DNA of 64,000 nucleotides from contig CADECP010000019.1 of the NCBI GenBank assembly GCA_902825875.1, positions 78,359 to 142,358 on the forward strand. The letters are read 5' to 3'. This document shows, one piece after another, positions 1 to 64,000 of this stretch. Under the pieces are notes generated by a model, which searched no databases, had not been told where the DNA came from, and was given only the letters and a program-made list of their open reading frames with translations. The stretch comes from an uncultured Acidobacteriota bacterium (lineage in GTDB: Bacteria > Acidobacteriota > Blastocatellia > RBC074). The position numbers were made by a program, and so were the translations under genes. Position 1 is the first letter of the stretch. Each line of letters begins with the position of its first letter.

Positions 1-720
1 TTTGATTCGATTGAAAGTGCGCTAACTCCGACGACTCGCGGCATCATTTTGGTCAGCCCGAATAATCCGACCGGCTCGTTCGTCAAACTTGATGAGTTGC
101 GGCGATTGAATGAGCTTTGCGCCCGGCACAATCTGGCACTGATCGTGGATGAAGTCTTCAGCGATTACGGTTTTGACGAAAACGAAACTCGCGCAACTTC
201 GCTGGTAAGAAATGCCGATGCCTTGACGTTTGTCATGAGCGGTTTTTCCAAGATTCTCGCCTTGCCGCAAATGAAACTCGGCTGGATTGTGACCAACGGC
301 CCTGCCGGTTTGCTCGACGAAGCCATCGAACGATTGGATTTGATTGCTGATACGTTTTTGTCGGTCGGCGCTCCGGTGCAGCACGCTGCGCCGCACTGGT
401 TCAAGCTGCGCGCCGGATTGCAGCGGCAAATTCTTGATCGAGTGAAAACCAATTACGATTGGTTGGCGGCGAAGGTTGAAAACTCGGCTGTGCGAATGCT
501 GAAAGCCGAAGGCGGTTGGTACGCAACGCTGGAAGTTCCTCGACACGTTTCGGAAGAAGAGTTGGTTTTACGCTTGCTGGCCGAAGACGATGTGCTAGTC
601 CATCCCGGCTACTTTTTCGATTTCCCGCGCGAAGCGTTTTTGGTGCTCAGCCTGCTGCCAAAGTCAGACGAATTCCGCGAAGCCGTTGAGCGAATGTTGG
701 CAAGAACTGTGCAAGCCTGA
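1..720 (+). CDS. Class I/II PLP-dependent aminotransferase, C-terminal part (5' end lies upstream of the window)
   Basis: The frame is open from base 1. It contains 'SPNNPTG' and the PLP-lysine motif '[16 protein letters not shown]', typical of fold-type I aminotransferases. Stop at 718-720. Confidence 0.8.
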
Positions 721-722
721 AG

Positions 723-1115
723 CTAAGGCTTGCTGTTCAGCGATCTGGGTTTGGGTTTTTCTTCAGGTTTCTTTTCCTGCCCGCCGAGTTTTTCTGTCAG
801 GCGATCAATGGTTTTCTGCATTTCCAGCATTTGTTTTTGCATGGTGATGGCTTGTTCGGCCAGCGAAATTTGCTGGCGCTGCAATTCCAACACTGCCGCC
901 GGAGTGATGTTGGCGCTGGTGGCATTCAGCGATTGCGTTTGCTGAATCCGTTCCAGCGCATCAACTCGATATTGCAACTGATCCAATCGCCGCTCGATAT
1001 TCAGAAAACGAAAGTTCGGGTCTTGTGACAAATCCGCCGTCGGAGTCGTAATAGCCAGCAATGCCAGCAGCAAAACGATGATGAGCGAGTTGGTGGAAAA
1101 GCGATTTGAATTCAT
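723..1115 (-). CDS. Hypothetical exported coiled-coil protein
   Basis: N-terminal hydrophobic signal/anchor 'LIIVLLLALLAITTP', heptad-like Q/L-rich middle and K/E/P-rich tail. GAGAGGA-like RBS upstream of the ATG at 1115. Confidence 0.55.
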   Translation of the reverse strand: MNSNRFSTNSLIIVLLLALLAITTPTADLSQDPNFRFLNIERRLDQLQYRVDALERIQQTQSLNATSANITPAAVLELQRQQISLAEQAITMQKQMLEMQKTIDRLTEKLGGQEKKPEEKPKPRSLNSKP

Positions 1116-1188
1116 AGCATCCTCTCTTTGCAGCGGGCAGAAGTTTTATTTCAACTACGAATGAGCACAAATGGTCACGAATCCATAA

Positions 1189-1698
1189 TCAATTCGTTGA
1201 TGTGTGGTCGTGAATGATTTTCCAGTTCTTTCTGATTTTGCGTAACACCAGTGTGAACAACCCCGTCGGTTTTTTGCCATCCGAAAGCGTCAGTTCATAA
1301 CGTCCGCGAACGACTGCGCCGCGTCCGAAAGTTTGAACATCCAAGTCCAGAAATTGCAGCTTGCCCATTTCCTTGCCTTCGGACTGGTAATTTTTGCGAT
1401 AGCGTTCCAGCGTCGCGTCCCAACTTTCCAGCTTGCGTCCGCCGGAAAAAAACGTCAGCTTCGGCGAACGCCAATAACCGACCATAAACTCTTCCAGTTT
1501 GCCCGCGTTCCAGGCTGTGACCTGCGCGTCGAGCACGGCGCGAATCGCGCTTTCGGCTTCTTTGGCTTGATTGGCGGTTTTGGGTTTGGCCGCTTCAACC
1601 TTTTGGTCGGTTTGCCCGGTCTGAGTTTGAGCAACGGCGGTTGACGACAACGCCAGACAGCACAGCGACAGCATCAGTGAACGGTGAATGAGCTTCAT
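1189..1698 (-). CDS. SnoaL-like / DUF4440 (NTF2 fold) protein with signal peptide
   Basis: Start chosen at '[24 protein letters not shown]' (ATG 1698, GAGGA RBS). The body '[21 protein letters not shown]...' matches the DUF4440/NTF2-like pattern. Confidence 0.7.
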
Positions 1699-1901
1699 GG
1701 GTTTTCCTCTGTTGATTGAAAGTTTGGACTGGAACCGCAAGTAACGCGGCGCGTGAATGGTAAGAGAACGTGCCTTGACGGCGCAAATCAGCGTTCATCG
1801 CTATCGGGCAAATGCCAGCCAGGAGAATTGACAAATCAGCCTCAAATTGCGATTTATCGCCATCAACCGTATTCACCCCATTTTTTTGCAAGGAGCATTC
1901 T

Positions 1902-3323
<1,422 letters not shown>

Positions 3324-3327
3324 CGGA

Positions 3328-4629
3328 ATGAACTTCGCCGAATCGGTTTCTTATCTTTACTCGCTCGGCAATGAAGTGCTGGCCATGAAGCTTGGACTGG
3401 AAACGGTTCAAGCTTTGGCCAGCGCGCTCAGGCATCCTCAACAAAAATTCCCCGCCGTTCACATCGCCGGAACCAACGGCAAAGGTTCGACCGCCGCAAT
3501 GACCGAAGCGGTTTTGCGATCAGCCGGACTTCGGGTTGGCTTATTCACTTCACCCAATTTGATTTCAATCACCGAACGTTACCGAGTTGGCGGTAGCGAG
3601 ATTGCCGAAGATGACTTCGCGCGATTGGCGACTGTTGTTCGGCAAGCGGGCGAACAACTTGTTGCCGATGGAATGCTTGAAGCTCCGCCGACTTTCTTCG
3701 AGCAGGTGACGATGATCGCTTATCTGCATTTCGCCGAAAGCAAAGTTGATCTGGCCGTGTTGGAAGTCGGAATGGGTGGCAGGCTGGACGCGACGAATAT
3801 CTGTCAGCCGCTGGTGACGGCAATCACTGCGATTGGCTTCGATCATCAACAGTATTTGGGAAACACGCTGGCCGAAATCGCTGGCGAAAAAGCCGGAATC
3901 ATCAAACCGAAAGTGCCGGTTGTTGTCGCTCCGCAACTCGCCGAAGCGATGCAGGTGATTGCCGCTCGCGCCGCAGAGTTAGACGCGCCCCTGTTTTCCG
4001 TTGCCGATGAATCGTTCACCGTCACGCCGAACGGTTCTGGCCGATACCGATTGCGTTATCGAGATTACGATGTGTTGTTGAGTTTGCGCGGACGCCATCA
4101 AGCTGAAAACGCGATGACGGCAATTCTGATCGCGGAGCAGTTGCGACAACTCGGCTGGAAGATTGAAAAGCAAGAAATTGAAGAAGGATTGAGCAGCGCC
4201 GTTTGGCCAGGCAGGTTGCAGTTGATCGAATCAGCGAATTTGCCAGCGCCGATTCTTGTGGATGGCGCGCACAACCCGGCGGGAGCCGAAACGCTACGAA
4301 GCTTTTTGGCAGAAAACTATGCTGGCGTTCCGATCACATTGATCTTTGGAGCGATGGCAGACAAAGCCGCTGTCGAAATGGCCGAAATCCTGTTTCCAAT
4401 AACGCAGCATTTCATTTTGACCAAAGCCGACAATCCGCGCGCAGCTTTGCCGCAATCCATCGCCGAGCAAACTAAAAAGCTTTGGCCAGACGCGGTTTGC
4501 ACACACGGTCTGGCCGAAGCTTTGGTTGAAGCCGAGCGCATCACGCCAGCCAATGGCTTGATCGTAATCTGCGGCTCGCTGTATCTGGCGGGAGAACTAC
4601 TTCATCACTTAACCACAAACGTAGATTGA
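3328..4629 (+). CDS. folC: Folylpolyglutamate synthase / dihydrofolate synthase
   Basis: 'HIAGTNGKGSTAAM' P-loop of the Mur-ligase family, and FolC-like N-terminus 'SYLYSLGNEVLAMKLGLETVQ'. ATG at 3328 is preferred over the GTG at 3304, which overlaps uxaC. Confidence 0.85.
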   Translation: MNFAESVSYLYSLGNEVLAMKLGLETVQALASALRHPQQKFPAVHIAGTNGKGSTAAMTEAVLRSAGLRVGLFTSPNLISITERYRVGGSEIAEDDFARLATVVRQAGEQLVADGMLEAPPTFFEQVTMIAYLHFAESKVDLAVLEVGMGGRLDATNICQPLVTAITAIGFDHQQYLGNTLAEIAGEKAGIIKPKVPVVVAPQLAEAMQVIAARAAELDAPLFSVADESFTVTPNGSGRYRLRYRDYDVLLSLRGRHQAENAMTAILIAEQLRQLGWKIEKQEIEEGLSSAVWPGRLQLIESANLPAPILVDGAHNPAGAETLRSFLAENYAGVPITLIFGAMADKAAVEMAEILFPITQHFILTKADNPRAALPQSIAEQTKKLWPDAVCTHGLAEALVEAERITPANGLIVICGSLYLAGELLHHLTTNVD

Positions 4630-5042
4630 TGAGCTGCCATTTTCCAGCCACCTTTTTCTTTGACGTACACGTGAACGTAGCGCGCATCGGTGTGATTTTC
4701 CTTGCCACCACCGAATGAATGCACCAGCCAATGGCAAGTGACAATTGCCGTGTCGTCAATGACCGTGACTTTGATGTCGTCGCGTTTGATGGAAATGTAT
4801 TTCGACGCTCCGGATTTGATCTTGGAGTTGTAACTGGTTTTGTCGTCAATCGAAGCGTTCGAGTGCGTGTAAATCAATTTGTCGTGATAGAGCTTTTCCA
4901 GCACGGCGACATCGGCTTTGACCAAAGCAGTTTCCCATTGTTGTTCCAGCTTCAAAATTTCCTGCTCGACTTTTCCAGACTGAGCGTTTGCAATCACAGC
5001 GGTCAAAATCATAACGATCAAACCTCCAAGAATTCGTTTCAT
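4605..5042 (-). CDS. DUF4440 / SnoaL-like NTF2-fold protein, exported
   Basis: Signal peptide 'MKRILGGLIVMILTAVIANAQ', then 'EQEILKLEQQWETALVKADVAVLEKLYHDKLIYTHSN', typical of DUF4440. Confidence 0.7.
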   Translation of the reverse strand: MKRILGGLIVMILTAVIANAQSGKVEQEILKLEQQWETALVKADVAVLEKLYHDKLIYTHSNASIDDKTSYNSKIKSGASKYISIKRDDIKVTVIDDTAIVTCHWLVHSFGGGKENHTDARYVHVYVKEKGGWKMAAHQSTFVVK

Positions 5043-5067
5043 TGAGCTTCCTCCAAAAGTAACGTTT

Positions 5068-5122
5068 GTAGTTCCGCCTTCAGGCGGCGGCGCGGCTGCA
5101 AGCCGCCTGAAGGCAGAACTAC
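5068..5122. repeat. Intergenic GC-rich hairpin (REP-like / terminator-like)
   Basis: 'gtagttccgccttcaggcggc' (5068-5088) pairs with 'gccgcctgaaggcagaactac' (5102-5122). It lies between two minus-strand genes. Confidence 0.7.
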
Positions 5123-5142
5123 GAACATGGTTGATGAATGTT

Positions 5143-6555
5143 TTACATCTCGTTGATTACCAAATCTTCGTAAGTGTCGCGGCGGCGAATGACTTCGATC
5201 TTCCCGCCTTCATCCACCAGCACCGCAGCCGGAAAAACTCTGCCGTTGTACGAAGTCATTTGCGAAGCGGTGTAAGCGCCGGTGTTGAGCATGGCCAAGA
5301 CTTCGCCGACCTGAACATTCGGCGGCAACAATCGGCAATCGGGCAAATGACCGTCGCCATGCAAATCAAAGTAAACATCTCCGCCGTCGCACAATGGTCC
5401 GGCCATTCGATAACGCTCGCTGTGAGCTTCGCCAGCGCGCGAAGCGTTCACCGCGTGGTAATACCAGTGATACATGACCATTGAAAGCATCAAGTTGTAA
5501 CCGGCATCGGTCAGCGCCCAGCTTTCGCCAGTTTCGGGGCGCGATTTGATGTTGCGGACTTTGGTCAGGATTGTCACGGCGTCGGCGATGACTGCGCGGC
5601 CAGGCTCCATGACGATTTCAAGTTCGTCCAGCAAATGTTCCGCGCCGGCTTCGCGTGCCGAAGCTCGCACGACATCAATGGCGTTCGCCATCATTTCCGC
5701 CGCCATCAAATTTGCGCCGAGCATAGCGCGTTCGTCGTCGCTGATTTCTTCAGCGTGAGCATCGTCGCGCAAGTAATTGACCGGAATGCCTCCGCCGATG
5801 TTGATGTGTTGCAACTTGTGGCCTGTTTCTTTGTGCAGCCACAACAAATGCTCCCACATTGCCGAAAAAGCCGCAGCGTATGGTTCAGGGTCAGGCGTTT
5901 GCGAACCGACGTGAATGTGCAACCCGGCCAGGTTGATAAGCTCCGGTTTGGCAACGGCGCGCAACATCATTTCGCGCGCTTGTGCGGGCGACACGCCGAA
6001 TTTCGATGTGTAAAGAGCCGTCTGCAACCCAGCCAGCGAACGGGTGCCGACTCCGGCAACCAATCGCACCGTGACGTTGGCGCGTTTTTTCAACTTCGCC
6101 GCGACCTGTTCAACCAGTTCCAGCTCAAACGGAGAATCCAGATTGATTGTGTAAATGCCAGCTTCGATGGCTTCGGCAATTTCCTGTTCGGTTTTTGAAA
6201 TGCCGTTCATTTCAATCTGGTCAGGGCGAAACCCGGCGCGCAAAGCTTTGAACAGTTCGCCGCCGGAATTCACTTCGACATCAATTCCGGCTTCGCGCAC
6301 CACGCGCAGCACGCCCAGCAGGTTGTTGGCTTTCGACGCAAAACAAAGCTTCAGCTTCGAATGATGGTTTTTCGCTTCCATCAACTGCGCGATGTTGTGA
6401 CGAATGCGTGGCGCGGAAACGACAAATAGCGGCGTGTCGAATTCGTCGGCAAGTTTGATCGCATCTACGCCATTGATTTGCAGGTGGTTGTTTTTGATTT
6501 CCAAATAGCCGGGAATCGTCCAGGCCGGTTGATGGGATAAAAGGTTTTCAGTCAC
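5143..6555 (-). CDS. Type III PLP-dependent decarboxylase (Orn/DAP/Arg decarboxylase family 2; diaminopimelate-decarboxylase-like)
   Basis: 'FASKANNLLGVLRVV' (PLP lysine), 'HIHVGSQ', 'INIGGGIPV' and 'AGPLCDGGDV' motifs of the alanine-racemase-fold decarboxylases. Confidence 0.8.
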   Translation of the reverse strand: MTENLLSHQPAWTIPGYLEIKNNHLQINGVDAIKLADEFDTPLFVVSAPRIRHNIAQLMEAKNHHSKLKLCFASKANNLLGVLRVVREAGIDVEVNSGGELFKALRAGFRPDQIEMNGISKTEQEIAEAIEAGIYTINLDSPFELELVEQVAAKLKKRANVTVRLVAGVGTRSLAGLQTALYTSKFGVSPAQAREMMLRAVAKPELINLAGLHIHVGSQTPDPEPYAAAFSAMWEHLLWLHKETGHKLQHINIGGGIPVNYLRDDAHAEEISDDERAMLGANLMAAEMMANAIDVVRASAREAGAEHLLDELEIVMEPGRAVIADAVTILTKVRNIKSRPETGESWALTDAGYNLMLSMVMYHWYYHAVNASRAGEAHSERYRMAGPLCDGGDVYFDLHGDGHLPDCRLLPPNVQVGEVLAMLNTGAYTASQMTSYNGRVFPAAVLVDEGGKIEVIRRRDTYEDLVINEM

Positions 6556-6710
6556 AGTGAGTCCAGGAAAAGTGTTTTGCGTTTTGAGACTGAATTGTAA
6601 TCGTTGGCAGCTTTGACGTGAAGAAGAGGCGGTAATCTTTTTGTTTGCCAGCCAGCCGTCTTATCCGTAACATAGCCGATATTGCATATTCATTTTGAGG
6701 CATAATTTGT

Positions 6711-7070
6711 ATGGCGTGGGAAATTGAATTCACCGATGAATTTGAAATGTGGTGGGATTCTTTGACCGGAGATGAGCAGGAATCCGTAGCTGTTTCCGTC
6801 AAGCTGTTGGGAGAAACAGGGCCAAATCTTTCTTTTCCTCATTCGTCAGGAATCAACGGATCGAAGCACAAACAAATGCGTGAGCTTCGCGTTCAGCACA
6901 AAGGCGATCCGTACCGAATTCTTTACGCCTTCGACCCACGGCGTGCCGCATTGCTGCTCATTGGCGGAAACAAGGCTGGTGACGACCGTTGGTATGAACG
7001 TTTTGTGCCGATTGCCGACAAACTTTACGACGAACATTTGGAAACGCTCAAAAAGGAGGGCGAATTGTAA
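6711..7070 (+). CDS. Type II toxin, RelE/ParE superfamily (HigB / Gp49-like killer protein)
   Basis: 119 aa. 'RELRVQHKGDPYRILYAFDPRRAALLLIGGNKAGDDRWY' is the conserved core of Gp49/HigB-like toxins. It overlaps the downstream HTH gene by 1 nt (TAATG). Confidence 0.8.
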   Translation: MAWEIEFTDEFEMWWDSLTGDEQESVAVSVKLLGETGPNLSFPHSSGINGSKHKQMRELRVQHKGDPYRILYAFDPRRAALLLIGGNKAGDDRWYERFVPIADKLYDEHLETLKKEGEL

Positions 7071-7381
7071 TGGCTAAATCATTCAAAACTCTGGAAGAAA
7101 AAATGCCGGCAGAACGGAGAGCCAGGATTAAAGCTCGTGTGCAGGAACTGTTGGACGAAATTGCGCTTCAGGAACTTCGCCAGTCACTCAACCTGACGCA
7201 GGAACAAGTCGCCGAAGCGTTGCAATCAAATCAGGCGACTGTGTCCAAGCTGGAACGGCAGAGCGATATGTACATCAGTTCTTTACAGAAATTCGTTGTG
7301 GCGCTTGGCGGCCAGTTAAAGCTTGTCGCCAGTTTTCCTGACAGAGACGTTGTTATCAGCCAGTTCAATCAGCATCAATGA
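7070..7381 (+). CDS. XRE-family HTH antitoxin (HigA-like)
   Basis: 103 aa. 'LRQSLNLTQEQVAEALQSNQATVSKLERQSDMYISSL' is a classic Cro/C1-type HTH. The gene follows the toxin, which is the HigBA order. Confidence 0.85.
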   Translation: MAKSFKTLEEKMPAERRARIKARVQELLDEIALQELRQSLNLTQEQVAEALQSNQATVSKLERQSDMYISSLQKFVVALGGQLKLVASFPDRDVVISQFNQHQ

Positions 7382-7386
7382 CTTCA

Positions 7387-8277
7387 TCAACTCGCCAGCG
7401 ATGAAATCGCCCGAGCGATGATGAAGTTCGATTTTTGCAGCGCGGCTTCGGCGGCTTCGCGTGCGGCGTTGGTTTTCACCATGACAATGGCCACGCGCAA
7501 ATCCCAGTTTGCGGCTTCCAACGCAGCTTCAGCCGCCGCTTTGTCCAAATCGCATTCAGCCATGACCAAGCCGGTGGCGCGTTGACGCAATTTGATGTTG
7601 CTGGTTTTCAGATTGGTCATGCGATTGCCTGTGACGTAACCCAGCCGCACCATCGTCATTGTCGAAAGCATGTTCAGCACCAGCTTTTGTGCCGTGCCGG
7701 ATTTCAATCGCGTCGAACCGGCGATGATTTCGGGGCCGACGATTGGCTCAATGGCAATTTCCGCAGCCGCAGCCAGTTCAGAATTTTCATTGCAGACAAT
7801 ACAAATGGTCAGCGCGCCAAGTTGCCGAGCGTACTCCACAGCACCAATGGTGTACGGCGTGCGCCCGCTGGCGGCGATTCCCACCAGGCAATCGTTCGCG
7901 GTGAATCCGCGCGCCTGCAAATCTTTGGCTCCGGCTTCGCGGTCGTCTTCAGAGGCTTCAACGGCTTTGTAACAGGCGTCGTAACCTCCGGCGATGATGC
8001 CCTGTACCAAGTCCGGCGAGACGCCAAACGTCGGCGGGCATTCCGCAGCATCCAACACGCCCAGCCTGCCGCTGGTTCCAGTGCCTGTGTAAAACAGTCG
8101 GCCTCCGCGCTGCAATCGTTCGGCAATGCCGTCCACCGCGCGAGCGATAGCGGGCAAAACTTTTTCAATCGCTTCGGCAACTTTGCGGTCTTCGGAGTTG
8201 ATGACGCGCAAGGCTTCCAGCGTTGGCAGTTTGTCTATTTGCGTTGTGTTGGGATTGATTTGCTCTGTTGTTGTCAT
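7387..8277 (-). CDS. murQ: N-acetylmuramic acid 6-phosphate etherase
   Basis: SIS-domain protein. 'TEQINPNTTQIDKLPTLEALRVINSEDRKV' and 'LFYTGTGTSGRLGVLDAAECPPTFGV' are MurQ signatures. Start taken at 'MTTTEQ' (8277). Confidence 0.85.
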   Translation of the reverse strand: MTTTEQINPNTTQIDKLPTLEALRVINSEDRKVAEAIEKVLPAIARAVDGIAERLQRGGRLFYTGTGTSGRLGVLDAAECPPTFGVSPDLVQGIIAGGYDACYKAVEASEDDREAGAKDLQARGFTANDCLVGIAASGRTPYTIGAVEYARQLGALTICIVCNENSELAAAAEIAIEPIVGPEIIAGSTRLKSGTAQKLVLNMLSTMTMVRLGYVTGNRMTNLKTSNIKLRQRATGLVMAECDLDKAAAEAALEAANWDLRVAIVMVKTNAAREAAEAALQKSNFIIARAISSLAS

Positions 8278-8281
8278 ACAG

Positions 8282-8379
8282 AAATCAAAAGGCAAATATC
8301 AAAAGTGAAAAGGCAAAAGTGCGGCACTCAGTTTTGTTTTCATTTTTGACTTTTGATATTGCCTTTTGCCTTTTGATTT
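8282..8379. repeat. Word-stutter palindrome ('caaaag' words)
   Basis: Left arm 'aaatcaaaaggcaaatatcaaaagtgaaaaggcaaaag' and right arm 'catttttgacttttgatattgccttttgccttttgattt' are imperfect reverse complements. The element fills the murQ / kinase spacer and abuts the stop codon at 8378-8380. Confidence 0.8.
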
Positions 8380-9361
8380 ACGAGCGAATTGCTTGCGCCA
8401 TTTTCGCAGCGCCAATCACTGGCGCATCAATCGGCGGAGCGACTTCGGCATTCGGCGCGACCTTTTGAATTTCTTCGCGCAGCGGTTTCAGGATCAGTTC
8501 GCCAGCTTCAAACACGCCGCCGACATAAGCCACGCGAAAAGTGTCGCGCTCCATTCTTAATTGGTCAATTACGGCAATGGCGGTTTTGGCCAGTTCGCTG
8601 GCAGCGTCGCACAAAATTCCGATGGCGACTTCATCGCCTTGCTCGGCAGCTTCGACGGCGATGGGCGACAATTGGGCGATTCGGGATTGAACTTCGCCTT
8701 TTTCTTTCGACGAAGAATCGTAAACCACCGTCGTCAGCTCCGGCGGCGAAGAAACTCCAAAATGCCGCAAGACAGGCGCGGTCATGCTGGTGGCTTCGCC
8801 GCGAAAGTCATAAGACATCATGACGGATTCCAGAGCGCGGCGGCCAATGTAACTGCCGCTGCCTTCGTCGCCCATAATCGGCCCCCAGCCTCCGGCGCGA
8901 GCAAAACGTCCGCGCGAATTTATTCCGCAGGCAATCGAACCGGTTCCGGCAATGATGACTACGCCGGGCTGATTGCCGGTCGCTCCGGCCAGAGCCACGC
9001 GAGCGTCTGTTTCCAGTTGAATCACGGGAATCGGCAACGCAGCTTTCAGCGCGTCCAGCATCTGGCGGTGATAATCGGGTTGCGAAACTCCTGCTAGGCC
9101 AATGCAAGCGGCAACGATTTGCGAAGCTTCAATTCCGGCTTCGCGGCAAGCGTCATTGACGGCCTGATGAATGTGGTTGACGGCGTTATCCAATCCGACG
9201 CGCAGCAAATTGGCAGCAGCGGATCGGCCTTCGCCAAGAACGGTTCCAGCTTCGTCCACGATGGCGGCGCGGGAATTGGTTCCTCCGCCGTCTACGCCCA
9301 GCCAAAACCGCCGATGTGTGTGCTCATCAATCGAAACAGCTTCTGATGTCACGGTGTTCAT
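8378..9361 (-). CDS. BadF/BadG/BcrA/BcrD-type ATPase (N-acetylglucosamine kinase-like)
   Basis: 'WLGVDGGGTNSRAAIVDE' phosphate-1 motif, plus 'IIAGTGSIACG' and 'GGWGPIMGDEGSGSYIG' ASKHA-fold motifs. It sits next to murQ. Confidence 0.75.
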   Translation of the reverse strand: MNTVTSEAVSIDEHTHRRFWLGVDGGGTNSRAAIVDEAGTVLGEGRSAAANLLRVGLDNAVNHIHQAVNDACREAGIEASQIVAACIGLAGVSQPDYHRQMLDALKAALPIPVIQLETDARVALAGATGNQPGVVIIAGTGSIACGINSRGRFARAGGWGPIMGDEGSGSYIGRRALESVMMSYDFRGEATSMTAPVLRHFGVSSPPELTTVVYDSSSKEKGEVQSRIAQLSPIAVEAAEQGDEVAIGILCDAASELAKTAIAVIDQLRMERDTFRVAYVGGVFEAGELILKPLREEIQKVAPNAEVAPPIDAPVIGAAKMAQAIRS

Positions 9362-9575
9362 ACAAATTCACGTTGTCAGTTGAGTGATTGCTCACGGCTT
9401 GATGATCGGTTTTTCCCATTGACGATTGCTCGATCAGGTAAATCGAATCATAAACTTTGCCGACGGATGAGCAAAACCGAAACTCCGGCTTCGGCCAAGA
9501 AACTTTCGCTGTCGTTTGATGGTGAACGATGACATTTGCTAACTCAGAACAAACAACATTGGTACACTCTTTTTC

Positions 9576-9681
9576 GACAGGATTTTCAGGATTTCGCAGG
9601 ATTTACAGAAAGACCAATCTCAGCAAGTCTCAAATCAGGTTTGAATGTTGTTCATCCTGAAAAATCCCGTAAATCCTGTCC
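9576..9681. repeat. Word-stutter palindrome ('caggatt' words)
   Basis: Left arm 'gacaggattttcaggatttcgcaggatttacag' and right arm 'catcctgaaaaatcccgtaaatcctgtcc'. The same word family occurs inside the 21388-21655 element. Confidence 0.75.
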
Positions 9682-9746
9682 AAAAGTTTTTGGCTCTGAT
9701 TTAGAATGCCGCGCGAACTCGAAAGGCTCCTCGGAGGGCAAAGCTG

Positions 9747-10613
9747 ATGACACAAAACAATGAAAAACGTCCGGTGGTTGGGTTGGCGCTCGGCGGAGGC
9801 ATGGCTCGCGGCTGTGCTCACGTCGGAGTGCTGCGGGAATTGGAACGCAACGGCATTCCGATTGATTTGCTGGTCGGAACCAGCGTCGGTTCGTTGATCG
9901 GCGGAGCTTACGCCGCGGGACTGTCGCCGGATCAAATCGAACAACTGGCAACGACCATCAGTTGGAGCGATCTGGGGCGACCGACGGTTTCTTTGATGGG
10001 GTTTTACAACAGCGAACGCACCGAAGATTACGTCAAAAAGAAATTCCCGTTGATCGAGTTTGAAAAAACGCGAATTCCATTTGGCGCGGTGGCTACCGAT
10101 CTTCAAACCGGCAAGATGGTGGTGTTTACCGAAGGCAGTTTGCCGCTGGCCATTCGCGCCAGTTGCGCCATGCCGGTGTTTTATACGCCGGTGATGGTCA
10201 ACGGGCGGATGATGGTGGATGGCGGCTTGGTCGGACACATTCCGGCTTCGGCGGCGCGTATGATGGGCGCTGACATCGTTATCGCAGTGGACATCAATTC
10301 GCAGCATCTGCCGATCCCGCAACCGACCAATCTGTTTACGATCATGTCTCAATCGCTGTCGGTGATGGGGCGCAGCGCAGTCAGTTACATTCACGCCGAC
10401 GCCGATGTCGTTGTGCGACCGCAGATCGAACACGTTCGCCCGGACGATTTGTCCAAAGCCGCCGAAATGATCGTCGCCGGAGAAGAAGCCGTTCGTCGAG
10501 TGATTCCGAAAATTCGGCGTTTGCTGGCGCCGAAGAAAAAAGGATTCTTCAAGCGCCTGTTTTCAAGTTCGCGCCCCGATCCTCGCCGCGTCAGCATGTT
10601 GGAAGAAGATTGA
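9747..10613 (+). CDS. Patatin-like phospholipase
   Basis: 'GLALGGGMARGCAHVGVLREL' oxyanion-hole motif, 'GTSVGS' (GxSxG nucleophile) and 'VDGGL' (DGG/A). Confidence 0.85.
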   Translation: MTQNNEKRPVVGLALGGGMARGCAHVGVLRELERNGIPIDLLVGTSVGSLIGGAYAAGLSPDQIEQLATTISWSDLGRPTVSLMGFYNSERTEDYVKKKFPLIEFEKTRIPFGAVATDLQTGKMVVFTEGSLPLAIRASCAMPVFYTPVMVNGRMMVDGGLVGHIPASAARMMGADIVIAVDINSQHLPIPQPTNLFTIMSQSLSVMGRSAVSYIHADADVVVRPQIEHVRPDDLSKAAEMIVAGEEAVRRVIPKIRRLLAPKKKGFFKRLFSSSRPDPRRVSMLEED

Positions 10614-10692
10614 AAAAGAATCGGCGGCAAATTCGCTGATTTGCCGCCGAAGTTTGGTGTGTGGTAATTTCCGAGTCAGAGATTTGATAATG

Positions 10693-10770
<78 letters not shown>

Positions 10771-10802
10771 CCTTCCCGAAAACACAATCCAATCAACAAC
10801 CG

Positions 10803-12404
10803 TTATCGCAAAGCAGCATTGACCATTGTGCTGATTTCCGTTCGCACGGTACTCCAACGATTGTTCAAACTGGCGTCCAATCGAACTCGTTGCCAAATTT
10901 GATGGGTAAGATTTAGGTCTTCCTGCACACGTTGGGCGCTGCTGCGAATCAGATTCGGATTGGCTGCGTTAGCTCGCAAACTCGCCAGAGACGATCGCAA
11001 AGCACCCAATGCACTTAGAAATTGCTCTTGTTCGAGAGTCGGTTTTTGTGTCCCGATAAAGCTCACGGTTCCATCCGAACCAATTCTGTACCCGATGCTG
11101 GCGGCATATTCATAACGCAGAACATCCAGTTTTGCAGACGCGCTCTGTGCCATACCACCAATCGAAGTTGTGGGTGACGGAGTTCCACCATTTGTCGGTT
11201 GAGTTCCACCATTCGAGGGGATGGATCCGACTCCACCTGCGGAACCGCCTGCTGGCAATGATTGAACGTACGCATAATTACTGGTTCCTATTTGCGTAGG
11301 AATGCTTACTCGCAAAACTGCCCGGCCATTCCTATCCAAAAGCTCCGCTTGTCGAATCACACCGCCACGGTCTTCCAAACAAACTTCCGGCGAAGGTGTC
11401 ATTGTTGTTCGCCGATTTTGCAACAGCGAATCCACGCTGGTGCTTGCCGGAGGAGTTCCGCGCAAACGAATTCTGATTGTTTGGCTTGGGGTGAGGGGAT
11501 CATGGTTGGTAAACACGCGCCACCCCGGAGAAGGCGCTACGGCGTTGATTCGCAATCGAACCGAACCATCCGAATCACGATACGCCGTCACGTCATAAGG
11601 ATTCAGGGCCCCAGCCATCTGGCGATTCGGATCAGTAGTTGGTTGCGAACCCGGTCTGGGAGGCTGAGTGGGCTGCAGCACAGAAACATTTCTAGGCTGA
11701 AAGACGGTCGTCGGGAACGGTTGAACCAGTTCCATGCCAAACCGCTCGCCGGGTTCGATGACTACGTCTTTGCCTTTCATCAACATGGTGGCGGTCAAAC
11801 CGGCTGCGGCTCCGATGCCCGCGCCGAGCAATGCGCCGCCGGTCAGCACTCCGATGCCTGCGCCGAGTCCCGCGCCACCGCCGATGAAAATGATGTCTCG
11901 CCGGGTCGGATTGCCGCCTTTGACGTAACCTTCTTCATCCAACCGTTTGCGTTCGTCGGCGTCGGCGCTGGTTAAAGTTCCTTTGACCGGAACCGGTTTG
12001 CCGTCCAGATCACGAAAGTTGTCGAAGACGATGGAGATGATTCCTGACCGGTGCGCCCATTTAGCTTTGCTGACCGAAGAAACATGGCCTTCGACGACGG
12101 CTCCGACGGGAATGATCGTTTTTCCTGTGCCGTCCAGCACAGGACTGTCCACGTGAGCGCGAAACCGGTCGCTCACTCTGGAACTTCCCGAAGACAGCCG
12201 ATCATCCATTTTCAAAATGATGACTGTGCCGGGCGGAATCGAGGTGGCTCCGGGAGCCAGCGGCGGTGTGCTCTCCAAATCTCTGGCCGGTGCGCGGCCA
12301 AGTCGCGCCTGGGCAAAAACCTGAGTGCTGTTGGGAACTGTGGCACTGATGACCAATGACAAGAGGGTAATGGCAAATGCTGCTTTACGCGGACTTCGGA
12401 TCAT
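10803..12404 (-). CDS. Hypothetical exported protein with glycine-zipper segment
   Basis: Signal peptide 'AAFAITLLSLVISATVPNSTQVFAQ'. Central 'GGGAGLGAGIGVLTGGALLGAGIGAAAGL' glycine zipper. P/T/G-rich linkers and a helical C-terminus. I recognised no known catalytic motif. Confidence 0.6.
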   Translation of the reverse strand: MIRSPRKAAFAITLLSLVISATVPNSTQVFAQARLGRAPARDLESTPPLAPGATSIPPGTVIILKMDDRLSSGSSRVSDRFRAHVDSPVLDGTGKTIIPVGAVVEGHVSSVSKAKWAHRSGIISIVFDNFRDLDGKPVPVKGTLTSADADERKRLDEEGYVKGGNPTRRDIIFIGGGAGLGAGIGVLTGGALLGAGIGAAAGLTATMLMKGKDVVIEPGERFGMELVQPFPTTVFQPRNVSVLQPTQPPRPGSQPTTDPNRQMAGALNPYDVTAYRDSDGSVRLRINAVAPSPGWRVFTNHDPLTPSQTIRIRLRGTPPASTSVDSLLQNRRTTMTPSPEVCLEDRGGVIRQAELLDRNGRAVLRVSIPTQIGTSNYAYVQSLPAGGSAGGVGSIPSNGGTQPTNGGTPSPTTSIGGMAQSASAKLDVLRYEYAASIGYRIGSDGTVSFIGTQKPTLEQEQFLSALGALRSSLASLRANAANPNLIRSSAQRVQEDLNLTHQIWQRVRLDASLNNRWSTVRTEISTMVNAALR

Positions 12405-12601
12405 AAAAACTCCTTGTCAGTTACTGCAATCAGTCATCAACTCAAAGGAGGGCTGTGGCTGAACACTGACTGCCGACAATTAAGAAAAGTTCCGGCACGA
12501 ACCTTCTCGTTTTACTTTAGCTTTTGATTTTCTGTCACTTGAACGCGCGTAGTTTACACGGTTCGCCATCACAGGCAAAAGCTGGAATTGCCCCAAACGC
12601 C

Positions 12602-12645
12602 AAAAAGCGAAAGGCGCACCCTGACGAGTGCGCCTTTCGCTTTTT
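12602..12645 (-). terminator. Rho-independent terminator after atpE (usable in both directions)
   Basis: 'aaaaagcgaaaggcgcac' - loop 'cctgacga' - 'gtgcgcctttcgcttttt'. An 18-bp perfect stem flanked by A/T runs, 22 nt beyond the atpE stop. Confidence 0.75.
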
Positions 12646-12666
12646 CACAAATTGAGCTTTGTTAGC

Positions 12667-13005
12667 TTAGCCAGCCTGCGGAACGATCAGCAGCACCACG
12701 ACCAGCGTGAAGATCACGAGCGTTTCGATAAACACCAAACCGAGAATCATCGGCAGCGGAACGCCTTTGAAAGCTCCGGGATTGCGCGCCAGGCCTTCGC
12801 AAGCCGCAGCGCCGACACGACCCTGACCGAGTCCGCAAAGACCGGCGGCGATGCCGAAACCGACCACCGCGCCGATGTAACCCAGACCTTTGGCCAAACC
12901 GCTTCCGCTTCCGCCAGCCGCTTCCGGTTCCGCCGCAAAAGCCGAAACCGCCAAAAACGCCATCGTCATCACGACGGTCATCAAACGAATCACATTACGA
13001 GTCAT
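12667..13005 (-). CDS. atpE: F0F1 ATP synthase subunit c
   Basis: 'GFGIAAGLCGLGQGRVGAAACEGLARNPGA...LGLVFIETLVIFTLVV' is the GxGxGxG helix 1, polar loop (RNP) and essential carboxylate (E) in helix 2. Confidence 0.9.
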   Translation of the reverse strand: MTRNVIRLMTVVMTMAFLAVSAFAAEPEAAGGSGSGLAKGLGYIGAVVGFGIAAGLCGLGQGRVGAAACEGLARNPGAFKGVPLPMILGLVFIETLVIFTLVVVLLIVPQAG

Positions 13006-13371
13006 TGTTGTTTCTCCTCAAAAAAAGAAAGTTGAATAGGTTTTGATCGGCAACTCACCTGCATTCGGGGTTTGTATGAACAGCAAGTATGAAATCCCGT
13101 TTGCCAGGAAATTGAAGATCAGTTGATGCGTGTCGGCGAGGTTTCTGTTTGCGGTTTCTGGATGAATGCGACGCCGGGTCTGCATTGCATGTCTTGGGAG
13201 ACTGCAAGCGCCTCACAAACGTTTTCGCTTCGGTGTAACTTGAAACCGCATCGGATCAACTCCGATCACTGCATCTGTGTCAAAGAAAACAAGCCGCTCG
13301 GCTTGCTCAATCAGTACCGCAACCGGTAAGGAGCGATGCTCGCTACCGATCTTCGATACAGGTAGAAAAAA

Positions 13372-14397
13372 TTAGTGCGCCGGTTGTTCGTGGCTTTGCA
13401 CGGAGCCAAAAACTTCTTCGCCGTGCCCGTGCCCATCGTCGTGGTGAGAAACTTCGCCCAGATAAACCATCGAAAGCAGCACGAAGATGAATGTTTGCAG
13501 GAAAAACGTCAGCAATCCCAGCGGCATCAACAGAATCGGCAATCCCCATTGCACCATTCCCGAAACCGCGCCGCTGACCTGTTCTTCGCCGTAAATGTTG
13601 CCGAACAGACGAATGCTCAAGCTCAAGATTCGCGCCAGGTTGCTGATGATTTCAATCGGGAACATCAACGGAATCAGCCACCAGATCGGCCCGGCGAAAT
13701 GTTTGATGTGTCCGAAAAATCCGTTTTCACGAATGCCGACGAAGTTGTAATAAAGAAACGAAGTCAGCGCCAACGCCAGCGTCACGTTGAAACTGGCCGT
13801 GGGCGAAACCATGTCAGGCAACATTCCCAGCAAATTCGACAGCAAAATCAAAATGGCGAAAGTCATCACCACCGGAAAATGCTTAATGCCGCCGGGTCCA
13901 ACCAGATCGGCCAAAAAGTTGCGAATGGCTTCGACGGCGACCTCAAAAGTTTGCTGGCGGCTGGTCGGTGATTCGGTCGAAAGTTTTCCGCGCAAAATCC
14001 TCAGCACGATTACGGCGACGATCACCACTACCGCAAACATCACAATCTGAGTCGGGATCGGCAATTCGCCCGAAGCGATGTATTGCTCGTAAGTTTTGCC
14101 TTCGCCCGGCCAGTGCGGCCCAAAGATTTTCAGAGCCTTGTAAATCGGCGGCATGATGCTTTTTTGCATTTCAAAAACCGCCGGGCCAAACAGATGGTTG
14201 ACCTGTTCCGCCAGCCAGGGAACGTGATGGCCTCCGCTGTGACCGGCTGCTTCGGCGGCATGTCCGGCTGCCTGAGCCACTTGACCGGTAACTTCGGCTC
14301 CGTGCTGAGCCGCAGCTTCCGTGCCCTGCTGAACGGCAGGCGTGCTTTGCGCCGCCGCTGGTTCTCCGTGTTGTTGCAGAATGTTCAGTAGAAACAT
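13372..14397 (-). CDS. atpB: F0F1 ATP synthase subunit a
   Basis: '[15 protein letters not shown]' contains the essential Arg motif of subunit a, and there are multiple TM helices. It carries an unusual ~70-aa A/Q/H-rich N-terminal extension and a His-rich C-terminal tail. Confidence 0.9.
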
Positions 14398-14407
14398 AAA
14401 CGTTAGA

Positions 14408-14890
14408 TTATTCCTGAGATGAATTCGGATTCGTTTTGAATCCCAGATAAAGCTGATAAACCGTTTCGATCATCGCTCCGCCGACAATGGCTGCAAACCC
14501 TACGCCGATTCCCAGCGGATGAACCCGCCCCAGCCAAACCGCAGCGCCAATCACCAGAGCAATGACAACGTAGCGCAAAACGAACTTAAAGGCCGTGAAC
14601 GACGGGACTTGCCCGGTTCCTTCGGCGGCGGCTCTGTCCAACATTACCTGCAAACTGCCGCGCAACCAGCGTTTGTTGAACAAACTCAGGGAGCTGCCAA
14701 TCAGCACTCCCAACGCCATCCGCCACCCTGACCAGTACAGACCCGCAACCGTAGCTAACAGAGTAAAGACGTAAGTGTTGCGCTCCAATCGCCGCTCGAC
14801 TGCGCGATTTTCGTCTTCGCCGTGTTCGTTGCTGTCTTTAAGGCTCATTTGCGAAGCGGGAATCTTACTGACCGACTCTTGTTTTGGCAA
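14408..14890 (-). CDS. ATP synthase protein I-like small membrane protein
   Basis: It lies immediately upstream of atpB and has hydrophobic helices '[17 protein letters not shown]', '[13 protein letters not shown]' and '[14 protein letters not shown]'. The call rests on position and topology only. Confidence 0.5.
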
Positions 14891-15077
14891 ACGCGCAAGC
14901 GTTTGAGCGCGCCAGTCGCCACATTGCGTGCCCGCAATAACTCTGACAATGGGTTGATTGAAGATAGCGCTGCCGGATCACAAACTGGCAGCGACAACAT
15001 CACGAAAGTTCTGTACACTTTCTTTTCAATAAGAGGCTGACCGGCCTCATTTCATTTGTCCAAACTTCTGTTCCGTA

Positions 15078-16157
15078 ATGAATACTCTCTGGAAAATTGC
15101 CGGGATCAATTTCGACCACATGCACATGGGCGATTTGCTGCGGATGGCTTTCAACCATCCGCGCGCCGAAATCGTAGCCATTTGCGACGAACGCCACGAA
15201 CGTATGCAAGCCGCCGCTGCGAACTTCAACATCGCCGCTGAGCGTCAGTTCACCGATTACCGCGAGTGCCTGGAAAGCACGCAGCCGGATTTGGTGATTT
15301 TGTGTCCGGCAACTTCGCAGCACGCGGAGTACGTTGAAAAGGTTGCGCCGTTTGGAGTTCACATCCTGATGGAAAAACCTATGGCGGCTTCACTGGCTGA
15401 AGCTGACCGAATGATTCGGGCGGTTGCGGCGACAGGCAAAACGCTGGTCATCAACTGGCCGTTGTTTTGGAGCGCGTCTCACCGAACAGCCAAACGTCTG
15501 GTTGACGAAGGCCGAATCGGTCAGGTCATCGAAGTTCATTATTACGGCGGCAATCGCGGCCCGTTGTTTCATACCGCCGACAAAATAGAAGTCAGCGCCG
15601 AAGAAGTCGCCAGACAAAAACCTGAAAGCTGGTGGTACAAACGTTCCAGTGGTGGCGGCTCGCTGTTGGATTATCTGGGTTACGGCGCAACGCTCGGCAG
15701 TTGGTTTCACGACAACAAAGCTCCGATTGAAATCACTACGACTGTGGATCAGCCTGCCGGTTTGGAAGTGGATGAACACAGCGTGACCATCGCCCGATAC
15801 GATTGCGGCTTGTCGAAGATGGAAACTCGATGGGGAACGTTCAGCGATCCGTGGACGAATCAAACTCAACCGAAATGCGGATTTGCGATTGTCGGTACGG
15901 CGGGAACCATCGGCAGTTACGATTACGAACCGACCGTGCGGCTGCAAACCAAAGCCAATCCGGCAGGCGAAGACATTCCGATTGATGTGCTGCAACCGCC
16001 GTTCGACAATGTAGTGAATTACTTTTTGCACTGCCTTGAAACCGGCGAAGCCGTCACCGGCCCGTTGTCGCTGGCGACCAGCCGATTGGGTCAACGTATC
16101 GTAGACACCGCCGCCATCAGCGCGCGTGAAAAACGAACCGTTCCATTGATTGCGTAG
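15078..16157 (+). CDS. Gfo/Idh/MocA family oxidoreductase
   Basis: N-terminal Rossmann region 'IAGINFDHMHMGDLLRMAFNHPRAEIVAICDE' and 'HILMEKPMA' (EKP motif). Confidence 0.8.
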   Translation: MNTLWKIAGINFDHMHMGDLLRMAFNHPRAEIVAICDERHERMQAAAANFNIAAERQFTDYRECLESTQPDLVILCPATSQHAEYVEKVAPFGVHILMEKPMAASLAEADRMIRAVAATGKTLVINWPLFWSASHRTAKRLVDEGRIGQVIEVHYYGGNRGPLFHTADKIEVSAEEVARQKPESWWYKRSSGGGSLLDYLGYGATLGSWFHDNKAPIEITTTVDQPAGLEVDEHSVTIARYDCGLSKMETRWGTFSDPWTNQTQPKCGFAIVGTAGTIGSYDYEPTVRLQTKANPAGEDIPIDVLQPPFDNVVNYFLHCLETGEAVTGPLSLATSRLGQRIVDTAAISAREKRTVPLIA

Positions 16158-16165
16158 GAATAATC

Positions 16166-16247
16166 AACTACGAATTTTCACGAATGACCACGAATAGATT
16201 TTGGCTGATTGGGTTTGATTCGTGAGCATTCGTGTTTATTCGTAGTT
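16166..16247. repeat. Word-stutter palindrome ('cacgaat' words)
   Basis: Left arm 'aactacgaattttcacgaatgaccacgaatag' and right arm 'gattcgtgagcattcgtgtttattcgtagtt'. It fills the spacer between two oxidoreductase genes. A partial related copy 'aactacgaatgagcacaaatggtcacgaatcc' is at 1153-1184. Confidence 0.8.
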
Positions 16248-16257
16248 CAAACAAGTT

Positions 16258-17331
16258 ATGTCTGAAGAGTTGGTTGACGATTATGGATTGAGCAAAGTCG
16301 CTGAGGCGAAGCGAATCGCCGCGCCGGATTTGCCGTATCAACCGCGCGAGTCGAAAAGCTATCGCCCGGAGATTGGCTTGATCGGTTGCGGAGGCATTTC
16401 GGCGCAGCATTTGAATGCCTATCGCCACGCCGGTTATCGCGTTGTGGCGTTGTGTGATCGCAATGAACATAAAGCCATTGCTCGGCGCGACGAATTTTTT
16501 CCGCAGGCGCAAGTTTTCACCGATTACCGCGACTTGTTGGCGCTCAAAGAAATCGAAGTCGTGGATGTGACGACGCATCCGGCAGATCGAGTCGAAATCA
16601 TTGAAGCCGCATTGCTGGCCGGAAAACACGTCCTGAGCCAAAAGCCGTTCGTAACTGATCTGGAAATTGGGCGGCGATTGGTCGCGCTGGCTGAATCTCA
16701 AAACCTCAAATTGGCCGTCAATCAAAATGGCCGCTGGGCGCCGCACTTTAGTTACATCGGGCAAGCGGTTCAAGCCGGATTGATCGGCGAAGTTCAAAGC
16801 GTCAACTTCACGCTGCATTGGGATCACAACTGGATCATCGGCACTGAATTTGAAAAGATCAAGCATCTGATTTTGTCGGATTTCGGCATTCACTGGTTCG
16901 ATCTGGCGGCGAGCTTTTTCGGCGAACGAAAAGTGCTGAACGTTTTTGCCACCGCCGCGCGAGCCGTTAGACAGCGCGCGAAAGTGCCGATGCTGGCTCA
17001 GGCGGTGATCGAATTTGAAGGCGGAATGGCTTCGTTGTTTTTCAACGCCAACGTCACGCACGGCCAGGAAGATCGAACCGTCGTCGCCGGAACCAAAGGC
17101 ACAATCACCAGTCGCGGGCCGAGTTTGTCCGAACAAACCGTGACGCTGTTTACCGCCGAAGGTTACGCGCAGCCGGAATTGACAGGAACCTGGTTCCGCG
17201 AAGGTTTCCAGGGGGCGATGGCGGAATTGCTCTGTGCGATTGAAGAGCAGCGCGAACCGGCGAATAACGCGCGCGACAATCTGAAAAGTCTGGAGCTTTG
17301 CTTTGAAGCAATGGAAAGCGCCGCGCCCTAA
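16258..17331 (+). CDS. Gfo/Idh/MocA family oxidoreductase
   Basis: 'IGLIGCGGISAQHLNAYRHAGYRVVALCDRN' Rossmann motif and 'HVLSQKPF' (EKP-like). Confidence 0.8.
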   Translation: MSEELVDDYGLSKVAEAKRIAAPDLPYQPRESKSYRPEIGLIGCGGISAQHLNAYRHAGYRVVALCDRNEHKAIARRDEFFPQAQVFTDYRDLLALKEIEVVDVTTHPADRVEIIEAALLAGKHVLSQKPFVTDLEIGRRLVALAESQNLKLAVNQNGRWAPHFSYIGQAVQAGLIGEVQSVNFTLHWDHNWIIGTEFEKIKHLILSDFGIHWFDLAASFFGERKVLNVFATAARAVRQRAKVPMLAQAVIEFEGGMASLFFNANVTHGQEDRTVVAGTKGTITSRGPSLSEQTVTLFTAEGYAQPELTGTWFREGFQGAMAELLCAIEEQREPANNARDNLKSLELCFEAMESAAP

Positions 17332-17361
17332 AGTTTGCTTGGTTTAAGCAACGAATCGTTC

Positions 17362-17432
17362 AACCACAAAAAGCACAAAAAACACAAAAAGTTATCGTGG
17401 GCAATTTTGTGCCTTTTGCGCTTTTTGTGGTT
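17362..17432. repeat. Word-stutter palindrome ('cacaaaaag' words)
   Basis: Left arm 'aaccacaaaaagcacaaaaaacacaaaaag' and right arm 'ttttgtgccttttgcgctttttgtggtt'. Confidence 0.8.
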
Positions 17433-17446
17433 TCAATTTTTCTTAT

Positions 17447-18217
17447 ATGAACGCATCAATTACCTACTTTGAACAAACGCTTGCGCTGTTACAGCGCCTG
17501 CGCGAAACGCAACTCGACAACATTGAACGCGCGGCGGAACTCTGCGCCAACTCCATCGCCAACGGCGGCCTGGTCTTTCTGTTTGGCAACGGTCATTCGC
17601 GGATGATGTGCGAAGAAATGACTCCGCGGCAGGGATGCTTTCCCGGCTTTGTGGCTCTGGTGGAATTGTCGCTGTCCAACCACGCTTCGATCATTGGCGC
17701 GAACGGATTGCGCGCGCCGCTGCACCTGGAAAAGTACGAAGGTTACGCCGAAGAAATTTTGAAAGGCTTCAAGTTCGGCACGCACGACGCTTTCATCGTC
17801 ATTTCCACCAGCGGCATTCGTCCGGTGATTGTCGAAATGGCTGCGGGAGCACAACAGCGCGGCTTGTCTGTGATTGGGATATGTTCGCGGCGGCATTGCG
17901 AACAATCCGTTCCGGCGCATTCGTCCGGCAAAAAGCTGATTGATTGCGCCGATGTGGTGATTGACAACGGATGCCCGCCGGGCGATTGCGTCATCGAACT
18001 GGACGGTTTGGAATGGCGAACCGGGCCGACTTCCACAGTGACCGGAGCGATGATTATGAACATGCTCCGTTCCCGCGTAGCCGAAAAGTTGCTGGAACGC
18101 GGCATCAAACCGGAGCTATTGCCCAGCCACCAATTCGTGGGGAATGCGAGCGCGGAAGAACAACTTGAACGGTTTTACGAAGCGTATCGCCGCAGCCTGG
18201 CGCATCTTTACCAATAA
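17447..18217 (+). CDS. SIS (sugar isomerase) domain protein
   Basis: 'LVFLFGNGHSRMMCEE' and 'DAFIVISTSGIRPVIVEMA' fit the SIS phospho-sugar-binding fold (UPF0309-like). Confidence 0.7.
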   Translation: MNASITYFEQTLALLQRLRETQLDNIERAAELCANSIANGGLVFLFGNGHSRMMCEEMTPRQGCFPGFVALVELSLSNHASIIGANGLRAPLHLEKYEGYAEEILKGFKFGTHDAFIVISTSGIRPVIVEMAAGAQQRGLSVIGICSRRHCEQSVPAHSSGKKLIDCADVVIDNGCPPGDCVIELDGLEWRTGPTSTVTGAMIMNMLRSRVAEKLLERGIKPELLPSHQFVGNASAEEQLERFYEAYRRSLAHLYQ

Positions 18218-18221
18218 TTTC

Positions 18222-18326
18222 GGAGTGCGGTGGCTTGACACCGCCTTTGCGTTCGCTGTTGAGCGATTCCTGAAATAGCAAAGAGTTAGCCAGGAATGCC
18301 AAAGCTGCGTCAAGCCGCAGCACTCC
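18222..18326. repeat. REP-like palindrome ('ggagtgctgcgg...' family)
   Basis: Left arm 'ggagtgcggtggcttgacaccgcctttg'. The right arm 'caaagctgcgtcaagccgcagcactcc' is its imperfect reverse complement. A second family member is at 25251-25354. Confidence 0.75.
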
Positions 18327-18334
18327 AAACAAGC

Positions 18335-19114
18335 ATGAAAACTTACGTCATCACAGGTTCAACCGGCATTGCGGCGGCAACGATTAAATTGGCCGCACAC
18401 GAAGGCAACGCCGTCTTTTTCATCAGCCGTGATGCAGACAGTTGTCATTCGTTGGCGGATGAACTCCGCGCGGAAAACAAGCTGCATGGTTTTTATGTCG
18501 CCGACCTGACCGAGCCCGAATCCGTAGCCGAAGCAGTTGCCGCCTGCGTCGCTCAGTTTGGACGAATTGACGCGCTGTTCAACGTAGCCGGAATCAGCGG
18601 ACGACGTTTCGGCGATGCGCCGGTTCACGAATGCTCTGTCGAAGGCTGGCAAACGACCTTTGATAACAACGCGAAGACTACGTTTTTGATGTGCCGCGAA
18701 GTCGTTAATCAAATGTTGCGGCAAGCGGTCAACGAATCAGGCTTGCGAGGTTCGATTGTGAACATGGCCAGCGTGTTGGCGATTGCGCCTGAAGCCGAAT
18801 ACTTCGCCACGCACGCTTACGCCGCCAGCAAAGGCGCGATTATCAGTTTGACGCGAGCGATGGCTGCGTATTACGCGCCGCACAAAATTCGAGTTAACGC
18901 TGTCGCGCCCGGTTTGGTGAGAACTCCGATGAGCGCCCGCGCGCAGAACGACCCGGCGATTCTGGAATTGATGAAAACCAAACAACCGCTTTGCGAAGAC
19001 CTGCTCGAAGCGGAAGACGTTGCCGCCGCCGCGCTGTTTTTGTTGAGCGCTCAGGCACGGCGAATTACAGGAGAAATTCTCTCAGTTGATGGCGGATGGC
19101 AGGTGAGCGGATGA
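18335..19114 (+). CDS. SDR family oxidoreductase
   Basis: 'ITGSTGIAAA' (TGxxxGIG-like cofactor motif), 'NVAG' and 'YAASKGAI' (YxxxK catalytic motif). Start at 'MKTYVITG'. Confidence 0.85.
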   Translation: MKTYVITGSTGIAAATIKLAAHEGNAVFFISRDADSCHSLADELRAENKLHGFYVADLTEPESVAEAVAACVAQFGRIDALFNVAGISGRRFGDAPVHECSVEGWQTTFDNNAKTTFLMCREVVNQMLRQAVNESGLRGSIVNMASVLAIAPEAEYFATHAYAASKGAIISLTRAMAAYYAPHKIRVNAVAPGLVRTPMSARAQNDPAILELMKTKQPLCEDLLEAEDVAAAALFLLSAQARRITGEILSVDGGWQVSG

Positions 19115-19449
19115 AACATCAGCTTGTTGCGATTGACTGCTGGCGAATTGTGGATTGGGATTCTTTCCACGATGTTTTCGCTGAAGCTTTGGGATTTCCG
19201 GACTTTTATGGACGGAACCTGGATGCCTGGGTTGACTGCTTAACCTTGGTGGATTCAGCCGAAGATGAAATGTGCCGAATTCAAGTCGCGCCTGGGTCTG
19301 TGCTGGTGATTCAACTGAACGACGCTACAGAGTTTGCGTTGCGATGCCCTGACCAATACGCCGCGCTGATCAAGTGTTCGGCAGTTGTAAACTACCGTCG
19401 AATCGAAGCCGGCGAAGAGCCGGTTATCGCGCTTTCCTTTTTCCTTTGA
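19111..19449 (+). CDS. Barstar-family ribonuclease inhibitor
   Basis: 'LGFPDFYGRNLDAWVDCLT' closely matches the barstar core 'LALPEYYGENLDALWDCLT'. The start ATG overlaps the SDR stop (ATGA at 19111-19114). Confidence 0.8.
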   Translation: MKHQLVAIDCWRIVDWDSFHDVFAEALGFPDFYGRNLDAWVDCLTLVDSAEDEMCRIQVAPGSVLVIQLNDATEFALRCPDQYAALIKCSAVVNYRRIEAGEEPVIALSFFL

Positions 19450-19450
19450 G

Positions 19451-20506
19451 ATGAAGCAACAACCTTTGCGAACAACAGTCATCGGCAGCTATCCATTTCC
19501 CGGCTGGCTGGAATTTGCCTGCCAGAACCTTGACCAATTTGGCGAAGCCGACCGCACCGAATTGCAGGAAGATGCCGTGATCGCCGCCATTCACGATCAA
19601 CTGGCCGCCGGATTGGATGTCATCACCGATGGCGAACAGACGCGGCTGGATTTCAATTTGTCGTTTTACGGCTTTTTGTCGGGAATCGAACTTGAACCGG
19701 CGCAGCCTCGGCGATTTGGTCCGCCCGCTCACGATCAACGCGGAAAACACAAAATCATTGGCGAACTTGCGGCGTTGCGCAGACTCGGTGTAGTTGAAGA
19801 ATGGCAGCGACTCGAACGACTGGCACAATCCAAAATCCAAAATTCAGAATCCGCAATCACGCTAAAAGCAAGTGTGCCCGGCCCGTACACGCTCAGCGGA
19901 CGCCTGTTGCCCAATCGAGATTATCCTGACCGCTATGCCGTCACCGAAGCTCTGGTTCCCGTTGTTCGCGCCGAACTCGAAGCGTTGGTTGCCGCCGGTT
20001 GTCAGGAAATCACTGTGGATGAACCTTCGATGAGCTGTTACGCGCACCGCGAAGACACGCGCCGGTTCGTGGATATTTTCAATCGCACGGTTGAATCCGT
20101 TGCCGGTCGTTGCCGGTTGTCCACGCATTTGTGCTTCGGAAATTACAAAGGCCGAGCCGTTGGATTGCGCCGGTACGCGCCTATGTTTCCGGCTTTTCTG
20201 GAAATGCAGGTGGACGAATTTCATCTGGAAATGGCCAGCCGCGAATTCGCCGAACTGGAAATCATCGCCGAAATTGCCAAACAAAAAGATGTGGCGGTTG
20301 GCATTATTGACGTAAAAAGTTATTACATTGAATCCATTGCCGACATCGCCGCCCGAGTTCGTCGCTGTTTGCAATTCGCTCCTGCCGAACGATTGGCGTT
20401 CGCGCCGGATTGCGGATTGAGCCAGACGGCGCGTTGGGCTGCGCGGCAGAAACTTAACAATATGGTCGCCGGCGTGAAGCTGGTGAAGAAGGAGCTTGGA
20501 TTTTGA
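19451..20506 (+). CDS. Cobalamin-independent methionine synthase II family protein (MetE C-terminal-domain-like)
   Basis: 'TTVIGSYPFPGWL', 'DVITDGEQTR', 'ITVDEPS', 'HLCFGNY' and 'FAPDCGL' are the conserved Zn/substrate motifs of the MetE C-domain fold. Confidence 0.75.
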   Translation: MKQQPLRTTVIGSYPFPGWLEFACQNLDQFGEADRTELQEDAVIAAIHDQLAAGLDVITDGEQTRLDFNLSFYGFLSGIELEPAQPRRFGPPAHDQRGKHKIIGELAALRRLGVVEEWQRLERLAQSKIQNSESAITLKASVPGPYTLSGRLLPNRDYPDRYAVTEALVPVVRAELEALVAAGCQEITVDEPSMSCYAHREDTRRFVDIFNRTVESVAGRCRLSTHLCFGNYKGRAVGLRRYAPMFPAFLEMQVDEFHLEMASREFAELEIIAEIAKQKDVAVGIIDVKSYYIESIADIAARVRRCLQFAPAERLAFAPDCGLSQTARWAARQKLNNMVAGVKLVKKELGF

Positions 20507-21375
20507 GTATCGAACTGACCGAACTGGTCAAACCCGTTTTAACCGATGAAGCATTTCTGGCCGACGTAAAAGCGTCCAGCCAACAACCGGACGAATTTCA
20601 TTTGTGGTGGCTGGGGCAATCGGGGTTCCTGTTGCAATGGAATGGCCGCCATTTGCTGTTTGATCCTTACCTGTCGGATTCGCTGACAAAAAAATACGCC
20701 GCGACTGACAAACCCCACGTTCGGATGACCGAAATCGTCATTGATCCGGCCAAGCTGGATTTCATTGACGTGGCCACGTCCACGCACAGCCACACCGATC
20801 ATCTGGATCACGAAACTCTGTTGCCGTTGATGGCCGCGAATCCGAATTTGAAGCTGGTCATTCCCGAAGCCAATCGAGCCTTTGTCGCCGACCGTTTGAA
20901 ATGCGACGCCGCCTGGCTGGTCGGCAGCGACGACGGCGAAACGGTGACGCTTGGCGATTTTGAAATCACTGGGTTGGCCGCCGCTCACGAAGAGATTGAG
21001 TTCGACGAAGAAGGCCGCAGCACGCACCTCGGTTACGTTGTTCGTTTTGGCGATTTCACGATTTATCACTCCGGAGACAACAAAGGTTTTGACGGAATGG
21101 CCGAAGAGTTATTGGCCGCAGTTGGTGATCGAAAGATTGACGTGGCTCTGTTGCCGATCAATGGCCGCAAGCCCGAACGCCGCGTGCCCGGCAATTTCTG
21201 GGGACACGAAGCCGCCAAATTTGCCAAAGACATCAACGCCGGATTGGCGATTCCCATGCATTTCGAGATGTTCCAGTTCAACACCGAAACGCCGGATGAA
21301 TTCGTCGCCACGTGCGAACAACTGAACCAGCCGTTCCGCGTGCTGAAATGCGGCGAACGATTCAGCAGTAATTGA
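20503..21375 (+). CDS. MBL-fold metallo-hydrolase
   Basis: 'ATSTHSHTDHLD' (HxHxDH) and later 'YHSGD' and 'HFEMF'. The TTG start overlaps the upstream stop, with a GAAGGAG RBS. Confidence 0.75.
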   Translation: MSIELTELVKPVLTDEAFLADVKASSQQPDEFHLWWLGQSGFLLQWNGRHLLFDPYLSDSLTKKYAATDKPHVRMTEIVIDPAKLDFIDVATSTHSHTDHLDHETLLPLMAANPNLKLVIPEANRAFVADRLKCDAAWLVGSDDGETVTLGDFEITGLAAAHEEIEFDEEGRSTHLGYVVRFGDFTIYHSGDNKGFDGMAEELLAAVGDRKIDVALLPINGRKPERRVPGNFWGHEAAKFAKDINAGLAIPMHFEMFQFNTETPDEFVATCEQLNQPFRVLKCGERFSSN

Positions 21376-21387
21376 GTTGAAAACTTT

Positions 21388-21655
21388 CTCCCACGAAGTC
21401 ACACGAAGAAAGCACGAAGAAGAATTTAGACAGGATTCACAGGATTTTTCAGGATGAAGCATTTTTGCCGTGTCAGTAACCCGACCGTTTTGCCGTGTCA
21501 GTAGCCCGCGCGTAAGCAAGGGCTTGGGTTCGGCGAAAAAGCCCTTGCTTACGCGCGGGCTACCGATACTTGCCTAAAGCCAATCCTGTTCCATCCTGTA
21601 AATCCTGTCTAAAAATTTCCCTTCTTCGTGTCCTCTTTGTGTGTCTTCGTGGGAG
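21388..21655. repeat. Large nested palindromic element filling the MBL / helicase spacer
   Basis: The outer arms are 'ctcccacgaagtcacacgaagaaagcacgaagaag...gacaggattcacaggatttttcaggatg' and its imperfect reverse complement '...catcctgtaaatcctgtct...cttcttcgtgtcctctttgtgtgtcttcgtgggag'. The core holds a tandem 'ttttgccgtgtcagta' (21463 and 21488) and a perfect 24-bp hairpin 21501-21524 / 21540-21563. Confidence 0.85.
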
Positions 21656-21675
21656 GACCTTCTGATAGGTTTTTC

Positions 21676-24078
21676 ATGCAAGCAGATTTTCTTTCCGGCC
21701 TGAACGCTCAGCAGCGCGAAGCCGTCACCACAACCGAAGGCCCCGTTCTGCTTCTGGCCGGAGCCGGAAGCGGCAAGACTCGTGTCATCACATTTCGTAT
21801 CGCGCAGTTGATTGAACAGGGCGTATACCCGAACAACATTCTGGCCGTGACCTTTACCAACAAAGCCGCAGGCGAAATGAAAGAGCGCGTCGAAAAGTTG
21901 TTGGAAGGAAAGTCGCTCAACAGTTCGCCGCTGCTTTCGACTTTTCACGCGCTGTGCGTTCGCATACTGCGCCGAGACATTGAAAAGCTTGGCAAAGGCT
22001 ACACGCGGTCGTTCACGATTTACGATTCCGACGATCAGCAGAAACTGCTGCGCGCCTGCATTCGGGATTGCGGTTTTGATGACAAACAAATCACTCCGCG
22101 ATTGGCGCAAACTTCCATCAGCGGTTCCAAAAATCGCGGCGAAGACCCTGAAACCGCCGCAGCAAAAGGCGCAGCCGATCCCAAGCGAGCTTCGATTGCC
22201 AGGGTTTACGGGCTTTATGAGCAGCGGCTGCTGTCGTCCAATGCGATGGATTTCGACGACCTGTTGATTCGCACTGTTCAGTTGCTGCGGACTTCAGAAG
22301 AGGCTCGGCGTTATTACCAAAACCGGTTTCGCCACGTCATGGTGGATGAGTTTCAGGACACCAACGGCATTCAGTACAGCTTGTGCAAGCTGCTGGTTGA
22401 AGGCGACATCGCATTGAACCTGGCCGTGCGCCCGCCGGATTTCTGGACGAATCGGAGCCTCTGCGTTGTCGGCGATGAGAACCAATCCATCTACAAATTC
22501 CGAGGTTCGGATTTCAACATCATCCTGAATTTCGAGCGTGACTTTCCCGGCACGCGCACCATCAAGCTGGAAGACAATTACCGTTCTACCGCGCGCATTC
22601 TGGAAGCCGCGAACAAAGTCATCGCCAATAACTCGCAACGCTTCGACAAAAAACTTCGAGCCAACGCCGCCGAAGGCGAAAAGATTCGATACGCCCAGGT
22701 TTACGACGGCGAAGCCGAAGCCCGATGGGTGGCGGACAAAATTACCGAACATCTGCGCCGCGAACCCAAACTGAAAGCCGCCGTGCTTTATCGCACTAAC
22801 GCCCAATCGCGTTCGTTTGAAGAAGCCTGCCGCCGCTCCGCGCTTCGTTACAACCTGGTTGGCGGTTTCAGTTTTTATGACCGCGCCGAAGTCAAAGACA
22901 TCATCGCGTATTTGAAATTGGCTATGAACCCGGATGATTCGATTGCCTTGCAGCGCATCATCAACACGCCGCCGCGCGGTTTGGGCAAAACGACTTTGGA
23001 TGAAGTTGATCGTCAGGCAAAGGCTTTGAGTTGTTCGCACTGGGAAGCCATCGCCCACGTCATCGAACACAGTCCGTTGCAGGCGCGCGCCATCAACGCG
23101 TTGAAGGCCTTTCGTTACGTCGTCACGCAGTTGATGGAAAAAGCCAGCAACTCCGCTGTGCCGGTTGCCGACGTGGTCAAAGCGGCGGTGATTGATTCCG
23201 GTTACGAGTTGATGCTGAAAGAAGAGCGCACCGAAGAAGCCGAAGGCCGATTGTTGAACCTGGACGAATTGGTCAACGCCGCCGCCGAATCCGACACACG
23301 CGGAGAAACGTTGCGCGACTTTCTGGATCACGCCGCCCTGGTTGCCGACACCGATCAATACAAAGCCGAAGCCGAAGTGACATTGATGACCATGCACTCG
23401 GCCAAAGGTTTGGAATTCCCGTTGGTGTTCATTGCGGGCTTGGAAGAAAACCTGTTCCCGCATTCGCGCGCCAGCCAGGATCAAGCTGAACTGGAAGAAG
23501 AGCGGCGGCTTTGTTACGTCGCCATTACGCGAGCCGAAAAGTATTTGTACCTGACGCACGCGATGACTCGGCGGGTGTACGGTGAATCAATGGAAGCGGA
23601 ACCTTCACGCTTTTTGAACGAATTCCCCATTGAATTGATCGAAGACCTGTCGAAAGGCCCAAGCTGGTTGCGATTCGCCAACAAGGTCGCAACCAAAGAA
23701 AATCTGGCGGCAATTGACGCCCTAACCGGTAAAACTCCGCCACCAGTTAAACGCACCAGCAATTATCAGGGGCAGACTTACAACAGCCGAGACAGCATCA
23801 ACGAATTTTTCAAACGACAAGGTGTGAAAGTAGATTCCGAACCGGCCAAACCAAAGCTGGTTAAACGCGACTCCAGCGAAAGTTCACGTTCAGGCGGAGT
23901 TTCCGGAAGCGGATCGGGCAAATTCAAAGTCGGCACGCGCGTCCGCCACGCCAAATTTGGAGTCGGCTTGGTCGTCAAATCCGAAGGCGAAGACGACAAC
24001 ATCAAATTGACGATCAATTTTCCCGGCTATGGACTGAAGAAAATGATTGAAAAGTTTGCCGGGCTGGAAAAGGCTTGA
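21676..24078 (+). CDS. uvrD: ATP-dependent DNA helicase, UvrD/PcrA/Rep family
   Basis: 'LLLAGAGSGKTRV' (Walker A), 'VMVDEFQDTN' (motif II), 'LEDNYRS', 'VTLMTMHSAKGLEFP' and 'EEERRLCYVAITRA'. C-terminal 'VGTRVRHAKFGVGLVV' Tudor-like tail. Start at 'MQADFLSGLNAQQ'. Confidence 0.9.
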   Translation: MQADFLSGLNAQQREAVTTTEGPVLLLAGAGSGKTRVITFRIAQLIEQGVYPNNILAVTFTNKAAGEMKERVEKLLEGKSLNSSPLLSTFHALCVRILRRDIEKLGKGYTRSFTIYDSDDQQKLLRACIRDCGFDDKQITPRLAQTSISGSKNRGEDPETAAAKGAADPKRASIARVYGLYEQRLLSSNAMDFDDLLIRTVQLLRTSEEARRYYQNRFRHVMVDEFQDTNGIQYSLCKLLVEGDIALNLAVRPPDFWTNRSLCVVGDENQSIYKFRGSDFNIILNFERDFPGTRTIKLEDNYRSTARILEAANKVIANNSQRFDKKLRANAAEGEKIRYAQVYDGEAEARWVADKITEHLRREPKLKAAVLYRTNAQSRSFEEACRRSALRYNLVGGFSFYDRAEVKDIIAYLKLAMNPDDSIALQRIINTPPRGLGKTTLDEVDRQAKALSCSHWEAIAHVIEHSPLQARAINALKAFRYVVTQLMEKASNSAVPVADVVKAAVIDSGYELMLKEERTEEAEGRLLNLDELVNAAAESDTRGETLRDFLDHAALVADTDQYKAEAEVTLMTMHSAKGLEFPLVFIAGLEENLFPHSRASQDQAELEEERRLCYVAITRAEKYLYLTHAMTRRVYGESMEAEPSRFLNEFPIELIEDLSKGPSWLRFANKVATKENLAAIDALTGKTPPPVKRTSNYQGQTYNSRDSINEFFKRQGVKVDSEPAKPKLVKRDSSESSRSGGVSGSGSGKFKVGTRVRHAKFGVGLVVKSEGEDDNIKLTINFPGYGLKKMIEKFAGLEKA

Positions 24079-24113
24079 TTACGGATAGGCTAAAACGAGT
24101 TTGTTTGAAAAAA

Positions 24114-24150
24114 ATGCCAACAGAAAAGCTTCAGGGTTTCCTGTTGGCAT
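24114..24150. terminator. Bidirectional terminator hairpin between convergent genes
   Basis: 'atgccaacag' (24114-24123) pairs with 'ctgttggcat' (24141-24150). It is flanked by an A-run upstream and 'ttgtgtttgt' downstream. Confidence 0.6.
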
Positions 24151-24184
24151 TTGTGTTTGTCGCCGAAGCTTGTCGGCAAGGAAG

Positions 24185-24574
24185 TTATTTCATTTCGTCA
24201 ATGCTGGCGACGGCGAGTTTGCCGTCCATCATTTTTCCTGTGACTTTGAATTTCGCGCCGTTGTCTTTGGCGCTTTTTTCCAGAGCGGCTTTGGCCATTG
24301 CTGCACCTTTTTCATCGAATTCGGTGTATTTGCCGTCGGCATACACGCCCAATCCGCTCTTCAGGCAATTTTCCATCAACGAGCAGCTTTTCTTGTGCGC
24401 GTCAATCGAAGCCTGAGCGTCGTCTTTTTTCATGCGTCCGGTGGCGCAAGCCTTATCAACGATGTTGCCGGTCAAAGTGACTTTGTCGGAGTCTTTGTTT
24501 TGTGCGGTCGAAACCGCCGCAATGCTCAGAGCGACAGCCAAAACAATAAAAAGGGAAATCAGTTTTTTGGTCAT
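24185..24574 (-). CDS. Small exported protein, unknown function
   Basis: Start placed at 'MTKKLISLFIVLAVALSIAAVSTAQ' (ATG 24574), which is a clear signal peptide. The 224-aa ORF-track version has an implausible upstream extension. Confidence 0.55.
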   Translation of the reverse strand: MTKKLISLFIVLAVALSIAAVSTAQNKDSDKVTLTGNIVDKACATGRMKKDDAQASIDAHKKSCSLMENCLKSGLGVYADGKYTEFDEKGAAMAKAALEKSAKDNGAKFKVTGKMMDGKLAVASIDEMK

Positions 24575-24704
24575 GTTTTTTGATCCTTTCTTGAACCATT
24601 GCTGGTTGGTTGAAAGCCGACAGGTGGTGCAAGCCAACAACTTCAGACTTGGGTCGGCAAGTTGGTTTTGTCTGCACGACATCGAACGCCGATCAATTGG
24701 CAGC

Positions 24705-24965
24705 TTATAAAGCCCTGGGGCTACGGTATTGTTCGTAACGGCGAGTCGGTTCGTATTTGCTGACAGAAAACGGTAAATCTTTTTTGGGCGGCCCTTCGAG
24801 CCGGATGATCTCAATCGCTTCCTGGTAAACGCGCTCCAGGTTTTCGGGTTGAAAGCCATTCAATCGGCAAGCGTGAACGTGTTGGCGAACGATTTGCTCC
24901 ACAGCTTGACGACCAATTTCGTCCAAACCTTCCAATGCACGCAGAGCATGGGCAGAGAGCTTCAT
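24705..24965 (-). CDS. Hypothetical small protein
   Basis: 86-aa ORF 'MKLSAHALRALEGLDEIGRQAVEQIV...'. I recognised no domain. It is called only from its open frame and position in a gene gap. Confidence 0.35.
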   Translation of the reverse strand: MKLSAHALRALEGLDEIGRQAVEQIVRQHVHACRLNGFQPENLERVYQEAIEIIRLEGPPKKDLPFSVSKYEPTRRYEQYRSPRAL

Positions 24966-25250
24966 AAGCAAATTACCAATCCTTTCAATGAGATTTTGAG
25001 AACTGTCGTTGAGTTTTTTGATTTAACCTGAAAAACAGAGGATGGAACGGCGCGGAGTGTAGCACAGAAAAAATTGGTGTCTACAAAATTTTTCCAGCGT
25101 CAGGCAACCCGGTTTAATTACACCATTCGCAGGAGTTACAGGCGTAGTTTGCCTGTCGGGATGGCTTTCTCATAGAATGCCAGGCGTTCACGAGAGACAT
25201 AAAACTCAGACGTTTTTGGCGCTTATAGCGACTTTCAAATGGTGCGACTA

Positions 25251-25354
25251 TGGAGTGCTGCGACTTGTCGTAGCTTTTCGTTCAGTTGTGAGGTCTCGTT
25301 GTAACTAAAGCTTTCAACCGCGAACGAAAAACGGTGTTGAGCCACAGCACTCCA
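25251..25354. repeat. REP-like palindrome ('ggagtgctgcg...' family)
   Basis: Left arm 'tggagtgctgcgacttgtcgtagcttttcgttc' and right arm 'gaacgaaaaacggtgttgagccacagcactcca'. The termini are shared with 18222-18326. Confidence 0.7.
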
Positions 25355-25433
25355 AAGGCTGCGCCAATCAGAATCACTATCGGTCGCAGACAACTGCAAA
25401 TCGCTATAACCTATTCTTCAAAAGTAGTGATTT

Positions 25434-26270
25434 ATGCGAATCGCCGCATCCACATATCTCAATTCGGCTCCATTGGTGTATAGCTTCGCGCAGGGCGATT
25501 TGCGTCGGAGTTATGAGTTTTTGGGCGACGCTGCGCCATCGCGCTGTGCGGCGATGTTGGCTGACGGGCAATGCGAAATCGCCTTGATTCCGGTGATTGA
25601 ATACCAACGCATTCCGGGTTTGAGGATCATCCCCGATGTCGCTGTCGCTTCAAAAAATCGTGTTCGCAGCGTTTTGCTCGCGGCTCGTTGTCCGTTGTCA
25701 GAAGTTCGGCGAGTGACGTTGGACACATCGTCGCGCACATCGCAGGCGTTGGTGAAAATTCTGCTTGAACGGCAGTATGGCGTGCAGCCGGTTTTCACCG
25801 AACGAACGCCGAATGCCGTCGTCGAATGCGAAAACATGCTTGAAGACACTGACGCCGCGTTGGTGATTGGCGATCCGGCGATGCGGTTGGCTGCTTCGGC
25901 GTCGCAATTCGGCGTGCGAATTTACGACCTTGCCGAAGAATGGCGAACGATGACCGGATTGCCGTTTGTGTTTGCAGTTTGGGCTGTCTGCGAAGGCGTT
26001 GCCGAAACTCATGCCCTTGTCTGTGATTTTCAGGCGGCCAAACTGGAGGGCTTATTACGATTGGAACAGATTGCGGCCAGCTATTCCGACGAGCTTCGCT
26101 TGCCACAATCCGACTTGCTGGATTATTTAACGAATTGCGTCAATTACGATTTGGATGCGGAAAACATTGCCGGAATGAATCGCTATTTCGGTTTAGCTGC
26201 CGATTGTGGATTGATTTCGGCTGCACGATCCGCAAAGTTTTTGTCACTGACCCAAACAAGCGCGAAGTAA
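25434..26270 (+). CDS. mqnA: Chorismate dehydratase (futalosine-pathway menaquinone biosynthesis)
   Basis: 'MRIAASTYLNSAPLVYSF', 'CEIALIPVIEY' and 'LPFVFAVWAV' match the MqnA/VitK2-biosynthesis periplasmic-binding-like fold pattern. Confidence 0.75.
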   Translation: MRIAASTYLNSAPLVYSFAQGDLRRSYEFLGDAAPSRCAAMLADGQCEIALIPVIEYQRIPGLRIIPDVAVASKNRVRSVLLAARCPLSEVRRVTLDTSSRTSQALVKILLERQYGVQPVFTERTPNAVVECENMLEDTDAALVIGDPAMRLAASASQFGVRIYDLAEEWRTMTGLPFVFAVWAVCEGVAETHALVCDFQAAKLEGLLRLEQIAASYSDELRLPQSDLLDYLTNCVNYDLDAENIAGMNRYFGLAADCGLISAARSAKFLSLTQTSAK

Positions 26271-26373
26271 ATACCGCTGCGCCGACAAATTCCCCGCAAC
26301 TGTCGGCAGAAAAGCTTTGAGCCGCCTTTTCCCACACCGGCTCAGGCTGCGATGTCATAAACCCTAAAATAAA

Positions 26374-27312
26374 GTGAAAACTATGATAACTGCATTGGCC
26401 GGTGGTGTAGGCGCGTCGAAACTACTCGATGGGTTTAATCGAGCGATGTCACCGGAACAGATTTCCATAATCGTGAATACAGGCGATGACATAGAAATGT
26501 TCGGGCTGTACATCGCTCCTGATTTGGACATTGTGTCTTATACGCTGGCCGGATTGGTGAACCCCGATATGGGGTGGGGCGTCAACAGCGACACGTTTTA
26601 CTGTTTGGATTTGTTGCTGCGATACACAGAAGCAAAGCGTTGGTTCAATCTGGGCGACCGCGATTTGGCGACACATATTTTCCGCACGCACCGGTTGAAA
26701 CAAGGCGACAAACTTTCGGAAATCACCGACCAGATTCGGCTGACGCTGGGAGTGAAATCGAAAATCTTGCCGATGACCGACACGCACACCCCGACAACGA
26801 TTTTGACCGATAACGGCGAAATGCACTTTCAGGAATATCTGGTCAAACATCTGGCTCAGCCAGTGGTAAAAGGCATTCGGTTTGAAAACATCGAAACTGC
26901 CGAACCTGCGCCCGGCGTGGCCGAAGCAATTCTGAACACCGACGCCGTCGTCATTTGTCCCAGCAATCCGTTAATCAGCATCGGCCCGATTCTGGCGGTT
27001 CCGGGAATGCGCGATTTGATTAAGCAGACTTCGGCCAAAGTCGTCGTTGTCAGTTCGGTGGTGGACGGCGCTTCCTTGAAAGGGCCGACGGATCAAATGC
27101 TCAAAGATTTAGGTATGGAAGTTTCGGCGCTACAAATCGCCAAACTGTACGAAGACATAGCTGACGTTTTCGTGCTGGATCAGCGCGATGAAGTTTTGCG
27201 ACCGGAAGTCGAAAAGCTTGGCCTGCAAGTCGTTGTCACTGACACTGTCATGCGAGATGCCGACAAAAAGCGTCAACTTGCCGAAACGATTTTGACTGTT
27301 TTGTCCGCTTAA
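26374..27312 (+). CDS. cofD: 2-phospho-L-lactate transferase (F420 biosynthesis)
   Basis: 'ALAGGVGASKLLDGF', 'IIVNTGDDIEMFGLYIAPDLDIVSYTLAGL' and 'VICPSNPLISIGPILAVPG' are CofD/FbiA signatures. An alternative ATG start is at 26383. Confidence 0.85.
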   Translation: MKTMITALAGGVGASKLLDGFNRAMSPEQISIIVNTGDDIEMFGLYIAPDLDIVSYTLAGLVNPDMGWGVNSDTFYCLDLLLRYTEAKRWFNLGDRDLATHIFRTHRLKQGDKLSEITDQIRLTLGVKSKILPMTDTHTPTTILTDNGEMHFQEYLVKHLAQPVVKGIRFENIETAEPAPGVAEAILNTDAVVICPSNPLISIGPILAVPGMRDLIKQTSAKVVVVSSVVDGASLKGPTDQMLKDLGMEVSALQIAKLYEDIADVFVLDQRDEVLRPEVEKLGLQVVVTDTVMRDADKKRQLAETILTVLSA

Positions 27313-27319
27313 CTGTCGA

Positions 27320-27991
27320 ATGCGTTATTTACTGATTCCAGTCAAAGACCTTTCTCGCGCCAAACAACGCTTGGCGGCGTTGATGACTCAAGCCGAACGA
27401 ACACGATTGGCGTGGGCGATGCTGGAAAGCACCTTTGCCGCTGCTGCCGCCGCTCGTTCGGCAGATCGCATCGCCGTTGTGACTTTGTATGAACCAGCCA
27501 TCGAACTGGCGAAGCAATACGGCATGGATGTGATTATGGAAACCGAGCAAATTTCCGAAAGCGCGTCGGTGGATTTCGGTTCGCGTGAAGTCGCCACACT
27601 CGGAGCCGAAGCAGTTCTGCGATTGCCGATTGATTTGCCGCTGATTACCAGCAATGACATCGAAACGATACTGGCCGCCGATCAACGTAATCCTTTAGCC
27701 AACCCATCGGTGGTCATCGTTCCTTCGCGCGACGGCACGGGAACGAACGCGATTTTACGCCGTCCGCCGACGCTGTTTCCCTCGCACTTCGGCGCGGGCA
27801 GCCTGGCCAAACACATACGCGAATCTGAACAAGCCAACGCCTCTTGTCAGCTTCTGCAATTGCCCAACATTGCTCTGGACATTGACGAGCCGGAAGATTT
27901 GGTCGAATTTTTGGGGCGAGGGCAGGGAAATCCAATTCATGATTTGCTTGCGGAAATGAACGTCGCTGAACGATTGACGCGTTTTTTTTGA
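27320..27991 (+). CDS. cofC: 2-phospho-L-lactate / phosphoenolpyruvate guanylyltransferase (F420 biosynthesis)
   Basis: 'LIPVKDLSRAKQRLA', 'IAVVT', 'LPIDLPLIT' and 'DGTGTNAIL' match the CofC/FbiD nucleotidyltransferase pattern. It lies directly after cofD. Confidence 0.75.
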   Translation: MRYLLIPVKDLSRAKQRLAALMTQAERTRLAWAMLESTFAAAAAARSADRIAVVTLYEPAIELAKQYGMDVIMETEQISESASVDFGSREVATLGAEAVLRLPIDLPLITSNDIETILAADQRNPLANPSVVIVPSRDGTGTNAILRRPPTLFPSHFGAGSLAKHIRESEQANASCQLLQLPNIALDIDEPEDLVEFLGRGQGNPIHDLLAEMNVAERLTRFF

Positions 27992-28141
27992 AACTCAGCC
28001 AAACTGACGTTTTTGCTACTGGCTTTGAATCCTCTCTGCCAAACCTTTCCAACGCAACCGGATCATTGCATAATCCGCCGCGCTCGGCGTCAGCAATTGC
28101 AAATTCAACATTGGCCACCACAGCAACTCAGGAGGTTTTTC

Positions 28142-31100
28142 ATGAGTCGGTTTCGATTTTTCCTTTGCCTGATCCTTTTTGTCGGTTTCAGTTCTTCGCC
28201 ATTGCCATTTTCAAACTCCTCGAAGGCTGCAATTCAAGAACCGCCTTTTCTGGAATTGAACAAACCCATTGAGCGGAACATCGCTCAAGGCGAAACTCAT
28301 TTGTACCGCATTCGGCTGGTTGCGGGAGACTTCATGCACATCAGCGCGGATAGTAAAGGTGCGTTGCTCGGCTACGAAATGTTTGCTCCCGACGGACGGC
28401 AAATGCTGGAAGTGGGAAAACTGGGCGGCATTCCCTTTGGCGTCAAACCAGTGTCACTGGTCGCGGAAATTTCAGGAGATCATTTGGTCAAAATTCGTCC
28501 AGTGGACAAGCCCGGCAAATACCAAATCGTACTTGATACATTGCGACCAGCCACACCGCAAAACCGTAGTCGCGCACGCGCCGAAGCCGCTTTTGTCAAA
28601 GCCGATTCTCTTTACCAGCGAGGGCGAAAAGAAGATTGGCGACAAGTCGTCGAGATTTTGAGAGCTTCGTTGCCAGATTGGCGCGCAGCGGAAATACCGA
28701 TGGCCGAAGCGGATGCGCTGACTGTGATGGGACTGGCGCACCGGCGACTCGGCGAAATCCAGCAAGCAATAGAACGTTACCAACAGGCTTTTGACATTTT
28801 TCAACGACAAAAGTGGGACATTGGTGCAGCGTTGATGCTTAACAACATCGGTGTTGCTTATGCCGAAGCGGGCGATAAAGCCATGGCGATCCGCTATTAC
28901 TTGCCGGTGACGAAGTTATGGCAGAAGTTTGACAATTCGATTATGTACGGCATGTCAATGACCAATCTGGGATCGCATTACAGTTCGGTCGGAGAGTTTC
29001 GAAAAAGCCTGGAAACTTTGGAAGAAGCCCTACGCACTTGGGAAAAGCTGGGTGAGCGCAAATGGAAATCTTCCACGCTCGGCAAATTTGGCATCGTGTA
29101 TGGTGACCTGGGCGAGTCAGAAATTGCTGCTGATTATTGTGAGCGAGCGTTCCAGCTTTGGCGCGAATCGGATGGGTTGCCTGAAAAAACGCAACACTTG
29201 ATGTGCGTTGGAGGCGCACAAGCAGACTTGGGCAATTACCCAAAAGCGATTGAATATCAATCCGAAGCCTTCAAAATCTGTCAGCAAACAGGCAATAGCA
29301 ATTGTCAGGTGACGGCGGCTTCCGGTTTAGGGATGACTTACTTTGTAATGAAAGATTACCTCCGAGCCATCGAACATTTTCAGCAGGCGTTGGAAATTTC
29401 CAGAGCCTCTAAAAATCTGTACAGCGAGGCAAAACTGTTAAGCAATCTTGGGCGGGTTCAGGCGAATCTCAACGATTTGCCAACCGCCGAGCGTTTGCTG
29501 CTTCAATCATTGACGCTTCATCAATCAATTGGCGACAAGCAGGGTGAAGCTCACGCCAGAGGCGGGTTGGCCAGGGTTTATCGCGATCAAGACCGTCTGG
29601 ACGAATCTCGCGTTTTCATGCAAAACGCCTTGGCGATAATCGAAGAACAGCGCTTGGCGCTTTCCGGCCATTCATCACAGGCCAGCTATTTTTCGCGGCT
29701 GTATGAGTACCAGGAATTTTATTTGGACCTGTTGATGCGGCTTCACGGCAAATCGCCGAATACCGGTTATGCCGTCACTGCCTTTCAAGTCAGCGAACAA
29801 ACCAGAGGGCGCTCTTTGTTGGAAGCATTGCGCGAATCGCACGGTGATATTCGGCAAGGCGTGGATGTGAATTTACTGGAACGCGAAACCGTCGTGCGCC
29901 AACAACTTTTTTACAAGGAACAGGTTTTGGCGGCTTTGTTGGCCGGTAAAAGCAGCGTCGAACGAATTGCCGCCGCCAAAAAAGAAATCGAAACGCTGCT
30001 GTTGCAAAAACGCGAAGTCGCCGCGTTGATCCGTGCCCGCAGCCCACGTTACGCGGCGTTGACGCAACCGGAATCGCTCAGTCTGGCCGAAATTCAAAAA
30101 CAGGTTCTGGATGACGACGCCACTCTGTTGGAATACGCATTGGGCGGAGAGCGCAGCTATCTGTTTGCAGTGACCAAAACTTCATTCGACGTTTACGAAT
30201 TGCCCAAGCGCGCCGAGATAGAAGAATTGGCCGTGGAATTTTACCGCTTGTCCGCGCGAACATTTATGGCTGACGACAAATGGACGGCTGAATCAGAAAA
30301 GAAGTATCAGGTAGTCGCCGCCAAATTGAGCCGGATGATTTTGCAACCTGCCGCCGCCAGCTTGAAGAAAAAACGATTGTTAATTGTCGCCGAAGGAGCT
30401 TTGCAGTACATCCCATTTGCTGCATTGACGGTTGTTGGTGGGCGGTTCCCGGTTGCTGGCAATACCTCCGAAGCCAACCGACTCCCGACTCCCGACTCCC
30501 GACTCCTCATTCAAGACCACGAAATCATCAGCCTGCCGTCGGCTTCGACGCTGGCGGTGTTGCGGCGCGAATTGAACGAGCGCAAGCCTGCGCCGAAAGC
30601 CGTGGCGGTATTGGGCGATCCGGTCTTTTCCCAAAACGATCCGCGACTTGTGGCCGACGCCAAACCCGTTCAGGCGAAAACCGCGCGCGGCTTGTCGGCT
30701 GAAGTCGGCATGTTGCGGCGAAGTTTGCGGCTGAGCGTTGCCAGCGTTTCTGCGCCGTTGCAGTTGACTCGATTGAATCACACGCGCAGTGAAGCTCTGG
30801 CCATCGCTGCGCTGGCTCCCACAGGATCAAAACTTCTGGCTTTGGGTTTCGAGGCCAACCGCCAACTTGCGACCGGCGCGGACCTCAGCCAATACCGCAT
30901 CGTGCATTTCGCCACGCACGGCTGGCTGGACGCCGTAACACCTGATTTGTCGGCAGTCGTGTTGTCGCTGGTAGACAAAAACGGCCAGCCGCAAAACGGT
31001 TTTTTGCGGCTGCACGAAATTTACAACCTGAATCTGCCCGCAGAACTTGTCGTCCTGAGCGCCTGCGAAACCGGCATCGGCAAAGAGGTCAAAGGCGAAG

Positions 31101-31339
31101 GATTGATAAGTCTGACACGCGGTTTTATGTATGCCGGAGCGCGCCGGGTGTTGGTCAGTTTGTGGCCGGTTGACGACCCGGCGACGGCGGAATTGATGAA
31201 GCGGTTTTATCGCGGAATGCTGAAAGAGAATCTGACTCCGGCAGTCGCCCTGAAAAAAGCTCAGATTGAAATGAGGAAACAGCCGCGTTGGCGTTCGCCG
31301 TATTTCTGGGCCGGGTTCGTGCTGCAAGGCGAATGGTAG
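28142..31339 (+). CDS. Exported TPR-repeat CHAT-domain (caspase-like) protease
   Basis: ATG 28142 is 6 nt after an AGGAGG RBS. Signal peptide 'MSRFRFFLCLILFVGFSSS', then an N-terminal beta-sandwich-like module, then ~10 TPR-like repeats ('MLNNIGVAYAEAGDKAMAIRYY' and others). The C-terminal CHAT domain has the catalytic dyad context 'IVHFATHGW' and 'LVVLSACETG'. Confidence 0.85.
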   Translation: MSRFRFFLCLILFVGFSSSPLPFSNSSKAAIQEPPFLELNKPIERNIAQGETHLYRIRLVAGDFMHISADSKGALLGYEMFAPDGRQMLEVGKLGGIPFGVKPVSLVAEISGDHLVKIRPVDKPGKYQIVLDTLRPATPQNRSRARAEAAFVKADSLYQRGRKEDWRQVVEILRASLPDWRAAEIPMAEADALTVMGLAHRRLGEIQQAIERYQQAFDIFQRQKWDIGAALMLNNIGVAYAEAGDKAMAIRYYLPVTKLWQKFDNSIMYGMSMTNLGSHYSSVGEFRKSLETLEEALRTWEKLGERKWKSSTLGKFGIVYGDLGESEIAADYCERAFQLWRESDGLPEKTQHLMCVGGAQADLGNYPKAIEYQSEAFKICQQTGNSNCQVTAASGLGMTYFVMKDYLRAIEHFQQALEISRASKNLYSEAKLLSNLGRVQANLNDLPTAERLLLQSLTLHQSIGDKQGEAHARGGLARVYRDQDRLDESRVFMQNALAIIEEQRLALSGHSSQASYFSRLYEYQEFYLDLLMRLHGKSPNTGYAVTAFQVSEQTRGRSLLEALRESHGDIRQGVDVNLLERETVVRQQLFYKEQVLAALLAGKSSVERIAAAKKEIETLLLQKREVAALIRARSPRYAALTQPESLSLAEIQKQVLDDDATLLEYALGGERSYLFAVTKTSFDVYELPKRAEIEELAVEFYRLSARTFMADDKWTAESEKKYQVVAAKLSRMILQPAAASLKKKRLLIVAEGALQYIPFAALTVVGGRFPVAGNTSEANRLPTPDSRLLIQDHEIISLPSASTLAVLRRELNERKPAPKAVAVLGDPVFSQNDPRLVADAKPVQAKTARGLSAEVGMLRRSLRLSVASVSAPLQLTRLNHTRSEALAIAALAPTGSKLLALGFEANRQLATGADLSQYRIVHFATHGWLDAVTPDLSAVVLSLVDKNGQPQNGFLRLHEIYNLNLPAELVVLSACETGIGKEVKGEGLISLTRGFMYAGARRVLVSLWPVDDPATAELMKRFYRGMLKENLTPAVALKKAQIEMRKQPRWRSPYFWAGFVLQGEW
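30478..30505 (+). repeat. Heptanucleotide tandem repeat (ccgactc)x4 inside the CHAT gene
   Basis: Four perfect head-to-tail copies of 'ccgactc' encode 'PTPDSRLL' in the linker between the TPR and CHAT modules. The unit length is not a multiple of three. Confidence 0.9.
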
Positions 31340-31408
31340 GCTGGGTACGCAGCGCCTCCAGCCTGCGGTCTTGTCAAGAACTATGTTGAAGACAAAAGGG
31401 CCATCGCA

Positions 31409-33289
31409 TCATCGTGGGATGCGCTTTTCCGATTCAATCGCTTGAACCAACAGGTTGACCGCCGACTCGGCGATTTGTGCGGTTTCACCCTGTTTGAAGC
31501 TCGCCCGCCATAAAACTTCCCCTTCTTTGTTGACCAATCGCAACCTCACCGGTCGTTTTCCGCTGCCGGAGTTTCGCTCCAAGATCGCGTCGGCAGCCGG
31601 CAGCATCCCCTCCTCGACAGTCAGCGGCGATTGCTTCAGCCGGTCAATCAAGCCTTCGCGCAAAGCTATTCCGAATTCATCTTCGCCAAACGATTGGATG
31701 TGAATCCGCGCCACCGAACCGAGCGGCAATCCTCTGGTTCGGCGCGAAGAATTCCGACCGGAGGATGAACCGCCTTTCCCGATTTCCGGCTTGCCGCGAT
31801 TTTCCACCAGCAACGGCTGTTCAGCGCGCGGCGAGTCAGCCGGTGAAGGTTTTACGGTTGGCGAAGGCTGCTTGACGACTTCGGGCATTTCACTCGGCTT
31901 CTGCCTGAGCCAGAAAACCGACAAGGCGATCAAGCCAACCAGAATCGCGCCGACTGCCCAAGTCGTCGCCGGTTTAAGCTGAATTGCCGCCAGGCGATAA
32001 GCCAGGCGTCGCCATTCCAACGCCAGCCACCGCACGGGGCTGGTTTCGCAGTAACCGACCTCGACGCTCGAAGCACCGTCTTCGGCAAAGGCAATGTCGA
32101 ATCGGACTTTCTGCCCGCCTTCAGCGCAGGTTTCGGCAATCGCGCATGGAGTTTCGATTTCTTCCAGCCCGGCCAGCCAACAGTTAGCCAACAGCAAATC
32201 TCCATCGGGTTCGATTGAATAAACCTCGATGATGGTTGAGCGCGGTTTGACAGGAAAAGCGCAGAATCTTTCCGACAGAGGGTTGAGTCGCGTTTGCTCT
32301 TCGCCGTCAACGCGCACCGAGAGCAACATTGGTTCGGATTCTTTCCGGCGTTTGCTCAATTTGCCGCAAATTTCCTGAAGCAGTTGAAGCTGTTGTTGAG
32401 TTAAATCAGGCGGTTGGCCTCGCCCAGGACGTGAAGAGAAGCCGTTGTTAGCTGGCAACATAAATTTCGGAATCGTCAAATTGGCAGTCGGGTTCTTGAT
32501 ACGCAATTGTTTGAGGACGCGTTCGTAACAGGCAGGATGAATCAACGCATGAGCCTGATGAGGTTCGTCCTTAAACAAATAATGTTTCGTGTCCCACAGC
32601 GCCAAATGATCCAGACAATCGTTGACAAGCGCCAGCAAAGGAAGCGTTCGTTCTTGCGCGTGAAATCGCCCCTTGCCACGCAGCGACAACAGGTTCCCAA
32701 ACCGGCTGACCATTTCGTTCCAGATGCGCTTTCTGGAAGTTTTATAAGATTTGCCGCTCACTCCGCCACGTTTCAAATCGGGATCAATCAACAGGTGTAT
32801 GTGCTCCATTTCCTTTACTCCATGGCGATATAGAAATTGACTTATGCCGACCATAACTTGATACGCATTGCGTGTCACCGTCACCAGCGCCAAATGTTTG
32901 AGGTAACGAATGATCAGGTCTTCGTTCGCTAGAGGCCGAATGTGAAGACCTACCGTCATTCCTTCCGTTGAAAATGCCAGATCAATCAAATGTTCCAGCA
33001 GGGATTTTTCCCATTCAGCTGGGCGCGCGTCGTCTAGTTGAGTCAGTTCTTGTCTTCTTTCATAAAATTCCGAAGCTTGCAGCAAACCAACCTGGAATAA
33101 CTGGCAATCGCTCATCTTCATGAGATTGGCGCCAGTGCGTTCTTCCTGTTGTCTGGCCTTCAACTTGGCCAACTCCATTCCATGAATCATGACGCACAGG
33201 GCCACGCGCGAATCGCAGTGAATGAAATACGCCAGCTTGAAAGCTCGTTTCCAGATTTCCAAGTCAGTTGTCATGATCTGTGTCTCCAA
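31409..33289 (-). CDS. Hypothetical single-pass membrane protein (large cytoplasmic N-domain, small C-terminal exported domain)
   Basis: One strong TM segment, 'TTWAVGAILVGLIALSVFWL'. The N-terminal ~430 aa have no recognisable motif. After the TM come a P/S/K-rich linker and an alpha/beta module 'IHIQSFGEDEFGIALREGLIDRLKQ...'. It is divergent from the CIS operon. Confidence 0.6.
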   Translation of the reverse strand: METQIMTTDLEIWKRAFKLAYFIHCDSRVALCVMIHGMELAKLKARQQEERTGANLMKMSDCQLFQVGLLQASEFYERRQELTQLDDARPAEWEKSLLEHLIDLAFSTEGMTVGLHIRPLANEDLIIRYLKHLALVTVTRNAYQVMVGISQFLYRHGVKEMEHIHLLIDPDLKRGGVSGKSYKTSRKRIWNEMVSRFGNLLSLRGKGRFHAQERTLPLLALVNDCLDHLALWDTKHYLFKDEPHQAHALIHPACYERVLKQLRIKNPTANLTIPKFMLPANNGFSSRPGRGQPPDLTQQQLQLLQEICGKLSKRRKESEPMLLSVRVDGEEQTRLNPLSERFCAFPVKPRSTIIEVYSIEPDGDLLLANCWLAGLEEIETPCAIAETCAEGGQKVRFDIAFAEDGASSVEVGYCETSPVRWLALEWRRLAYRLAAIQLKPATTWAVGAILVGLIALSVFWLRQKPSEMPEVVKQPSPTVKPSPADSPRAEQPLLVENRGKPEIGKGGSSSGRNSSRRTRGLPLGSVARIHIQSFGEDEFGIALREGLIDRLKQSPLTVEEGMLPAADAILERNSGSGKRPVRLRLVNKEGEVLWRASFKQGETAQIAESAVNLLVQAIESEKRIPR

Positions 33290-33801
33290 AATCGAAGTAG
33301 AGTCAACTTTTCAGCATACAGCTTATCGTCAATGGCCGAAGAGGCCCTGTTCCCCTCGCAGAATCGGTACTTTTGAGCATCTGCAAAATCTGGTTTGATC
33401 CAGCCCGCGTCGTTAAGGCATCGGAAAAATGACGATTCCTGGCATCTGTTTTATCAAACGTAAAAATTATTGCCCCAGTGAAATTTTCAATCTCGGTTCA
33501 CGCTTACTGGCATGTCCGGCGTGACCGTGTGCAGCCACGAGAATGCATCCGCAGACTCAGGGAGGGTAACCCGGCTTTTGTAGATGCTTGTCTCAAAATC
33601 TTTCACACCCCGATTTTGACAACGTTATTTTCTGGAAGTCGGCCATGATCACTTCATATTCGAAGCCCGATTTTATTAGCGTCATTCGTTTCAGCGTTTT
33701 TGTTTTCTCTGTTGTTTTTCTATTCGGTTACTTCAGATCAGGCTTGGCGTCGCACTTCAATTCGGCTTGGGTAATGTTTGCTCTTTGAAAGGAGATTTTC
33801 C

Positions 33802-34971
33802 ATGTATTGCCAATCATCTTTTCGATGTCTGACCTTGTTCTTGTGTTTTGCGTTGTGTCCAGTTCTTGCTGCTGGCCAGCAGTCAGGGCCAATAAACGAA
33901 TTCACGCTCGGCATCCAGCAGCGCAATGAAATTATGTCGTCCTTTCGTGTCCTGCGGAATACCAACGCCAATGAATTGAGTGAAAAAGTGTTTCGGATGT
34001 TGTTGGCGACTTCGGTTGTCAGAAATGCAGGGCGTGATCTGGGCTGGGAACTGACGTTGATTGCGTCGGATGATGTCAACGCATTCACCACCGCCAATGG
34101 CAAGGTATATGTGACCTCAGGGATGATCGAAAAAGTGTTGGGAACGAATTACGGATTGTGGGCGGCCGTGCTTGGGCACGAAATTGGCCATGGGTTGGAA
34201 AATCATGTCCACAAAGCTTATGTGCGCCATTACCAACACGAATTGCAAAGAGTCAATTTGTTGAACCTGTCAAATCAGGGGCAGGCGTGGGCCAGTTGGG
34301 CCTTGGTGGCGCATATGACGGTGGGAAGCATGGCCAAGTTAAAGGTGTCGCGTGATGAAGAATCGCAGGCCGATTTTCTAGGGGTGATGATGATGGCCGA
34401 AGCAGGAGTTCATCCCGATTACGCGATTGCCATGACTCGCCGGATGGCGGCAACGACGGGCGATTTAGGAAAGGTCATGACGTTTTTCAGCAGCGATCAT
34501 CCGCGCTGGGCGACTCGCGAAGAAAACGCCTGGCGCAATTGGACGGCGGCGATCTCTCATTTTCGAAACCGTTGGAACGATCCGGTTGGTTCGCCCGGCG
34601 GTATGCCGCCGCCCATTGTCGGATTCGGTAAAGCTCATATCGTCAAGGACGGCAAAAACAAATTGGTTTCGATTACTGCGCCTTACCTTGTCAGAAACGC
34701 AAGCGAGGCTTTCGTCGGCGTCATCTTTGAACACAAAGGGAAAATCGTTCAAGGAGCTTTGCCGGAATACCGATTCGACAGCGGCGCGCTGGGCGTGATG
34801 CGTCCTGCTCGAATCAGCAATGGAATCGAAGACAGTCAATTTTCAATCAGCATTCCTTCGTCGGCGCTCGGCGGCAAGGAGCGGACGCTGGACGCTTATT
34901 TGGTGATTTGGGCCAACGGCAAAACGGTTGGGTATTCCGAAAAACTGAAAGTTTCGTTTCCCAAACCGTGA
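33802..34971 (+). CDS. Exported M48-family zinc metallopeptidase with C-terminal beta-rich domain
   Basis: ATG 33802 follows an AAAGGAG RBS. Signal peptide 'CLTLFLCFALCPVLAAGQ'. 'NAFTTANGKVYVTSGMIEKV...WAAVLGHEIGHGLENH' (HExxH) plus downstream 'EESQADFLG' are typical of peptidase M48. The stop is 24 nt before the first CIS gene. Confidence 0.8.
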   Translation: MYCQSSFRCLTLFLCFALCPVLAAGQQSGPINEFTLGIQQRNEIMSSFRVLRNTNANELSEKVFRMLLATSVVRNAGRDLGWELTLIASDDVNAFTTANGKVYVTSGMIEKVLGTNYGLWAAVLGHEIGHGLENHVHKAYVRHYQHELQRVNLLNLSNQGQAWASWALVAHMTVGSMAKLKVSRDEESQADFLGVMMMAEAGVHPDYAIAMTRRMAATTGDLGKVMTFFSSDHPRWATREENAWRNWTAAISHFRNRWNDPVGSPGGMPPPIVGFGKAHIVKDGKNKLVSITAPYLVRNASEAFVGVIFEHKGKIVQGALPEYRFDSGALGVMRPARISNGIEDSQFSISIPSSALGGKERTLDAYLVIWANGKTVGYSEKLKVSFPKP

Positions 34972-34995
34972 AGGCCAGAGAGAAAAACCGACACA

Positions 34996-35580
34996 GTGAA
35001 AGCAAATGCAAAGGCAAATTCGGATGGAGCGACGGCCATTGCCGTCGTTACGGCGGCGCTGAAAAGTCGTCTGAGCAATGGTCTGGTCGCTTTTGGCAAC
35101 GTCAACGTTATCGCCCAACCACCGGACAAAATCGCGGTTGGTGAAAACGAAGACGGGCAGATCAATCTGTTTCTTTACCGCGTGGCCCCGCACACTCGAC
35201 TGTTGTCGAACAAATCCGCGGATCTGCGCTCCAAAAACGAAGTGACTGCTTTGTCGTTGGAATTGAACTACCTGCTGACGGTTTATGCCGCGCAGGATTT
35301 TCAAACTGAAATTCTGCTTGGCCGCGCCATTCAACTGATTCACGAAACGCCAAACTTGAGCGCAGAGGAATTGAATCGTGCCACCCAGGAACTTCAAGGC
35401 AAACGCACTGGCAAATCAGGTTCCGGGCAAAGCTCTGATTTGATCGAAGAGGTGAGGATTACACCGCAATTTCTGAATTTCGAAGAAATGGCCAGGCTCT
35501 GGTCGTCGCTGCAATCGCGTTACAGGCCGTCGGTCGCTTATCAGGCGTCGCCAGTGTTGATCTACAGCAAACAGAGTTGA
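34996..35580 (+). CDS. DUF4255 (Pvc16/Afp16 N-terminal domain) protein, short paralogue; CIS tail-cap family
   Basis: 'AIAVVTAALKSRLSNGL...NVNVIAQPPDKI...GQINLFLYRVAPHTRL...ALSLELNYLLTVYA...RITPQFLNFEEMARLWSSLQSRYRPSVAYQASPVLI' follows the DUF4255 pattern seen in eCIS loci. Confidence 0.75.
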   Translation: MKANAKANSDGATAIAVVTAALKSRLSNGLVAFGNVNVIAQPPDKIAVGENEDGQINLFLYRVAPHTRLLSNKSADLRSKNEVTALSLELNYLLTVYAAQDFQTEILLGRAIQLIHETPNLSAEELNRATQELQGKRTGKSGSGQSSDLIEEVRITPQFLNFEEMARLWSSLQSRYRPSVAYQASPVLIYSKQS

Positions 35581-35586
35581 ACTTCG

Positions 35587-37614
<2,028 letters not shown>

Positions 37615-37653
37615 GGTTCGTCTCAATGTGGTTGGTTTTAAGAAGGAATAACG

Positions 37654-38409
37654 ATGGCAGTATCAAAACGAAAAGAACGAAGCATGGACAATTATTCCGT
37701 GGGGAGTACGCAAGCCACAACATATAAGACAGATGGCTCGTTAAACGATGATGTCACCTCTGATATTTCTGATTCATTTCGTAATAGCGGCCATGACTTT
37801 GCTGAGTGTCTGCCACTCAATATCGGCGAGTTCAGTGAAAAACCTTCTCAAGCTTATTCCATCCAGGAAGCGATCCGTCGATTCCTGGAAACTAATGGGA
37901 ATTTACCGAATCTTGTAAATTCGCCTCTCTCTAAAATTCTTTCCCGCGCTTCATCCGTAGTTGGTGGCTATGAAATGTACGTCAATCTTTGTGGTGAAGA
38001 TGGGTTCTTGAAGAACCCTACTGATCCGGAGTCGTTTTCAAAGCTGGGAAAGGGAATAGCTGGAGGAGCAGGAGCATTCGGCGGGCCAGTAGGGACAGCG
38101 TTTGCTGGAGGATATGCAATAGGAGACTTGGCTAATGAGTTAACTGACCACGTGTTAGGAGGGAAGGGGCGCTCAGCTTTTGACATTCTGGCTTCTGATC
38201 CGTTGATAAGTAAATTTGGCGACTCAATGGGTAATTTCAATGAAGCTCTGGCTAACGAGATCGTAGGGCTTACTGATTCTGCAGGGAATTTGCTGAAGGA
38301 CGAAAATGAGCAGGAAAATCAGTTACCTGGATCTATCAACCCCTTGAGGAGAATGCAGCAAATCCAGCAGGAAAATCATCGGCCTAGAGTTTATCTACCT
38401 TTACGCTGA
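37654..38409 (+). CDS. Hypothetical glycine-zipper protein (candidate CIS cargo/effector)
   Basis: ATG follows an AGAAGGA RBS. The region is visibly more AT-rich than both flanks. It contains 'GKGIAGGAGAFGGPVGTAFAGGYAIGDL' (GxxxG-type glycine zipper), with polar N- and C-terminal regions. I recognised no known domain. Confidence 0.55.
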   Translation: MAVSKRKERSMDNYSVGSTQATTYKTDGSLNDDVTSDISDSFRNSGHDFAECLPLNIGEFSEKPSQAYSIQEAIRRFLETNGNLPNLVNSPLSKILSRASSVVGGYEMYVNLCGEDGFLKNPTDPESFSKLGKGIAGGAGAFGGPVGTAFAGGYAIGDLANELTDHVLGGKGRSAFDILASDPLISKFGDSMGNFNEALANEIVGLTDSAGNLLKDENEQENQLPGSINPLRRMQQIQQENHRPRVYLPLR

Positions 38410-38427
38410 TGACATAAGTGGTGACAA

Positions 38428-39336
38428 ATGAGTCAGCCGGAAAATTTTGAGATTAATGGGTTGCCGGACGCTTTATCGAGCTTGGTGACAGAGTTCGGAG
38501 CAGTTGATTCGCAGGCGATTGCCTTCAGCTTCGCAGCGCCGACGAAAGAATGTATTGCTTCACTGACGCAGCCGACGATCAATTTTTTTCTCTTCGACAT
38601 TCGTGAAAACACGGAAAAGCGCGAGGTCAATCCGCAGGTGTTTCGGCGGGTCGCAGAGAAAGAAGGCGGGCGGAAGATGCCTCCCAGGCGGATGGATTTG
38701 AGTTATCTGGTCAGCGTCTTTGCCAGCGATGCGCGCGATGAACTGGCTTTGTTGTGGCGAGTGACGGCGGTGTTGATGCGGCATCCGGTGTTGCCGGAAG
38801 AGGTGATGCCGGAAGAGTTGAAAGAGAATTTGCGGCGGATGGACGCGCAGATCACGGCTCGATTGCATGAAAAAGAATCGGGGCGCGATTTGTTGGAATG
38901 GTGGACGGCTTTGGGAGTGACGCCGCGCGCTTCGCTGCATTACGTGGTGACTGTGCCGCTTGATCTGGAAAGCGAATTGAAATCGAAACTGGTGTTGTCG
39001 TGGCAATTGCGCGTCGGTGAAATCGAAGCGCGCGACCCGAAGCAGTCCGAGGTTGTAGAGCAATTCGGCGGCAGAATTTACAACCAGCGTCGCCAACCGC
39101 AGCAAAACCTGACTGTCAGTTTGCAAACTGACGCGCAGGAAAAGAACCGGCAGCGGCGCGTCGTTGTCGAAGAGCGTCAAACAGGCAAAGACGGTCGTTA
39201 CGATTTTCGTCTTTATGAAAACGCGATGAAGCTGACGCTGACGATTTCGCGCGAAGGGAATGTTTTGAAAAGGTTTGAGCATTCGGGCGCCACGCCGCCG
39301 GATGAGTGGAGAGAAGTCATTTTGGATGTCAATTGA
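38428..39336 (+). CDS. DUF4255 (Afp16/Pvc16-like tail terminator/cap) protein, long paralogue
   Basis: 'TQPTINFFLFDIRENTEKRE', 'MDLSYLVSVFA' and 'ASLHYVVTVPLDLE' match the DUF4255 pattern. The C-terminal ~90 aa 'GGRIYNQRRQPQQNLTVSL...TGKDGRYDFRL' resemble a carboxypeptidase-regulatory-like beta-sandwich. Confidence 0.75.
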   Translation: MSQPENFEINGLPDALSSLVTEFGAVDSQAIAFSFAAPTKECIASLTQPTINFFLFDIRENTEKREVNPQVFRRVAEKEGGRKMPPRRMDLSYLVSVFASDARDELALLWRVTAVLMRHPVLPEEVMPEELKENLRRMDAQITARLHEKESGRDLLEWWTALGVTPRASLHYVVTVPLDLESELKSKLVLSWQLRVGEIEARDPKQSEVVEQFGGRIYNQRRQPQQNLTVSLQTDAQEKNRQRRVVVEERQTGKDGRYDFRLYENAMKLTLTISREGNVLKRFEHSGATPPDEWREVILDVN

Positions 39337-39377
39337 CAATGAGGTTGTCATGTCGGCTGCAAAGTTTTGAAACAATA

Positions 39378-39402
39378 AAACGCGAGCGGGAGGCTCGCGT
39401 TT
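39378..39402 (+). promoter_or_regulatory. Intra-operon hairpin just upstream of the sheath gene
   Basis: 'aaacgcgagc' - loop 'gggag' - 'gctcgcgttt' forms a 10-bp stem. It sits in the only long (88-nt) spacer of the operon, immediately before the AAAGGAGG RBS of the sheath gene. An upstream 'ttgaca' and the small palindrome 'tgacaa-tgagg-ttgtca' lie at 39334-39350. Confidence 0.45.
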
Positions 39403-39424
39403 CAATCACAAAGGAGGTTTGACC

Positions 39425-40996
39425 ATGCCTGAATACTTGTCGCCCGGAGTTTACATCGAAGAGGTCAACACTGGCCCTCGCCCGATTGAAGGCGTGGGCA
39501 CGTCCTGCGCGGCGTTTGTCGGTTTTGCCGCAACCGGGCCGATCAACGAACCCCAACTCATCAGCAATTGGATGCAATATGTCGAAACGTTTTGCGACGT
39601 CAAAAACGGGCGCCGGGACGGCAGTTTTCAGATTCCGCATAAAACCGAACAGGGCACTATGGTCAACACTTATCTGGGGCAATCTGTCCGAGGTTTTTTC
39701 AATAACGGAGGCGGGCGTTGTTATGTTGCTCGCGTTGGAGATTATTCGTTGGGAACCAAACCGATTCTGCAAATTCCCAAACAGGACGGCAACGCGACTT
39801 TATTGACCATTGAAGCGAAAGAGGGAGCGACACGAAACATCAAGGTCGAAATCGCGTCCGCCGAAGGCGAAAACCCGCCTGCCGGAAGTTTCACGATGAT
39901 CGTCACGCCTGAAGGCAGCGGCGCGCCGGAACGATACGAAAACGTATTGCCGAAAGCGGATGGGGAAAACAGCATTGTCACCAAAGTTCAGGAACGTAGC
40001 CGATTGATTACGGTTACGGTTGTCGCCACAGGGCCGATCGCGCAACGCACGTTACAAACGGGGACTTACCCATTGAACGTAACTTCTCCTGCAATGGAAG
40101 TTTCAGTGCAATCAAAAGATTTCATCGGTGATGCCGGCGAACGCAAAGGCATTGAAGGAATGCAGGTGGCCGAAGAAGTGACGATGTTATGTTGCCCTGA
40201 TCTGATGGCGGCTCATCAAGCCGGGTACCTGAATGACGACGGTGTGCTGCAAGTGCAGCAGGCAATGATTACTCATTGCGAATTGATGAAGGATAGGTTG
40301 GCGATTCTGGACACGCCCTACAACAAAGTGAAGCCGGACGATGTTCGGAAATGGCGCATCGCCGCCGGATTCAACTCGAAATTCGCGGCCTTGTATTATC
40401 CGTGGATCAGCGTTTCGGGCGCGGACGGAAAATTGATGGACGTTCCCCCAAGCGGTTATATCGCGGGCATATATGCGCGCAGCGACCGGGAGCGTGGCGT
40501 TCACAAAGCTCCTGCCAATGAAAACGTGCGCGACGCAGTCAGAGTCAGTGTTCAATTAACCAAAGGCGAGCAGGATACGTTGAACCCTGAAGGGGTCAAT
40601 TGCATTCGCGTGTTTCCCAATCAAGGCGTGACGGTGTGGGGAGCGCGGACTTTAAGCGATGACGCCGCCTGGCGATACATCAACGTTCGTCGCTTGTTCA
40701 ATTACGTCGAAAAATCAATTGAACGCGGGACGCAATGGGTGGTCTTTGAACCCAACGACCATGATTTGTGGGCGCGCGTTCGGCGAGACGTGACGGCGTT
40801 TCTGACCGGCGTATGGCGCAGCGGAGCATTGTTCGGGCACAAACCCGAAGAAGCCTTTTACGTTAAATGCGATGAGGAATTGAATCCTGAATCCGTTCGC
40901 AATGAAGGCAAGCTGGTTGTGGAAATCGGCCTAGCTCCGGTCAAACCGGCGGAATTCGTCATCTTTCGCCTGAGCCAGTTTAGCGGCGGCGCGTAA
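39425..40996 (+). CDS. Contractile tail sheath protein
   Basis: 'MPEYLSPGVYIEEVNTGPRPIEGVGTSCAAFVGFA' is the canonical sheath N-terminus. The C-terminal 'VNCIRVFPNQGVTVWGARTLS...WRYINVRRLFNYVEKSIERGTQWVVFEPND' is the conserved sheath C-domain. Confidence 0.9.
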   Translation: MPEYLSPGVYIEEVNTGPRPIEGVGTSCAAFVGFAATGPINEPQLISNWMQYVETFCDVKNGRRDGSFQIPHKTEQGTMVNTYLGQSVRGFFNNGGGRCYVARVGDYSLGTKPILQIPKQDGNATLLTIEAKEGATRNIKVEIASAEGENPPAGSFTMIVTPEGSGAPERYENVLPKADGENSIVTKVQERSRLITVTVVATGPIAQRTLQTGTYPLNVTSPAMEVSVQSKDFIGDAGERKGIEGMQVAEEVTMLCCPDLMAAHQAGYLNDDGVLQVQQAMITHCELMKDRLAILDTPYNKVKPDDVRKWRIAAGFNSKFAALYYPWISVSGADGKLMDVPPSGYIAGIYARSDRERGVHKAPANENVRDAVRVSVQLTKGEQDTLNPEGVNCIRVFPNQGVTVWGARTLSDDAAWRYINVRRLFNYVEKSIERGTQWVVFEPNDHDLWARVRRDVTAFLTGVWRSGALFGHKPEEAFYVKCDEELNPESVRNEGKLVVEIGLAPVKPAEFVIFRLSQFSGGA

Positions 40997-41029
40997 GGTT
41001 CAGTCAACCAACAGAAACGGAGGATCAAG

Positions 41030-41470
41030 ATGCAAGAAAAAGACCCGGTAGTTTCGTCGTGGTTCGGTGTCGAGTTTCAAGGCCAGGTGGTGGGTGCGTT
41101 TCGGGAATGCACGGGAATGGGCAGCGAAAACGAAGTCGTTGAATACAAAGCCAGCGGACCCAAAGGCGAATTCGTCATCAAGAAAGTTCCCGGTCGCATG
41201 AAGTGGAACAATATCACTCTTAAACGCGGCATTACCGACGCGATGGACATGTGGAAATGGCGCAAGATGATCGAAGACGGCGAAATTGACGCTGCGCGAA
41301 AGAATGGTTCAATCGTTATGTACAACCAGGCCGGTCAGGAAGTCGCGCGTTGGGATTTCGTCAACGCCTGGCCGTCGAAACTCAGCGGCCCGACAGCCAA
41401 CGCCAACAACAACGAAGTGGGAATCGAAGAACTGGAAATCACCCACGAAGGATACAAGCGCGTGAAATGA
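41030..41470 (+). CDS. Tail tube protein (T4 gp19-like / Afp1-like)
   Basis: 'FGVEFQGQVVGAFRECTGMGSENEVVEYK...KKVPGRMKWNNITLKRGIT...WKWRK...FVNAWPSKLSGP' matches the gp19-family CIS tube pattern. Confidence 0.85.
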   Translation: MQEKDPVVSSWFGVEFQGQVVGAFRECTGMGSENEVVEYKASGPKGEFVIKKVPGRMKWNNITLKRGITDAMDMWKWRKMIEDGEIDAARKNGSIVMYNQAGQEVARWDFVNAWPSKLSGPTANANNNEVGIEELEITHEGYKRVK

Positions 41471-41500
41471 CCGGTTAACCACGAGAGCGACGCCTGATTT

Positions 41501-41878
41501 ATGCCGACAACCTTGCAGACCGAATATGAATTCACCTTGCCGCGGGGCTACGTTGACGCGCAGGGCAATTTGCATCGGCGCGGAATCATGCGGCTGGCAA
41601 TGGCGCGGGACGAAATCGAACCTATGGCCGATCCGCGCGCGCAAGCCAATGAATCCTACCTTGCGATTTTGTTGCTGGCGCGTGTAGTCACACGGTTAGG
41701 AGAAGTTTCTCCCGTCAGCCCCGCTGTGATCGAAAACTTGTACGCGGCGGATTTTGCTTACTTGCAAGATGTTTATCTGCGGCTCAACGACGACGCCAGC
41801 CGTTGGATTGCCACCGAATGTCCGAACTGCCAAACGCGGTTTGAACTGGACCTGTTGAGTGAAGATGCCAGCGAATAA
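41501..41878 (+). CDS. Probable tail assembly chaperone (P2 gpE-like by position and pattern)
   Basis: It lies directly after the tube gene, as in P2 (FII then E). 'RRGIMRLAMARDEIEPMAD...ILLLARVVTRLGEVSPVSPAVIENLYAADFAYLQDVY' resembles gpE-type chaperones. It has a C-terminal 'ECPNCQTRFELD' Cys pair. Confidence 0.5.
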   Translation: MPTTLQTEYEFTLPRGYVDAQGNLHRRGIMRLAMARDEIEPMADPRAQANESYLAILLLARVVTRLGEVSPVSPAVIENLYAADFAYLQDVYLRLNDDASRWIATECPNCQTRFELDLLSEDASE

Positions 41879-42062
41879 TTCAATCACGGCAGGCGATGAT
41901 GCGGAACTGAAAAATATGACAAGCCGGAACGACGGTTTGGAATCCGAGCCGGACGATCCGCAGATTGATCTGCGACTGCTGACAGACAAGGTTTATCTGT
42001 TGATGCAACAGGAAGCCCGATTGGATCGCTCACGAAATGGGGAAATTCTGTGGAGGAGATGA
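41865..42062 (+). CDS. Small acidic protein overlapping the chaperone gene 3' end
   Basis: The ATG at 41865 lies inside the last codons of the upstream gene. The product ends with 'IDLRLLTDKVYLLMQQEARLDRSR', a motif shared with the C-terminus of the 552-aa protein. Coding status is supported mainly by operon packing. Confidence 0.4.
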   Translation: MPANNSITAGDDAELKNMTSRNDGLESEPDDPQIDLRLLTDKVYLLMQQEARLDRSRNGEILWRR

Positions 42063-42068
42063 CCGTTG

Positions 42069-42509
42069 ATGGCTAACAAATCCAATACTGAAAACGACGC
42101 TAATCCGTCGTGTCGCTTTTATGTGGATGTTGGCGGCAAGAAGCAGGCCTTGTTTACGGAAGTCGGTGGACTGGGCTTGGAGATGGAATTTCAGGAAGTG
42201 CGCGAAGGCGGAAACAATCATTTTGTGCATCGGCTGCCTGGCCCCTGCAAGACGGGAAATCTTGTTTTGCGGGGCGGGTTGTCGTCGTCGAGCGAGTTTT
42301 TCAAATGGATGATGGACGCGGCGCACGGAAAAATCGAACGCAGGAACATTTCCGTCATCCTTTACGATCCGATGGGCAAAGAACAAGCGCGATGGAATTT
42401 CAACAATGCTTTTCCGGTGAAATGGACTGGGCCGCAGTTCAAAGCCAACGACGTCACTGTGGCCATTGAATTGCTGGAAATCGCCCACGAAGGCTTAAAG
42501 ACCGATTGA
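42069..42509 (+). CDS. Second tail tube-family protein (Afp5-like)
   Basis: 'CRFYVDVGGKKQALFTEVGGLGLEMEFQEVREGGNNHFVHRLPGPCKTGNLVLRGGL...FNNAFPVKWTGPQFKAND' is paralogous to the 41030-41470 product. Confidence 0.85.
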   Translation: MANKSNTENDANPSCRFYVDVGGKKQALFTEVGGLGLEMEFQEVREGGNNHFVHRLPGPCKTGNLVLRGGLSSSSEFFKWMMDAAHGKIERRNISVILYDPMGKEQARWNFNNAFPVKWTGPQFKANDVTVAIELLEIAHEGLKTD

Positions 42510-42515
42510 CGCTTT

Positions 42516-44174
42516 ATGTTACGGCAATCTTTTTTGCGAACCATCAACCATCCGGCGCGAAAACTGGCAAAACGCAAATTGTCCGCGCGGTTGCCGGCGT
42601 ATTTGCGGCGACATTCTTCCAGGAAGTTTTTGCGACAAACAGGTTTGGCGGTCAGCAAAGTTTCGAGATTCGGTTATGGTCGCAGATTTGCGCTTTCGCG
42701 CGCGCTGTCGGATTTGTCGTCTGTGTCGTTTCCCGCCGCGATGGAATCTTTCGACTCGGCTGACTTGGCTCAGTCGTTTGCGCCGAAAGAGCCTGAAGCC
42801 TTGGTCGAGCAATTGCCAGATACCGTTGCCGCTTTGCAGGCGCATGAGCCTGAGGGAATTTTCCACGAAGCCGCCGAGATTGCGGAATCGGCCAAGCAAA
42901 ATTTCGACGCGCCAAGTTTAACGGTTTCGACAATTCCTGAGATTCATTCCTTGCCGGTTAGGCAAAGTCGTATTGAGGAGATAGAAAAATCGGCAAGCAA
43001 TTTTTTGAGCGCAAAGACGGCAATGGAAACGCCGTTACCGGAAGTTCCGCGCCTGGTCGAATCAGAACCGGCGAATCTTTTGAAAACGATTGATCCGGTC
43101 ATTCGTGGCAGGCAATCCGACCAATCCAACCAGCCCGACCGCGCTGAATTGTTTGCCGACACTGGCGAAGATCGTTCGCCTGCGGCTTGGGCGGCCAAAC
43201 TGGCCGGATTCGGCGGCGGCAATTCAGTTTCAAATCGGCAAGCTCAAGAAGATGATTCGCGCGGCTTACGGCGACCGGCTCTCAAACCATTTGCTGGCGC
43301 AATTGAGAAAACGCCGGATTCGCCCAAGCGGTTTTCCGCCAAAGCCGGGCGAGTTTTGTCTCCTTTGGTCGAATCCTCAATGGCAATTGAAACCGCGACG
43401 AAGTCTCTGAGCGCGCAGAGCGATGACAAACCGCCGCCCATTCACCACGACGGCGCAGGGCGCAACTCTGACGACGTTCCCCCAAACGTGGAGCCATGGG
43501 TTTCCGCTCCGCTGGTGAAAAAAACTGTTCCCGCGGTTGTTCGGGCTGCGATTGAAAACGATGAAATTATGCCGTCACGGTTTATTAAGGCGGTTGGCGC
43601 AACATTGCCATTGGCCGGAAAACCGTTGGCCGCTATGCCTGATCTTTTGTCGGAGTCCGAGTTGCCGGAAATGGCCGATTTCCAACCTAAAGTTGAGTCG
43701 CTGCCTGAAAGTTTTTCAGCGGTTGGTCTGGCAGACGCCGTCCCTCAACTTCAGAGCGCCGATTGGCCAGAGCATTCCGCCGACTTGCGTTTATCAAATG
43801 TTGCGTCGTTTGACGCGCCGAAACAGCAAGTTGGAGAAGAAACTGATTGGGGCGGTCTGCCTGCTCCTTGGGAAGCGTTGCCGGACTGGGCGGCTTCGAT
43901 CAACAACGATGAGCGTAGAAACCCCGAAGTTTCACCGTCCGAAAGTTTGCTGAACCAGGGACTGGCTGACAACGCGCCAAAAGGCGATTGGGACACGCCT
44001 GTCGACGAAGCGGAAAATTCGTTTGCGGAATTTGCAGGAGCGAGCCAGGCAATGATGAGTTTGGCAGAACCTGCGTCCAGCCGATTGGAAATAGATTTGG
44101 ACGGTTTGGCCAAACAGGTGTATCAACGATTGAAACGGCGGTTGGCCGCTGAACGCCGCCGCGAGGCGTATTAA
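42516..44174 (+). CDS. Disordered acidic P/A/S/E-rich protein in the tape-measure position
   Basis: The slot between tube/chaperone and tube-initiator corresponds to P2 gpT or Afp14. It has a basic N-terminus 'RKLAKRKLSARLPAYLRRHSSRKFLRQ', a long low-complexity acidic body and the C-terminal motif 'IDLDGLAKQVYQRLKRRLAAERRREAY'. Confidence 0.5.
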   Translation: MLRQSFLRTINHPARKLAKRKLSARLPAYLRRHSSRKFLRQTGLAVSKVSRFGYGRRFALSRALSDLSSVSFPAAMESFDSADLAQSFAPKEPEALVEQLPDTVAALQAHEPEGIFHEAAEIAESAKQNFDAPSLTVSTIPEIHSLPVRQSRIEEIEKSASNFLSAKTAMETPLPEVPRLVESEPANLLKTIDPVIRGRQSDQSNQPDRAELFADTGEDRSPAAWAAKLAGFGGGNSVSNRQAQEDDSRGLRRPALKPFAGAIEKTPDSPKRFSAKAGRVLSPLVESSMAIETATKSLSAQSDDKPPPIHHDGAGRNSDDVPPNVEPWVSAPLVKKTVPAVVRAAIENDEIMPSRFIKAVGATLPLAGKPLAAMPDLLSESELPEMADFQPKVESLPESFSAVGLADAVPQLQSADWPEHSADLRLSNVASFDAPKQQVGEETDWGGLPAPWEALPDWAASINNDERRNPEVSPSESLLNQGLADNAPKGDWDTPVDEAENSFAEFAGASQAMMSLAEPASSRLEIDLDGLAKQVYQRLKRRLAAERRREAY

Positions 44175-44201
44175 GCGGAAACTCAGCAAGGAGTCAAAGC
44201 A

Positions 44202-44879
44202 ATGAGCGCAGCGGGATTGGCGAAAGCGATTATTGTCAAATTGGATAAACAGAACCGTCCGGTTCAATCCGAATCGGTCAAGGTGATGTTCAATCCCAAA
44301 GAACTGGTTTTTACAAAGCATAACACCTGGAAACAGGGAGAAACGCCTCAAGCCAATGTGCCTGATTTTGAATTCGGCAGCGGCGGGGCGACGACGCTGA
44401 CGCTGGAATTGTTTTTTGACACTTACGCCGAACGAAAAGACGTTCGCAAAGTGTACACCGACGCCATTTACAAAATGACGCTGGTGGACGAGCGGTTGAT
44501 TGACGAGAAGACCAAAAAAGGCCGTCCGCCGACGGTTCGGTTTCAATGGGGGCAAACAGTCGGTTTTGACGCGGTGATTGCCAGCATTACTCAACGGTTC
44601 ACGCTGTTTTTGCCGGATGACGGAATGCCCGTGCGGGCGACGGTGAACGTAACTTTTTCGCAGGTTAAAGACGCGCTGTTTTATCCGCGCCAAAACCCGA
44701 CTTCAGGCGGCGCGGGCGGAGAACGTATTTACACCGTCAAAGAAGGCGACACGCTGACCTGGATTGCGTTCAATGAATACAACGATGCGACTCAATGGCG
44801 GCGGATTGCCGACGCAAATGAATTGACCCAAATACGGCGACTGATTCCGGGCGCCAAGCTGGTGATTCCTCATGCATGA
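44202..44879 (+). CDS. CIS tube-initiator-like protein with C-terminal LysM domain (Afp7/Pvc7-like)
   Basis: The N-terminal 'AKAIIVKLDKQNRPV...VKVMFNPKELVFTKHNTW...FEFGSGGATTLTLELFFDTY' matches the tube-fold initiator pattern. The C-terminal 'YTVKEGDTLTWIAFNEYNDATQWRRIADANEL...PGAKLVIP' is a LysM domain. Confidence 0.8.
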   Translation: MSAAGLAKAIIVKLDKQNRPVQSESVKVMFNPKELVFTKHNTWKQGETPQANVPDFEFGSGGATTLTLELFFDTYAERKDVRKVYTDAIYKMTLVDERLIDEKTKKGRPPTVRFQWGQTVGFDAVIASITQRFTLFLPDDGMPVRATVNVTFSQVKDALFYPRQNPTSGGAGGERIYTVKEGDTLTWIAFNEYNDATQWRRIADANELTQIRRLIPGAKLVIPHA

Positions 44880-46515
44880 ACAAGGGCAACTCATCACTCA
44901 TTTTCGATTGATCTTGGGCGGGCGGGACGCGCCGGAAGAATTGATGTCCGCAGCTCTCGAAATCGCGGTGGAAAGCAGTTTGCACATGCCGGATGTGGCC
45001 ACTCTGGTCATTCACGATCCACGGTTGTTATGGATTGACAGCGATTTGCTCAAACCTGGCCAGGAATTGAAAGTCTCGGTGACTGACCTAATCAGCGGAC
45101 GTGAATCGCGCGAACCGATCTTTGACGGCGAAATTGTGGAGATCGAGCCGGAATTCACGTCGGAGACGCATTCGTTGACAATTCGCGCATTTGACCGATT
45201 GCACAGGTTGACGCGGGGACGGCGAGTACGTTCGTTTCAGAATGTGACCGACGGCGACGTTGCGCGCTTAATTGCCAACGAAGTGCGATTGGAAACTGAA
45301 GTCGCCGAAACTCGCCGCGTTCATTCTTATTTGCTGCAATGCAATCAGACCAATCTGGAATTTTTGCGTGAACGAGCTGCCGCGCTTGGTTATTTGCTTT
45401 ATGCGCAGGGCAAGAAGCTGTGTCTCAAACCGCTCAAGCATGAAGAGCAGATCGAACTGCAATGGGGAAAAAGTTTGTTGGAATTTCGTCCGCGCCTGAC
45501 GACGTTGTCGCAAGTGGACACGGTGCAAGCGCGCGGTTGGGACCCAATCACGCGACAAGAATTATTGGCGCAAGTCAGTGACGGGCAGGGAATGCGCGAA
45601 ATTGGCCAGAAACAATCCGGCGGCAAGCTGGTCAAACAGTTGTTTCGGTTGGAAACTAGCCATCTGATTGTTGAGCGTCCGGTTCGATCTCAATCGGACG
45701 CCGAAAATCTGGCGCAGGCAACAGCCGATCGTGTCGCCGAAAGTTTCGTTGAAGCCGAAGGCGTTTGTGTTGGCAAGCCGGAATTGGTTGCGGGCGTTTC
45801 CATTATGGTTAGCGCCGTTGGCCAACAATTCGGCGGCAAGTATTTCGTGACATCGGCTTCGCATGTTCATAACGCCCGTGACGGATACGTCACACGATTC
45901 ACGATTTCCGGCCAATCGCCTTCTTCGTTGCTTCGGCTATTGCGTCCGGAAAAGGAAAGCCGTTCATCCGAATTTTTTCTGACGCTCGGCTTGGTTACGG
46001 ACAATAACGACCCGGAAGGATGGGGGCGGGTTCGCGTGAAATATCCGGGATTATCGTCCGATCACACCAGCGATTGGGCGCGAGTCGTGGCTGTTGGCGG
46101 CGGGCCGAGCCGCGGCATTGAGTTCCTGCCTGAAGTTAATGACGAAGTGTTGATCGGATTTGAAATGGGCGACGTGCATTTTCCGTATGTGCTCGGCGGG
46201 TTGTGGAACGGCCAGGACGATCCGCCGAAAAAGAGCGATCAAATCGTCGGCAATGGGCGTGTTCGCCAACGCATCATTCGTTCGCGCAGCGGCCATGTGA
46301 TTACGCTCGACGATGACAACGGAGGCATTTCGCTGACGGATCGCGACGGCAATCGGGTTCAAATAAATAGCAAAGGCATTGTCATGGCTCATCAAAACGG
46401 AAACAGCCTGACGCTTGAGTCAGGCAAGCTGGACATCAACGTCAAAGGCAATGTTTCGATCAAATCCACAGGCGAAGTCAGCATCAACGGTGCGCTTGTC
46501 AAACTCAATTGTTAA
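44872..46515 (+). CDS. gpD / VgrG-like spike-hub protein (Afp8-like)
   Basis: N-terminal late-control-D-like region. 'GLVTDNNDPEGWGRVRVKYPGLSSDHTSDWARVVAVGGGPSRGIEFLPEVNDEVLIGFEMGDVHFPYVLGGLWNG' is the gp5/VgrG OB-fold signature. It has a short beta-helix tail, and its start overlaps the LysM gene stop. Confidence 0.85.
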   Translation: MHEQGQLITHFRLILGGRDAPEELMSAALEIAVESSLHMPDVATLVIHDPRLLWIDSDLLKPGQELKVSVTDLISGRESREPIFDGEIVEIEPEFTSETHSLTIRAFDRLHRLTRGRRVRSFQNVTDGDVARLIANEVRLETEVAETRRVHSYLLQCNQTNLEFLRERAAALGYLLYAQGKKLCLKPLKHEEQIELQWGKSLLEFRPRLTTLSQVDTVQARGWDPITRQELLAQVSDGQGMREIGQKQSGGKLVKQLFRLETSHLIVERPVRSQSDAENLAQATADRVAESFVEAEGVCVGKPELVAGVSIMVSAVGQQFGGKYFVTSASHVHNARDGYVTRFTISGQSPSSLLRLLRPEKESRSSEFFLTLGLVTDNNDPEGWGRVRVKYPGLSSDHTSDWARVVAVGGGPSRGIEFLPEVNDEVLIGFEMGDVHFPYVLGGLWNGQDDPPKKSDQIVGNGRVRQRIIRSRSGHVITLDDDNGGISLTDRDGNRVQINSKGIVMAHQNGNSLTLESGKLDINVKGNVSIKSTGEVSINGALVKLNC

Positions 46516-46531
46516 GTTCAGGAGTGATTCT

Positions 46532-46801
46532 ATGCCTTGTCTTCCTGCTGCCAAGTTGGGCGATCAAATTGTTTCTCGGCGCACTTACGTCATCGCTACG
46601 CTGGTTGAAATCAGCGTTTTGATCGAAGGAAGACCCGCAGCCGTTCAAGGCAGCGGCGATTCCGACAAAGCGCAAATCCTTAGCGGCAGCTTGACGGTCT
46701 TGGTTGGCGGCAAAATGGCCGCCCGCGCGACTGACCCGGCCAACACGGACAAAGGGCCGGGCAATGTGATCGCTCCATTGGGCACGGTTTTGATTGGATA
46801 G
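46532..46801 (+). CDS. PAAR-domain spike tip protein
   Basis: ATG 46532 follows an AGGAG RBS. Three PAAR-like repeats: 'LPAAKLGD', 'RPAAVQGSGD' and 'KMAARATD'. The ORF-track start at 46415 overlaps the spike gene and is unlikely. Confidence 0.8.
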   Translation: MPCLPAAKLGDQIVSRRTYVIATLVEISVLIEGRPAAVQGSGDSDKAQILSGSLTVLVGGKMAARATDPANTDKGPGNVIAPLGTVLIG

Positions 46802-46813
46802 GAGAAAACAGCG

Positions 46814-47224
46814 ATGGAAGATTTTTTAGGCAACGGATGGACGTTCCCGACCGGCGTGGATGCGCACGGGCGTATTGCGTTGGCTCGGCAGGAAAACGAC
46901 ATTGAACAAGCCATAAGGATCATTCTGATGACTCCGAAAGGGCAGCGTGTCATGCGCCCCAATTTCGGATGTGGCATTCACGATTTGCTGTTTGCGCCGA
47001 ACGATTCCGCCACCGCCGGACTGGCCGCGCATTACGCCGAAGACGCATTGCGAATGTGGGAGCCGCGCATTCGCGTGTTGGAAGTCAAAGCCGAGCGCGA
47101 TCCGAATCAGCCTGAGTGTTTGTTGATTGAAGCTCTGTATGAAGTGAAAGCCACGCTTGATCGCCGTTCGCTGGTGTTTCCTTTTTACAGCATTCCCGGA
47201 GAAGAAAACGAATTGCGCCCTTGA
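46814..47224 (+). CDS. Baseplate wedge protein, GPW/gp25 family (Afp9-like)
   Basis: 'GWTFPTGVDAHGRIALARQENDIEQAIRIILMTPKGQRVMRPNFGCGIHDLLF' is the gp25/GPW lysozyme-like core. Confidence 0.85.
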   Translation: MEDFLGNGWTFPTGVDAHGRIALARQENDIEQAIRIILMTPKGQRVMRPNFGCGIHDLLFAPNDSATAGLAAHYAEDALRMWEPRIRVLEVKAERDPNQPECLLIEALYEVKATLDRRSLVFPFYSIPGEENELRP

Positions 47225-47243
47225 TTGTCGCAGAGGATGATTT

Positions 47244-49286
47244 ATGCCTTTACCCGCGCCGGAACTGGACAACAGAACTTCGCAAAGCATAGTGGACGAA
47301 GCGAAGCGATTGATTCCACAGTTTTGTCCCGAATGGACGGATCACAATGTCAGCGATCCGGGCGTGACGCTGATAGAGCTGTTCGCCTGGATGACCGAAA
47401 TGCTGTTGTATCGCGTCAATCAGGTTCCCGCTAAAAACTACATCAAGTTTCTGGAAATGCTTGGTTTGAAATTGCGCCCGCCCCAAGCAGCCGAAGCCAA
47501 TGTCACATTTTATCTTTCGGCTCCGCTCGACGAATTGTCATCCGAGCCAAAACTGGAAGCCGGGACTGAAATCGCCACTGTTCGCACGGAACTGAAAAAC
47601 GCCGTAGTCTTTTCCACTCTTGAAGACCAGAATCTGCGTTCGCCTCAACTGAGCAACGCATTGACTTACAGCCGACGTTCTGGAGCCGACGAAAGGATTC
47701 AACACGATTTGAAAGCGCTGCGCGATCTGGATGGCGTCATAACGATGTTTTCCAATCCGCCGGTTCATGCCGACGATGGCCGCGAAGGAGACGCCTTTTA
47801 TCTGGTTTTCTCCAACAATATCAGTCGGCATGTGATTTCGCTTTCATTGAAATTTCGCGAGGGGGAAGTGGTTGGGGTCACTTCAGACGATCCGCCGATT
47901 GTCTGGCAAGCCTGGAGCAACAACGAATTGAACTGGGTCAATTGTCCGTTGGAACGAGACGGAACGCGCGGATTGACGCGCAATGGAGAAATCGTCCTGC
48001 GGTTGCCTGAGATGGCGAAAAAGACCGAACAAGGCGTGACCGGATACTGGCTGCGATGTTCATTGACCAAACCTGTCGCTGGCCAACACGAGTATTTGAA
48101 TTCTCCTGCTTTGCGGCGGGAAATTCGCGCCAAGACTCTGGGCGCAACGATTCGAGCGAAACACGCCGCGACGGCGTTGGACGAATTTCTGGGCGTCAGC
48201 GACGGTTCTCCGGGACAAAGTTTCCAGTTTCCTCACTTTCCGTTGTTGGAGCGCAATCCGCAATCGGATTATCTGAATGTGATTGGAGAACCGGATCAAA
48301 GCGATTGTGCAGTTTGGGCTGAAGTCGGCGATTTTGGCGATTCGAACGAAAACAGTTTGCATTACACGATTGACGATTTGACCGGAACGCTCAGCCTGGG
48401 GCCGGCGTTGCGACAACCTAACGGCAGCGTGCGACGATTTGGCAAAGTTCCGGCGCGCGGAGCTGAATTGCGGTTCAAGCGATACAGTTACGGCGGAGGG
48501 ACTGAAGGCAATGTGGCGGCAGGATTCATCGTCGTGATGAAATCAGCCAAATCGTACATTTCAAAAGTCATCAATTGGGAACCTTCCGTTGGCGGACGCG
48601 ACGCCGAATCTTTGGAACAAGCCATTCTGCGCGTTCCTGCCATGTTGCGCTCTCACGAACGCGCCGTCACCGTCGAAGATTACGAATATCATGCCAAAAC
48701 AATTGCCGGAGTCGCTGACGCTTATTGCGTCGGACCTGGCCTGATTCGAGAAAACGAAATGGCTACGGAAGCAGATAAAAAGAAATCTTACGGCGCCGAA
48801 CTTCCCAAGCCCGGTGAGGTTCACGTCTACATTCTTCCGCAAGTCGCGCACACAGATTCTTTGCGGTTTGAGCAGCTTAAGTTGGACGAAACAGTTCGAC
48901 AACGCGCGCAGTCCGAATTGCAAAGCCGCTCTGTCCTTGGCGTGACGGTCAAAGTGATGCCGGTGAAGATCGTGGAAATTTCCGTCGAAGCCAAATTGGT
49001 CAACCGGGATCGAACCAACGGCGAAAATTTGAAACGTCAGGCGCAGGAAGCCATCAAACGATTTTTGAACCCTTTCACTGGCGGTCCAAAAGGCAATGGT
49101 TGGCGACAAGTTTCAGTGCTGCACAAATCCGATTTGTATCGGTTGCTGCTGAATCTGCCGATGGTCGAACACATCGAAGAAATTTTCATCAAACGCGGTC
49201 CAGCCGGAGAAAACATTCCAGCAGCTTTGGAATTGGGTGGAATCGTTGTTTGTTCCGGCGAACATCAGATTGAAATCGTGAGGTGA
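47244..49286 (+). CDS. Baseplate J-like protein (P2 gpJ / T4 gp6 / Afp11-like)
   Basis: 'LDNRTSQSIVDEAKRLIPQFCPEWTDHNVSDPGVTLIELFAWMTEMLLYRVNQVP' and C-terminal 'GGRDAESLEQAILRVPAMLRSHERAVTVEDYE' are conserved baseplate-J motifs. Confidence 0.85.
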   Translation: MPLPAPELDNRTSQSIVDEAKRLIPQFCPEWTDHNVSDPGVTLIELFAWMTEMLLYRVNQVPAKNYIKFLEMLGLKLRPPQAAEANVTFYLSAPLDELSSEPKLEAGTEIATVRTELKNAVVFSTLEDQNLRSPQLSNALTYSRRSGADERIQHDLKALRDLDGVITMFSNPPVHADDGREGDAFYLVFSNNISRHVISLSLKFREGEVVGVTSDDPPIVWQAWSNNELNWVNCPLERDGTRGLTRNGEIVLRLPEMAKKTEQGVTGYWLRCSLTKPVAGQHEYLNSPALRREIRAKTLGATIRAKHAATALDEFLGVSDGSPGQSFQFPHFPLLERNPQSDYLNVIGEPDQSDCAVWAEVGDFGDSNENSLHYTIDDLTGTLSLGPALRQPNGSVRRFGKVPARGAELRFKRYSYGGGTEGNVAAGFIVVMKSAKSYISKVINWEPSVGGRDAESLEQAILRVPAMLRSHERAVTVEDYEYHAKTIAGVADAYCVGPGLIRENEMATEADKKKSYGAELPKPGEVHVYILPQVAHTDSLRFEQLKLDETVRQRAQSELQSRSVLGVTVKVMPVKIVEISVEAKLVNRDRTNGENLKRQAQEAIKRFLNPFTGGPKGNGWRQVSVLHKSDLYRLLLNLPMVEHIEEIFIKRGPAGENIPAALELGGIVVCSGEHQIEIVR

Positions 49287-49292
49287 AATCGC

Positions 49293-49763
49293 GTGCATCA
49301 ACCCAGTTCTTACCTGCATTACCTGCCTGTTATTTTTCAAACCGACGAATTTCTTGGGCGCTTTTTGCGCATATTTGAAACGGTTTGGGAACCGTTGGAA
49401 CAGCGTCAGAATCACCTTGCTTCGTATTTCGATCCGGCGACCTGCCCGACGAACTTTTTGCCCTGGCTGGCCAGTTGGTTCAATTTGCCGTTCAGCGAAA
49501 ACTGGCCTGAATCTCAACAGCGGTTGTTGGTCAAACAGGGTTTCAGGTTGAGCCGACGCAGTGGAACTCTGGTCGGATTGGAAACCATTCTGGAATTGTG
49601 CGTAGGTCAAAAACCGACCATCGTCCAATCGCCTGACGATCATTTTGTCTATCGAATCTCTCTGATTTTGCCTGCTCAGCCGGAAGTGACTGAAGCGTTT
49701 CTTCATCAAATCATTCAACTTCATAAACCCGCTTTCATTGGCTACACGTTGGAGGTGAAATGA
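49293..49763 (+). CDS. P2 gpI-like baseplate protein (short Afp12 equivalent)
   Basis: 'SYLHYLPVIFQTDEFLGRFLRIFETVWEPLEQ...YFDPATCPTNFLPWLASWFNL' matches the Tail_P2_I pattern. GTG start. Confidence 0.8.
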   Translation: MHQPSSYLHYLPVIFQTDEFLGRFLRIFETVWEPLEQRQNHLASYFDPATCPTNFLPWLASWFNLPFSENWPESQQRLLVKQGFRLSRRSGTLVGLETILELCVGQKPTIVQSPDDHFVYRISLILPAQPEVTEAFLHQIIQLHKPAFIGYTLEVK

Positions 49764-51799
49764 TGGCTACGATCACTGTGATTGATTCTGAAGGAAAAGT
49801 GGATTTCAACTTTCCGTTAGCTGATAAACCTGTCAGGCTCGGAAAAGGAGAGAACTGCAACAAGGTCTTGCCGGAATTGCCAGTCAGTGGGCCGCAATTG
49901 GAAATCGAATACGACGCCGGCCAAAACCGCTTGCTGGCAAGGCGGCTCAGTTCAGACTGCGAAGTCTGGATCGGCGACCAACGAATCGGTGACGGAAGCG
50001 CAATTTGGCCTGCGGAAATCGAATTGCGAATTGGGACGTATCGGTTGACGAACGACCTTGGCTCTGCGAATAGGCCAATTTCCGCTCAAGATGGATTTTC
50101 TGTTGAGATCAAGTCAGGAGAGGATTATTTGAGCCTGACTCCTGGCGCTCCGATGAATTGTTCGTTGCGGATCACCAACCAAAGCGCCCGTAACGTCACC
50201 GGAGCTTTGCACGTGGAAATCAATGGCCAACCTATCAAGTGGTGCGCCGGTGCCGGAAACATGGGACGGGCGTTTACGCCGTATGAAGAGCGAACCTTTA
50301 CATTGACCTTTACTGCTCCAACCGACTCGACGGTAAAAGCAGGAACGTATCAAGTGGATGTAACAGCCATCCCTGATTCCAAAGTAGAAAAGTTTCGTTC
50401 GGGAGGTGATTCTCTTACTGCCATCGTTGAACGCTTTCCTCAACATTCCCAGCGAATAGACCGGCTGTTACGGTTCAACCCGCTGTTTGGCTTCATTTTC
50501 CGTTCAGCCCGCTTCAATTTCGAAGTCAACAACACTGGCAATTGCGACGATACGTATTCGTTGGCCACTGCGCCGAATTCCGATTCCGACGAACGCACCG
50601 AATACCAATTCACCGACACGGGAGCGCCGAAAACCTCGTTGGAAGCGGCAGTCGGCAATGTCAATGCAGCTCAGCTTCAGGTTCAACGGCCATTGCTCTG
50701 GTTTCCGTTGTGGAAGGGCCATCGCTTCAACGCTTCGATTGCGAATAGCGCAAATCAAATCGTCAGGTTCACGCAACTTTCCGTGGTTTGGCTGATTTTG
50801 GTTACAGGTTTGTTGGGTTGGCTTGGATGGCATGCAGGAATGATATTGCTGAAACCAAAGTTTGAGATTGAGAAGACCGGTTTCAAGCCGGATAAAATTG
50901 AAGCTGGCGATAAAGTTGAAGTTTTCTGGAAAGCGCTCCGCGCTTCTACTGTTGATATTTATCAAGTTATGGGAAATCAACAGCAGCCAAAATCACTTTT
51001 GCAGAATCGTGCCGGATCGTCCGAAGGAGAAGAGATAGGACCTTTTGAAAAGGATATTGAACTCCTGTTTATCGCCAGGAATTTTTGGGGAGAAGATCGC
51101 ACAACACTTCCCATACCTGTTGGCTTTCAAGAAGCGACGATTCGTTTCATCACAGAAAATCCCAAGAGGCTACAACTTACCGAAACTGGGAGCGTGGATA
51201 TGTCCGTTGAATTTGAGGTTGTCAAAGGGAAATTCATCAGCGAAGTCACTATCAATGGAGATCCGGTGACTGAAGTGGCCGGTAAATATTCGTACCCAAT
51301 ATCACCTGAAGGTTCTAAACAGTACGTTGTTGAAGTCCGTTACTCTAACAGTCAAAAGGTGACGAAGGATACTTTTCGGGTAATCGTTGACAAGCCTACT
51401 CCTACACCTTCAGCTACTCCGACGCCATCCCCGACGCCGCTTACAGATTGTAGTCTCAGCGCCATTTGGCCTGCCACAGTGGTGGAAAGGATGGAAAGGA
51501 GGAGAAACGCCACAAACATTCATCGAGGCGACATGATTGACCTGAAATGGGAAGTCAGAGACGCAGATAGAATTAAGATCACACAGCAGACCGACGGAAA
51601 CGGACCGACTACTTTTTTGGAAAGCACGCGCGTAGCGGATAAGCAAGAAGTCATACCGCCACTGAAGCGTAGTACCACCTTTACACTCATTGCGTTCAAA
51701 AATGGCCAACAGACAATATGCAATTCAGTAAGAATTGTAGTCAATTGCAAGGATCGCAGCCTGACAAATCTTTTGGGTGAATGGAAACCCTGTAGGTAG
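49760..51799 (+). CDS. Single-pass membrane protein with degenerate FHA-like N-domain and Ig-like modules, in the tail-fibre slot
   Basis: The start overlaps the gpI-like stop (ATGA). There is no signal peptide, and the TM segment is 'FTQLSVVWLILVTGLLGWLGWHAGMILL' (aa ~338-364). It has FHA-like spacing at the N-terminus, CARDB/NEW3-like strings 'SLRITNQSARNVTGALHVEING' and 'TFTLTFTAPTDSTVKAGTYQVDVTAIP', a 'PTPTPSATPTPSPTP' linker, and two related post-TM modules ('GDKVEVFWKALRASTVDIYQV' and 'GDMIDLKWEVRDADRIKITQQ'). Confidence 0.6.
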   Translation: MMATITVIDSEGKVDFNFPLADKPVRLGKGENCNKVLPELPVSGPQLEIEYDAGQNRLLARRLSSDCEVWIGDQRIGDGSAIWPAEIELRIGTYRLTNDLGSANRPISAQDGFSVEIKSGEDYLSLTPGAPMNCSLRITNQSARNVTGALHVEINGQPIKWCAGAGNMGRAFTPYEERTFTLTFTAPTDSTVKAGTYQVDVTAIPDSKVEKFRSGGDSLTAIVERFPQHSQRIDRLLRFNPLFGFIFRSARFNFEVNNTGNCDDTYSLATAPNSDSDERTEYQFTDTGAPKTSLEAAVGNVNAAQLQVQRPLLWFPLWKGHRFNASIANSANQIVRFTQLSVVWLILVTGLLGWLGWHAGMILLKPKFEIEKTGFKPDKIEAGDKVEVFWKALRASTVDIYQVMGNQQQPKSLLQNRAGSSEGEEIGPFEKDIELLFIARNFWGEDRTTLPIPVGFQEATIRFITENPKRLQLTETGSVDMSVEFEVVKGKFISEVTINGDPVTEVAGKYSYPISPEGSKQYVVEVRYSNSQKVTKDTFRVIVDKPTPTPSATPTPSPTPLTDCSLSAIWPATVVERMERRRNATNIHRGDMIDLKWEVRDADRIKITQQTDGNGPTTFLESTRVADKQEVIPPLKRSTTFTLIAFKNGQQTICNSVRIVVNCKDRSLTNLLGEWKPCR

Positions 51800-51838
51800 A
51801 CGCGGGTAGAAGACCATCTGCGAAGTTGTTCATCCACC

Positions 51839-51889
51839 AAAACCGCAACTGCCACGGCATCTGCTGCCGGACGGTTGCGGTTTTCTTTT
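51839..51889 (+). terminator. Terminator hairpin closing the CIS operon
   Basis: 'aaaaccgcaac' (51839-51849) pairs with 'gttgcggtttt' (51874-51884), followed by 'ctttt'. It lies 40 nt after the last CIS-operon stop. Confidence 0.6.
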
Positions 51890-51980
51890 GCAACCGTCGC
51901 CAGCTTGCGCCGATGCTGGCCTCTGCTGATAATGCCCGCTATCTTCAAAGCTTCTCGAAAAGGGAATCAGTAACAACACA

Positions 51981-52571
51981 ATGAGCGCAGAGCGGAAAAT
52001 GGATTTGGACAAGATCGCCGCCGGAGTCCGTTTGATTCTGGAAGGCATTGGCGAAGATACGGCTCGCCACGGCGTCGCGGACACGCCTCGCCGAGTCGCC
52101 GAAATGTTCGAGGAAATCTGCGGCGGCATGCACGAAGACCCGGCTGCCGAAATCAAAGTCATTCCCGGCGAATCGCAAGACGACATCGTCATGGTCAAAG
52201 ACATTTCCATCGCTTCCATTTGCGAACATCATCTGGTTCCGTTCACCGGCGTCGCTCACATCGCTTACATCCCGAAAGACGGACGCATTATCGGGCTGTC
52301 GAAGCTGGCACGCATCGCCGAAATTTTTGCGCGCCGCCCGCAGGTGCAGGAGCGGCTGACTTCGCAAATTGCCGAATTGTTGTATCGCGGCGAACTTCAA
52401 CCCAAAGGTGTGATGGTCGTCATCGAAGCCGAGCACATGTGCATGGCTATGCGCGGGATCAAAAAGCCCGGAACGACGACGATAACTTCAGCCGTGCGCG
52501 GAGTGTTTCGCAAAGACGAACGCACGCGCATCGAGGCAATGTCTTTTTTAACGGAGAACCGACGTGGCTAA
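51981..52571 (+). CDS. folE: GTP cyclohydrolase I
   Basis: '[12 protein letters not shown]', '[20 protein letters not shown]', 'GLSKLARI', '[10 protein letters not shown]' and '[14 protein letters not shown]' are canonical FolE motifs. Confidence 0.9.
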
Positions 52572-54276
52572 ACAAAACTTCGCAGAAAAAGTAGGGCAAG
52601 CTGCCGAGCTTGCCAGGCTGACTCGAAAGACGTCTTTGAAGAACGCAGAGCAAGAAGCGCTTAGCGATAGCGGCGTCGCCGCGTCACAACTGACTCGAAA
52701 GACGTCTTTGAAGAAGGTAGAGCAAGCTCGGCAGCTTGCTCTACCTTCGCGGCGTGATTTTTTGATTGGCGGAGCGGCGTTGACTGGTTTGGCTCTTTTT
52801 CCAACGGCGGGTTGGACGAAAAGCGACGCGATGAGCTTCGCCGACAACCCATTCAGTTTGGGCATCGCTTCGGGCGAACCTTGGCCGAACGGCGTCGTGT
52901 TGTGGACTCGGCTGGCTCCAAAACCGCTGGAAGGCGGCGGAATGCCTGCTAAAGATGTTCCGGTCAAATGGGAAGTCGCCGCGGACGACAAGATGCAGAA
53001 AGTCGTCGCCAAAGGCACGGCAATCGCCAAACCTGAATGGGGACATTCGGTTCACGTCGAAGTGACGGGGCTGAAACCGGCGCGTTGGTATTGGTATCGC
53101 TTCACCGTGGATGCCGGGTCGAGTCCGATTGGCCGAACGAAAACGGCTCCGGCGGCAGGAGCGAAAAACGACCGCATGAACTTCGCCTTTGTTTCCTGCC
53201 AGCATTACGAACACGGTTATTACACGGCGTACAAACATCTGGCCGCCGAAGACCTGGATTTGGTCGCACATCTGGGCGATTACATTTACGAATACGGTCC
53301 GGCTGCCGACCGCACACGAAAACACAACAGCGCCGAAATCAAAACCGTTGACGATTACCGCAATCGGTACGCGCTGTACAAAGGCGATGCGCTGCTTCAA
53401 CAAGCTCATGCGAACTTCCCTTGGGCGGTCGTTTGGGACGATCACGAAGTGGATAACAACTACGCGGGACTTGTCCCCGAAGACAAACAAACGTTGGAAG
53501 AATTCACCAAACGGCAAAAGATCGCTTATCAGGTGTATTACGAACACATGCCGCTGCGGCGGTCTGTGCTTCGTGGCGCCAGCGGAGTGGAAATTTATCG
53601 CGGCTTGAATTTCGGAAATCTGGCGAACTTTTACATGCTCGACACGCGGCAGTACCGCAGTGATCAGCCTTGCGGAGACGGCGGCAAACCGGCCTGCCCG
53701 GAATCGCTCGATCCGAAGCAGACGATTATGGGCAGCGCGCAAGAGCGTTGGTTGATGAGCGGGTTGCGCCAGTCGAAGGCTCGCTGGAACGTGATTGCCC
53801 AGCAGGTGATGGTCGCTCCGGCGGACGCTGTTGCCGGAGCGGAGCAGCGTTTTTCGATGGATCAATGGAACGGTTATCACGCCGCGCGCCAACGCTTTCT
53901 GGAATTTCTGCGCGACAGCAAACCGTCTAACCCTGTGGTGCTGACCGGAGATATTCACACCAACTGGGTTCACGATCTGAAGCCGGAGTTTTACAAGGAA
54001 AGTTCGCCAGTGGTGGCGACGGAATTTGTTGGGACTTCGATCACTTCGGGCGGAGACGGTTCGGATGTTCGTCCAACGACAGCAAGCATGTTGTCGGAAA
54101 ATCCGCACATCAAATTTTTCAACGCGCAGCGCGGGTATGTGCGTTGTTCACTGACGCCTGACCGCTGGCAAACCGATTACAAAGTTGTGGCGGCAGTGAC
54201 GAAACCCGATGAGCCAGTAAGCATACGCGCTTCGTTTGTTGTCGAAAACGGCAAACCAGGAGCAAAACGAGCATAG
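52564..54276 (+). CDS. phoD: Alkaline phosphatase D family protein, Tat-exported (true start probably downstream, e.g. TTG 52708)
   Basis: Twin-arginine signal '[19 protein letters not shown]'. '[23 protein letters not shown]', '[12 protein letters not shown]', 'HLGDYIYEY' and '[11 protein letters not shown]' are PhoD signatures. The first ~50 codons of the ORF are built from REP-like repeats. Confidence 0.85.
52591..52744. repeat. Direct repeat plus two hairpins at the phoD 5' end
   Basis: 'ctgactcgaaagacgtctttgaagaa' occurs at 52618-52643 and again at 52690-52715. The hairpins are 'ggcaagct-gccg-agcttgcc' (52595-52614) and 'gtagagcaagct-cggc-agcttgctctac' (52717-52744). Confidence 0.8.
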
Positions 54277-54437
54277 CAATTCAGGAAAATGTTTTTCCCG
54301 CGAATGAACGCAGATACCTGGGAAAACTGCTCAATTGCCATAGTCGGGGGACGAGGTCGCTGATTCTCAAACCTGGAAAACCACTTCTTACAATTCGCGT
54401 TATCCGCTTGATTCGCGGGAAGGTAAAAGCTCAATAG

Positions 54438-55229
54438 ATGGAAGAAAGACTACAAAAGATTATTGCCTCTGCCGGAATCGCTTCGCGGCGTAAAGCGGAA
54501 GAGTTGATTCTGGCCGGGCAAGTTTCGGTGAACGGAAAAACCGTCCGCGAACTTGGCACAAAGGCCGATCTTGAAAAGGATCACGTCAAAGTCAGCGGCA
54601 AGCTGATTTCGGCGGCCAAAGCTTCGGAAAAGATTTACATTCTGTTGAACAAACCGGTCGGATATTTGACCAGTCGCTCCGATCCCAGCAAACGCCAGTT
54701 GGTGATTGATTTGGTTGGCCAGTATCGCAATCGAGTTCATCCGGTTGGGCGATTGGATTTGAACACCGAAGGATTGATTTTGCTGACCAACGACGGCGAG
54801 TTCACCAATTTGATCGCGCATGCTTCGCACAACATCGCCAAAGTTTACGAAGTGAAGGTCAAAGGCAAACCGAGTTCTGTGCAGATCAACAAGATTTCGC
54901 GCGGAGTGGAAATTGATAAGGTGAAAACCGCTCCGGCCAAAATCGTGTTGATGGAAGAAACCGAAACCAATGCCTGGTACGAAGTCACGCTGCATGAAGG
55001 TCGCAACCAGCAAATCCGAAAGATGTTCGATTCGATAGGTCATTCTGTGGTGAAGCTCCGTCGGGTGGCGATTGGCTTTTTGAAAAACGAGAAATTAAAG
55101 CCGGGCGAACTTCGGTTTTTGAACGAAACGGAGGTCAAGCGATTCTTCAAAACGACGGTAAAAAAATCGCCGCTGAAAAGCGCAAAAGCGACGAAAACCA
55201 CGACTGGCAGCCGGTTTGACAAGGCATAG
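54438..55229 (+). CDS. rluB: Pseudouridine synthase, RsuA/RluB family
   Basis: N-terminal S4 domain 'ERLQKIIASAGIASRRKAEELILAGQVSVNGK' and catalytic 'HPVGRLDLNTEGLILLTNDGE'. Confidence 0.85.
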   Translation: MEERLQKIIASAGIASRRKAEELILAGQVSVNGKTVRELGTKADLEKDHVKVSGKLISAAKASEKIYILLNKPVGYLTSRSDPSKRQLVIDLVGQYRNRVHPVGRLDLNTEGLILLTNDGEFTNLIAHASHNIAKVYEVKVKGKPSSVQINKISRGVEIDKVKTAPAKIVLMEETETNAWYEVTLHEGRNQQIRKMFDSIGHSVVKLRRVAIGFLKNEKLKPGELRFLNETEVKRFFKTTVKKSPLKSAKATKTTTGSRFDKA

Positions 55230-55339
55230 TCGAACATTTAGAGTCACGCCTTCCTAACGACTGATTGAAGGTAGATTTGTTGATGCTTCACATAAGAGTT
55301 CATCGCCTGCCTTAAGCTCCCTCGACTGGTAATCAAGCA

Positions 55340-56200
55340 ATGGAAATCGTTCTGGCCGAAAGTTTGGGATTCTGCATGGGTGTTAAGCGCGTAGTTGATA
55401 TGGCATATCGCGCGCTGGACAAAGCCAGCGGACTTCCGGTCGTCACGTTTGGTCCGCTGATTCATAACTCTCAGGAAATTGCCAGATTGACGGCCAGCGG
55501 CATCGCTGTCGCCGACGAAGCGACGCTGCCGGAAAAAGGTACGGTCATTATTCGTGCGCACGGAATCGCTCCGCAGGCTTACGAAGAATTGAAAGCGCGC
55601 GGGTTGAAGATCATGGACGGAACCTGTCCTTATGTTCATTACTCGCAGCGCAAAGCCGCCGAGTTGCAACGTGAAGGTTACAAGGTCGTCATCGTCGGAG
55701 ATAGGCATCATCCGGAGATCACAGGCATTTTGGGTTTCATCAACGATGATGCCATTGTCGTCGAATCCCTTGAAGAAGTCGAAGCTTTACCGCAACTCGA
55801 CCGCATAGGAGTGATTGCTCAAACCACGATCAGTCCGAAGAAATACAACGCCATACTCGATGCGTTGCGTCGGCGAGCGGTTGAAGTGAATGTTTGCGAA
55901 ACGATTTGCGACGCGACCGAAGAGAATCAGGCTGCGGTTCGTGAATTGTCCGGCGAAGTTGATTTGCTTTACGTCATTGGCGGTCGCCACAGTGCCAACA
56001 GCAACAAGCTGGTCGAAACGGCACGCGACAAATGTCCGCGCTCTTTTCTGATTGAAACTGCTGACGAGATCAATTCGAGTGATTTGTCCGGCGTTGGCCG
56101 CATCGGCATCAGCGCCGGAGCTTCGACACCGGATTGGATGATTCAGCGCGTCATAGAGAGATTGCGCGAAATCGAGAAATCGTTGGCAAATCACCGCTAA
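55340..56200 (+). CDS. ispH: 4-hydroxy-3-methylbut-2-enyl diphosphate reductase
   Basis: 'GFCMGVKRVV', 'GPLIHN', 'DGTCPYV', 'AQTT', 'TICDAT' and 'VIGGRHSANSNKL' are IspH/LytB Cys and substrate motifs. Confidence 0.9.
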   Translation: MEIVLAESLGFCMGVKRVVDMAYRALDKASGLPVVTFGPLIHNSQEIARLTASGIAVADEATLPEKGTVIIRAHGIAPQAYEELKARGLKIMDGTCPYVHYSQRKAAELQREGYKVVIVGDRHHPEITGILGFINDDAIVVESLEEVEALPQLDRIGVIAQTTISPKKYNAILDALRRRAVEVNVCETICDATEENQAAVRELSGEVDLLYVIGGRHSANSNKLVETARDKCPRSFLIETADEINSSDLSGVGRIGISAGASTPDWMIQRVIERLREIEKSLANHR

Positions 56201-56358
56201 AGGTTTATAGTCCAAGCTCTTTTCAGATCGGCACTATCTTCCGGTTATTCTTTGTTTCCGGGATTCTTCAGAGAATTTCGCCAATGAAAATCGTAGATTG
56301 CCATCAACCGGGTTGCAGGAGCAGCTCGCGTAGTTTTCCCAGGAGGAAGTCCACTTTA

Positions 56359-58218
56359 ATGTCAACCAACAACGCTAACCAACTCGCTCTCGATCCGAAC
56401 GAAACGCCGGAACTCGAGGGCGCTCAACCGGCTTCTGCTGCCGAAGCCGCTGCCGACGCTCAAGAAACCGTTCAAGCTCCCGCCAACAATACAGACTCAG
56501 ATGCTGACTCTGCCGAAGGCGAAGAGATGGACATGGATTTCGGCAAGATTCTCGAAGAACACGAACAAAAACACCGTTCCGAAATCAACGAAAACGAACT
56601 GGTCAAAGGCCGCGTCGTCAAAATCACCGATCAGGTCGTCGTGATTGACGTCGGTTACAAATCCGAAGGCATCGTTCCCATTGCGGAATTCAAAGACGGC
56701 GATCAGATCATCATTCAGCCCGGAGACGAGATTGACGTTTTCGTCAAACAACTCGAAAACAACGAAGGGTATGTCGAACTTTCTCGCGCCGATGCGATTC
56801 GTTTGCAGACGTGGGATCAGATCGAAAAAGCCGCCCGCGAAGGAAACACGGTCACAGGTCGCGTCACCGACCGCATCAAAGGCGGTTTGCGCGTGGACAT
56901 CGGCGGCATTCAGGCATTTTTGCCCGGCAGCCAGGTGGATGTTCGGCCTGTTCGCAATCTCGACAGTTTCCGCAACAAAGACATCGAAGTTCGTGTCATC
57001 AAGGTCAACAAGAAGCGCGGCAACATCGTTCTTTCACGCAAAGTCGTTCTGGAAGAAACGATCAACGTCCAGAAACAGCAAACCTTCAAAGACCTGGAAG
57101 AGGGAATTGTCCGCGAAGGTCAGGTCAAAAACATCACCGAATACGGTGCGTTTATTGATCTGGGCGGCATTGACGGTTTGTTGCACATCACGGACATGTC
57201 CTGGGGACGCATTCAGAACCCAAGCGAGTTGTTCAAGGTTGGCGAAACGATTCAGGTCAAGATTCTCAAGTTCGACCGCGACAAAGAGCGCGTCAGTTTG
57301 GGATACAAACAATTGATTCCCGATCCGTGGGCGACTGCGGTGGAGCGGTATCCGATTGGAACGCGCGTCAAAGGCAAAGTGGCTTCGGTCACTGATTACG
57401 GCGCGTTCATCGAACTCGAAGCGGGCGTCGAAGGTTTGGTTCATGTGACCGAAATGAGCTGGTCGAAGCGCGTCAAGCATCCTTCCAAACTGGTTGCCGC
57501 CACTCAGGAAGTCGAAGCCGTCGTGCTGGAAGTTGACCAGAACAATCGGCGCATCAGCTTGGGCATCAAGCAAATCGAAGCCAATCCTTGGGATTCGATT
57601 GCTGATCGTTACGGCATTGGCACTCGTGTCAAAGGTCGCGTTCGCAACCTGACGGACTTCGGCGCATTTGTCGAAATCGAAGACGGCATTGACGGCCTGG
57701 TTCACGTTTCTGATATTTCGTGGACGAAGCGCATCAAACATCCCAGCGAAGCTCTGAAGAAAAACCAGGAAGTTGACGCCGTCATTACGGCGATTGACAT
57801 TGAAGGTCGCCGCTTGTCGCTTTCGATCAAAGACCTGGAACCGAACGCCTGGGATCGGTTTTTCGACACGCATCGTTTGGGTGATGTTGTTTCCGGTAAG
57901 GTCACGCGATTTGCCAACTTCGGCGCATTTGTCGAACTCGAAGACGGCATCGAAGGCCTGTGCCACGTTTCCGAACTTTCGGAACAGCACGTTGATAAAC
58001 CGGAAGACGCGATCAAGGTCGGTCAGAAAACGCAATTCAAGATTCTCAAGATGGATCGTGAAGCGCGGAAGATTGGCTTGTCGGCGCGTGCCGTCGGCAA
58101 AGACGAACCGATTCTCGACGTGCGAACCTACTCTTCTGGCGACACCGGCATGGCCGGTTTGTTTGAAGTCGCGGACTTCAACATCGGCGGTGGCGGTGAC
58201 GAAGCCGCCAAGAGTTAA
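56359..58218 (+). CDS. rpsA: 30S ribosomal protein S1
   Basis: ATG 56359 follows an AGGAGG RBS. Six S1/OB repeats (for example 'GQVKNITEYGAFIDLGGIDGLLHITDMSW' and 'GKVASVTDYGAFIELEAGVEGLVHVTEMSW'). It has an acidic N-terminal extension. Confidence 0.9.
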   Translation: MSTNNANQLALDPNETPELEGAQPASAAEAAADAQETVQAPANNTDSDADSAEGEEMDMDFGKILEEHEQKHRSEINENELVKGRVVKITDQVVVIDVGYKSEGIVPIAEFKDGDQIIIQPGDEIDVFVKQLENNEGYVELSRADAIRLQTWDQIEKAAREGNTVTGRVTDRIKGGLRVDIGGIQAFLPGSQVDVRPVRNLDSFRNKDIEVRVIKVNKKRGNIVLSRKVVLEETINVQKQQTFKDLEEGIVREGQVKNITEYGAFIDLGGIDGLLHITDMSWGRIQNPSELFKVGETIQVKILKFDRDKERVSLGYKQLIPDPWATAVERYPIGTRVKGKVASVTDYGAFIELEAGVEGLVHVTEMSWSKRVKHPSKLVAATQEVEAVVLEVDQNNRRISLGIKQIEANPWDSIADRYGIGTRVKGRVRNLTDFGAFVEIEDGIDGLVHVSDISWTKRIKHPSEALKKNQEVDAVITAIDIEGRRLSLSIKDLEPNAWDRFFDTHRLGDVVSGKVTRFANFGAFVELEDGIEGLCHVSELSEQHVDKPEDAIKVGQKTQFKILKMDREARKIGLSARAVGKDEPILDVRTYSSGDTGMAGLFEVADFNIGGGGDEAAKS

Positions 58219-58368
58219 GCCGAACGTTTGAAGCTTGTTGTTTCGTTGTCAGTGGTCAGTGCCCATTGGTTCGTTGTCGTGAATCTGGTGATTTAACCGG
58301 ATGAACGGCATTAGAGCCTTTGGTTGCTGACCACTATTTCCTTTTCGCTCAGCCTCTTTAACAGTTGT

Positions 58369-59319
58369 ATGAAAAGAAGCACGTTGACCTGGATCATTGT
58401 CTGCGGAGTTATTTTGCTCTGCGTGTTTTTTGTCGGCCTGTTTGCGCTGATGGCTGTCGTGTCTGAAGACGACGGAGTCATGTCAGGCGGCGGAGATCGC
58501 ATTGCAATCGTTCCGGTCGAAGGCGTGATTGACGATGCAATGGCCAAAACCGTCAATCGTCATTTGAAACAATACGGCGATGATTCGCGCGTCAAAGCGA
58601 TCATTTTGCGCGTGGATAGTCCGGGAGGCGGGGTATCGGCTTCGCAGGAAATTCACCGCGAAATCATCCGTTTGAAAGAAGAAAAGAAAAAGAAGATCGT
58701 TATTTCGATGGGCAGTGTTGCGGCTTCGGGCGGATATTACATTGCCGCTCCGGCTGACAAAATTTTTGCCAATCCTGGCACGGTTACAGGCAGCATTGGC
58801 GTCATTGCCGAATGGATTAATTACAAAGACCTGGCTGAATGGGCAAAGGTCAAGCCGGTGGTTTTCAAAAGCGGCGAATTCAAAGACACGGGGTCGCCAA
58901 CTCGTGAACTGACTGACAGAGAGCGCGAATACTTTCAGGCGATGATTGACGAAATGTATGGTCAGTTCACCGGCGCAGTGTTGGATGGCCGCAAAGGAAA
59001 AGGTTCTCCCGGCAACGAGCTTGACGAGAAACGGGTTAAGGAATTGGCGGACGGGCGGGTTTTCACCGGCCAGTCGTCGGTGGCAAACGGTCTGGTAGAC
59101 GAAATCGGCAATTACGAAGATGCGCTGAGAGCGACAGCCGCTTTGATCGGTATGAAAGGCGAACCGAAAACCGTGACACCGCCAAAGCCGAAAGAAGGAT
59201 TTTCGATTCTTGATCTGTTGCTGGGGGTGACAAACGTCACCGGAGTTTCCCCGGTTCAGTTGCCGAAACATTTGTCTGATTTTGACACCTCAGTGAAGTT
59301 CAAATACCAATGGAAGTAG
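58369..59319 (+). CDS. sppA: Signal peptide peptidase SppA, 36K type
   Basis: N-terminal TM 'TWIIVCGVILLCVFFVGLFALMAV'. 'ILRVDSPGGGVSAS' and 'MGSVAASGGYYIAAPADKIFANPGTVTGSIGV' match the ClpP/crotonase-fold S49 peptidase. Confidence 0.85.
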   Translation: MKRSTLTWIIVCGVILLCVFFVGLFALMAVVSEDDGVMSGGGDRIAIVPVEGVIDDAMAKTVNRHLKQYGDDSRVKAIILRVDSPGGGVSASQEIHREIIRLKEEKKKKIVISMGSVAASGGYYIAAPADKIFANPGTVTGSIGVIAEWINYKDLAEWAKVKPVVFKSGEFKDTGSPTRELTDREREYFQAMIDEMYGQFTGAVLDGRKGKGSPGNELDEKRVKELADGRVFTGQSSVANGLVDEIGNYEDALRATAALIGMKGEPKTVTPPKPKEGFSILDLLLGVTNVTGVSPVQLPKHLSDFDTSVKFKYQWK

Positions 59320-59417
59320 AACTTGTAAGTTAGAGCGGTAAGTAAACAATGACGAAACACGGATTGTGTAGTTGTTGATCTGATGTTTGATCCTACTCAC
59401 CGTCAAACGGAGGAGCG

Positions 59418-59789
59418 ATGACCAAAGCAGAGTTGGTGGAAGAGGTTGCGAAAGCAGCCGACCTGACCAAGAAAGATTCGGAAGTAATCGTTGACGAAGT
59501 CTTCAAGAACATCATCCAGGCGCTGAACAGCGGGGATAAGATCGAATTGCGTGGCTTCGGCAGTTTCCGAGTTCGCAAACGCGACGCGCGACGCGGACGT
59601 AATCCGAAAACCGGCGAGCCGGTGGATATTCCGGCCAAGACCGTCCCATATTTCAAACCCGGTAAAGAATTGAAAGAGTTGATCAACGGCAAATCGCTCG
59701 GCGATGACCCGGATGATGACATTGATGACGATGATGATCTTGATGATGCGCCAGACAGTGATGCCAATGGCGCAATCGTCCTCAGTTAA
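59418..59789 (+). CDS. HU/IHF family DNA-binding protein with acidic C-terminal tail
   Basis: 'MTKAELVEEVAKAADLTKKDSEVIVDEVF...IELRGFGSFRVRKRDARRGRNPKTGEPVDIPAKTVPYFKPGKEL' is the HU/IHF fold. It is followed by 'GDDPDDDIDDDDDLDDAPDSD'. Confidence 0.85.
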   Translation: MTKAELVEEVAKAADLTKKDSEVIVDEVFKNIIQALNSGDKIELRGFGSFRVRKRDARRGRNPKTGEPVDIPAKTVPYFKPGKELKELINGKSLGDDPDDDIDDDDDLDDAPDSDANGAIVLS

Positions 59790-59952
59790 TCGTCCGAAGC
59801 TTGTTCCGCGATGCGCCGACACTCTTTTTCCGCAAACCAGGAATCGCCGTTTATCGAATGGCGAACGTCTGACGGTTGAGAGCGTAATCTGAAAATTTCG
59901 ACGCGCCTCTTAAATCCGCCAGCACTTTTCCTTTCCATCTTCGGAGGCGCGT

Positions 59953-61032
59953 ATGAACCGGCAATCCACATCAATCTTCCTTCGTCTGCAATCCCTTCTT
60001 GTTTTCATCACGCTGCTCGGCGTGAGCGCCTTTGCCCAGCAAACCAATCCCGGATCCACAAATAATCCGGGACGTAGCGCAGGAGCCATTTCTCATTCGA
60101 TTCGCGGAAAAATCTATCTGCCGTCAGGCAATTTGCCTGAACAGCGCATGCGCGTGGTGCTGGAAATCAGCAGCGGCGGCATTGCCAGCGAAGCCTTTTC
60201 CGATACCGTAGGGAATTTCGAGTTCAGAGGCTTGAGCAGTGGAACGTACCGAGTCGTGATCCCGTCCGATTCGCGCAATTTTGAAATCGCGCAGGAAACG
60301 GTGGAACTATACGGCAGCTTTTCGCGCACAGTCACGGTTCAGGTTTATTTGAAGGAAAAAAACAACGATCCACACGGAAAGCCGAGCGGAAAAGTGCTTT
60401 CTGCCGCTGACATTCAAGAAGTCCCAAAGGAAGCAAAGAAGGCTTACGAACAAGGCGTCAAACTCGCTAAAAACCAGAAACCCGAAGACGCCAGCAAAAA
60501 ACTTTTGCAAGCGTTGGAGATTTTTCCCGATTATCTGCACGCGCTGAACAAGCTTGGCGAACAGATGGCCATGTTGAACAAACAGGTCGAAGCACAGGCT
60601 TATTTTGAACGCGCCATCGCCATTAATTCCAAATTCGCCCTGCCTCACATCAATCTTGGAATGTTGATGCTAAATCAAAAAAAGTTTGATGAAGCTGTTG
60701 CCGAACTGGAAACCGGTAACGGTAACGACGACAGTTATCCGATGGGGCATTTGAATCTGGGATTGGCGTTGATGATGAAACCGCAGCCGGAATTCGACCG
60801 CGCCGAGCGGGAATTATTGCGAACTTTGGAAATGGGAAAACGGGATTTCGTTCACGTCCGAAAATATCTGTTCAATCTGAACGTGCGGCGTCAGACGATG
60901 GACAAAGCTGCTGAACAGCTTGAAGCCTATTTGCGCGAAGTCCCCGAGGCGCCCGACGCAACGGATGTTCGCCTGATGCTGGATAAGGTGAGGAAGGCCA
61001 TCGCCAAACAAAAAGCCGAAGCCAAAAGATAA
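59953..61032 (+). CDS. Exported carboxypeptidase-regulatory-like domain plus TPR-repeat protein
   Basis: Signal peptide 'LQSLLVFITLLGVSAFAQ'. 'IRGKIYLPSGNL...VGNFEFRGLSSGTYRVVI' looks like a CarboxypepD_reg-like beta-sandwich. TPR-like helices include 'YEQGVKLAKNQKPEDASKKLLQALEIFPDY'. Confidence 0.65.
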   Translation: MNRQSTSIFLRLQSLLVFITLLGVSAFAQQTNPGSTNNPGRSAGAISHSIRGKIYLPSGNLPEQRMRVVLEISSGGIASEAFSDTVGNFEFRGLSSGTYRVVIPSDSRNFEIAQETVELYGSFSRTVTVQVYLKEKNNDPHGKPSGKVLSAADIQEVPKEAKKAYEQGVKLAKNQKPEDASKKLLQALEIFPDYLHALNKLGEQMAMLNKQVEAQAYFERAIAINSKFALPHINLGMLMLNQKKFDEAVAELETGNGNDDSYPMGHLNLGLALMMKPQPEFDRAERELLRTLEMGKRDFVHVRKYLFNLNVRRQTMDKAAEQLEAYLREVPEAPDATDVRLMLDKVRKAIAKQKAEAKR

Positions 61033-61042
61033 GCTGAAATTC

Positions 61043-61070
61043 GTTGGGCAGATTTTCCAATCTGCCCAAC
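61043..61070. repeat. Perfect 12-bp hairpin between convergent genes
   Basis: 'gttgggcagatt' - 'ttcc' - 'aatctgcccaac'. The word 'ggcagattttccaa' recurs in reverse complement ~40 nt downstream (about 61097-61110). Confidence 0.7.
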
Positions 61071-61112
61071 AAAACCCAAATCAAAACGGAACGGCAGGTT
61101 GGAAAATCTGCC

Positions 61113-62216
61113 TTACTCAGGGATTTTCACCGAAGCGATAACTTTGTCAGCCAGACCGGGAACGGTTGCCGGAGCGTCTTTTGAGAAAAAGATTGCCGTC
61201 AGCAAAATGCCTTTATTCGCACGGATAATCAGCGCCTTGCCCATAAAATCCAGCGGTGAAGTTTGACCCGGCAAAACAAATGTTGCTCGCAAATCCAGAT
61301 AGGTTCTGATCTGAGCTTTCGTTTCCTCAACCCTGCGCGAAGTCGCCTCCATCGTTTTTGTTTCTTTCCCCGATTTCATGCTGGTCAAAATCACATCAAT
61401 AATCAGGTCGTTGTTGTTGGCTGGGTTGTTGGCTTTTTCCAGTTCGTTCCAGATGACGTGCAAAAACGCATTGTCGTCTGCCGACTGGAAATAAGCTCCG
61501 GCGTTGACTCGTTGCGCCTGGGCATCGTCAGGAGTCAACGGATTGCCCGTCCAATGAGCCGGATAATCAAAGGTGAATCCAATTTGCGAATTGCGGAATT
61601 GAGCGAAATTGGCTGCCGTGCCGCCGGTCGCCGGTGACGGGGCAGAAGTCACCGAAGAAGATTCCGGCGGGGCTGATTCATTGGGCGCAGGTTTGACAAG
61701 TTCAGGCGCAGGCGAATTGTTGGCGACAACTGCTGGCGGTTCTTTTTTCGGCTTTGTCGTGTTTTTGGCTGGCTCCGGTTTGATAGCTTCCGGTTTGTCG
61801 GGAAGAGCCAAAGTTTTGTTCGCAGGCTTTTCCGGCGATCCCAGGTTTTTCGGCGCTTCAAATGGAGCGATAAAAAATTCCGGCACAATGCCTTTTTGTT
61901 TGAGGCTTTCGCCATATTGGCGAGCTTCGTTGGCGTTGGAAAACGAACCGGCTCTGACTCGATAAAAAGTCCCTTTGCCAGGCAGGAAACTTTTCAGCAC
62001 ATACGCATCAACGCCTTTGGCTTTAAGCTGACTGACAGTTTCTTCCGCTTCGATTTGCGTTGGCGCGGCGACAATCTGAATTGTGTATTTGCCCGATTGC
62101 GAAACGGCAAAGATGGTTAGCGACAGCAAAATGGAGAGAGCAAAGCTTGCCCGGAGAAATAATTTCATAACCCTGTTTGTCCTTTGTGGGGATGTAGCTT
62201 GCGGGGCCGACGACAT
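61113..62216 (-). CDS. SPOR domain-containing protein
   Basis: 'YTIQIVAAPTQIEAEETVSQLKAKGVDAYVLKSFLPGKGTFYRVRAGSFSNANEARQYGESLKQKG' is a SPOR domain, followed by a P/K/A-rich linker and a C-terminal globular domain. An alternative start 'MKLFLRASF' is at 62168. Confidence 0.75.
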   Translation of the reverse strand: MSSAPQATSPQRTNRVMKLFLRASFALSILLSLTIFAVSQSGKYTIQIVAAPTQIEAEETVSQLKAKGVDAYVLKSFLPGKGTFYRVRAGSFSNANEARQYGESLKQKGIVPEFFIAPFEAPKNLGSPEKPANKTLALPDKPEAIKPEPAKNTTKPKKEPPAVVANNSPAPELVKPAPNESAPPESSSVTSAPSPATGGTAANFAQFRNSQIGFTFDYPAHWTGNPLTPDDAQAQRVNAGAYFQSADDNAFLHVIWNELEKANNPANNNDLIIDVILTSMKSGKETKTMEATSRRVEETKAQIRTYLDLRATFVLPGQTSPLDFMGKALIIRANKGILLTAIFFSKDAPATVPGLADKVIASVKIPE

Positions 62217-62344
62217 TATGCACGAATCCGGGCGGGAGAAAAAAGCCGAATTTTAGTTGAAAGAGTCTGGCGTAGTCCGGGAAGGTTTTGAAAAGTCCGG
62301 GAAAGTTTTTGACTTTAGACCTTCCCGGACTTTTCCAGACTTTC

Positions 62345-63679
<1,335 letters not shown>

Positions 63680-63864
63680 AACTTTATCTCTCCTGAATGG
63701 ATAGGGTGGTGATTACGAGCAGTTGCGGAAATTTGTCAGTCGCTTTTTGCCACAGTCGGATTGGTAAGACAAGCTGATCGAAGTACAAATCAGCCACACA
63801 ACGTGAATCAGGCAGGAAGAAAAATGCCAACACTCAACCAACTCAACAAGAAGGAGAAAAATAA

Positions 63865-64000
63865 ATGTCGAAAAAGAAAAATCAGGTTAGTCGTCGAGAA
63901 GCATTGCGTTTGATGGGAGCCGCCGGAGCCACAGCCGTTGTCGTAGGCAGCGGTCATTCGGCTTTGAGCATTTGGCCGGTGAACCAAACTTCGGCAGCCG
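63865..64000 (+). CDS. Tat-signal protein, N-terminal fragment (continues beyond the window)
   Basis: The ATG lies 8 nt after an AAGGAG RBS. 'MSKKKNQVSRREALRLMGAAGATAVVVGSG' looks like a twin-arginine leader. The frame is open to the window end. Confidence 0.45.
   Translation, partial: MSKKKNQVSRREALRLMGAAGATAVVVGSGHSALSIWPVNQTSAA

Follow-up and report, generated by a model that had tools for sequence, protein, structure and literature searches.

Contractile injection systems (CISs) of subtype IId are diagnosed by a single afp11, a contiguous afp8, the presence of afp10 and the absence of afp12, afp13 and afp14 (Chen 2019). In the CIS(Sc) cluster of Streptomyces coelicolor, the cap/ATPase module lies at the 5' end, Cis12 is small, neither a fibre nor an Afp14/tape measure is encoded, and a membrane protein closes the cluster (Chen 2019; Casu 2023; Casu 2025). 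IId effectors are encoded between the ATPase and the sheath, the position occupied by Sco4256-58 in CIS(Sc) (Casu 2023). Structural models of CIS(Sc) are available as 9GTP and 9GTS (Casu 2025). The characterised IId systems, from Streptomyces (Casu 2023; Casu 2025), Roseiflexus and Deinococcota, are cytoplasmic. Deinococcus particles were observed unattached in the cytoplasm, and the particles of the Roseiflexus and Deinococcota relatives contract upon cell lysis.

The window analyzed here, a stretch of 64,000 nucleotides, contains 18 ORFs at 33802-51799, all on the + strand and tightly packed, with intergenic distances of -14 to 39 nt and a single exception, the 88-nt spacer 5' of the sheath ATG (39425). 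These coordinates confirm the arrangement given in the original prediction, and Pfam matches above the curated cut-offs recovered the expected sheath, tube, baseplate, DUF4255, AAA, M48 and PAAR families. The features of the locus and its upstream flank are:

28142-31339, + strand: signal-peptide TPR-CHAT protein, between cofC and the CIS (Pfam CHAT 1e-66, plus TPRs)
31409-33289, - strand: divergent 626-aa single-TM protein, between cofC and the CIS
33645-33788, + strand: 47-aa remnant of the 169-aa exported-protein gene preceding M48 in relatives (only about 28 first codons recognisable)
33802-34971, + strand: exported zinc metallopeptidase of the M48 family, opening the operon (Pfam Peptidase_M48 1e-21)
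34996-35580, + strand: DUF4255 paralogue 1, ATPase-linked (Pvc16_N 5.5e-35)
35587-37614, + strand: Afp15/Cis15-type AAA+ ATPase with N-terminal winged-helix domain (WHD 2e-21, AAA 9e-26)
37654-38409, + strand: candidate cargo/effector, low-GC orphan with a Gly/Ala-rich segment, between ATPase and second cap
38428-39336, + strand: Cis16-type cap (DUF4255 paralogue 2) with C-terminal extension (Pvc16_N 1e-29)
39378-39402, + strand: stable hairpin in the spacer 5' of the sheath gene (-17 kcal/mol, z -4.6)
39425-40996, + strand: one-piece sheath, Cis2 (Phage_sheath_1 and Phage_sheath_1C)
41030-41470, + strand: inner tube, Cis1a (Phage_T4_gp19 7.5e-40)
41501-41878, + strand: tail-assembly-chaperone-like protein with C-terminal CxxC (PHROG 508, 5.6e-9)
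41865-42062, + strand: small conserved protein, gene overlapping the chaperone gene (kept in L001, L035, L037 and L039)
42069-42509, + strand: second tube paralogue, Cis1b-like tube initiator layer (Phage_T4_gp19 3.8e-42)
42516-44174, + strand: degenerate DUF4157/eCIS_core protein, 552 aa, in tape-measure position (orthologue matches, alignment)
44202-44879, + strand: LysM tube initiator, Cis7 (CIS_tube 2.4e-27, LysM 2e-6)
44872-46515, + strand: single-ORF VgrG-like spike, Cis8 (Phage_base_V 1.6e-24 and YQBQ above cut-offs)
46532-46801, + strand: PAAR tip, Cis10 (PAAR_motif 7e-8)
46814-47224, + strand: gp25/TssE-like wedge, Cis9 (GPW_gp25 5e-24)
47244-49286, + strand: baseplate J, Cis11 (Baseplate_J 4.6e-16)
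49293-49763, + strand: small Tail_P2_I wedge protein, Cis12 (Tail_P2_I 2.4e-16)
49760-51799, + strand: bitopic membrane protein in tail-fibre position (FHA fold and beta-sandwich, TM, Ig-like repeats)
51839-51892, + strand: intrinsic-terminator-like hairpin and U-tract at the operon end (-27.6 kcal/mol, z -4.4)

The operon thus encodes all structural modules, namely the cap Cis16, the sheath, the tubes Cis1a/1b, Cis7, VgrG, PAAR, gp25 and the Cis11/Cis12 wedge, along with the Afp15-type ATPase and the second DUF4255 protein. By similarity ranking and gene content, we assign it to the known subtype IId as a complete, CIS(Sc)-like system. This assignment follows from the ranking of PDB sequences, in which CIS(Sc) outranks tCIS, PVC, AlgoCIS, Afp, pyocin and T4 by a wide margin, from the finding of every IId diagnostic of Chen (2019) in the locus, from a sheath that shares 48% identity with S. 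clavuligerus and 50% with Deinococcus, and from the top plasmid matches of the J protein, which lie in Deinococcus and Streptomyces. Among solved structures, the cytoplasmic CIS of S. coelicolor is nearest: the sheath matches 8bky/9gtp over its full length (E 5e-155), Cis11 matches 9gtp_1K (4e-121; TIGR02243 9.5e-104), the gpI-like protein matches the Cis12 baseplate chain 9gtp_E (1.3e-12), and the top PDB match of the Cis16-type cap is the cap chain 9gts_0A (6e-18). The 5' cap/ATPase module, the baseplate of W, J and a small I, the missing fibre and the closing membrane protein had been regarded as atypical; they are the norm for IId and match the CIS(Sc) cluster.

The M48 peptidase has an intact HEIGH motif and a signal-like hydrophobic N-terminal segment (aa 5-27). 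Its gene directly precedes cap1 in the related loci L005, L006, L007, L035 and L037, and is missing in the more distant L039. DUF4255 paralogue 1 gave no match against PDB sequences; a homologue also adjoins the ATPase in other eCIS lineages (L008-L019), and relatives of the ATPase (47-87% identity) sit in CIS loci across many phyla. Relatives of cap2 have a CarboxypepD_reg-like C-terminus. For the VgrG ORF, Phage_GPD scored marginally under its cut-off (29.2 vs 30.1 bits), and the PAAR start at ATG 46532 yields a protein of 89 aa, equal in length to its relatives.

The PHROG 508 match to tail assembly chaperones agrees with the predicted gpE-like chaperone, copies of which (45-49% identical) occur in the Streptomyces and Deinococcus clusters and which is conserved across IId. 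The 552-aa protein, described earlier as disordered, is instead a degenerate DUF4157/eCIS_core protein. Its orthologues in L001, L039 and L044 match PF13699 (eCIS_core), and, when aligned, the copies of the window, L035 and L002 prove to have lost the HExxH segment but kept the motifs on either side of it and the C-terminal motif. The latter, LAxxVYxxLxxxxRLExxR, is common to the small protein at 41865-42062. On these sequence comparisons, the tape-measure slot is occupied by a DUF4157-derived protein. The sheath-gene spacer measures 88 nt in the window, in contrast to 27-35 nt in relatives, and its hairpin has no U-tract behind it. At the operon end, the computed folding places a stem at 51839-51884, followed by UUUUCUUUU, in line with the predicted terminator.

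A compositionally foreign gene occupies the slot where relatives have lipases (GC 45.6%, GC3 40.5% vs approximately 59% in neighbours). Its product matched no family in Pfam, PHROG and other profile searches, was its own only match in a database of 5.8e9 proteins, and has no recognisable toxin domain or Kyte-Doolittle TM segment. The N-terminal ~100 aa are 42% identical to those of the L007 slot protein, whereas the C-termini are unrelated. Lipase_3/phospholipase-like proteins are found in the slot of L035, L036, L037, L039 and L040, and an NlpC/P60-like protein in that of some relatives. None of the loci compared has an immunity-sized ORF between the slot gene and cap2. The original prediction had looked for a toxin cassette in the wrong place; the slot between ATPase and sheath is a candidate swappable cargo/effector (toxin) position.

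The protein that closes the operon was predicted to be a membrane protein. Its membrane anchoring was upheld, and AF2/Foldseek and the locus comparison further identify it as a bitopic member of a CIS-linked family, with an FHA fold, standing in place of a tail fibre. The predicted layout comprises a cytoplasmic FHA fold and beta-sandwich, a single TM helix near aa 342-363, and periplasmic Ig-like repeats with conserved cysteines and a PT linker. The AF2 model of aa 1-110 has a pLDDT of 87, and its top 50 Foldseek matches are all FHA folds (TM 0.6-0.8); canonical pThr-binding residues are missing from this domain. In D. grandis, the kinase DEGR_33440 contains an FHA-Ig module homologous to the window protein (E 3e-10). 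Fusion to a Ser/Thr kinase is common in the family, as is a position after Cis12 in IId-like loci, including those of Deinococcus: among the members checked outside the lineage of the window, five directly follow the Cis12 gene (D. grandis, D. taeanensis, P0034, P0035 and P0045), and a sixth (P0032) adjoins an eCIS_core gene, its upstream neighbour not being identifiable. In two loci, Cis12 itself bears an FHA domain. CisA of CIS(Sc) is likewise bitopic, with a cytoplasmic N-terminus and in tail-fibre position, but the window protein is unrelated to it and is no CisA homologue; comparison with the CisA-position protein of S. clavuligerus revealed no similarity. We infer a membrane docking protein of an undescribed type, and propose that it docks the baseplate.

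The locus had been placed between cofCD and folE. The housekeeping flank on the folE side stands, but there is no direct contact with cofC, as the TPR-CHAT and 626-aa protein genes intervene. Both are found upstream of the CIS in L005, L035 and L037, and are replaced in L007 by a Ser/Thr kinase-WD40 protein and an ECF sigma factor; they are conserved neighbours whose functional tie to the CIS is unproven. The 169-aa exported-protein gene is intact in L005, L007, L035 and L037 (mutual identity 77-82%). The folE-phoD-rluA-ispH-rpsA flank is identical in order among relatives whose terminal proteins are merely 35-58% identical, which argues for domestication and chromosomal fixation. The locus is vertically inherited in Blastocatellia-like Acidobacteria and fixed in the chromosome of its host, a soil Acidobacterium.

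This bears on whether the locus could be a prophage tail module or R-type tailocin remnant. The gp25-J-I baseplate, chaperone and tube genes are phage-derived, related sheath-bearing contigs are classed as viral in IMG/VR, and the related locus L046 adjoins an integrase and a transposase. However, no capsid or other head, portal, terminase, integrase, lysis or fibre genes were found among the scanned large ORFs of the window, as predicted; a search for att-like flanking repeats, which would have pointed to a prophage, found none, and the sole tRNA of the window is at 10694. The locus includes DUF4255 and AAA+ genes and its housekeeping-gene position is retained among divergent relatives, and on the IMG/VR contigs L024-L027, which span the tail module, tblastn with window proteins as queries matched CIS genes alone, in unchanged order. 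The prophage or tailocin reading is therefore already contradicted and highly improbable, in support of the original view of a domesticated CIS, neither prophage nor T6SS, in an Acidobacteriota host.

With respect to the mode of action, the locus had been framed as an extracellular (eCIS) machine, which the nearest characterised relatives, being cytoplasmic and contracting on cell lysis, make the less likely mode. Such particles would be released by producer lysis, bind eukaryotic or bacterial cells via an unrecognised receptor-binding protein and inject lipase-type or orphan cargo. DUF4255, the AAA+ ATPase and the one-piece sheath are all eCIS hallmarks, the lipase-like cargo of relatives could act on eukaryotic membranes, the missing immunity gene is expected if targets are non-kin, and the last protein has Ig-like repeats similar to the adhesin-type domains in receptor-binding proteins. 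Yet a fibre gene is missing, and the sole candidate lacks a signal peptide at its N-terminus, has its FHA fold in the cytoplasm and carries a TM helix in mid-protein, which fits a protein integral to the producer's membrane and not a particle-borne fibre. The 64-kb window also yielded no holin or endolysin cassette, and we consider this reading unlikely.

Lipase and NlpC/P60-like activities are typical of antibacterial T6SS effectors, delivered to the periplasm. The FHA-TM protein could hold the baseplate at the inner membrane of a T6SS-like machine that fires its spike through the diderm envelope into neighbours. The bitopic layout of such an adaptor, with an FHA fold on the cytoplasmic side, is reminiscent of T6SS Fha/TagH and of the T3SS YscD/PscD cytoplasmic domains, kinase-fused relatives recall the PpkA-Fha pathway, and the cargo of relatives is of the type that T6SSs deliver. 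Against this, there is no outer-membrane or trans-envelope (TssJLM-like) component and no ClpV-type recycling ATPase, the cargo has no adjacent immunity gene though sister cells would be targets, and Deinococcus IId particles are free in the cytoplasm. We regard this arrangement as quite improbable.

A CIS(Sc)-like IId machine that assembles in the cytoplasm and fires inside its producer upon a membrane trigger is probably the correct reading, by analogy with the cytoplasmic relatives and in view of the missing fibre gene, the bitopic protein at the fibre position, the effector slot placed as Sco4256-58 and the lack of an immunity ORF; the window locus itself is known from its genes. Several observations count against it. 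A diderm envelope is presumed for the host, in contrast to Streptomyces, so that firing from an inner-membrane anchor could reach outside the cell; the cargo of relatives resembles antibacterial T6SS effectors; and the terminal protein is no CisA homologue, its FHA domain being devoid of canonical pThr-binding residues and the slot protein of a toxin domain.

In the cytoplasmic, membrane-triggered mode, particles would assemble unattached in the cytoplasm, and the slot protein would be loaded via a shared basic N-terminal leader, a step in which the DUF4157-like protein may assist, as may the small protein sharing its C-terminal motif. At the inner membrane, the terminal protein would dock the Cis11/Cis12 baseplate through its cytoplasmic FHA/beta-sandwich module, and its periplasmic Ig repeats would tie this docking to envelope state. 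The exported M48 peptidase is probably also a component of the periplasmic side. On contraction, the VgrG-PAAR spike would be pushed, together with the cargo, into the producer's own membrane or periplasm. As in Streptomyces, this would end in regulated death or lysis of the cell and not in particles being released to attack.

The contractile injection system (CIS) locus consists of 18 ORFs on the + strand (window positions 33802–51799), which lie where the original prediction had placed them. With the most plausible start codons the intergenic spacing ranges from −14 to 39 nt, the sole exception being 88 nt ahead of the sheath ATG at 39425, and the terminator claimed after the last gene is present as a hairpin of −27.6 kcal/mol (z −4.4) followed by a U-tract. 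Profile-HMM searches against Pfam identified M48, Pvc16_N/DUF4255 (twice), WHD+AAA, Phage_sheath_1/1C, Phage_T4_gp19 (twice), CIS_tube+LysM, base_V, PAAR, gp25, Baseplate_J and Tail_P2_I, all above the curated cut-offs and in agreement with the predicted gene identities. A Phage_GPD match on the VgrG ORF is near but below cut-off, and the 125-aa ORF matches PHROG 508, a tail assembly chaperone. Of the two DUF4255 paralogues, cap2 (38428–39336, next to the sheath gene) matches the solved Cis16 cap. The other, cap1 (34996–35580, next to the ATPase gene), is the DUF4255 copy conserved beside the ATPase in other eCIS lineages (L008–L019; L numbers denote related loci or contigs found by searches), and gave no PDB match. 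Matches of the ATPase to the defence proteins IetA/IteA (PADLOC, NCBIfam) span only the generic AAA domain, far below cut-off, and were rejected.

The 88-nt spacer ahead of the sheath gene (39337–39424) holds a hairpin (39378–39402, −17 kcal/mol, z −4.6) with no U-tract following. As the spacer measures only about 27–35 nt in relatives, this is an insertion specific to this genome, and the hairpin, which is stable, may serve in RNA processing or stabilization upstream of the sheath and tube genes, which are highly expressed. A scan for sigma-70 promoters gave fewer sites than in shuffles and was uninformative.

The cofCD genes flank the operon as predicted, although not directly: two genes that the prediction omitted separate cofC from the operon, and a short remnant precedes its first gene.

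28142–31339, + strand: TPR-CHAT protein with signal peptide, between cofC and the operon
31409–33289, − strand (divergent): 626-aa single-TM protein, between cofC and the operon
33645–33788, + strand: 47-aa ORF, stump of the gene for a 169–179-aa exported protein, with only the signal-peptide end recognizable

The TPR-CHAT and 626-aa proteins recur upstream in L005, L035 and L037 (four loci counting the window). L007 instead carries a Ser/Thr kinase-WD40 protein and an ECF sigma factor at this place (3066–6837). The two pairs may be alternative regulators of the operon, and plain synteny is equally compatible with the data. The 626-aa protein matches no family and no PDB entry, and shows no significant similarity to the ECF sigma factor at the equivalent place in L007. 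The M48 gene precedes cap1 in all five close loci, and four of these (L005, L007, L035, and L037) have the 169–179-aa exported protein ahead of M48; as only the 47-aa stump remains in the window, this genome has lost the gene.

Throughout the 64-kb window the large ORFs scanned are housekeeping genes (uxaC, Mur ligase, ATP synthase a, uvrD, a menaquinone-biosynthesis (VitK2_biosynth) gene, cofD/cofC, folE, phoD, rluA-like, ispH, rpsA, and sppA-like); head, terminase, portal and integrase genes were not found among them, and neither was a lysis cassette or fibres. No att-like repeats were found flanking the locus, and the sole tRNA in the window is 23 kb off. A prophage or tailocin remnant is very improbable in view of the missing head, terminase, portal and integrase genes and repeats in these scans, and of the housekeeping synteny kept in relatives, which upholds the original distinction from a prophage.

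By ATPase, the nearest genomes are MAGs of an 'Acidobacteria bacterium' (87% identical) and of Blastocatellales (71%). The genes folE, phoD, rluA, ispH, and rpsA follow the locus even in relatives whose terminal protein (the product of the last operon gene, 49760–51799) is only 35–58% identical. The same downstream flank in such divergent relatives shows the locus to be an old, vertically inherited chromosomal feature of the lineage. The system has been mobile elsewhere: the more distant L039/L046 (ENA k141_890932) shares the core order and ends with an FHA-TM gene that has no kinase, lacks M48, and is flanked by ParA, HTH and PD-(D/E)xK genes on one side and by integrase, transposase and caspase-like peptidase genes on the other, indicating a mobile element.

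Several side observations were made in this survey. The region between folE and the probable true start of phoD (52574–52761) contains 64-nt inverted repeats, a 37-nt direct repeat 72 nt apart and a perfect 16-nt hairpin, and may represent a small repeat element or a structure with a regulatory role; the phoD start is placed by relatives, which encode 498 aa rather than 570. Contig CAYLJQ010000119.1 (L006/L036), from a MAG labelled 'uncultured Heliomicrobium sp.', carries CIS genes that are 67–97% identical to those of the window and arranged alike; this speaks for an acidobacterial contig that was mis-binned or mislabelled. Several IMG/VR 'viral' contigs (L020–L027) encode a cap, two sheath genes, tube, chaperone-like protein, tube, LysM, VgrG, gp25, and J in CIS order, and look like CIS loci mistaken for phages. 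In those that span the tail module (L024–L027), only CIS genes matched, in the same order, in tblastn searches with window proteins as the sole queries. Scanning metagenomes with cap2 revealed no additional contig.

Based on similarity ranking and gene content, rather than on a tree, the locus is almost certainly a subtype IId CIS. Sequence searches against PDB chains rank the Streptomyces coelicolor system, CIS(Sc), first by a large margin. The sheath matches 8bky/9gtp of CIS(Sc) over its full length (E 5e-155), followed by Anabaena tCIS (1e-54), Pvc2 (4e-54), AlgoCIS (2e-52), and Afp3 (9e-52). J matches Cis11 (chain 9gtp_1K, E 4e-121), cap2 matches the Cis16 cap (9gts_0A, E 6e-18), and the 156-aa gpI-like protein matches a 190-aa CIS(Sc) baseplate chain (9gtp_E, E 1e-12) that we take to be Cis12 by its gene position and the composition of the wedge; 9GTP and 9GTS are both models of CIS(Sc) (Casu 2025, PMC12237407). 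The sheath is 48% identical to that of the S. clavuligerus IId cluster and 50% to those of Deinococcus IId clusters, and among plasmids J is matched best in Deinococcus and Streptomyces. Subtype IId is diagnosed by a single afp11, a contiguous afp8, the presence of afp10 and the absence of afp12/13/14 (Chen 2019, PMC6899500). The locus has the IId core set of sheath, tube, LysM initiator, VgrG, gp25, J, AAA+ ATPase and DUF4255 terminator (Pfam, above cut-off), with one 680-aa Baseplate_J ORF, one 547-aa base_V/GPD-like ORF and a PAAR protein (46532–46801). Large afp12, afp13 and afp14 are absent: only the 156-aa Tail_P2_I protein is present, and the locus gave no fibre or tape-measure match.

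Features that had been considered atypical (the 5' ATPase/cap module, the small gpI, the missing fibre, and the closing membrane protein) turn out to be IId norms shared with S. coelicolor. There, the cluster runs from the ATPase (sco4259) over the effectors (sco4256-58) and the sheath (sco4253) to the baseplate genes and ends with sco4242, encoding CisA, and has neither fibre nor tape measure (PMC10066040). The minimal P2-like baseplate is real, but has already been described: the CIS(Sc) wedge consists of two Cis11 and one small Cis12 and was called pyocin-like (PMC12237407). CIS(Sc) and CIS(Sv), of S. coelicolor and S. venezuelae, are cytoplasmic subtype-IId systems (PMC10066040, PMC10020575, PMC12237407). 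The window shares with CIS(Sc) the order of ATPase, effector slot, sheath, tube, chaperone-like protein, small ORF, tube, LysM, VgrG, gp25, J, small I and bitopic membrane protein, the missing fibre and Afp14, the wedge of Cis11 and small Cis12, and the best structural-sequence matches of sheath, Cis11, Cis12, and Cis16. An annotated cluster of S. clavuligerus repeats the run seen in the window, with sheath, tube, hypothetical, small ORF, tube, LysM, VgrG, gp25, J, a small tail protein and, last, a 584-aa single-TM protein. The window differs from CIS(Sc) in having PAAR, which is absent in S. coelicolor, and, ahead of the ATPase, genes for an exported M48 peptidase and for a second DUF4255 protein. 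Its terminal protein is of FHA/Ig type, whereas CisA combines a disordered N-terminus with a substrate-binding-like CTD; its cargo is apparently unrelated to Sco4256-58, and its host is presumably diderm and non-mycelial.

Cytoplasmic IId systems are also found in Chloroflexota and Deinococcota, e.g., D. grandis pDEGR-1 (Gaisin 2026, PMC12998442). The Deinococcus sheath and J are 50 and 40% identical to those of the window, and the gene after Cis12 encodes a bitopic protein with an FHA-Ig module homologous to that of the window terminal protein. This protein differs in its size (about 1600 aa), its N-terminal Ser/Thr kinase and its canonical FHA signature. The Deinococcus cluster is also rearranged: its sheath block is divergent, VgrG and ATPase lie downstream, and it is located on megaplasmids, whereas the window locus is chromosomal. 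Systems of subtypes Ia/Ib (Afp/PVC/AlgoCIS/MAC) share the DUF4255 cap, AAA+ ATPase, one-piece sheath family, LysM initiator, VgrG, PAAR, gp25, and J, but their sheath similarity is much weaker (1e-47 to 1e-57, vs. 5e-155 for CIS(Sc)), and they have a large Afp12, Afp13 fibres, an Afp14 tape measure, toxins downstream and a 3' ATPase/cap module. With the R2 pyocin/P2 baseplate the window shares the small gpI-type wedge partner, which weakly matches Tri2 PA0619 (0.003), but pyocins carry fibres and a lysis cassette and have neither DUF4255 nor the AAA+ ATPase. The distinction from T6SS also holds, with a one-piece Phage_sheath_1 sheath, no TssJLM-type match in the locus and an ATPase of the Afp15 type (WHD+AAA).

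No toxin cassette had been recognized in the locus, but a candidate cargo slot exists between the ATPase and the Cis16-type cap (37654–38409). The gene in this slot is compositionally foreign (GC3 40.5%, vs. about 59% in its neighbours), and its product has no homologue besides itself among 5.8e9 proteins and no family match in Pfam, NCBIfam, PHROGs or PADLOC. The same slot encodes Lipase_3/phospholipase-like proteins of 355–465 aa in L035/L036, L037, and L039/L040, and, in L007, a protein of 236 aa that matches NlpC/P60 weakly. The first ~100 residues of the window and L007 proteins are common to both (42% identity, E 2e-16), with complete divergence after; the lipase proteins start with a similar basic patch, and one of them also has a GHDF motif. 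Sco4256-58 of S. coelicolor have a common N-terminus and a variable C-terminus, share this gene position, and are toxic proteins that fill the lumen of the tube (PMC10066040). At the level of sequence, the slot proteins match this published pattern of position and shared N-terminus with variable C-terminus, suggesting that they are candidate cargo. None of the loci has an immunity-sized ORF between the slot gene and cap2. A Gly/Ala-rich stretch of the slot protein had been considered as a glycine-zipper TM segment; this was withdrawn because a Kyte-Doolittle hydropathy scan finds no TM segment. The variable slot with its common N-terminal leader offers a candidate cargo-loading signal for engineering.

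The 552-aa protein at the tape-measure position (42516–44174), described as disordered in the original prediction, can now be placed, as its orthologues in L001, L039, and L044 match PF13699 (eCIS_core/DUF4157). Alignment shows that the HExxH segment is lost in the orthologues of the window, L035, and L002; the flanking motifs are kept, as is the C-terminal motif DLDxLAxQVYxxLKRRLxAERRRE. A related motif, (L)AxxVYxxLxxxxRLExxR, closes a conserved 65-aa ORF (41865–42062) that overlaps the chaperone gene; this is the counterpart of LAxQVYxxLKRRLxAERRRE, and the pair is conserved across five loci. In view of this conservation, the small ORF product and the DUF4157-like protein may dock at one site. 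In Streptomyces, DUF4157 proteins bind the tube initiator and link cargo (PMC13277306), so that a role of the 552-aa protein as a loading or adaptor factor is plausible.

The terminal gene overlaps the Cis12 gene by 4 nt. Its product has 5–6 homologues among 5.8e9 proteins, and wherever the context was read (L001–L004) the homologue is the last CIS gene, standing immediately behind Tail_P2_I/Cis12 as in the window. Residues 1–110 form a domain (model pLDDT 87) for which the top 50 Foldseek matches are all FHA folds (TM 0.6–0.8), including Ki67, FhaA/Rv0020c, GarA, OdhI, EmbR and the FHA-like cytoplasmic domain of the T3SS protein PscD. This domain is followed by beta-sandwich domains, a strongly conserved but poorly modelled stretch and a single TM helix (342–363), with the N-terminus predicted to be cytoplasmic. 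Beyond the helix are three Ig-like domains, a PT-rich linker and invariant cysteines, and a periplasmic location fits this part. The full-length model (pLDDT 62) gave just generic multi-Ig matches (TM about 0.12), which were discarded, and a profile of the N-terminal domain against PDB sequences retrieved nothing beyond 'Pizza' designer proteins, which are artefactual, and a weak match to the FHA of CEP170. BLASTP of the terminal protein against the protein at the CisA position of S. clavuligerus revealed no similarity (E = 11).

The FHA-Ig module aligns with D. grandis DEGR_33440 (E 3e-10), a 1602-aa protein with kinase, FHA, Ig and TM elements whose gene directly follows Tail_P2_I in a IId cluster. 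The D. taeanensis cluster is organized likewise, and its protein bears the annotation 'FHA domain-containing serine/threonine-protein kinase.' Searching 1.84e9 proteins with a profile of the cytoplasmic module gave 136 representatives (E<=1e-3); in many the module starts after about 310–345 residues, and a kinase domain occupies this region in all four such proteins read. Among the family members looked up from this search, the genes of P0034, P0035, and P0045 directly follow Tail_P2_I, and that of P0032 adjoins an eCIS_core gene, with an upstream neighbour that is unidentifiable. In two metagenomic IId-like loci (P0034/P0035; L044 9103–10008, L048 5920–6870) the Cis12-like wedge protein itself carries a fused FHA domain, and its gene is followed by that of a membrane kinase with FHA and Ig domains, which hints at phospho-dependent docking between baseplate and membrane. 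Kinase-bearing members keep the pThr-binding signature GR / SxxH / NxT, whereas four kinase-less ones, including that of the window, do not. The window protein begins with the FHA fold, without an N-terminal kinase, and has GK / SGPQ in place of the canonical FHA residues; no kinase gene was found among the ORFs scanned in the window. FHA-fold modules on inner-membrane adaptors of secretion machines are known from T6SS (PpkA-Fha1/TagH) and T3SS (YscD/PscD), and besides the PscD fold match there are Yop-YscD_cpl matches in relatives; the window FHA differs in having no sequence-level membership and no pThr-binding residues. Seven contexts were inspected outside the window's own lineage, and across phyla a CisA-unrelated family of FHA-fold membrane proteins tracks the 3' end of IId-like loci. 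The grouping (kinase)-FHA-Ig-TM-Ig is one observed here rather than a named family. No paper linking an FHA domain with eCIS or CIS was found in the literature searched, and the Deinococcus/Roseiflexus paper (PMC12998442) does not mention an FHA domain.

Gene marks of the CIS(Sc) mode are present, among them the missing tail fibre and a bitopic membrane protein encoded right behind the baseplate. We consider it reasonably probable, from the analogy with CIS(Sc) and with the systems of Deinococcota and Chloroflexota, that this IId CIS also acts in a cytoplasmic, membrane-triggered mode. Particles would assemble in the cytoplasm and be loaded with the slot protein via its N-terminal leader. The Cis11/Cis12 wedge would then dock to the cytoplasmic FHA/beta-sandwich module of the terminal protein, the periplasmic Ig repeats would transmit a trigger, and the particle would fire into the cell's own envelope. 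The missing fibre, lysis cassette and immunity gene fit such self-directed action, and fit attack on non-kin targets as well. The missing immunity gene is thus also compatible with a classical extracellular mode, which we regard as unlikely; Afp13-like fibres and a large Afp12, the marks of classical eCIS, were both not found in the locus. Since the host is presumably diderm and the cargo of relatives is lipase- or amidase-like, a T6SS-like mode with outward firing from an inner-membrane anchor is kept as a further reading, with a rather low probability.

Beyond the preferred membrane-triggered mode, (kinase)-FHA-Ig-TM-Ig could be a widespread, hitherto undescribed membrane-docking and trigger module of non-Streptomyces IId CIS that was once phospho-regulated, and in a diderm host like this one it might convert a cytoplasmic CIS into a machine anchored in the inner membrane that fires outward and delivers lipase or amidase cargo across the envelope. 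We put this forward as a speculative and improbable proposal; if true, an FHA-anchored, outward-firing CIS would be an independent, T6SS-like solution.

As expected, no functionally characterized CIS of Acidobacteriota was found in the literature searched, and with this lineage subtype IId thus reaches a major phylum of soil bacteria whose envelope is presumably diderm. The system class itself is known; the comparative gain lies in the polymorphic cargo slot with its common leader and in the CisA-unrelated family of FHA-fold membrane proteins. Work on Streptomyces and Roseiflexus has left open how a cytoplasmic CIS engages the membrane without CisA. The FHA-fold bitopic protein encoded after Cis12 in the window, in Deinococcus and in several metagenomic loci, often fused to a kinase, is a testable candidate for this docking or trigger function.

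Follow-up and report, generated by a model that had tools for sequence, protein, structure and literature searches.

Streptomyces cells undergo a regulated death brought about by cytoplasmic contractile injection systems (CIS). The membrane adaptor of the Streptomyces system, CisA (SCO4242), crosses the membrane once with its N-terminus in the cytoplasm; firing depends on it, it has a predicted interaction with Cis11, and its C-terminal domain of ~150 aa is conserved (PMC12237407). Its gene occupies a slot matching that of the gene described here (PMC12237407, PMC10020575). CisA is the one known membrane-coupling factor and has no close homologue beyond actinomycetes, an absence for which a 2026 hot-spring study left the firing mechanism open, and when species of Roseiflexus, Calidithermus and Deinococcus, with D. 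aquatilis and C. chliarophilus among them, were imaged by cryo-ET, their particles were unattached and free in the cytoplasm (PMC12998442). For the thylakoid-anchored CIS of Anabaena, Cis13, a TM-bearing protein of the fibre slot, was found to hold the baseplate to the membrane (PMC8894136). Our searches for CIS or eCIS together with FHA, kinase or Cis12/Afp12, which took in the literature outside subscription, returned only type VI papers, and the protein family presented below is undescribed there.

The window, which is the whole 64,000-nucleotide stretch of DNA analysed, comes from an uncultured Acidobacteriota bacterium and carries a CIS operon on its forward (+) strand, to which all coordinates refer. 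Matches to Pfam, NCBIfam and PDB sequences identify, from 34996..47224, a Pvc16_N cap, an AAA ATPase, an unknown 251-aa protein, a second Pvc16_N protein and the sheath, followed by a tube, a small protein, another tube, a 552-aa protein and a LysM tube initiator, and finally a VgrG-like spike, PAAR and gp25. The baseplate J-like Cis11 follows (47244..49286), then Cis12. Compared with the S. coelicolor structures 8bky and 9gtp, the sheath matched with E 5e-155, Cis11 with E 4e-121 (to 9gtp) and Cis12 with E 1e-12, whereas PVC, AFP and the Anabaena tCIS were far poorer matches (E 1e-54 for the Anabaena sheath). The nearest Cis11 relatives are from Blastocatellales, Terriglobia, Chloroflexales and Deinococcales. 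Judged by these similarities, the system belongs with the Streptomyces-type, lineage IId-like cytoplasmic CIS, in what appears to be a Blastocatellales-like acidobacterium; the comparison to cytoplasmic Streptomyces CIS made in an earlier, sequence-only reading of this DNA was thereby borne out by sheath, Cis11 and Cis12 alike.

The target gene (49760..51799), the last of the operon, encodes a 679-aa, predicted bitopic protein of the form FHA-Ig-Ig-TM-Ig3. At the junction tGGAGGtgaaATGAtggct, the start codon is the ATG at 49760, the preceding 156-aa ORF stops with the TGA at 49761-49763, and a GGAGG Shine-Dalgarno sequence occupies 49751-49755, so that the ATGA overlap with a gpI-like stop (49760-49763), noted in the sequence-only reading, can be read directly. 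The upstream ORF is a short Cis12 (49293..49763), a Tail_P2_I / TIGR02242 protein by Pfam and NCBIfam, with a PDB sequence match and no FHA domain; the target slot is therefore the one after gpI, as had been proposed. This is the slot of a fibre, and none of the genes in the locus looks fibre-like, which also agrees with that proposal. The operon ends at a strong intrinsic terminator (51839..51892) whose hairpin (-27.6 kcal/mol, z -5.3) leads into a U tract; a simple terminator scan missed it because of its long loop, and folding recovered it.

The N-terminal domain (aa 1-100; 49760..50059) has an FHA fold with degenerate phosphothreonine-binding residues. An AlphaFold2 (AF2) model of aa 1-112 (pLDDT 87, pTM 0.79) matches the FHA fold, which in PF00498 is an eleven-stranded beta sandwich, and superimposes on the Ki67 FHA domain with an rmsd of 2.1 A, and in a Foldseek search of the PDB the top 50 matches were all FHA domains (TM 0.65-0.83). 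By sequence, Pfam FHA (PF00498) was not matched by the target at E up to 0.1, and the orthologue at locus L006 reached 17.9 bits, short of the gathering score of 20.7; sequence homology to FHA becomes visible only when the family profile is aligned with the Pfam-positive FHA domains of distant members. Motif alignments show the phosphothreonine site altered from GR to GK, from SxxH to SGPQ and from NG to DC (GK29, S43-G-P-Q46, D66-C67), that is, Arg is replaced by Lys29, His by Gln46 and Asn-Gly by Asp-Cys, with Ser43 kept. The sequence-only reading, which had suggested an FHA-like N-terminus with canonical Arg, Ser and His all substituted, was thus right about the fold, Arg and His, and wrong about Ser. 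Orthologues have N, D or F at the Ser43 position. Throughout the window clade the His is Gln, and the Arg is Lys except in L006; in the other FHA domains of the locus set, His is kept in nearly all and Arg in most.

Next comes a NEW3/CARDB-like beta sandwich (aa 112-226; 50093..50437), presumably on the cytoplasmic side, recognised from model strands, the NPCBM_assoc/NEW3 matches of homologues and a weak choice_anch_T match. The second Ig-like, FixG_C-like sandwich (aa 232-335; 50453..50764) rests on FixG_C matches in homologues; it is strongly conserved in an alignment of the target with its close homologues (A1), and the region 221-344 was modelled with pLDDT <50. Direct Pfam and NCBIfam searches of the target protein gave no FHA, NEW3 or fibre match, only weak TRAPPC13_C and choice_anch_T matches, and the CARDB/NEW3-like strings perceived earlier gain their support from the NPCBM_assoc/NEW3, FixG_C and CARDB matches of homologues. 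Beyond the membrane segment lie beta module 1 (aa 366-456; 50855..51127) and beta module 2 (aa 457-545; 51128..51394; pLDDT 80-86), both modelled and both probably periplasmic, a Pro/Thr-rich linker (PT linker; aa 546-562; 51395..51445), evident in sequence and alignment, and Ig-like module 3 (563-667) with a tail (together aa 563-679; 51446..51796), defined by alignment, hhalign and homologues. Module 1 is related to module 3 (hhalign 85 %, E 6e-6), and profile-profile comparison with hhalign detected no relatedness between module 1 and the adjacent module 2. Two related modules after the TM had been expected; relatedness was found, between modules 1 and 3, but there are three modules and the adjacent pair is unrelated. 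The PT linker and the Cys-containing C-terminus are present as described, with Cys564, Cys654, Cys663 and Cys678 invariant in alignment A1, and the periplasmic cysteines are probably disulphide-bonded. Two leads were discarded: the sole match in a PDB sequence search of the target, internalin K, is an artefact of the PT linker, and Foldseek with the full-length model (pTM 0.28) gave generic multi-Ig proteins (complement C3, contactins), which are uninformative.

Between the two halves of the protein is a single predicted transmembrane helix (aa 337-364; 50768..50851). The hydrophobic segment F337-L364 is the only one, there is no N-terminal hydrophobic stretch, and AF2 models it as a helix over residues 342-363, in accord with the claim of one very hydrophobic segment and no signal peptide. 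Its Kyte-Doolittle 19-residue maximum of 1.90 is moderate; it is the highest among all 16 CIS proteins of the window and is reached by 7 of 421 background ORFs of related loci. The place of the TM, ~330 aa past the FHA start, is kept in >50 homologues. Among 56 family members, K+R on the two sides number 101 and 107, a lack of bias from which the positive-inside rule cannot set the topology. An N-in, C-out orientation is suggested instead by the homologues, since the N-terminal half of the target corresponds by homology to what comes after the cytoplasmic kinase domain of kinase-fused relatives, where kinase and FHA domains would both be cytoplasmic.

A profile search of 1.84 billion proteins revealed what kind of protein the target derives from. 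Full-length matches begin at about residue 310-340 of 940-960-aa proteins, which have the order Pkinase-FHA-NEW3/FixG_C-TM-ectodomain; for example, in P0011 profile positions 4-677 aligned to residues 311-933 (E 1e-34). The target aligns with this family over the full FHA-Ig-Ig-TM length, with the TM at the family's position, and many members also match Pfam Yop-YscD_cpl. Close homologues of the target are 35-58 % identical and have the architecture intact. Peptide patterns taken from alignment A1 were too specific to pick up any relatives in a genome scan; a Cis11 re-scan and tblastn on the loci recovered them. A word-index search with a Chloroflexales homologue gave seven matches, with no Roseiflexus protein among them.

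Linkage of the family to CIS loci is strict, true of the homologues examined wherever a contig showed the context, in line with the sequence-only reading. The five close homologues and that of L006 each lie just after a short Cis12, and distant homologues lie directly 3' of Cis12 in CIS loci from three phyla, Acidobacteriota, Chloroflexota and Deinococcota, with Deinococcus deserti among the carriers. Among 56 Cis11-anchored loci with enough downstream sequence, an FHA membrane protein is next after Cis12 in 13-14 and farther downstream in a further 11. Independent look-ups were CIS-linked in all seven informative cases (P0011, P0021, P0012, P0019, P0067, Calidithermus roseus and Deinococcus deserti), in six with the gene directly after Cis12 and mostly with a 4-nt overlap; the P0019 contig holds only the end of the upstream gene, with PAAR and eCIS_core genes downstream. 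In Calidithermus roseus, Cis12 and the kinase adjoin as a pair even apart from the remaining cluster. The family is absent from Deinococcales loci L014-L016 and from the actinobacterial loci of the set, the latter also giving no match to the A1 profile, and it is therefore not universal in this CIS lineage.

In the loci with kinase-FHA-TM proteins, Cis12 is a fusion of FHA and Tail_P2_I, and this FHA is canonical. Of 18 lineages with FHA-Cis12, 13 have the kinase, against none of the 6 with short Cis12 (Fisher one-sided p ~0.003, uncorrected for shared ancestry). A profile built from the kinases of relatives found no Ser/Thr kinase in the entire window, and the target begins at the FHA domain. 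Within a family of kinase-FHA membrane proteins whose partner is an FHA-bearing Cis12, the target is a reduced form, and its clade no longer has the kinase, the Cis12 FHA or the phosphothreonine-binding residues; it forms the stripped-down end of the series, in which the FHA fold, two Ig domains and TM helix were retained once the signalling parts were gone. Every signalling-type feature is lost in the target, and so it could be a relic.

Several described systems resemble the target in part. CisA belongs to the same CIS lineage, judged from sheath, Cis11 and Cis12, and shares with the target the slot directly after the baseplate wedge genes of lineage IId CIS and, if the target is oriented as proposed, a single-pass form in which a large N-terminal portion precedes a C-terminal domain beyond the cytoplasm. 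The domain content, compared here from descriptions of CisA, differs: the N-terminus of CisA is largely disordered and is accompanied by a Cys-rich region and a C-terminal domain of solute-binding or carbohydrate-active-like type, whereas in the target an FHA domain is followed by two Ig-like sandwiches and by three Ig-like modules predicted to be periplasmic. The type III SctD proteins (YscD/PscD/PrgH) have the bitopic layout predicted for the target, with a cytoplasmic FHA fold that no longer binds phosphothreonine, one TM and a periplasmic part built of modules; Foldseek matches include PscD (6uid), and many family members match Yop-YscD_cpl. However, the putative periplasmic part of the target is predicted to be all-beta and Ig-like save for a short helix (572-578), in contrast to the alpha/beta ring-building motifs of SctD, two extra Ig-like domains lie between FHA and TM, and there is no sign of rings. 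Threonine phosphorylation in type VI systems (PpkA/TagE, Fha1/TagH, PppA) also places a contractile machine under the control of a membrane Hanks-type kinase and an FHA protein, and the same parts list is found in the kinase-bearing relatives paired with FHA-Cis12; the target differs in having no kinase and a degenerate FHA, the machine is not type VI, and in the relatives the wedge protein and the kinase each carry a fused FHA, in place of a separate scaffold. Anabaena Cis13 shares the fibre slot and a TM helix (predicted in the target) but is small, trimeric, fibre-like and thylakoid-targeted, with a C-terminal triple helix, and its CIS is more distant by sheath similarity than that of Streptomyces.

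Taken together with the locus comparisons, it seems on balance probable, by a little more than an even judgement, that the target is a single-pass inner-membrane accessory and docking or firing partner of the baseplate in a Streptomyces-type cytoplasmic CIS. The N-terminal 335 residues would lie in the cytoplasm as a degenerate FHA and two NEW3/FixG_C-like sandwiches, one helix would cross the membrane, and ~315 residues with three Ig-like modules, the PT linker and the cysteines would lie in the periplasm. Produced jointly with Cis12, whose reading frame its own overlaps, the protein would contact the baseplate and serve it in docking and firing as CisA does in Streptomyces. In most related systems the cassette comprises an N-terminal Hanks-type Ser/Thr kinase and a Cis12 with canonical FHA, docking being probably gated by threonine phosphorylation after the type VI PpkA-Fha1 logic; given the loss of the kinase, the Cis12 FHA and the phosphothreonine residues, the interaction in the window clade would be phosphorylation-independent. 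A membrane tether of the baseplate had been proposed in the sequence-only reading, and its CIS type, CisA-equivalent slot and CIS linkage stand, but permanent anchoring fits less well with the free particles of relatives. In Chloroflexota and Deinococcota of this CIS lineage the particles are free, and kinase-fused homologues are encoded in Deinococcus and Calidithermus genomes, which favours transient docking or a trigger over a fixed anchor.

A fixed anchor would hold the baseplate at the inner membrane, with the ~315-residue Ig chain spanning the periplasm of a type VI-like, contact-dependent device. Acidobacteriota, the host lineage, are diderm, and such an arrangement would suit the reading frame overlapping Cis12, an FHA that is phospho-independent like the cytoplasmic domain of SctD/PscD matched by Foldseek, and the long periplasmic part of beads and PT linker. 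It is nonetheless decidedly improbable, as the operon has no outer-membrane or peptidoglycan-spanning partner genes, ring-building motifs are absent, and the 4-nt overlap also occurs in kinase-bearing relatives whose congeners showed free particles. Those free particles (PMC12998442) would also fit an assembly regulator, either like type VI Fha1/TagH or a sensor, which sets when or where the CIS is assembled or expressed without binding the finished baseplate or triggering contraction. FHA proteins and membrane Ser/Thr kinases do control type VI assembly post-translationally (PMC13584744), and most family members carry the kinase; against this, the FHA on the structural wedge Cis12 links the phospho-signal to the baseplate, and the target, with no kinase, a degenerate FHA and no evident signalling output, is nevertheless conserved in identity and architecture among its close homologues, so that regulation of assembly is rather unlikely.

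The slot itself might suggest a tail fibre or receptor-binding protein, borne by a CIS that is released and acts outside the cell, with its hydrophobic segment buried or used for insertion into a target membrane; Ig-like modules and PT linkers are common in adhesins, and the slot-equivalent SCO4242 was first taken as a fibre by Vladimirov et al. (PMC10020575). But the monomer model is a string of beta sandwiches without coiled coil or beta-helical shaft, no fibre family was matched in Pfam, NCBIfam or PDB sequences, the N-terminal kinase and canonical FHA of homologues make sense only in the cytoplasm, and the lineage is cytoplasmic wherever imaged, all of which makes a fibre very improbable. 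Even smaller is the probability of a cargo or effector, or of a cell-envelope protein merely sharing the operon. Some lineage IId loci do have proposed cargo with a membrane region, such as SCO4256, in which a toxin domain accompanies a TM region and an Ig-like chaperone fold (PMC10020575), but Pfam and NCBIfam show no toxin domain in the target, the position after Cis12 is fixed in three phyla, and the Calidithermus roseus pair stays together off-cluster. The fibre, effector and unrelated-neighbour readings were rejected on these grounds: the lack of a shaft or fibre match, the kinase/FHA homologues, the lack of a toxin domain and the fixed position.

The kinase/FHA-Ig-TM family is a concrete candidate for the missing membrane-coupling or firing factor of non-actinomycete cytoplasmic CIS. 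A predicted membrane-spanning family that is strictly linked to cis12 and paired in most lineages with an FHA on the wedge points to phosphorylation-gated firing, which is unreported for non-type-VI CIS in the searchable literature, and the pair occurs in cultured organisms such as Deinococcus deserti and Calidithermus roseus, where the idea is testable. A more elaborate version, which is tentative and on the whole doubtful, joins a phosphothreonine switch in non-actinomycete lineage IId CIS to a hard-wired, permanently anchored derivative in the window clade. The membrane Ser/Thr kinase, with its own FHA and extracellular sensor modules, would phosphorylate itself or the wedge, and the Cis12-fused FHA would latch the baseplate onto the membrane protein and license firing; in the derivative, the phospho-independent FHA membrane protein would be a stoichiometric baseplate component. 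Were this so, the CIS of the window would be permanently anchored at a diderm inner membrane, an independent, type VI-like solution.

Two smaller observations concern the target gene and its last module. A few contigs in environmental RNA libraries match the gene with 100 % identity, which is a weak hint only of its transcription. The module-3 type recurs as tandem repeats in large multi-repeat proteins, and the two of these that were scanned contain I-set, lamin-tail and Por_Secre_tail domains.

The CIS locus of the window is a complete operon on the + strand (about 34996 to 51799), running from a Pvc16_N cap protein through an AAA ATPase, an unknown 251-aa protein, a second Pvc16_N protein, the sheath, a tube protein, a small gene, another tube protein, a 552-aa protein, a LysM tube initiator, a VgrG-like spike, PAAR, gp25, Cis11 (baseplate J) and a 156-aa Cis12 (Tail_P2_I) to the 679-aa target (49760-51799, +). 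The ATGA overlap of the target start with the stop codon of the gpI-like gene (Cis12), reported in the sequence-only reading, was confirmed, and a GGAGG site lies 4 nt upstream of the start. On the 3' side a hairpin with a U tract (51839-51892; -27.6 kcal/mol, z -5.3) is followed by the housekeeping genes folE, PhoD, rluB, ispH and rpsA, in the same synteny as in relatives, and the target is thus the final gene of the operon. No fibre-like gene was seen in the window's CIS locus.

The window sheath (E 5e-155) and Cis11 (E 4e-121) matched the Streptomyces coelicolor cytoplasmic CIS structures 8bky/9gtp, and Cis12 matched a 190-aa chain of the same system (E 1e-12); for all three proteins PVC, AFP, AlgoCIS and Anabaena tCIS matched far worse. 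9GTP is among the atomic models deposited with the paper on CisA (SCO4242), the S. coelicolor membrane adaptor, and in Streptomyces cisA directly follows the wedge genes (PMC12237407); an earlier study had interpreted its product as a TM-containing fibre (PMC10020575). Among species-representative genomes the closest Cis11 relatives were in Blastocatellales (59 %), followed by Acidobacteriaceae/Terriglobia (45 %), Chloroflexales (42-43 %) and Deinococcales (40-41 %). A 2026 study grouped Chloroflexota and Deinococcota CIS with those of Streptomyces (lineage IId), imaged their particles free in the cytoplasm, and considered that firing may differ there, close cisA homologues being absent (PMC12998442).

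Only five close homologues of the target (35-58 % identity) were found among 5.8 billion clustered proteins, with a sixth in a Blastocatellales MAG; each of the six is encoded after a short Cis12, within a CIS locus adjoining folE. The alignment is strongly conserved over its full length, including F337-L364, the one very hydrophobic segment noticed at the outset, whose peak (1.90) exceeds that of every other protein of the CIS cluster and is reached by only 7 of 421 background ORFs of related loci. Globally the AlphaFold2 model of the whole protein is of low confidence (pTM 0.28), but its local features are clear: an all-beta N-terminal domain (pLDDT 80-89), a beta sandwich (aa 112-226), a stretch left unmodelled (aa 221-344), a helix within the hydrophobic segment (aa 342-363), and beta modules. 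Where two related modules had been proposed after the TM helix, three were modelled (aa 366-456, 457-545 and 563-667); the relatedness stands for modules 1 and 3 by profile-profile comparison, which gave no relation of module 1 to module 2. The expected PT-rich linker does separate these modules, and the Cys-containing C-terminal domain was borne out by four cysteines conserved among homologues within the last 116 residues.

Modelled alone, aa 1-112 reached pLDDT 87 and pTM 0.79, and the best 50 PDB matches to this model were FHA domains without exception (50/50), Ki67, Rv0020c, GarA/OdhI and type III PscD included; Pfam FHA did not recognise the domain in the target sequence. Aligned with canonical relatives, the phosphothreonine-binding positions read GK, S-G-P-Q and D-C as against GR, S-R-x-H and N-G. 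Model and alignment therefore uphold the fold and degeneracy of the suspected FHA domain, but of the Arg, Ser and His thought to be substituted, the serine (Ser43) is retained.

A profile of six family sequences gave 704 matches among 1.84 billion representatives, many owed to the C-terminal Ig-like module alone, which forms tandem repeats in large proteins (with I-set, lamin-tail and Por_Secre_tail domains in the two that were scanned). About three dozen matches take in the N-terminus and all that follows up to and including the TM helix, typically beginning near residue 310-340 of 940-960-aa proteins with the Pfam architecture Pkinase-FHA-NEW3/FixG_C-TM-variable ectodomain. Such a protein follows Cis12 in Cis11-anchored loci of Acidobacteriaceae, Terriglobia, Chloroflexales, Ardenticatenales and other Chloroflexota. 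In the 56 Cis11-anchored loci with 4 kb or more of sequence downstream, an FHA membrane protein comes directly after Cis12 in 13 (14 with a frame-split Oscillochloris copy) and further downstream in 11 more. The split gene (Oscillochloris sp. ZM17-4, fetched locus L013:6878-11151; FHA 6878-7480, remainder 7450-11151) may reflect either a frameshift or a draft-genome sequencing error.

Co-occurrence of homologues with CIS loci, which had been proposed as a check, was also found in look-ups started from family proteins and not from Cis11, where all seven informative cases had CIS context (P0011, P0021, P0012, P0019, P0067, Calidithermus roseus WP_119278929.1 and Deinococcus deserti WP_012692669.1); P0014, on a 3.4-kb contig too short for context, was left out. 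Six of the seven lie directly after Cis12, usually with the 4-nt overlap of the target, and the P0019 contig holds only the tail of the upstream gene, with PAAR and eCIS_core genes downstream. In C. roseus (L092:9081-13873, QWLA01000055.1) the FHA-Cis12 and kinase-FHA-TM genes form an isolated pair flanked by housekeeping genes (ldh and an rplA/rplK/nusG block), with no further CIS genes on the 25-kb contig, an arrangement that speaks for the two proteins being a functional unit. Loci of Anaerolineales/Caldilineaceae (L030, L034, L040, L042, L043, L050, L071, L072, L079) have the same parts in another arrangement: a conserved ~380-aa protein without a TM helix follows Cis12, and a small FHA protein and an FHA-TM protein (TM near residue 405-480) are found 4-7 kb further downstream.

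In these loci of the wider family Cis12 is itself 290-385 aa long, with a canonical FHA domain fused to Tail_P2_I. This fusion, with a Ser/Thr kinase-FHA-TM protein after it, occurs in many CIS loci of Acidobacteriota, Chloroflexota and Deinococcota (L008:12032-12946, L009:12003-12950, L011:4146-5063, L012:7193-8089, L092:9081-9983, L093:9060-10004, also L017, L018 and L024), and the combination had no mention in the CIS literature searched. Among lineages of known context, 13 of the 18 with FHA-Cis12 have the kinase, as against 0 of the 6 in which Cis12 is short and lacks FHA (the window clade, that is the target and its close homologues, plus P0012), a co-variation with Fisher one-sided p ~0.003, shared ancestry being ignored. 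FHA domains of the other lineages, in Cis12 and membrane proteins alike, keep His in nearly all cases and Arg in most, whereas in the window clade His is replaced by Gln throughout and Arg by Lys in all but L006, the orthologue from the Blastocatellales MAG; P0012 has neither. By these differences in kinase, Cis12 FHA and Arg/His pattern, the target is the reduced end of a series, having lost the kinase and the Cis12 FHA, with a remaining FHA predicted to be blind to phosphothreonine and a preserved FHA-Ig-Ig-TM core and Ig-like ectodomain.

Tail fibre was rejected as the identity of the target, which is rated a variant form of CIS membrane adaptor or regulator. It resembles CisA in slot, CIS lineage and single-pass layout but differs in its domains, as compared by description; like type III SctD it has a degenerate, probably cytoplasmic FHA, a single predicted TM helix and a modular, probably periplasmic part, but is without the ring-building motifs. 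The target's relatives contain the components of the type VI threonine phosphorylation pathway, there built into the wedge protein. In the open literature, searches for CIS or eCIS with FHA or kinase gave nothing besides type VI papers, and neither is mentioned in key CIS surveys or in the Chloroflexota/Deinococcota paper (PMC12998442).

Beyond the observed architecture, fold, homology, CIS linkage and kinase/Cis12-FHA co-variation of the family, we infer that the N-terminal half is cytoplasmic, since homologous regions directly follow a protein kinase and are FHA domains, and the C-terminal half periplasmic, given its PT linker and conserved cysteines and a module type that it shares with large repeat proteins bearing extracellular-type domains. 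By analogy with the proposal for CisA, the target would bring the baseplate to the inner membrane and license firing. In kinase-bearing relatives, docking of the membrane kinase with Cis12-FHA would be gated by phosphothreonine, the membrane-kinase/FHA logic of the type VI PpkA-Fha1 pathway (PMC13584744); in the window clade the contact may be constitutive or ectodomain-controlled. Transient docking is favoured over a permanent anchor because particles are free-floating in related organisms. Acidobacteriota are diderm, and a type VI-like fixed anchor is possible in such a host. Confidence in a docking or trigger function is moderate, as the charges flanking the TM helix are uninformative for topology and the contact with the baseplate is a proposed one.

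The organism is found in wastewater, activated-sludge and biofilm metagenomes, and two environmental RNA libraries contain a few 151-nt contigs that are identical (100 %) to the target and Cis11 and hint at transcription of both, with DNA carry-over as the alternative source. The downstream block (window 51981-59319: folE, PhoD, rluB, ispH, rpsA, sppA-like) is syntenic in related loci L001-L005; kept despite 35-58 % target identity, it makes the CIS look like a long-resident chromosomal locus and not a recent insertion. Upstream of the operon are a 1108-aa TPR-CHAT (caspase-like) protein (28013-31339, +), an unknown 626-aa protein with one hydrophobic segment (31409-33289, -) and, directly adjoining, an M48 metallopeptidase with a signal-like N-terminus (33778-34971, +). 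L088 likewise has a caspase-family gene (Peptidase_C14) close to its CIS, and caspase-type genes may link the CIS neighbourhood to cell death. Just upstream of the CHAT gene are a menaquinone gene (futalosine-type VitK2_biosynth) and the F420 genes cofD and cofC (25434-27991, +), and a UvrD helicase is at 21628-24078.

Within the operon, two Pvc16_N (cap/terminator) proteins occur in one cluster (34996-35580 and 38428-39336, +), the second having a weak CarboxypepD_reg-like domain at its C-terminus. The PAAR ORF (46415-46801, +; 128 aa, TTG start) shares ~100 nt with the 3' end of the VgrG-like gene, and its true start is probably further downstream, as PAAR proteins of relatives have only 87-89 aa. 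The 251-aa protein (37654-38409, +), between the AAA ATPase and second Pvc16_N genes, gave no Pfam match; with its glycine-zipper-like stretch GIAGGAGAFGGPVGTAFAGGYAIG, it may be a cargo protein or an effector that acts on membranes.
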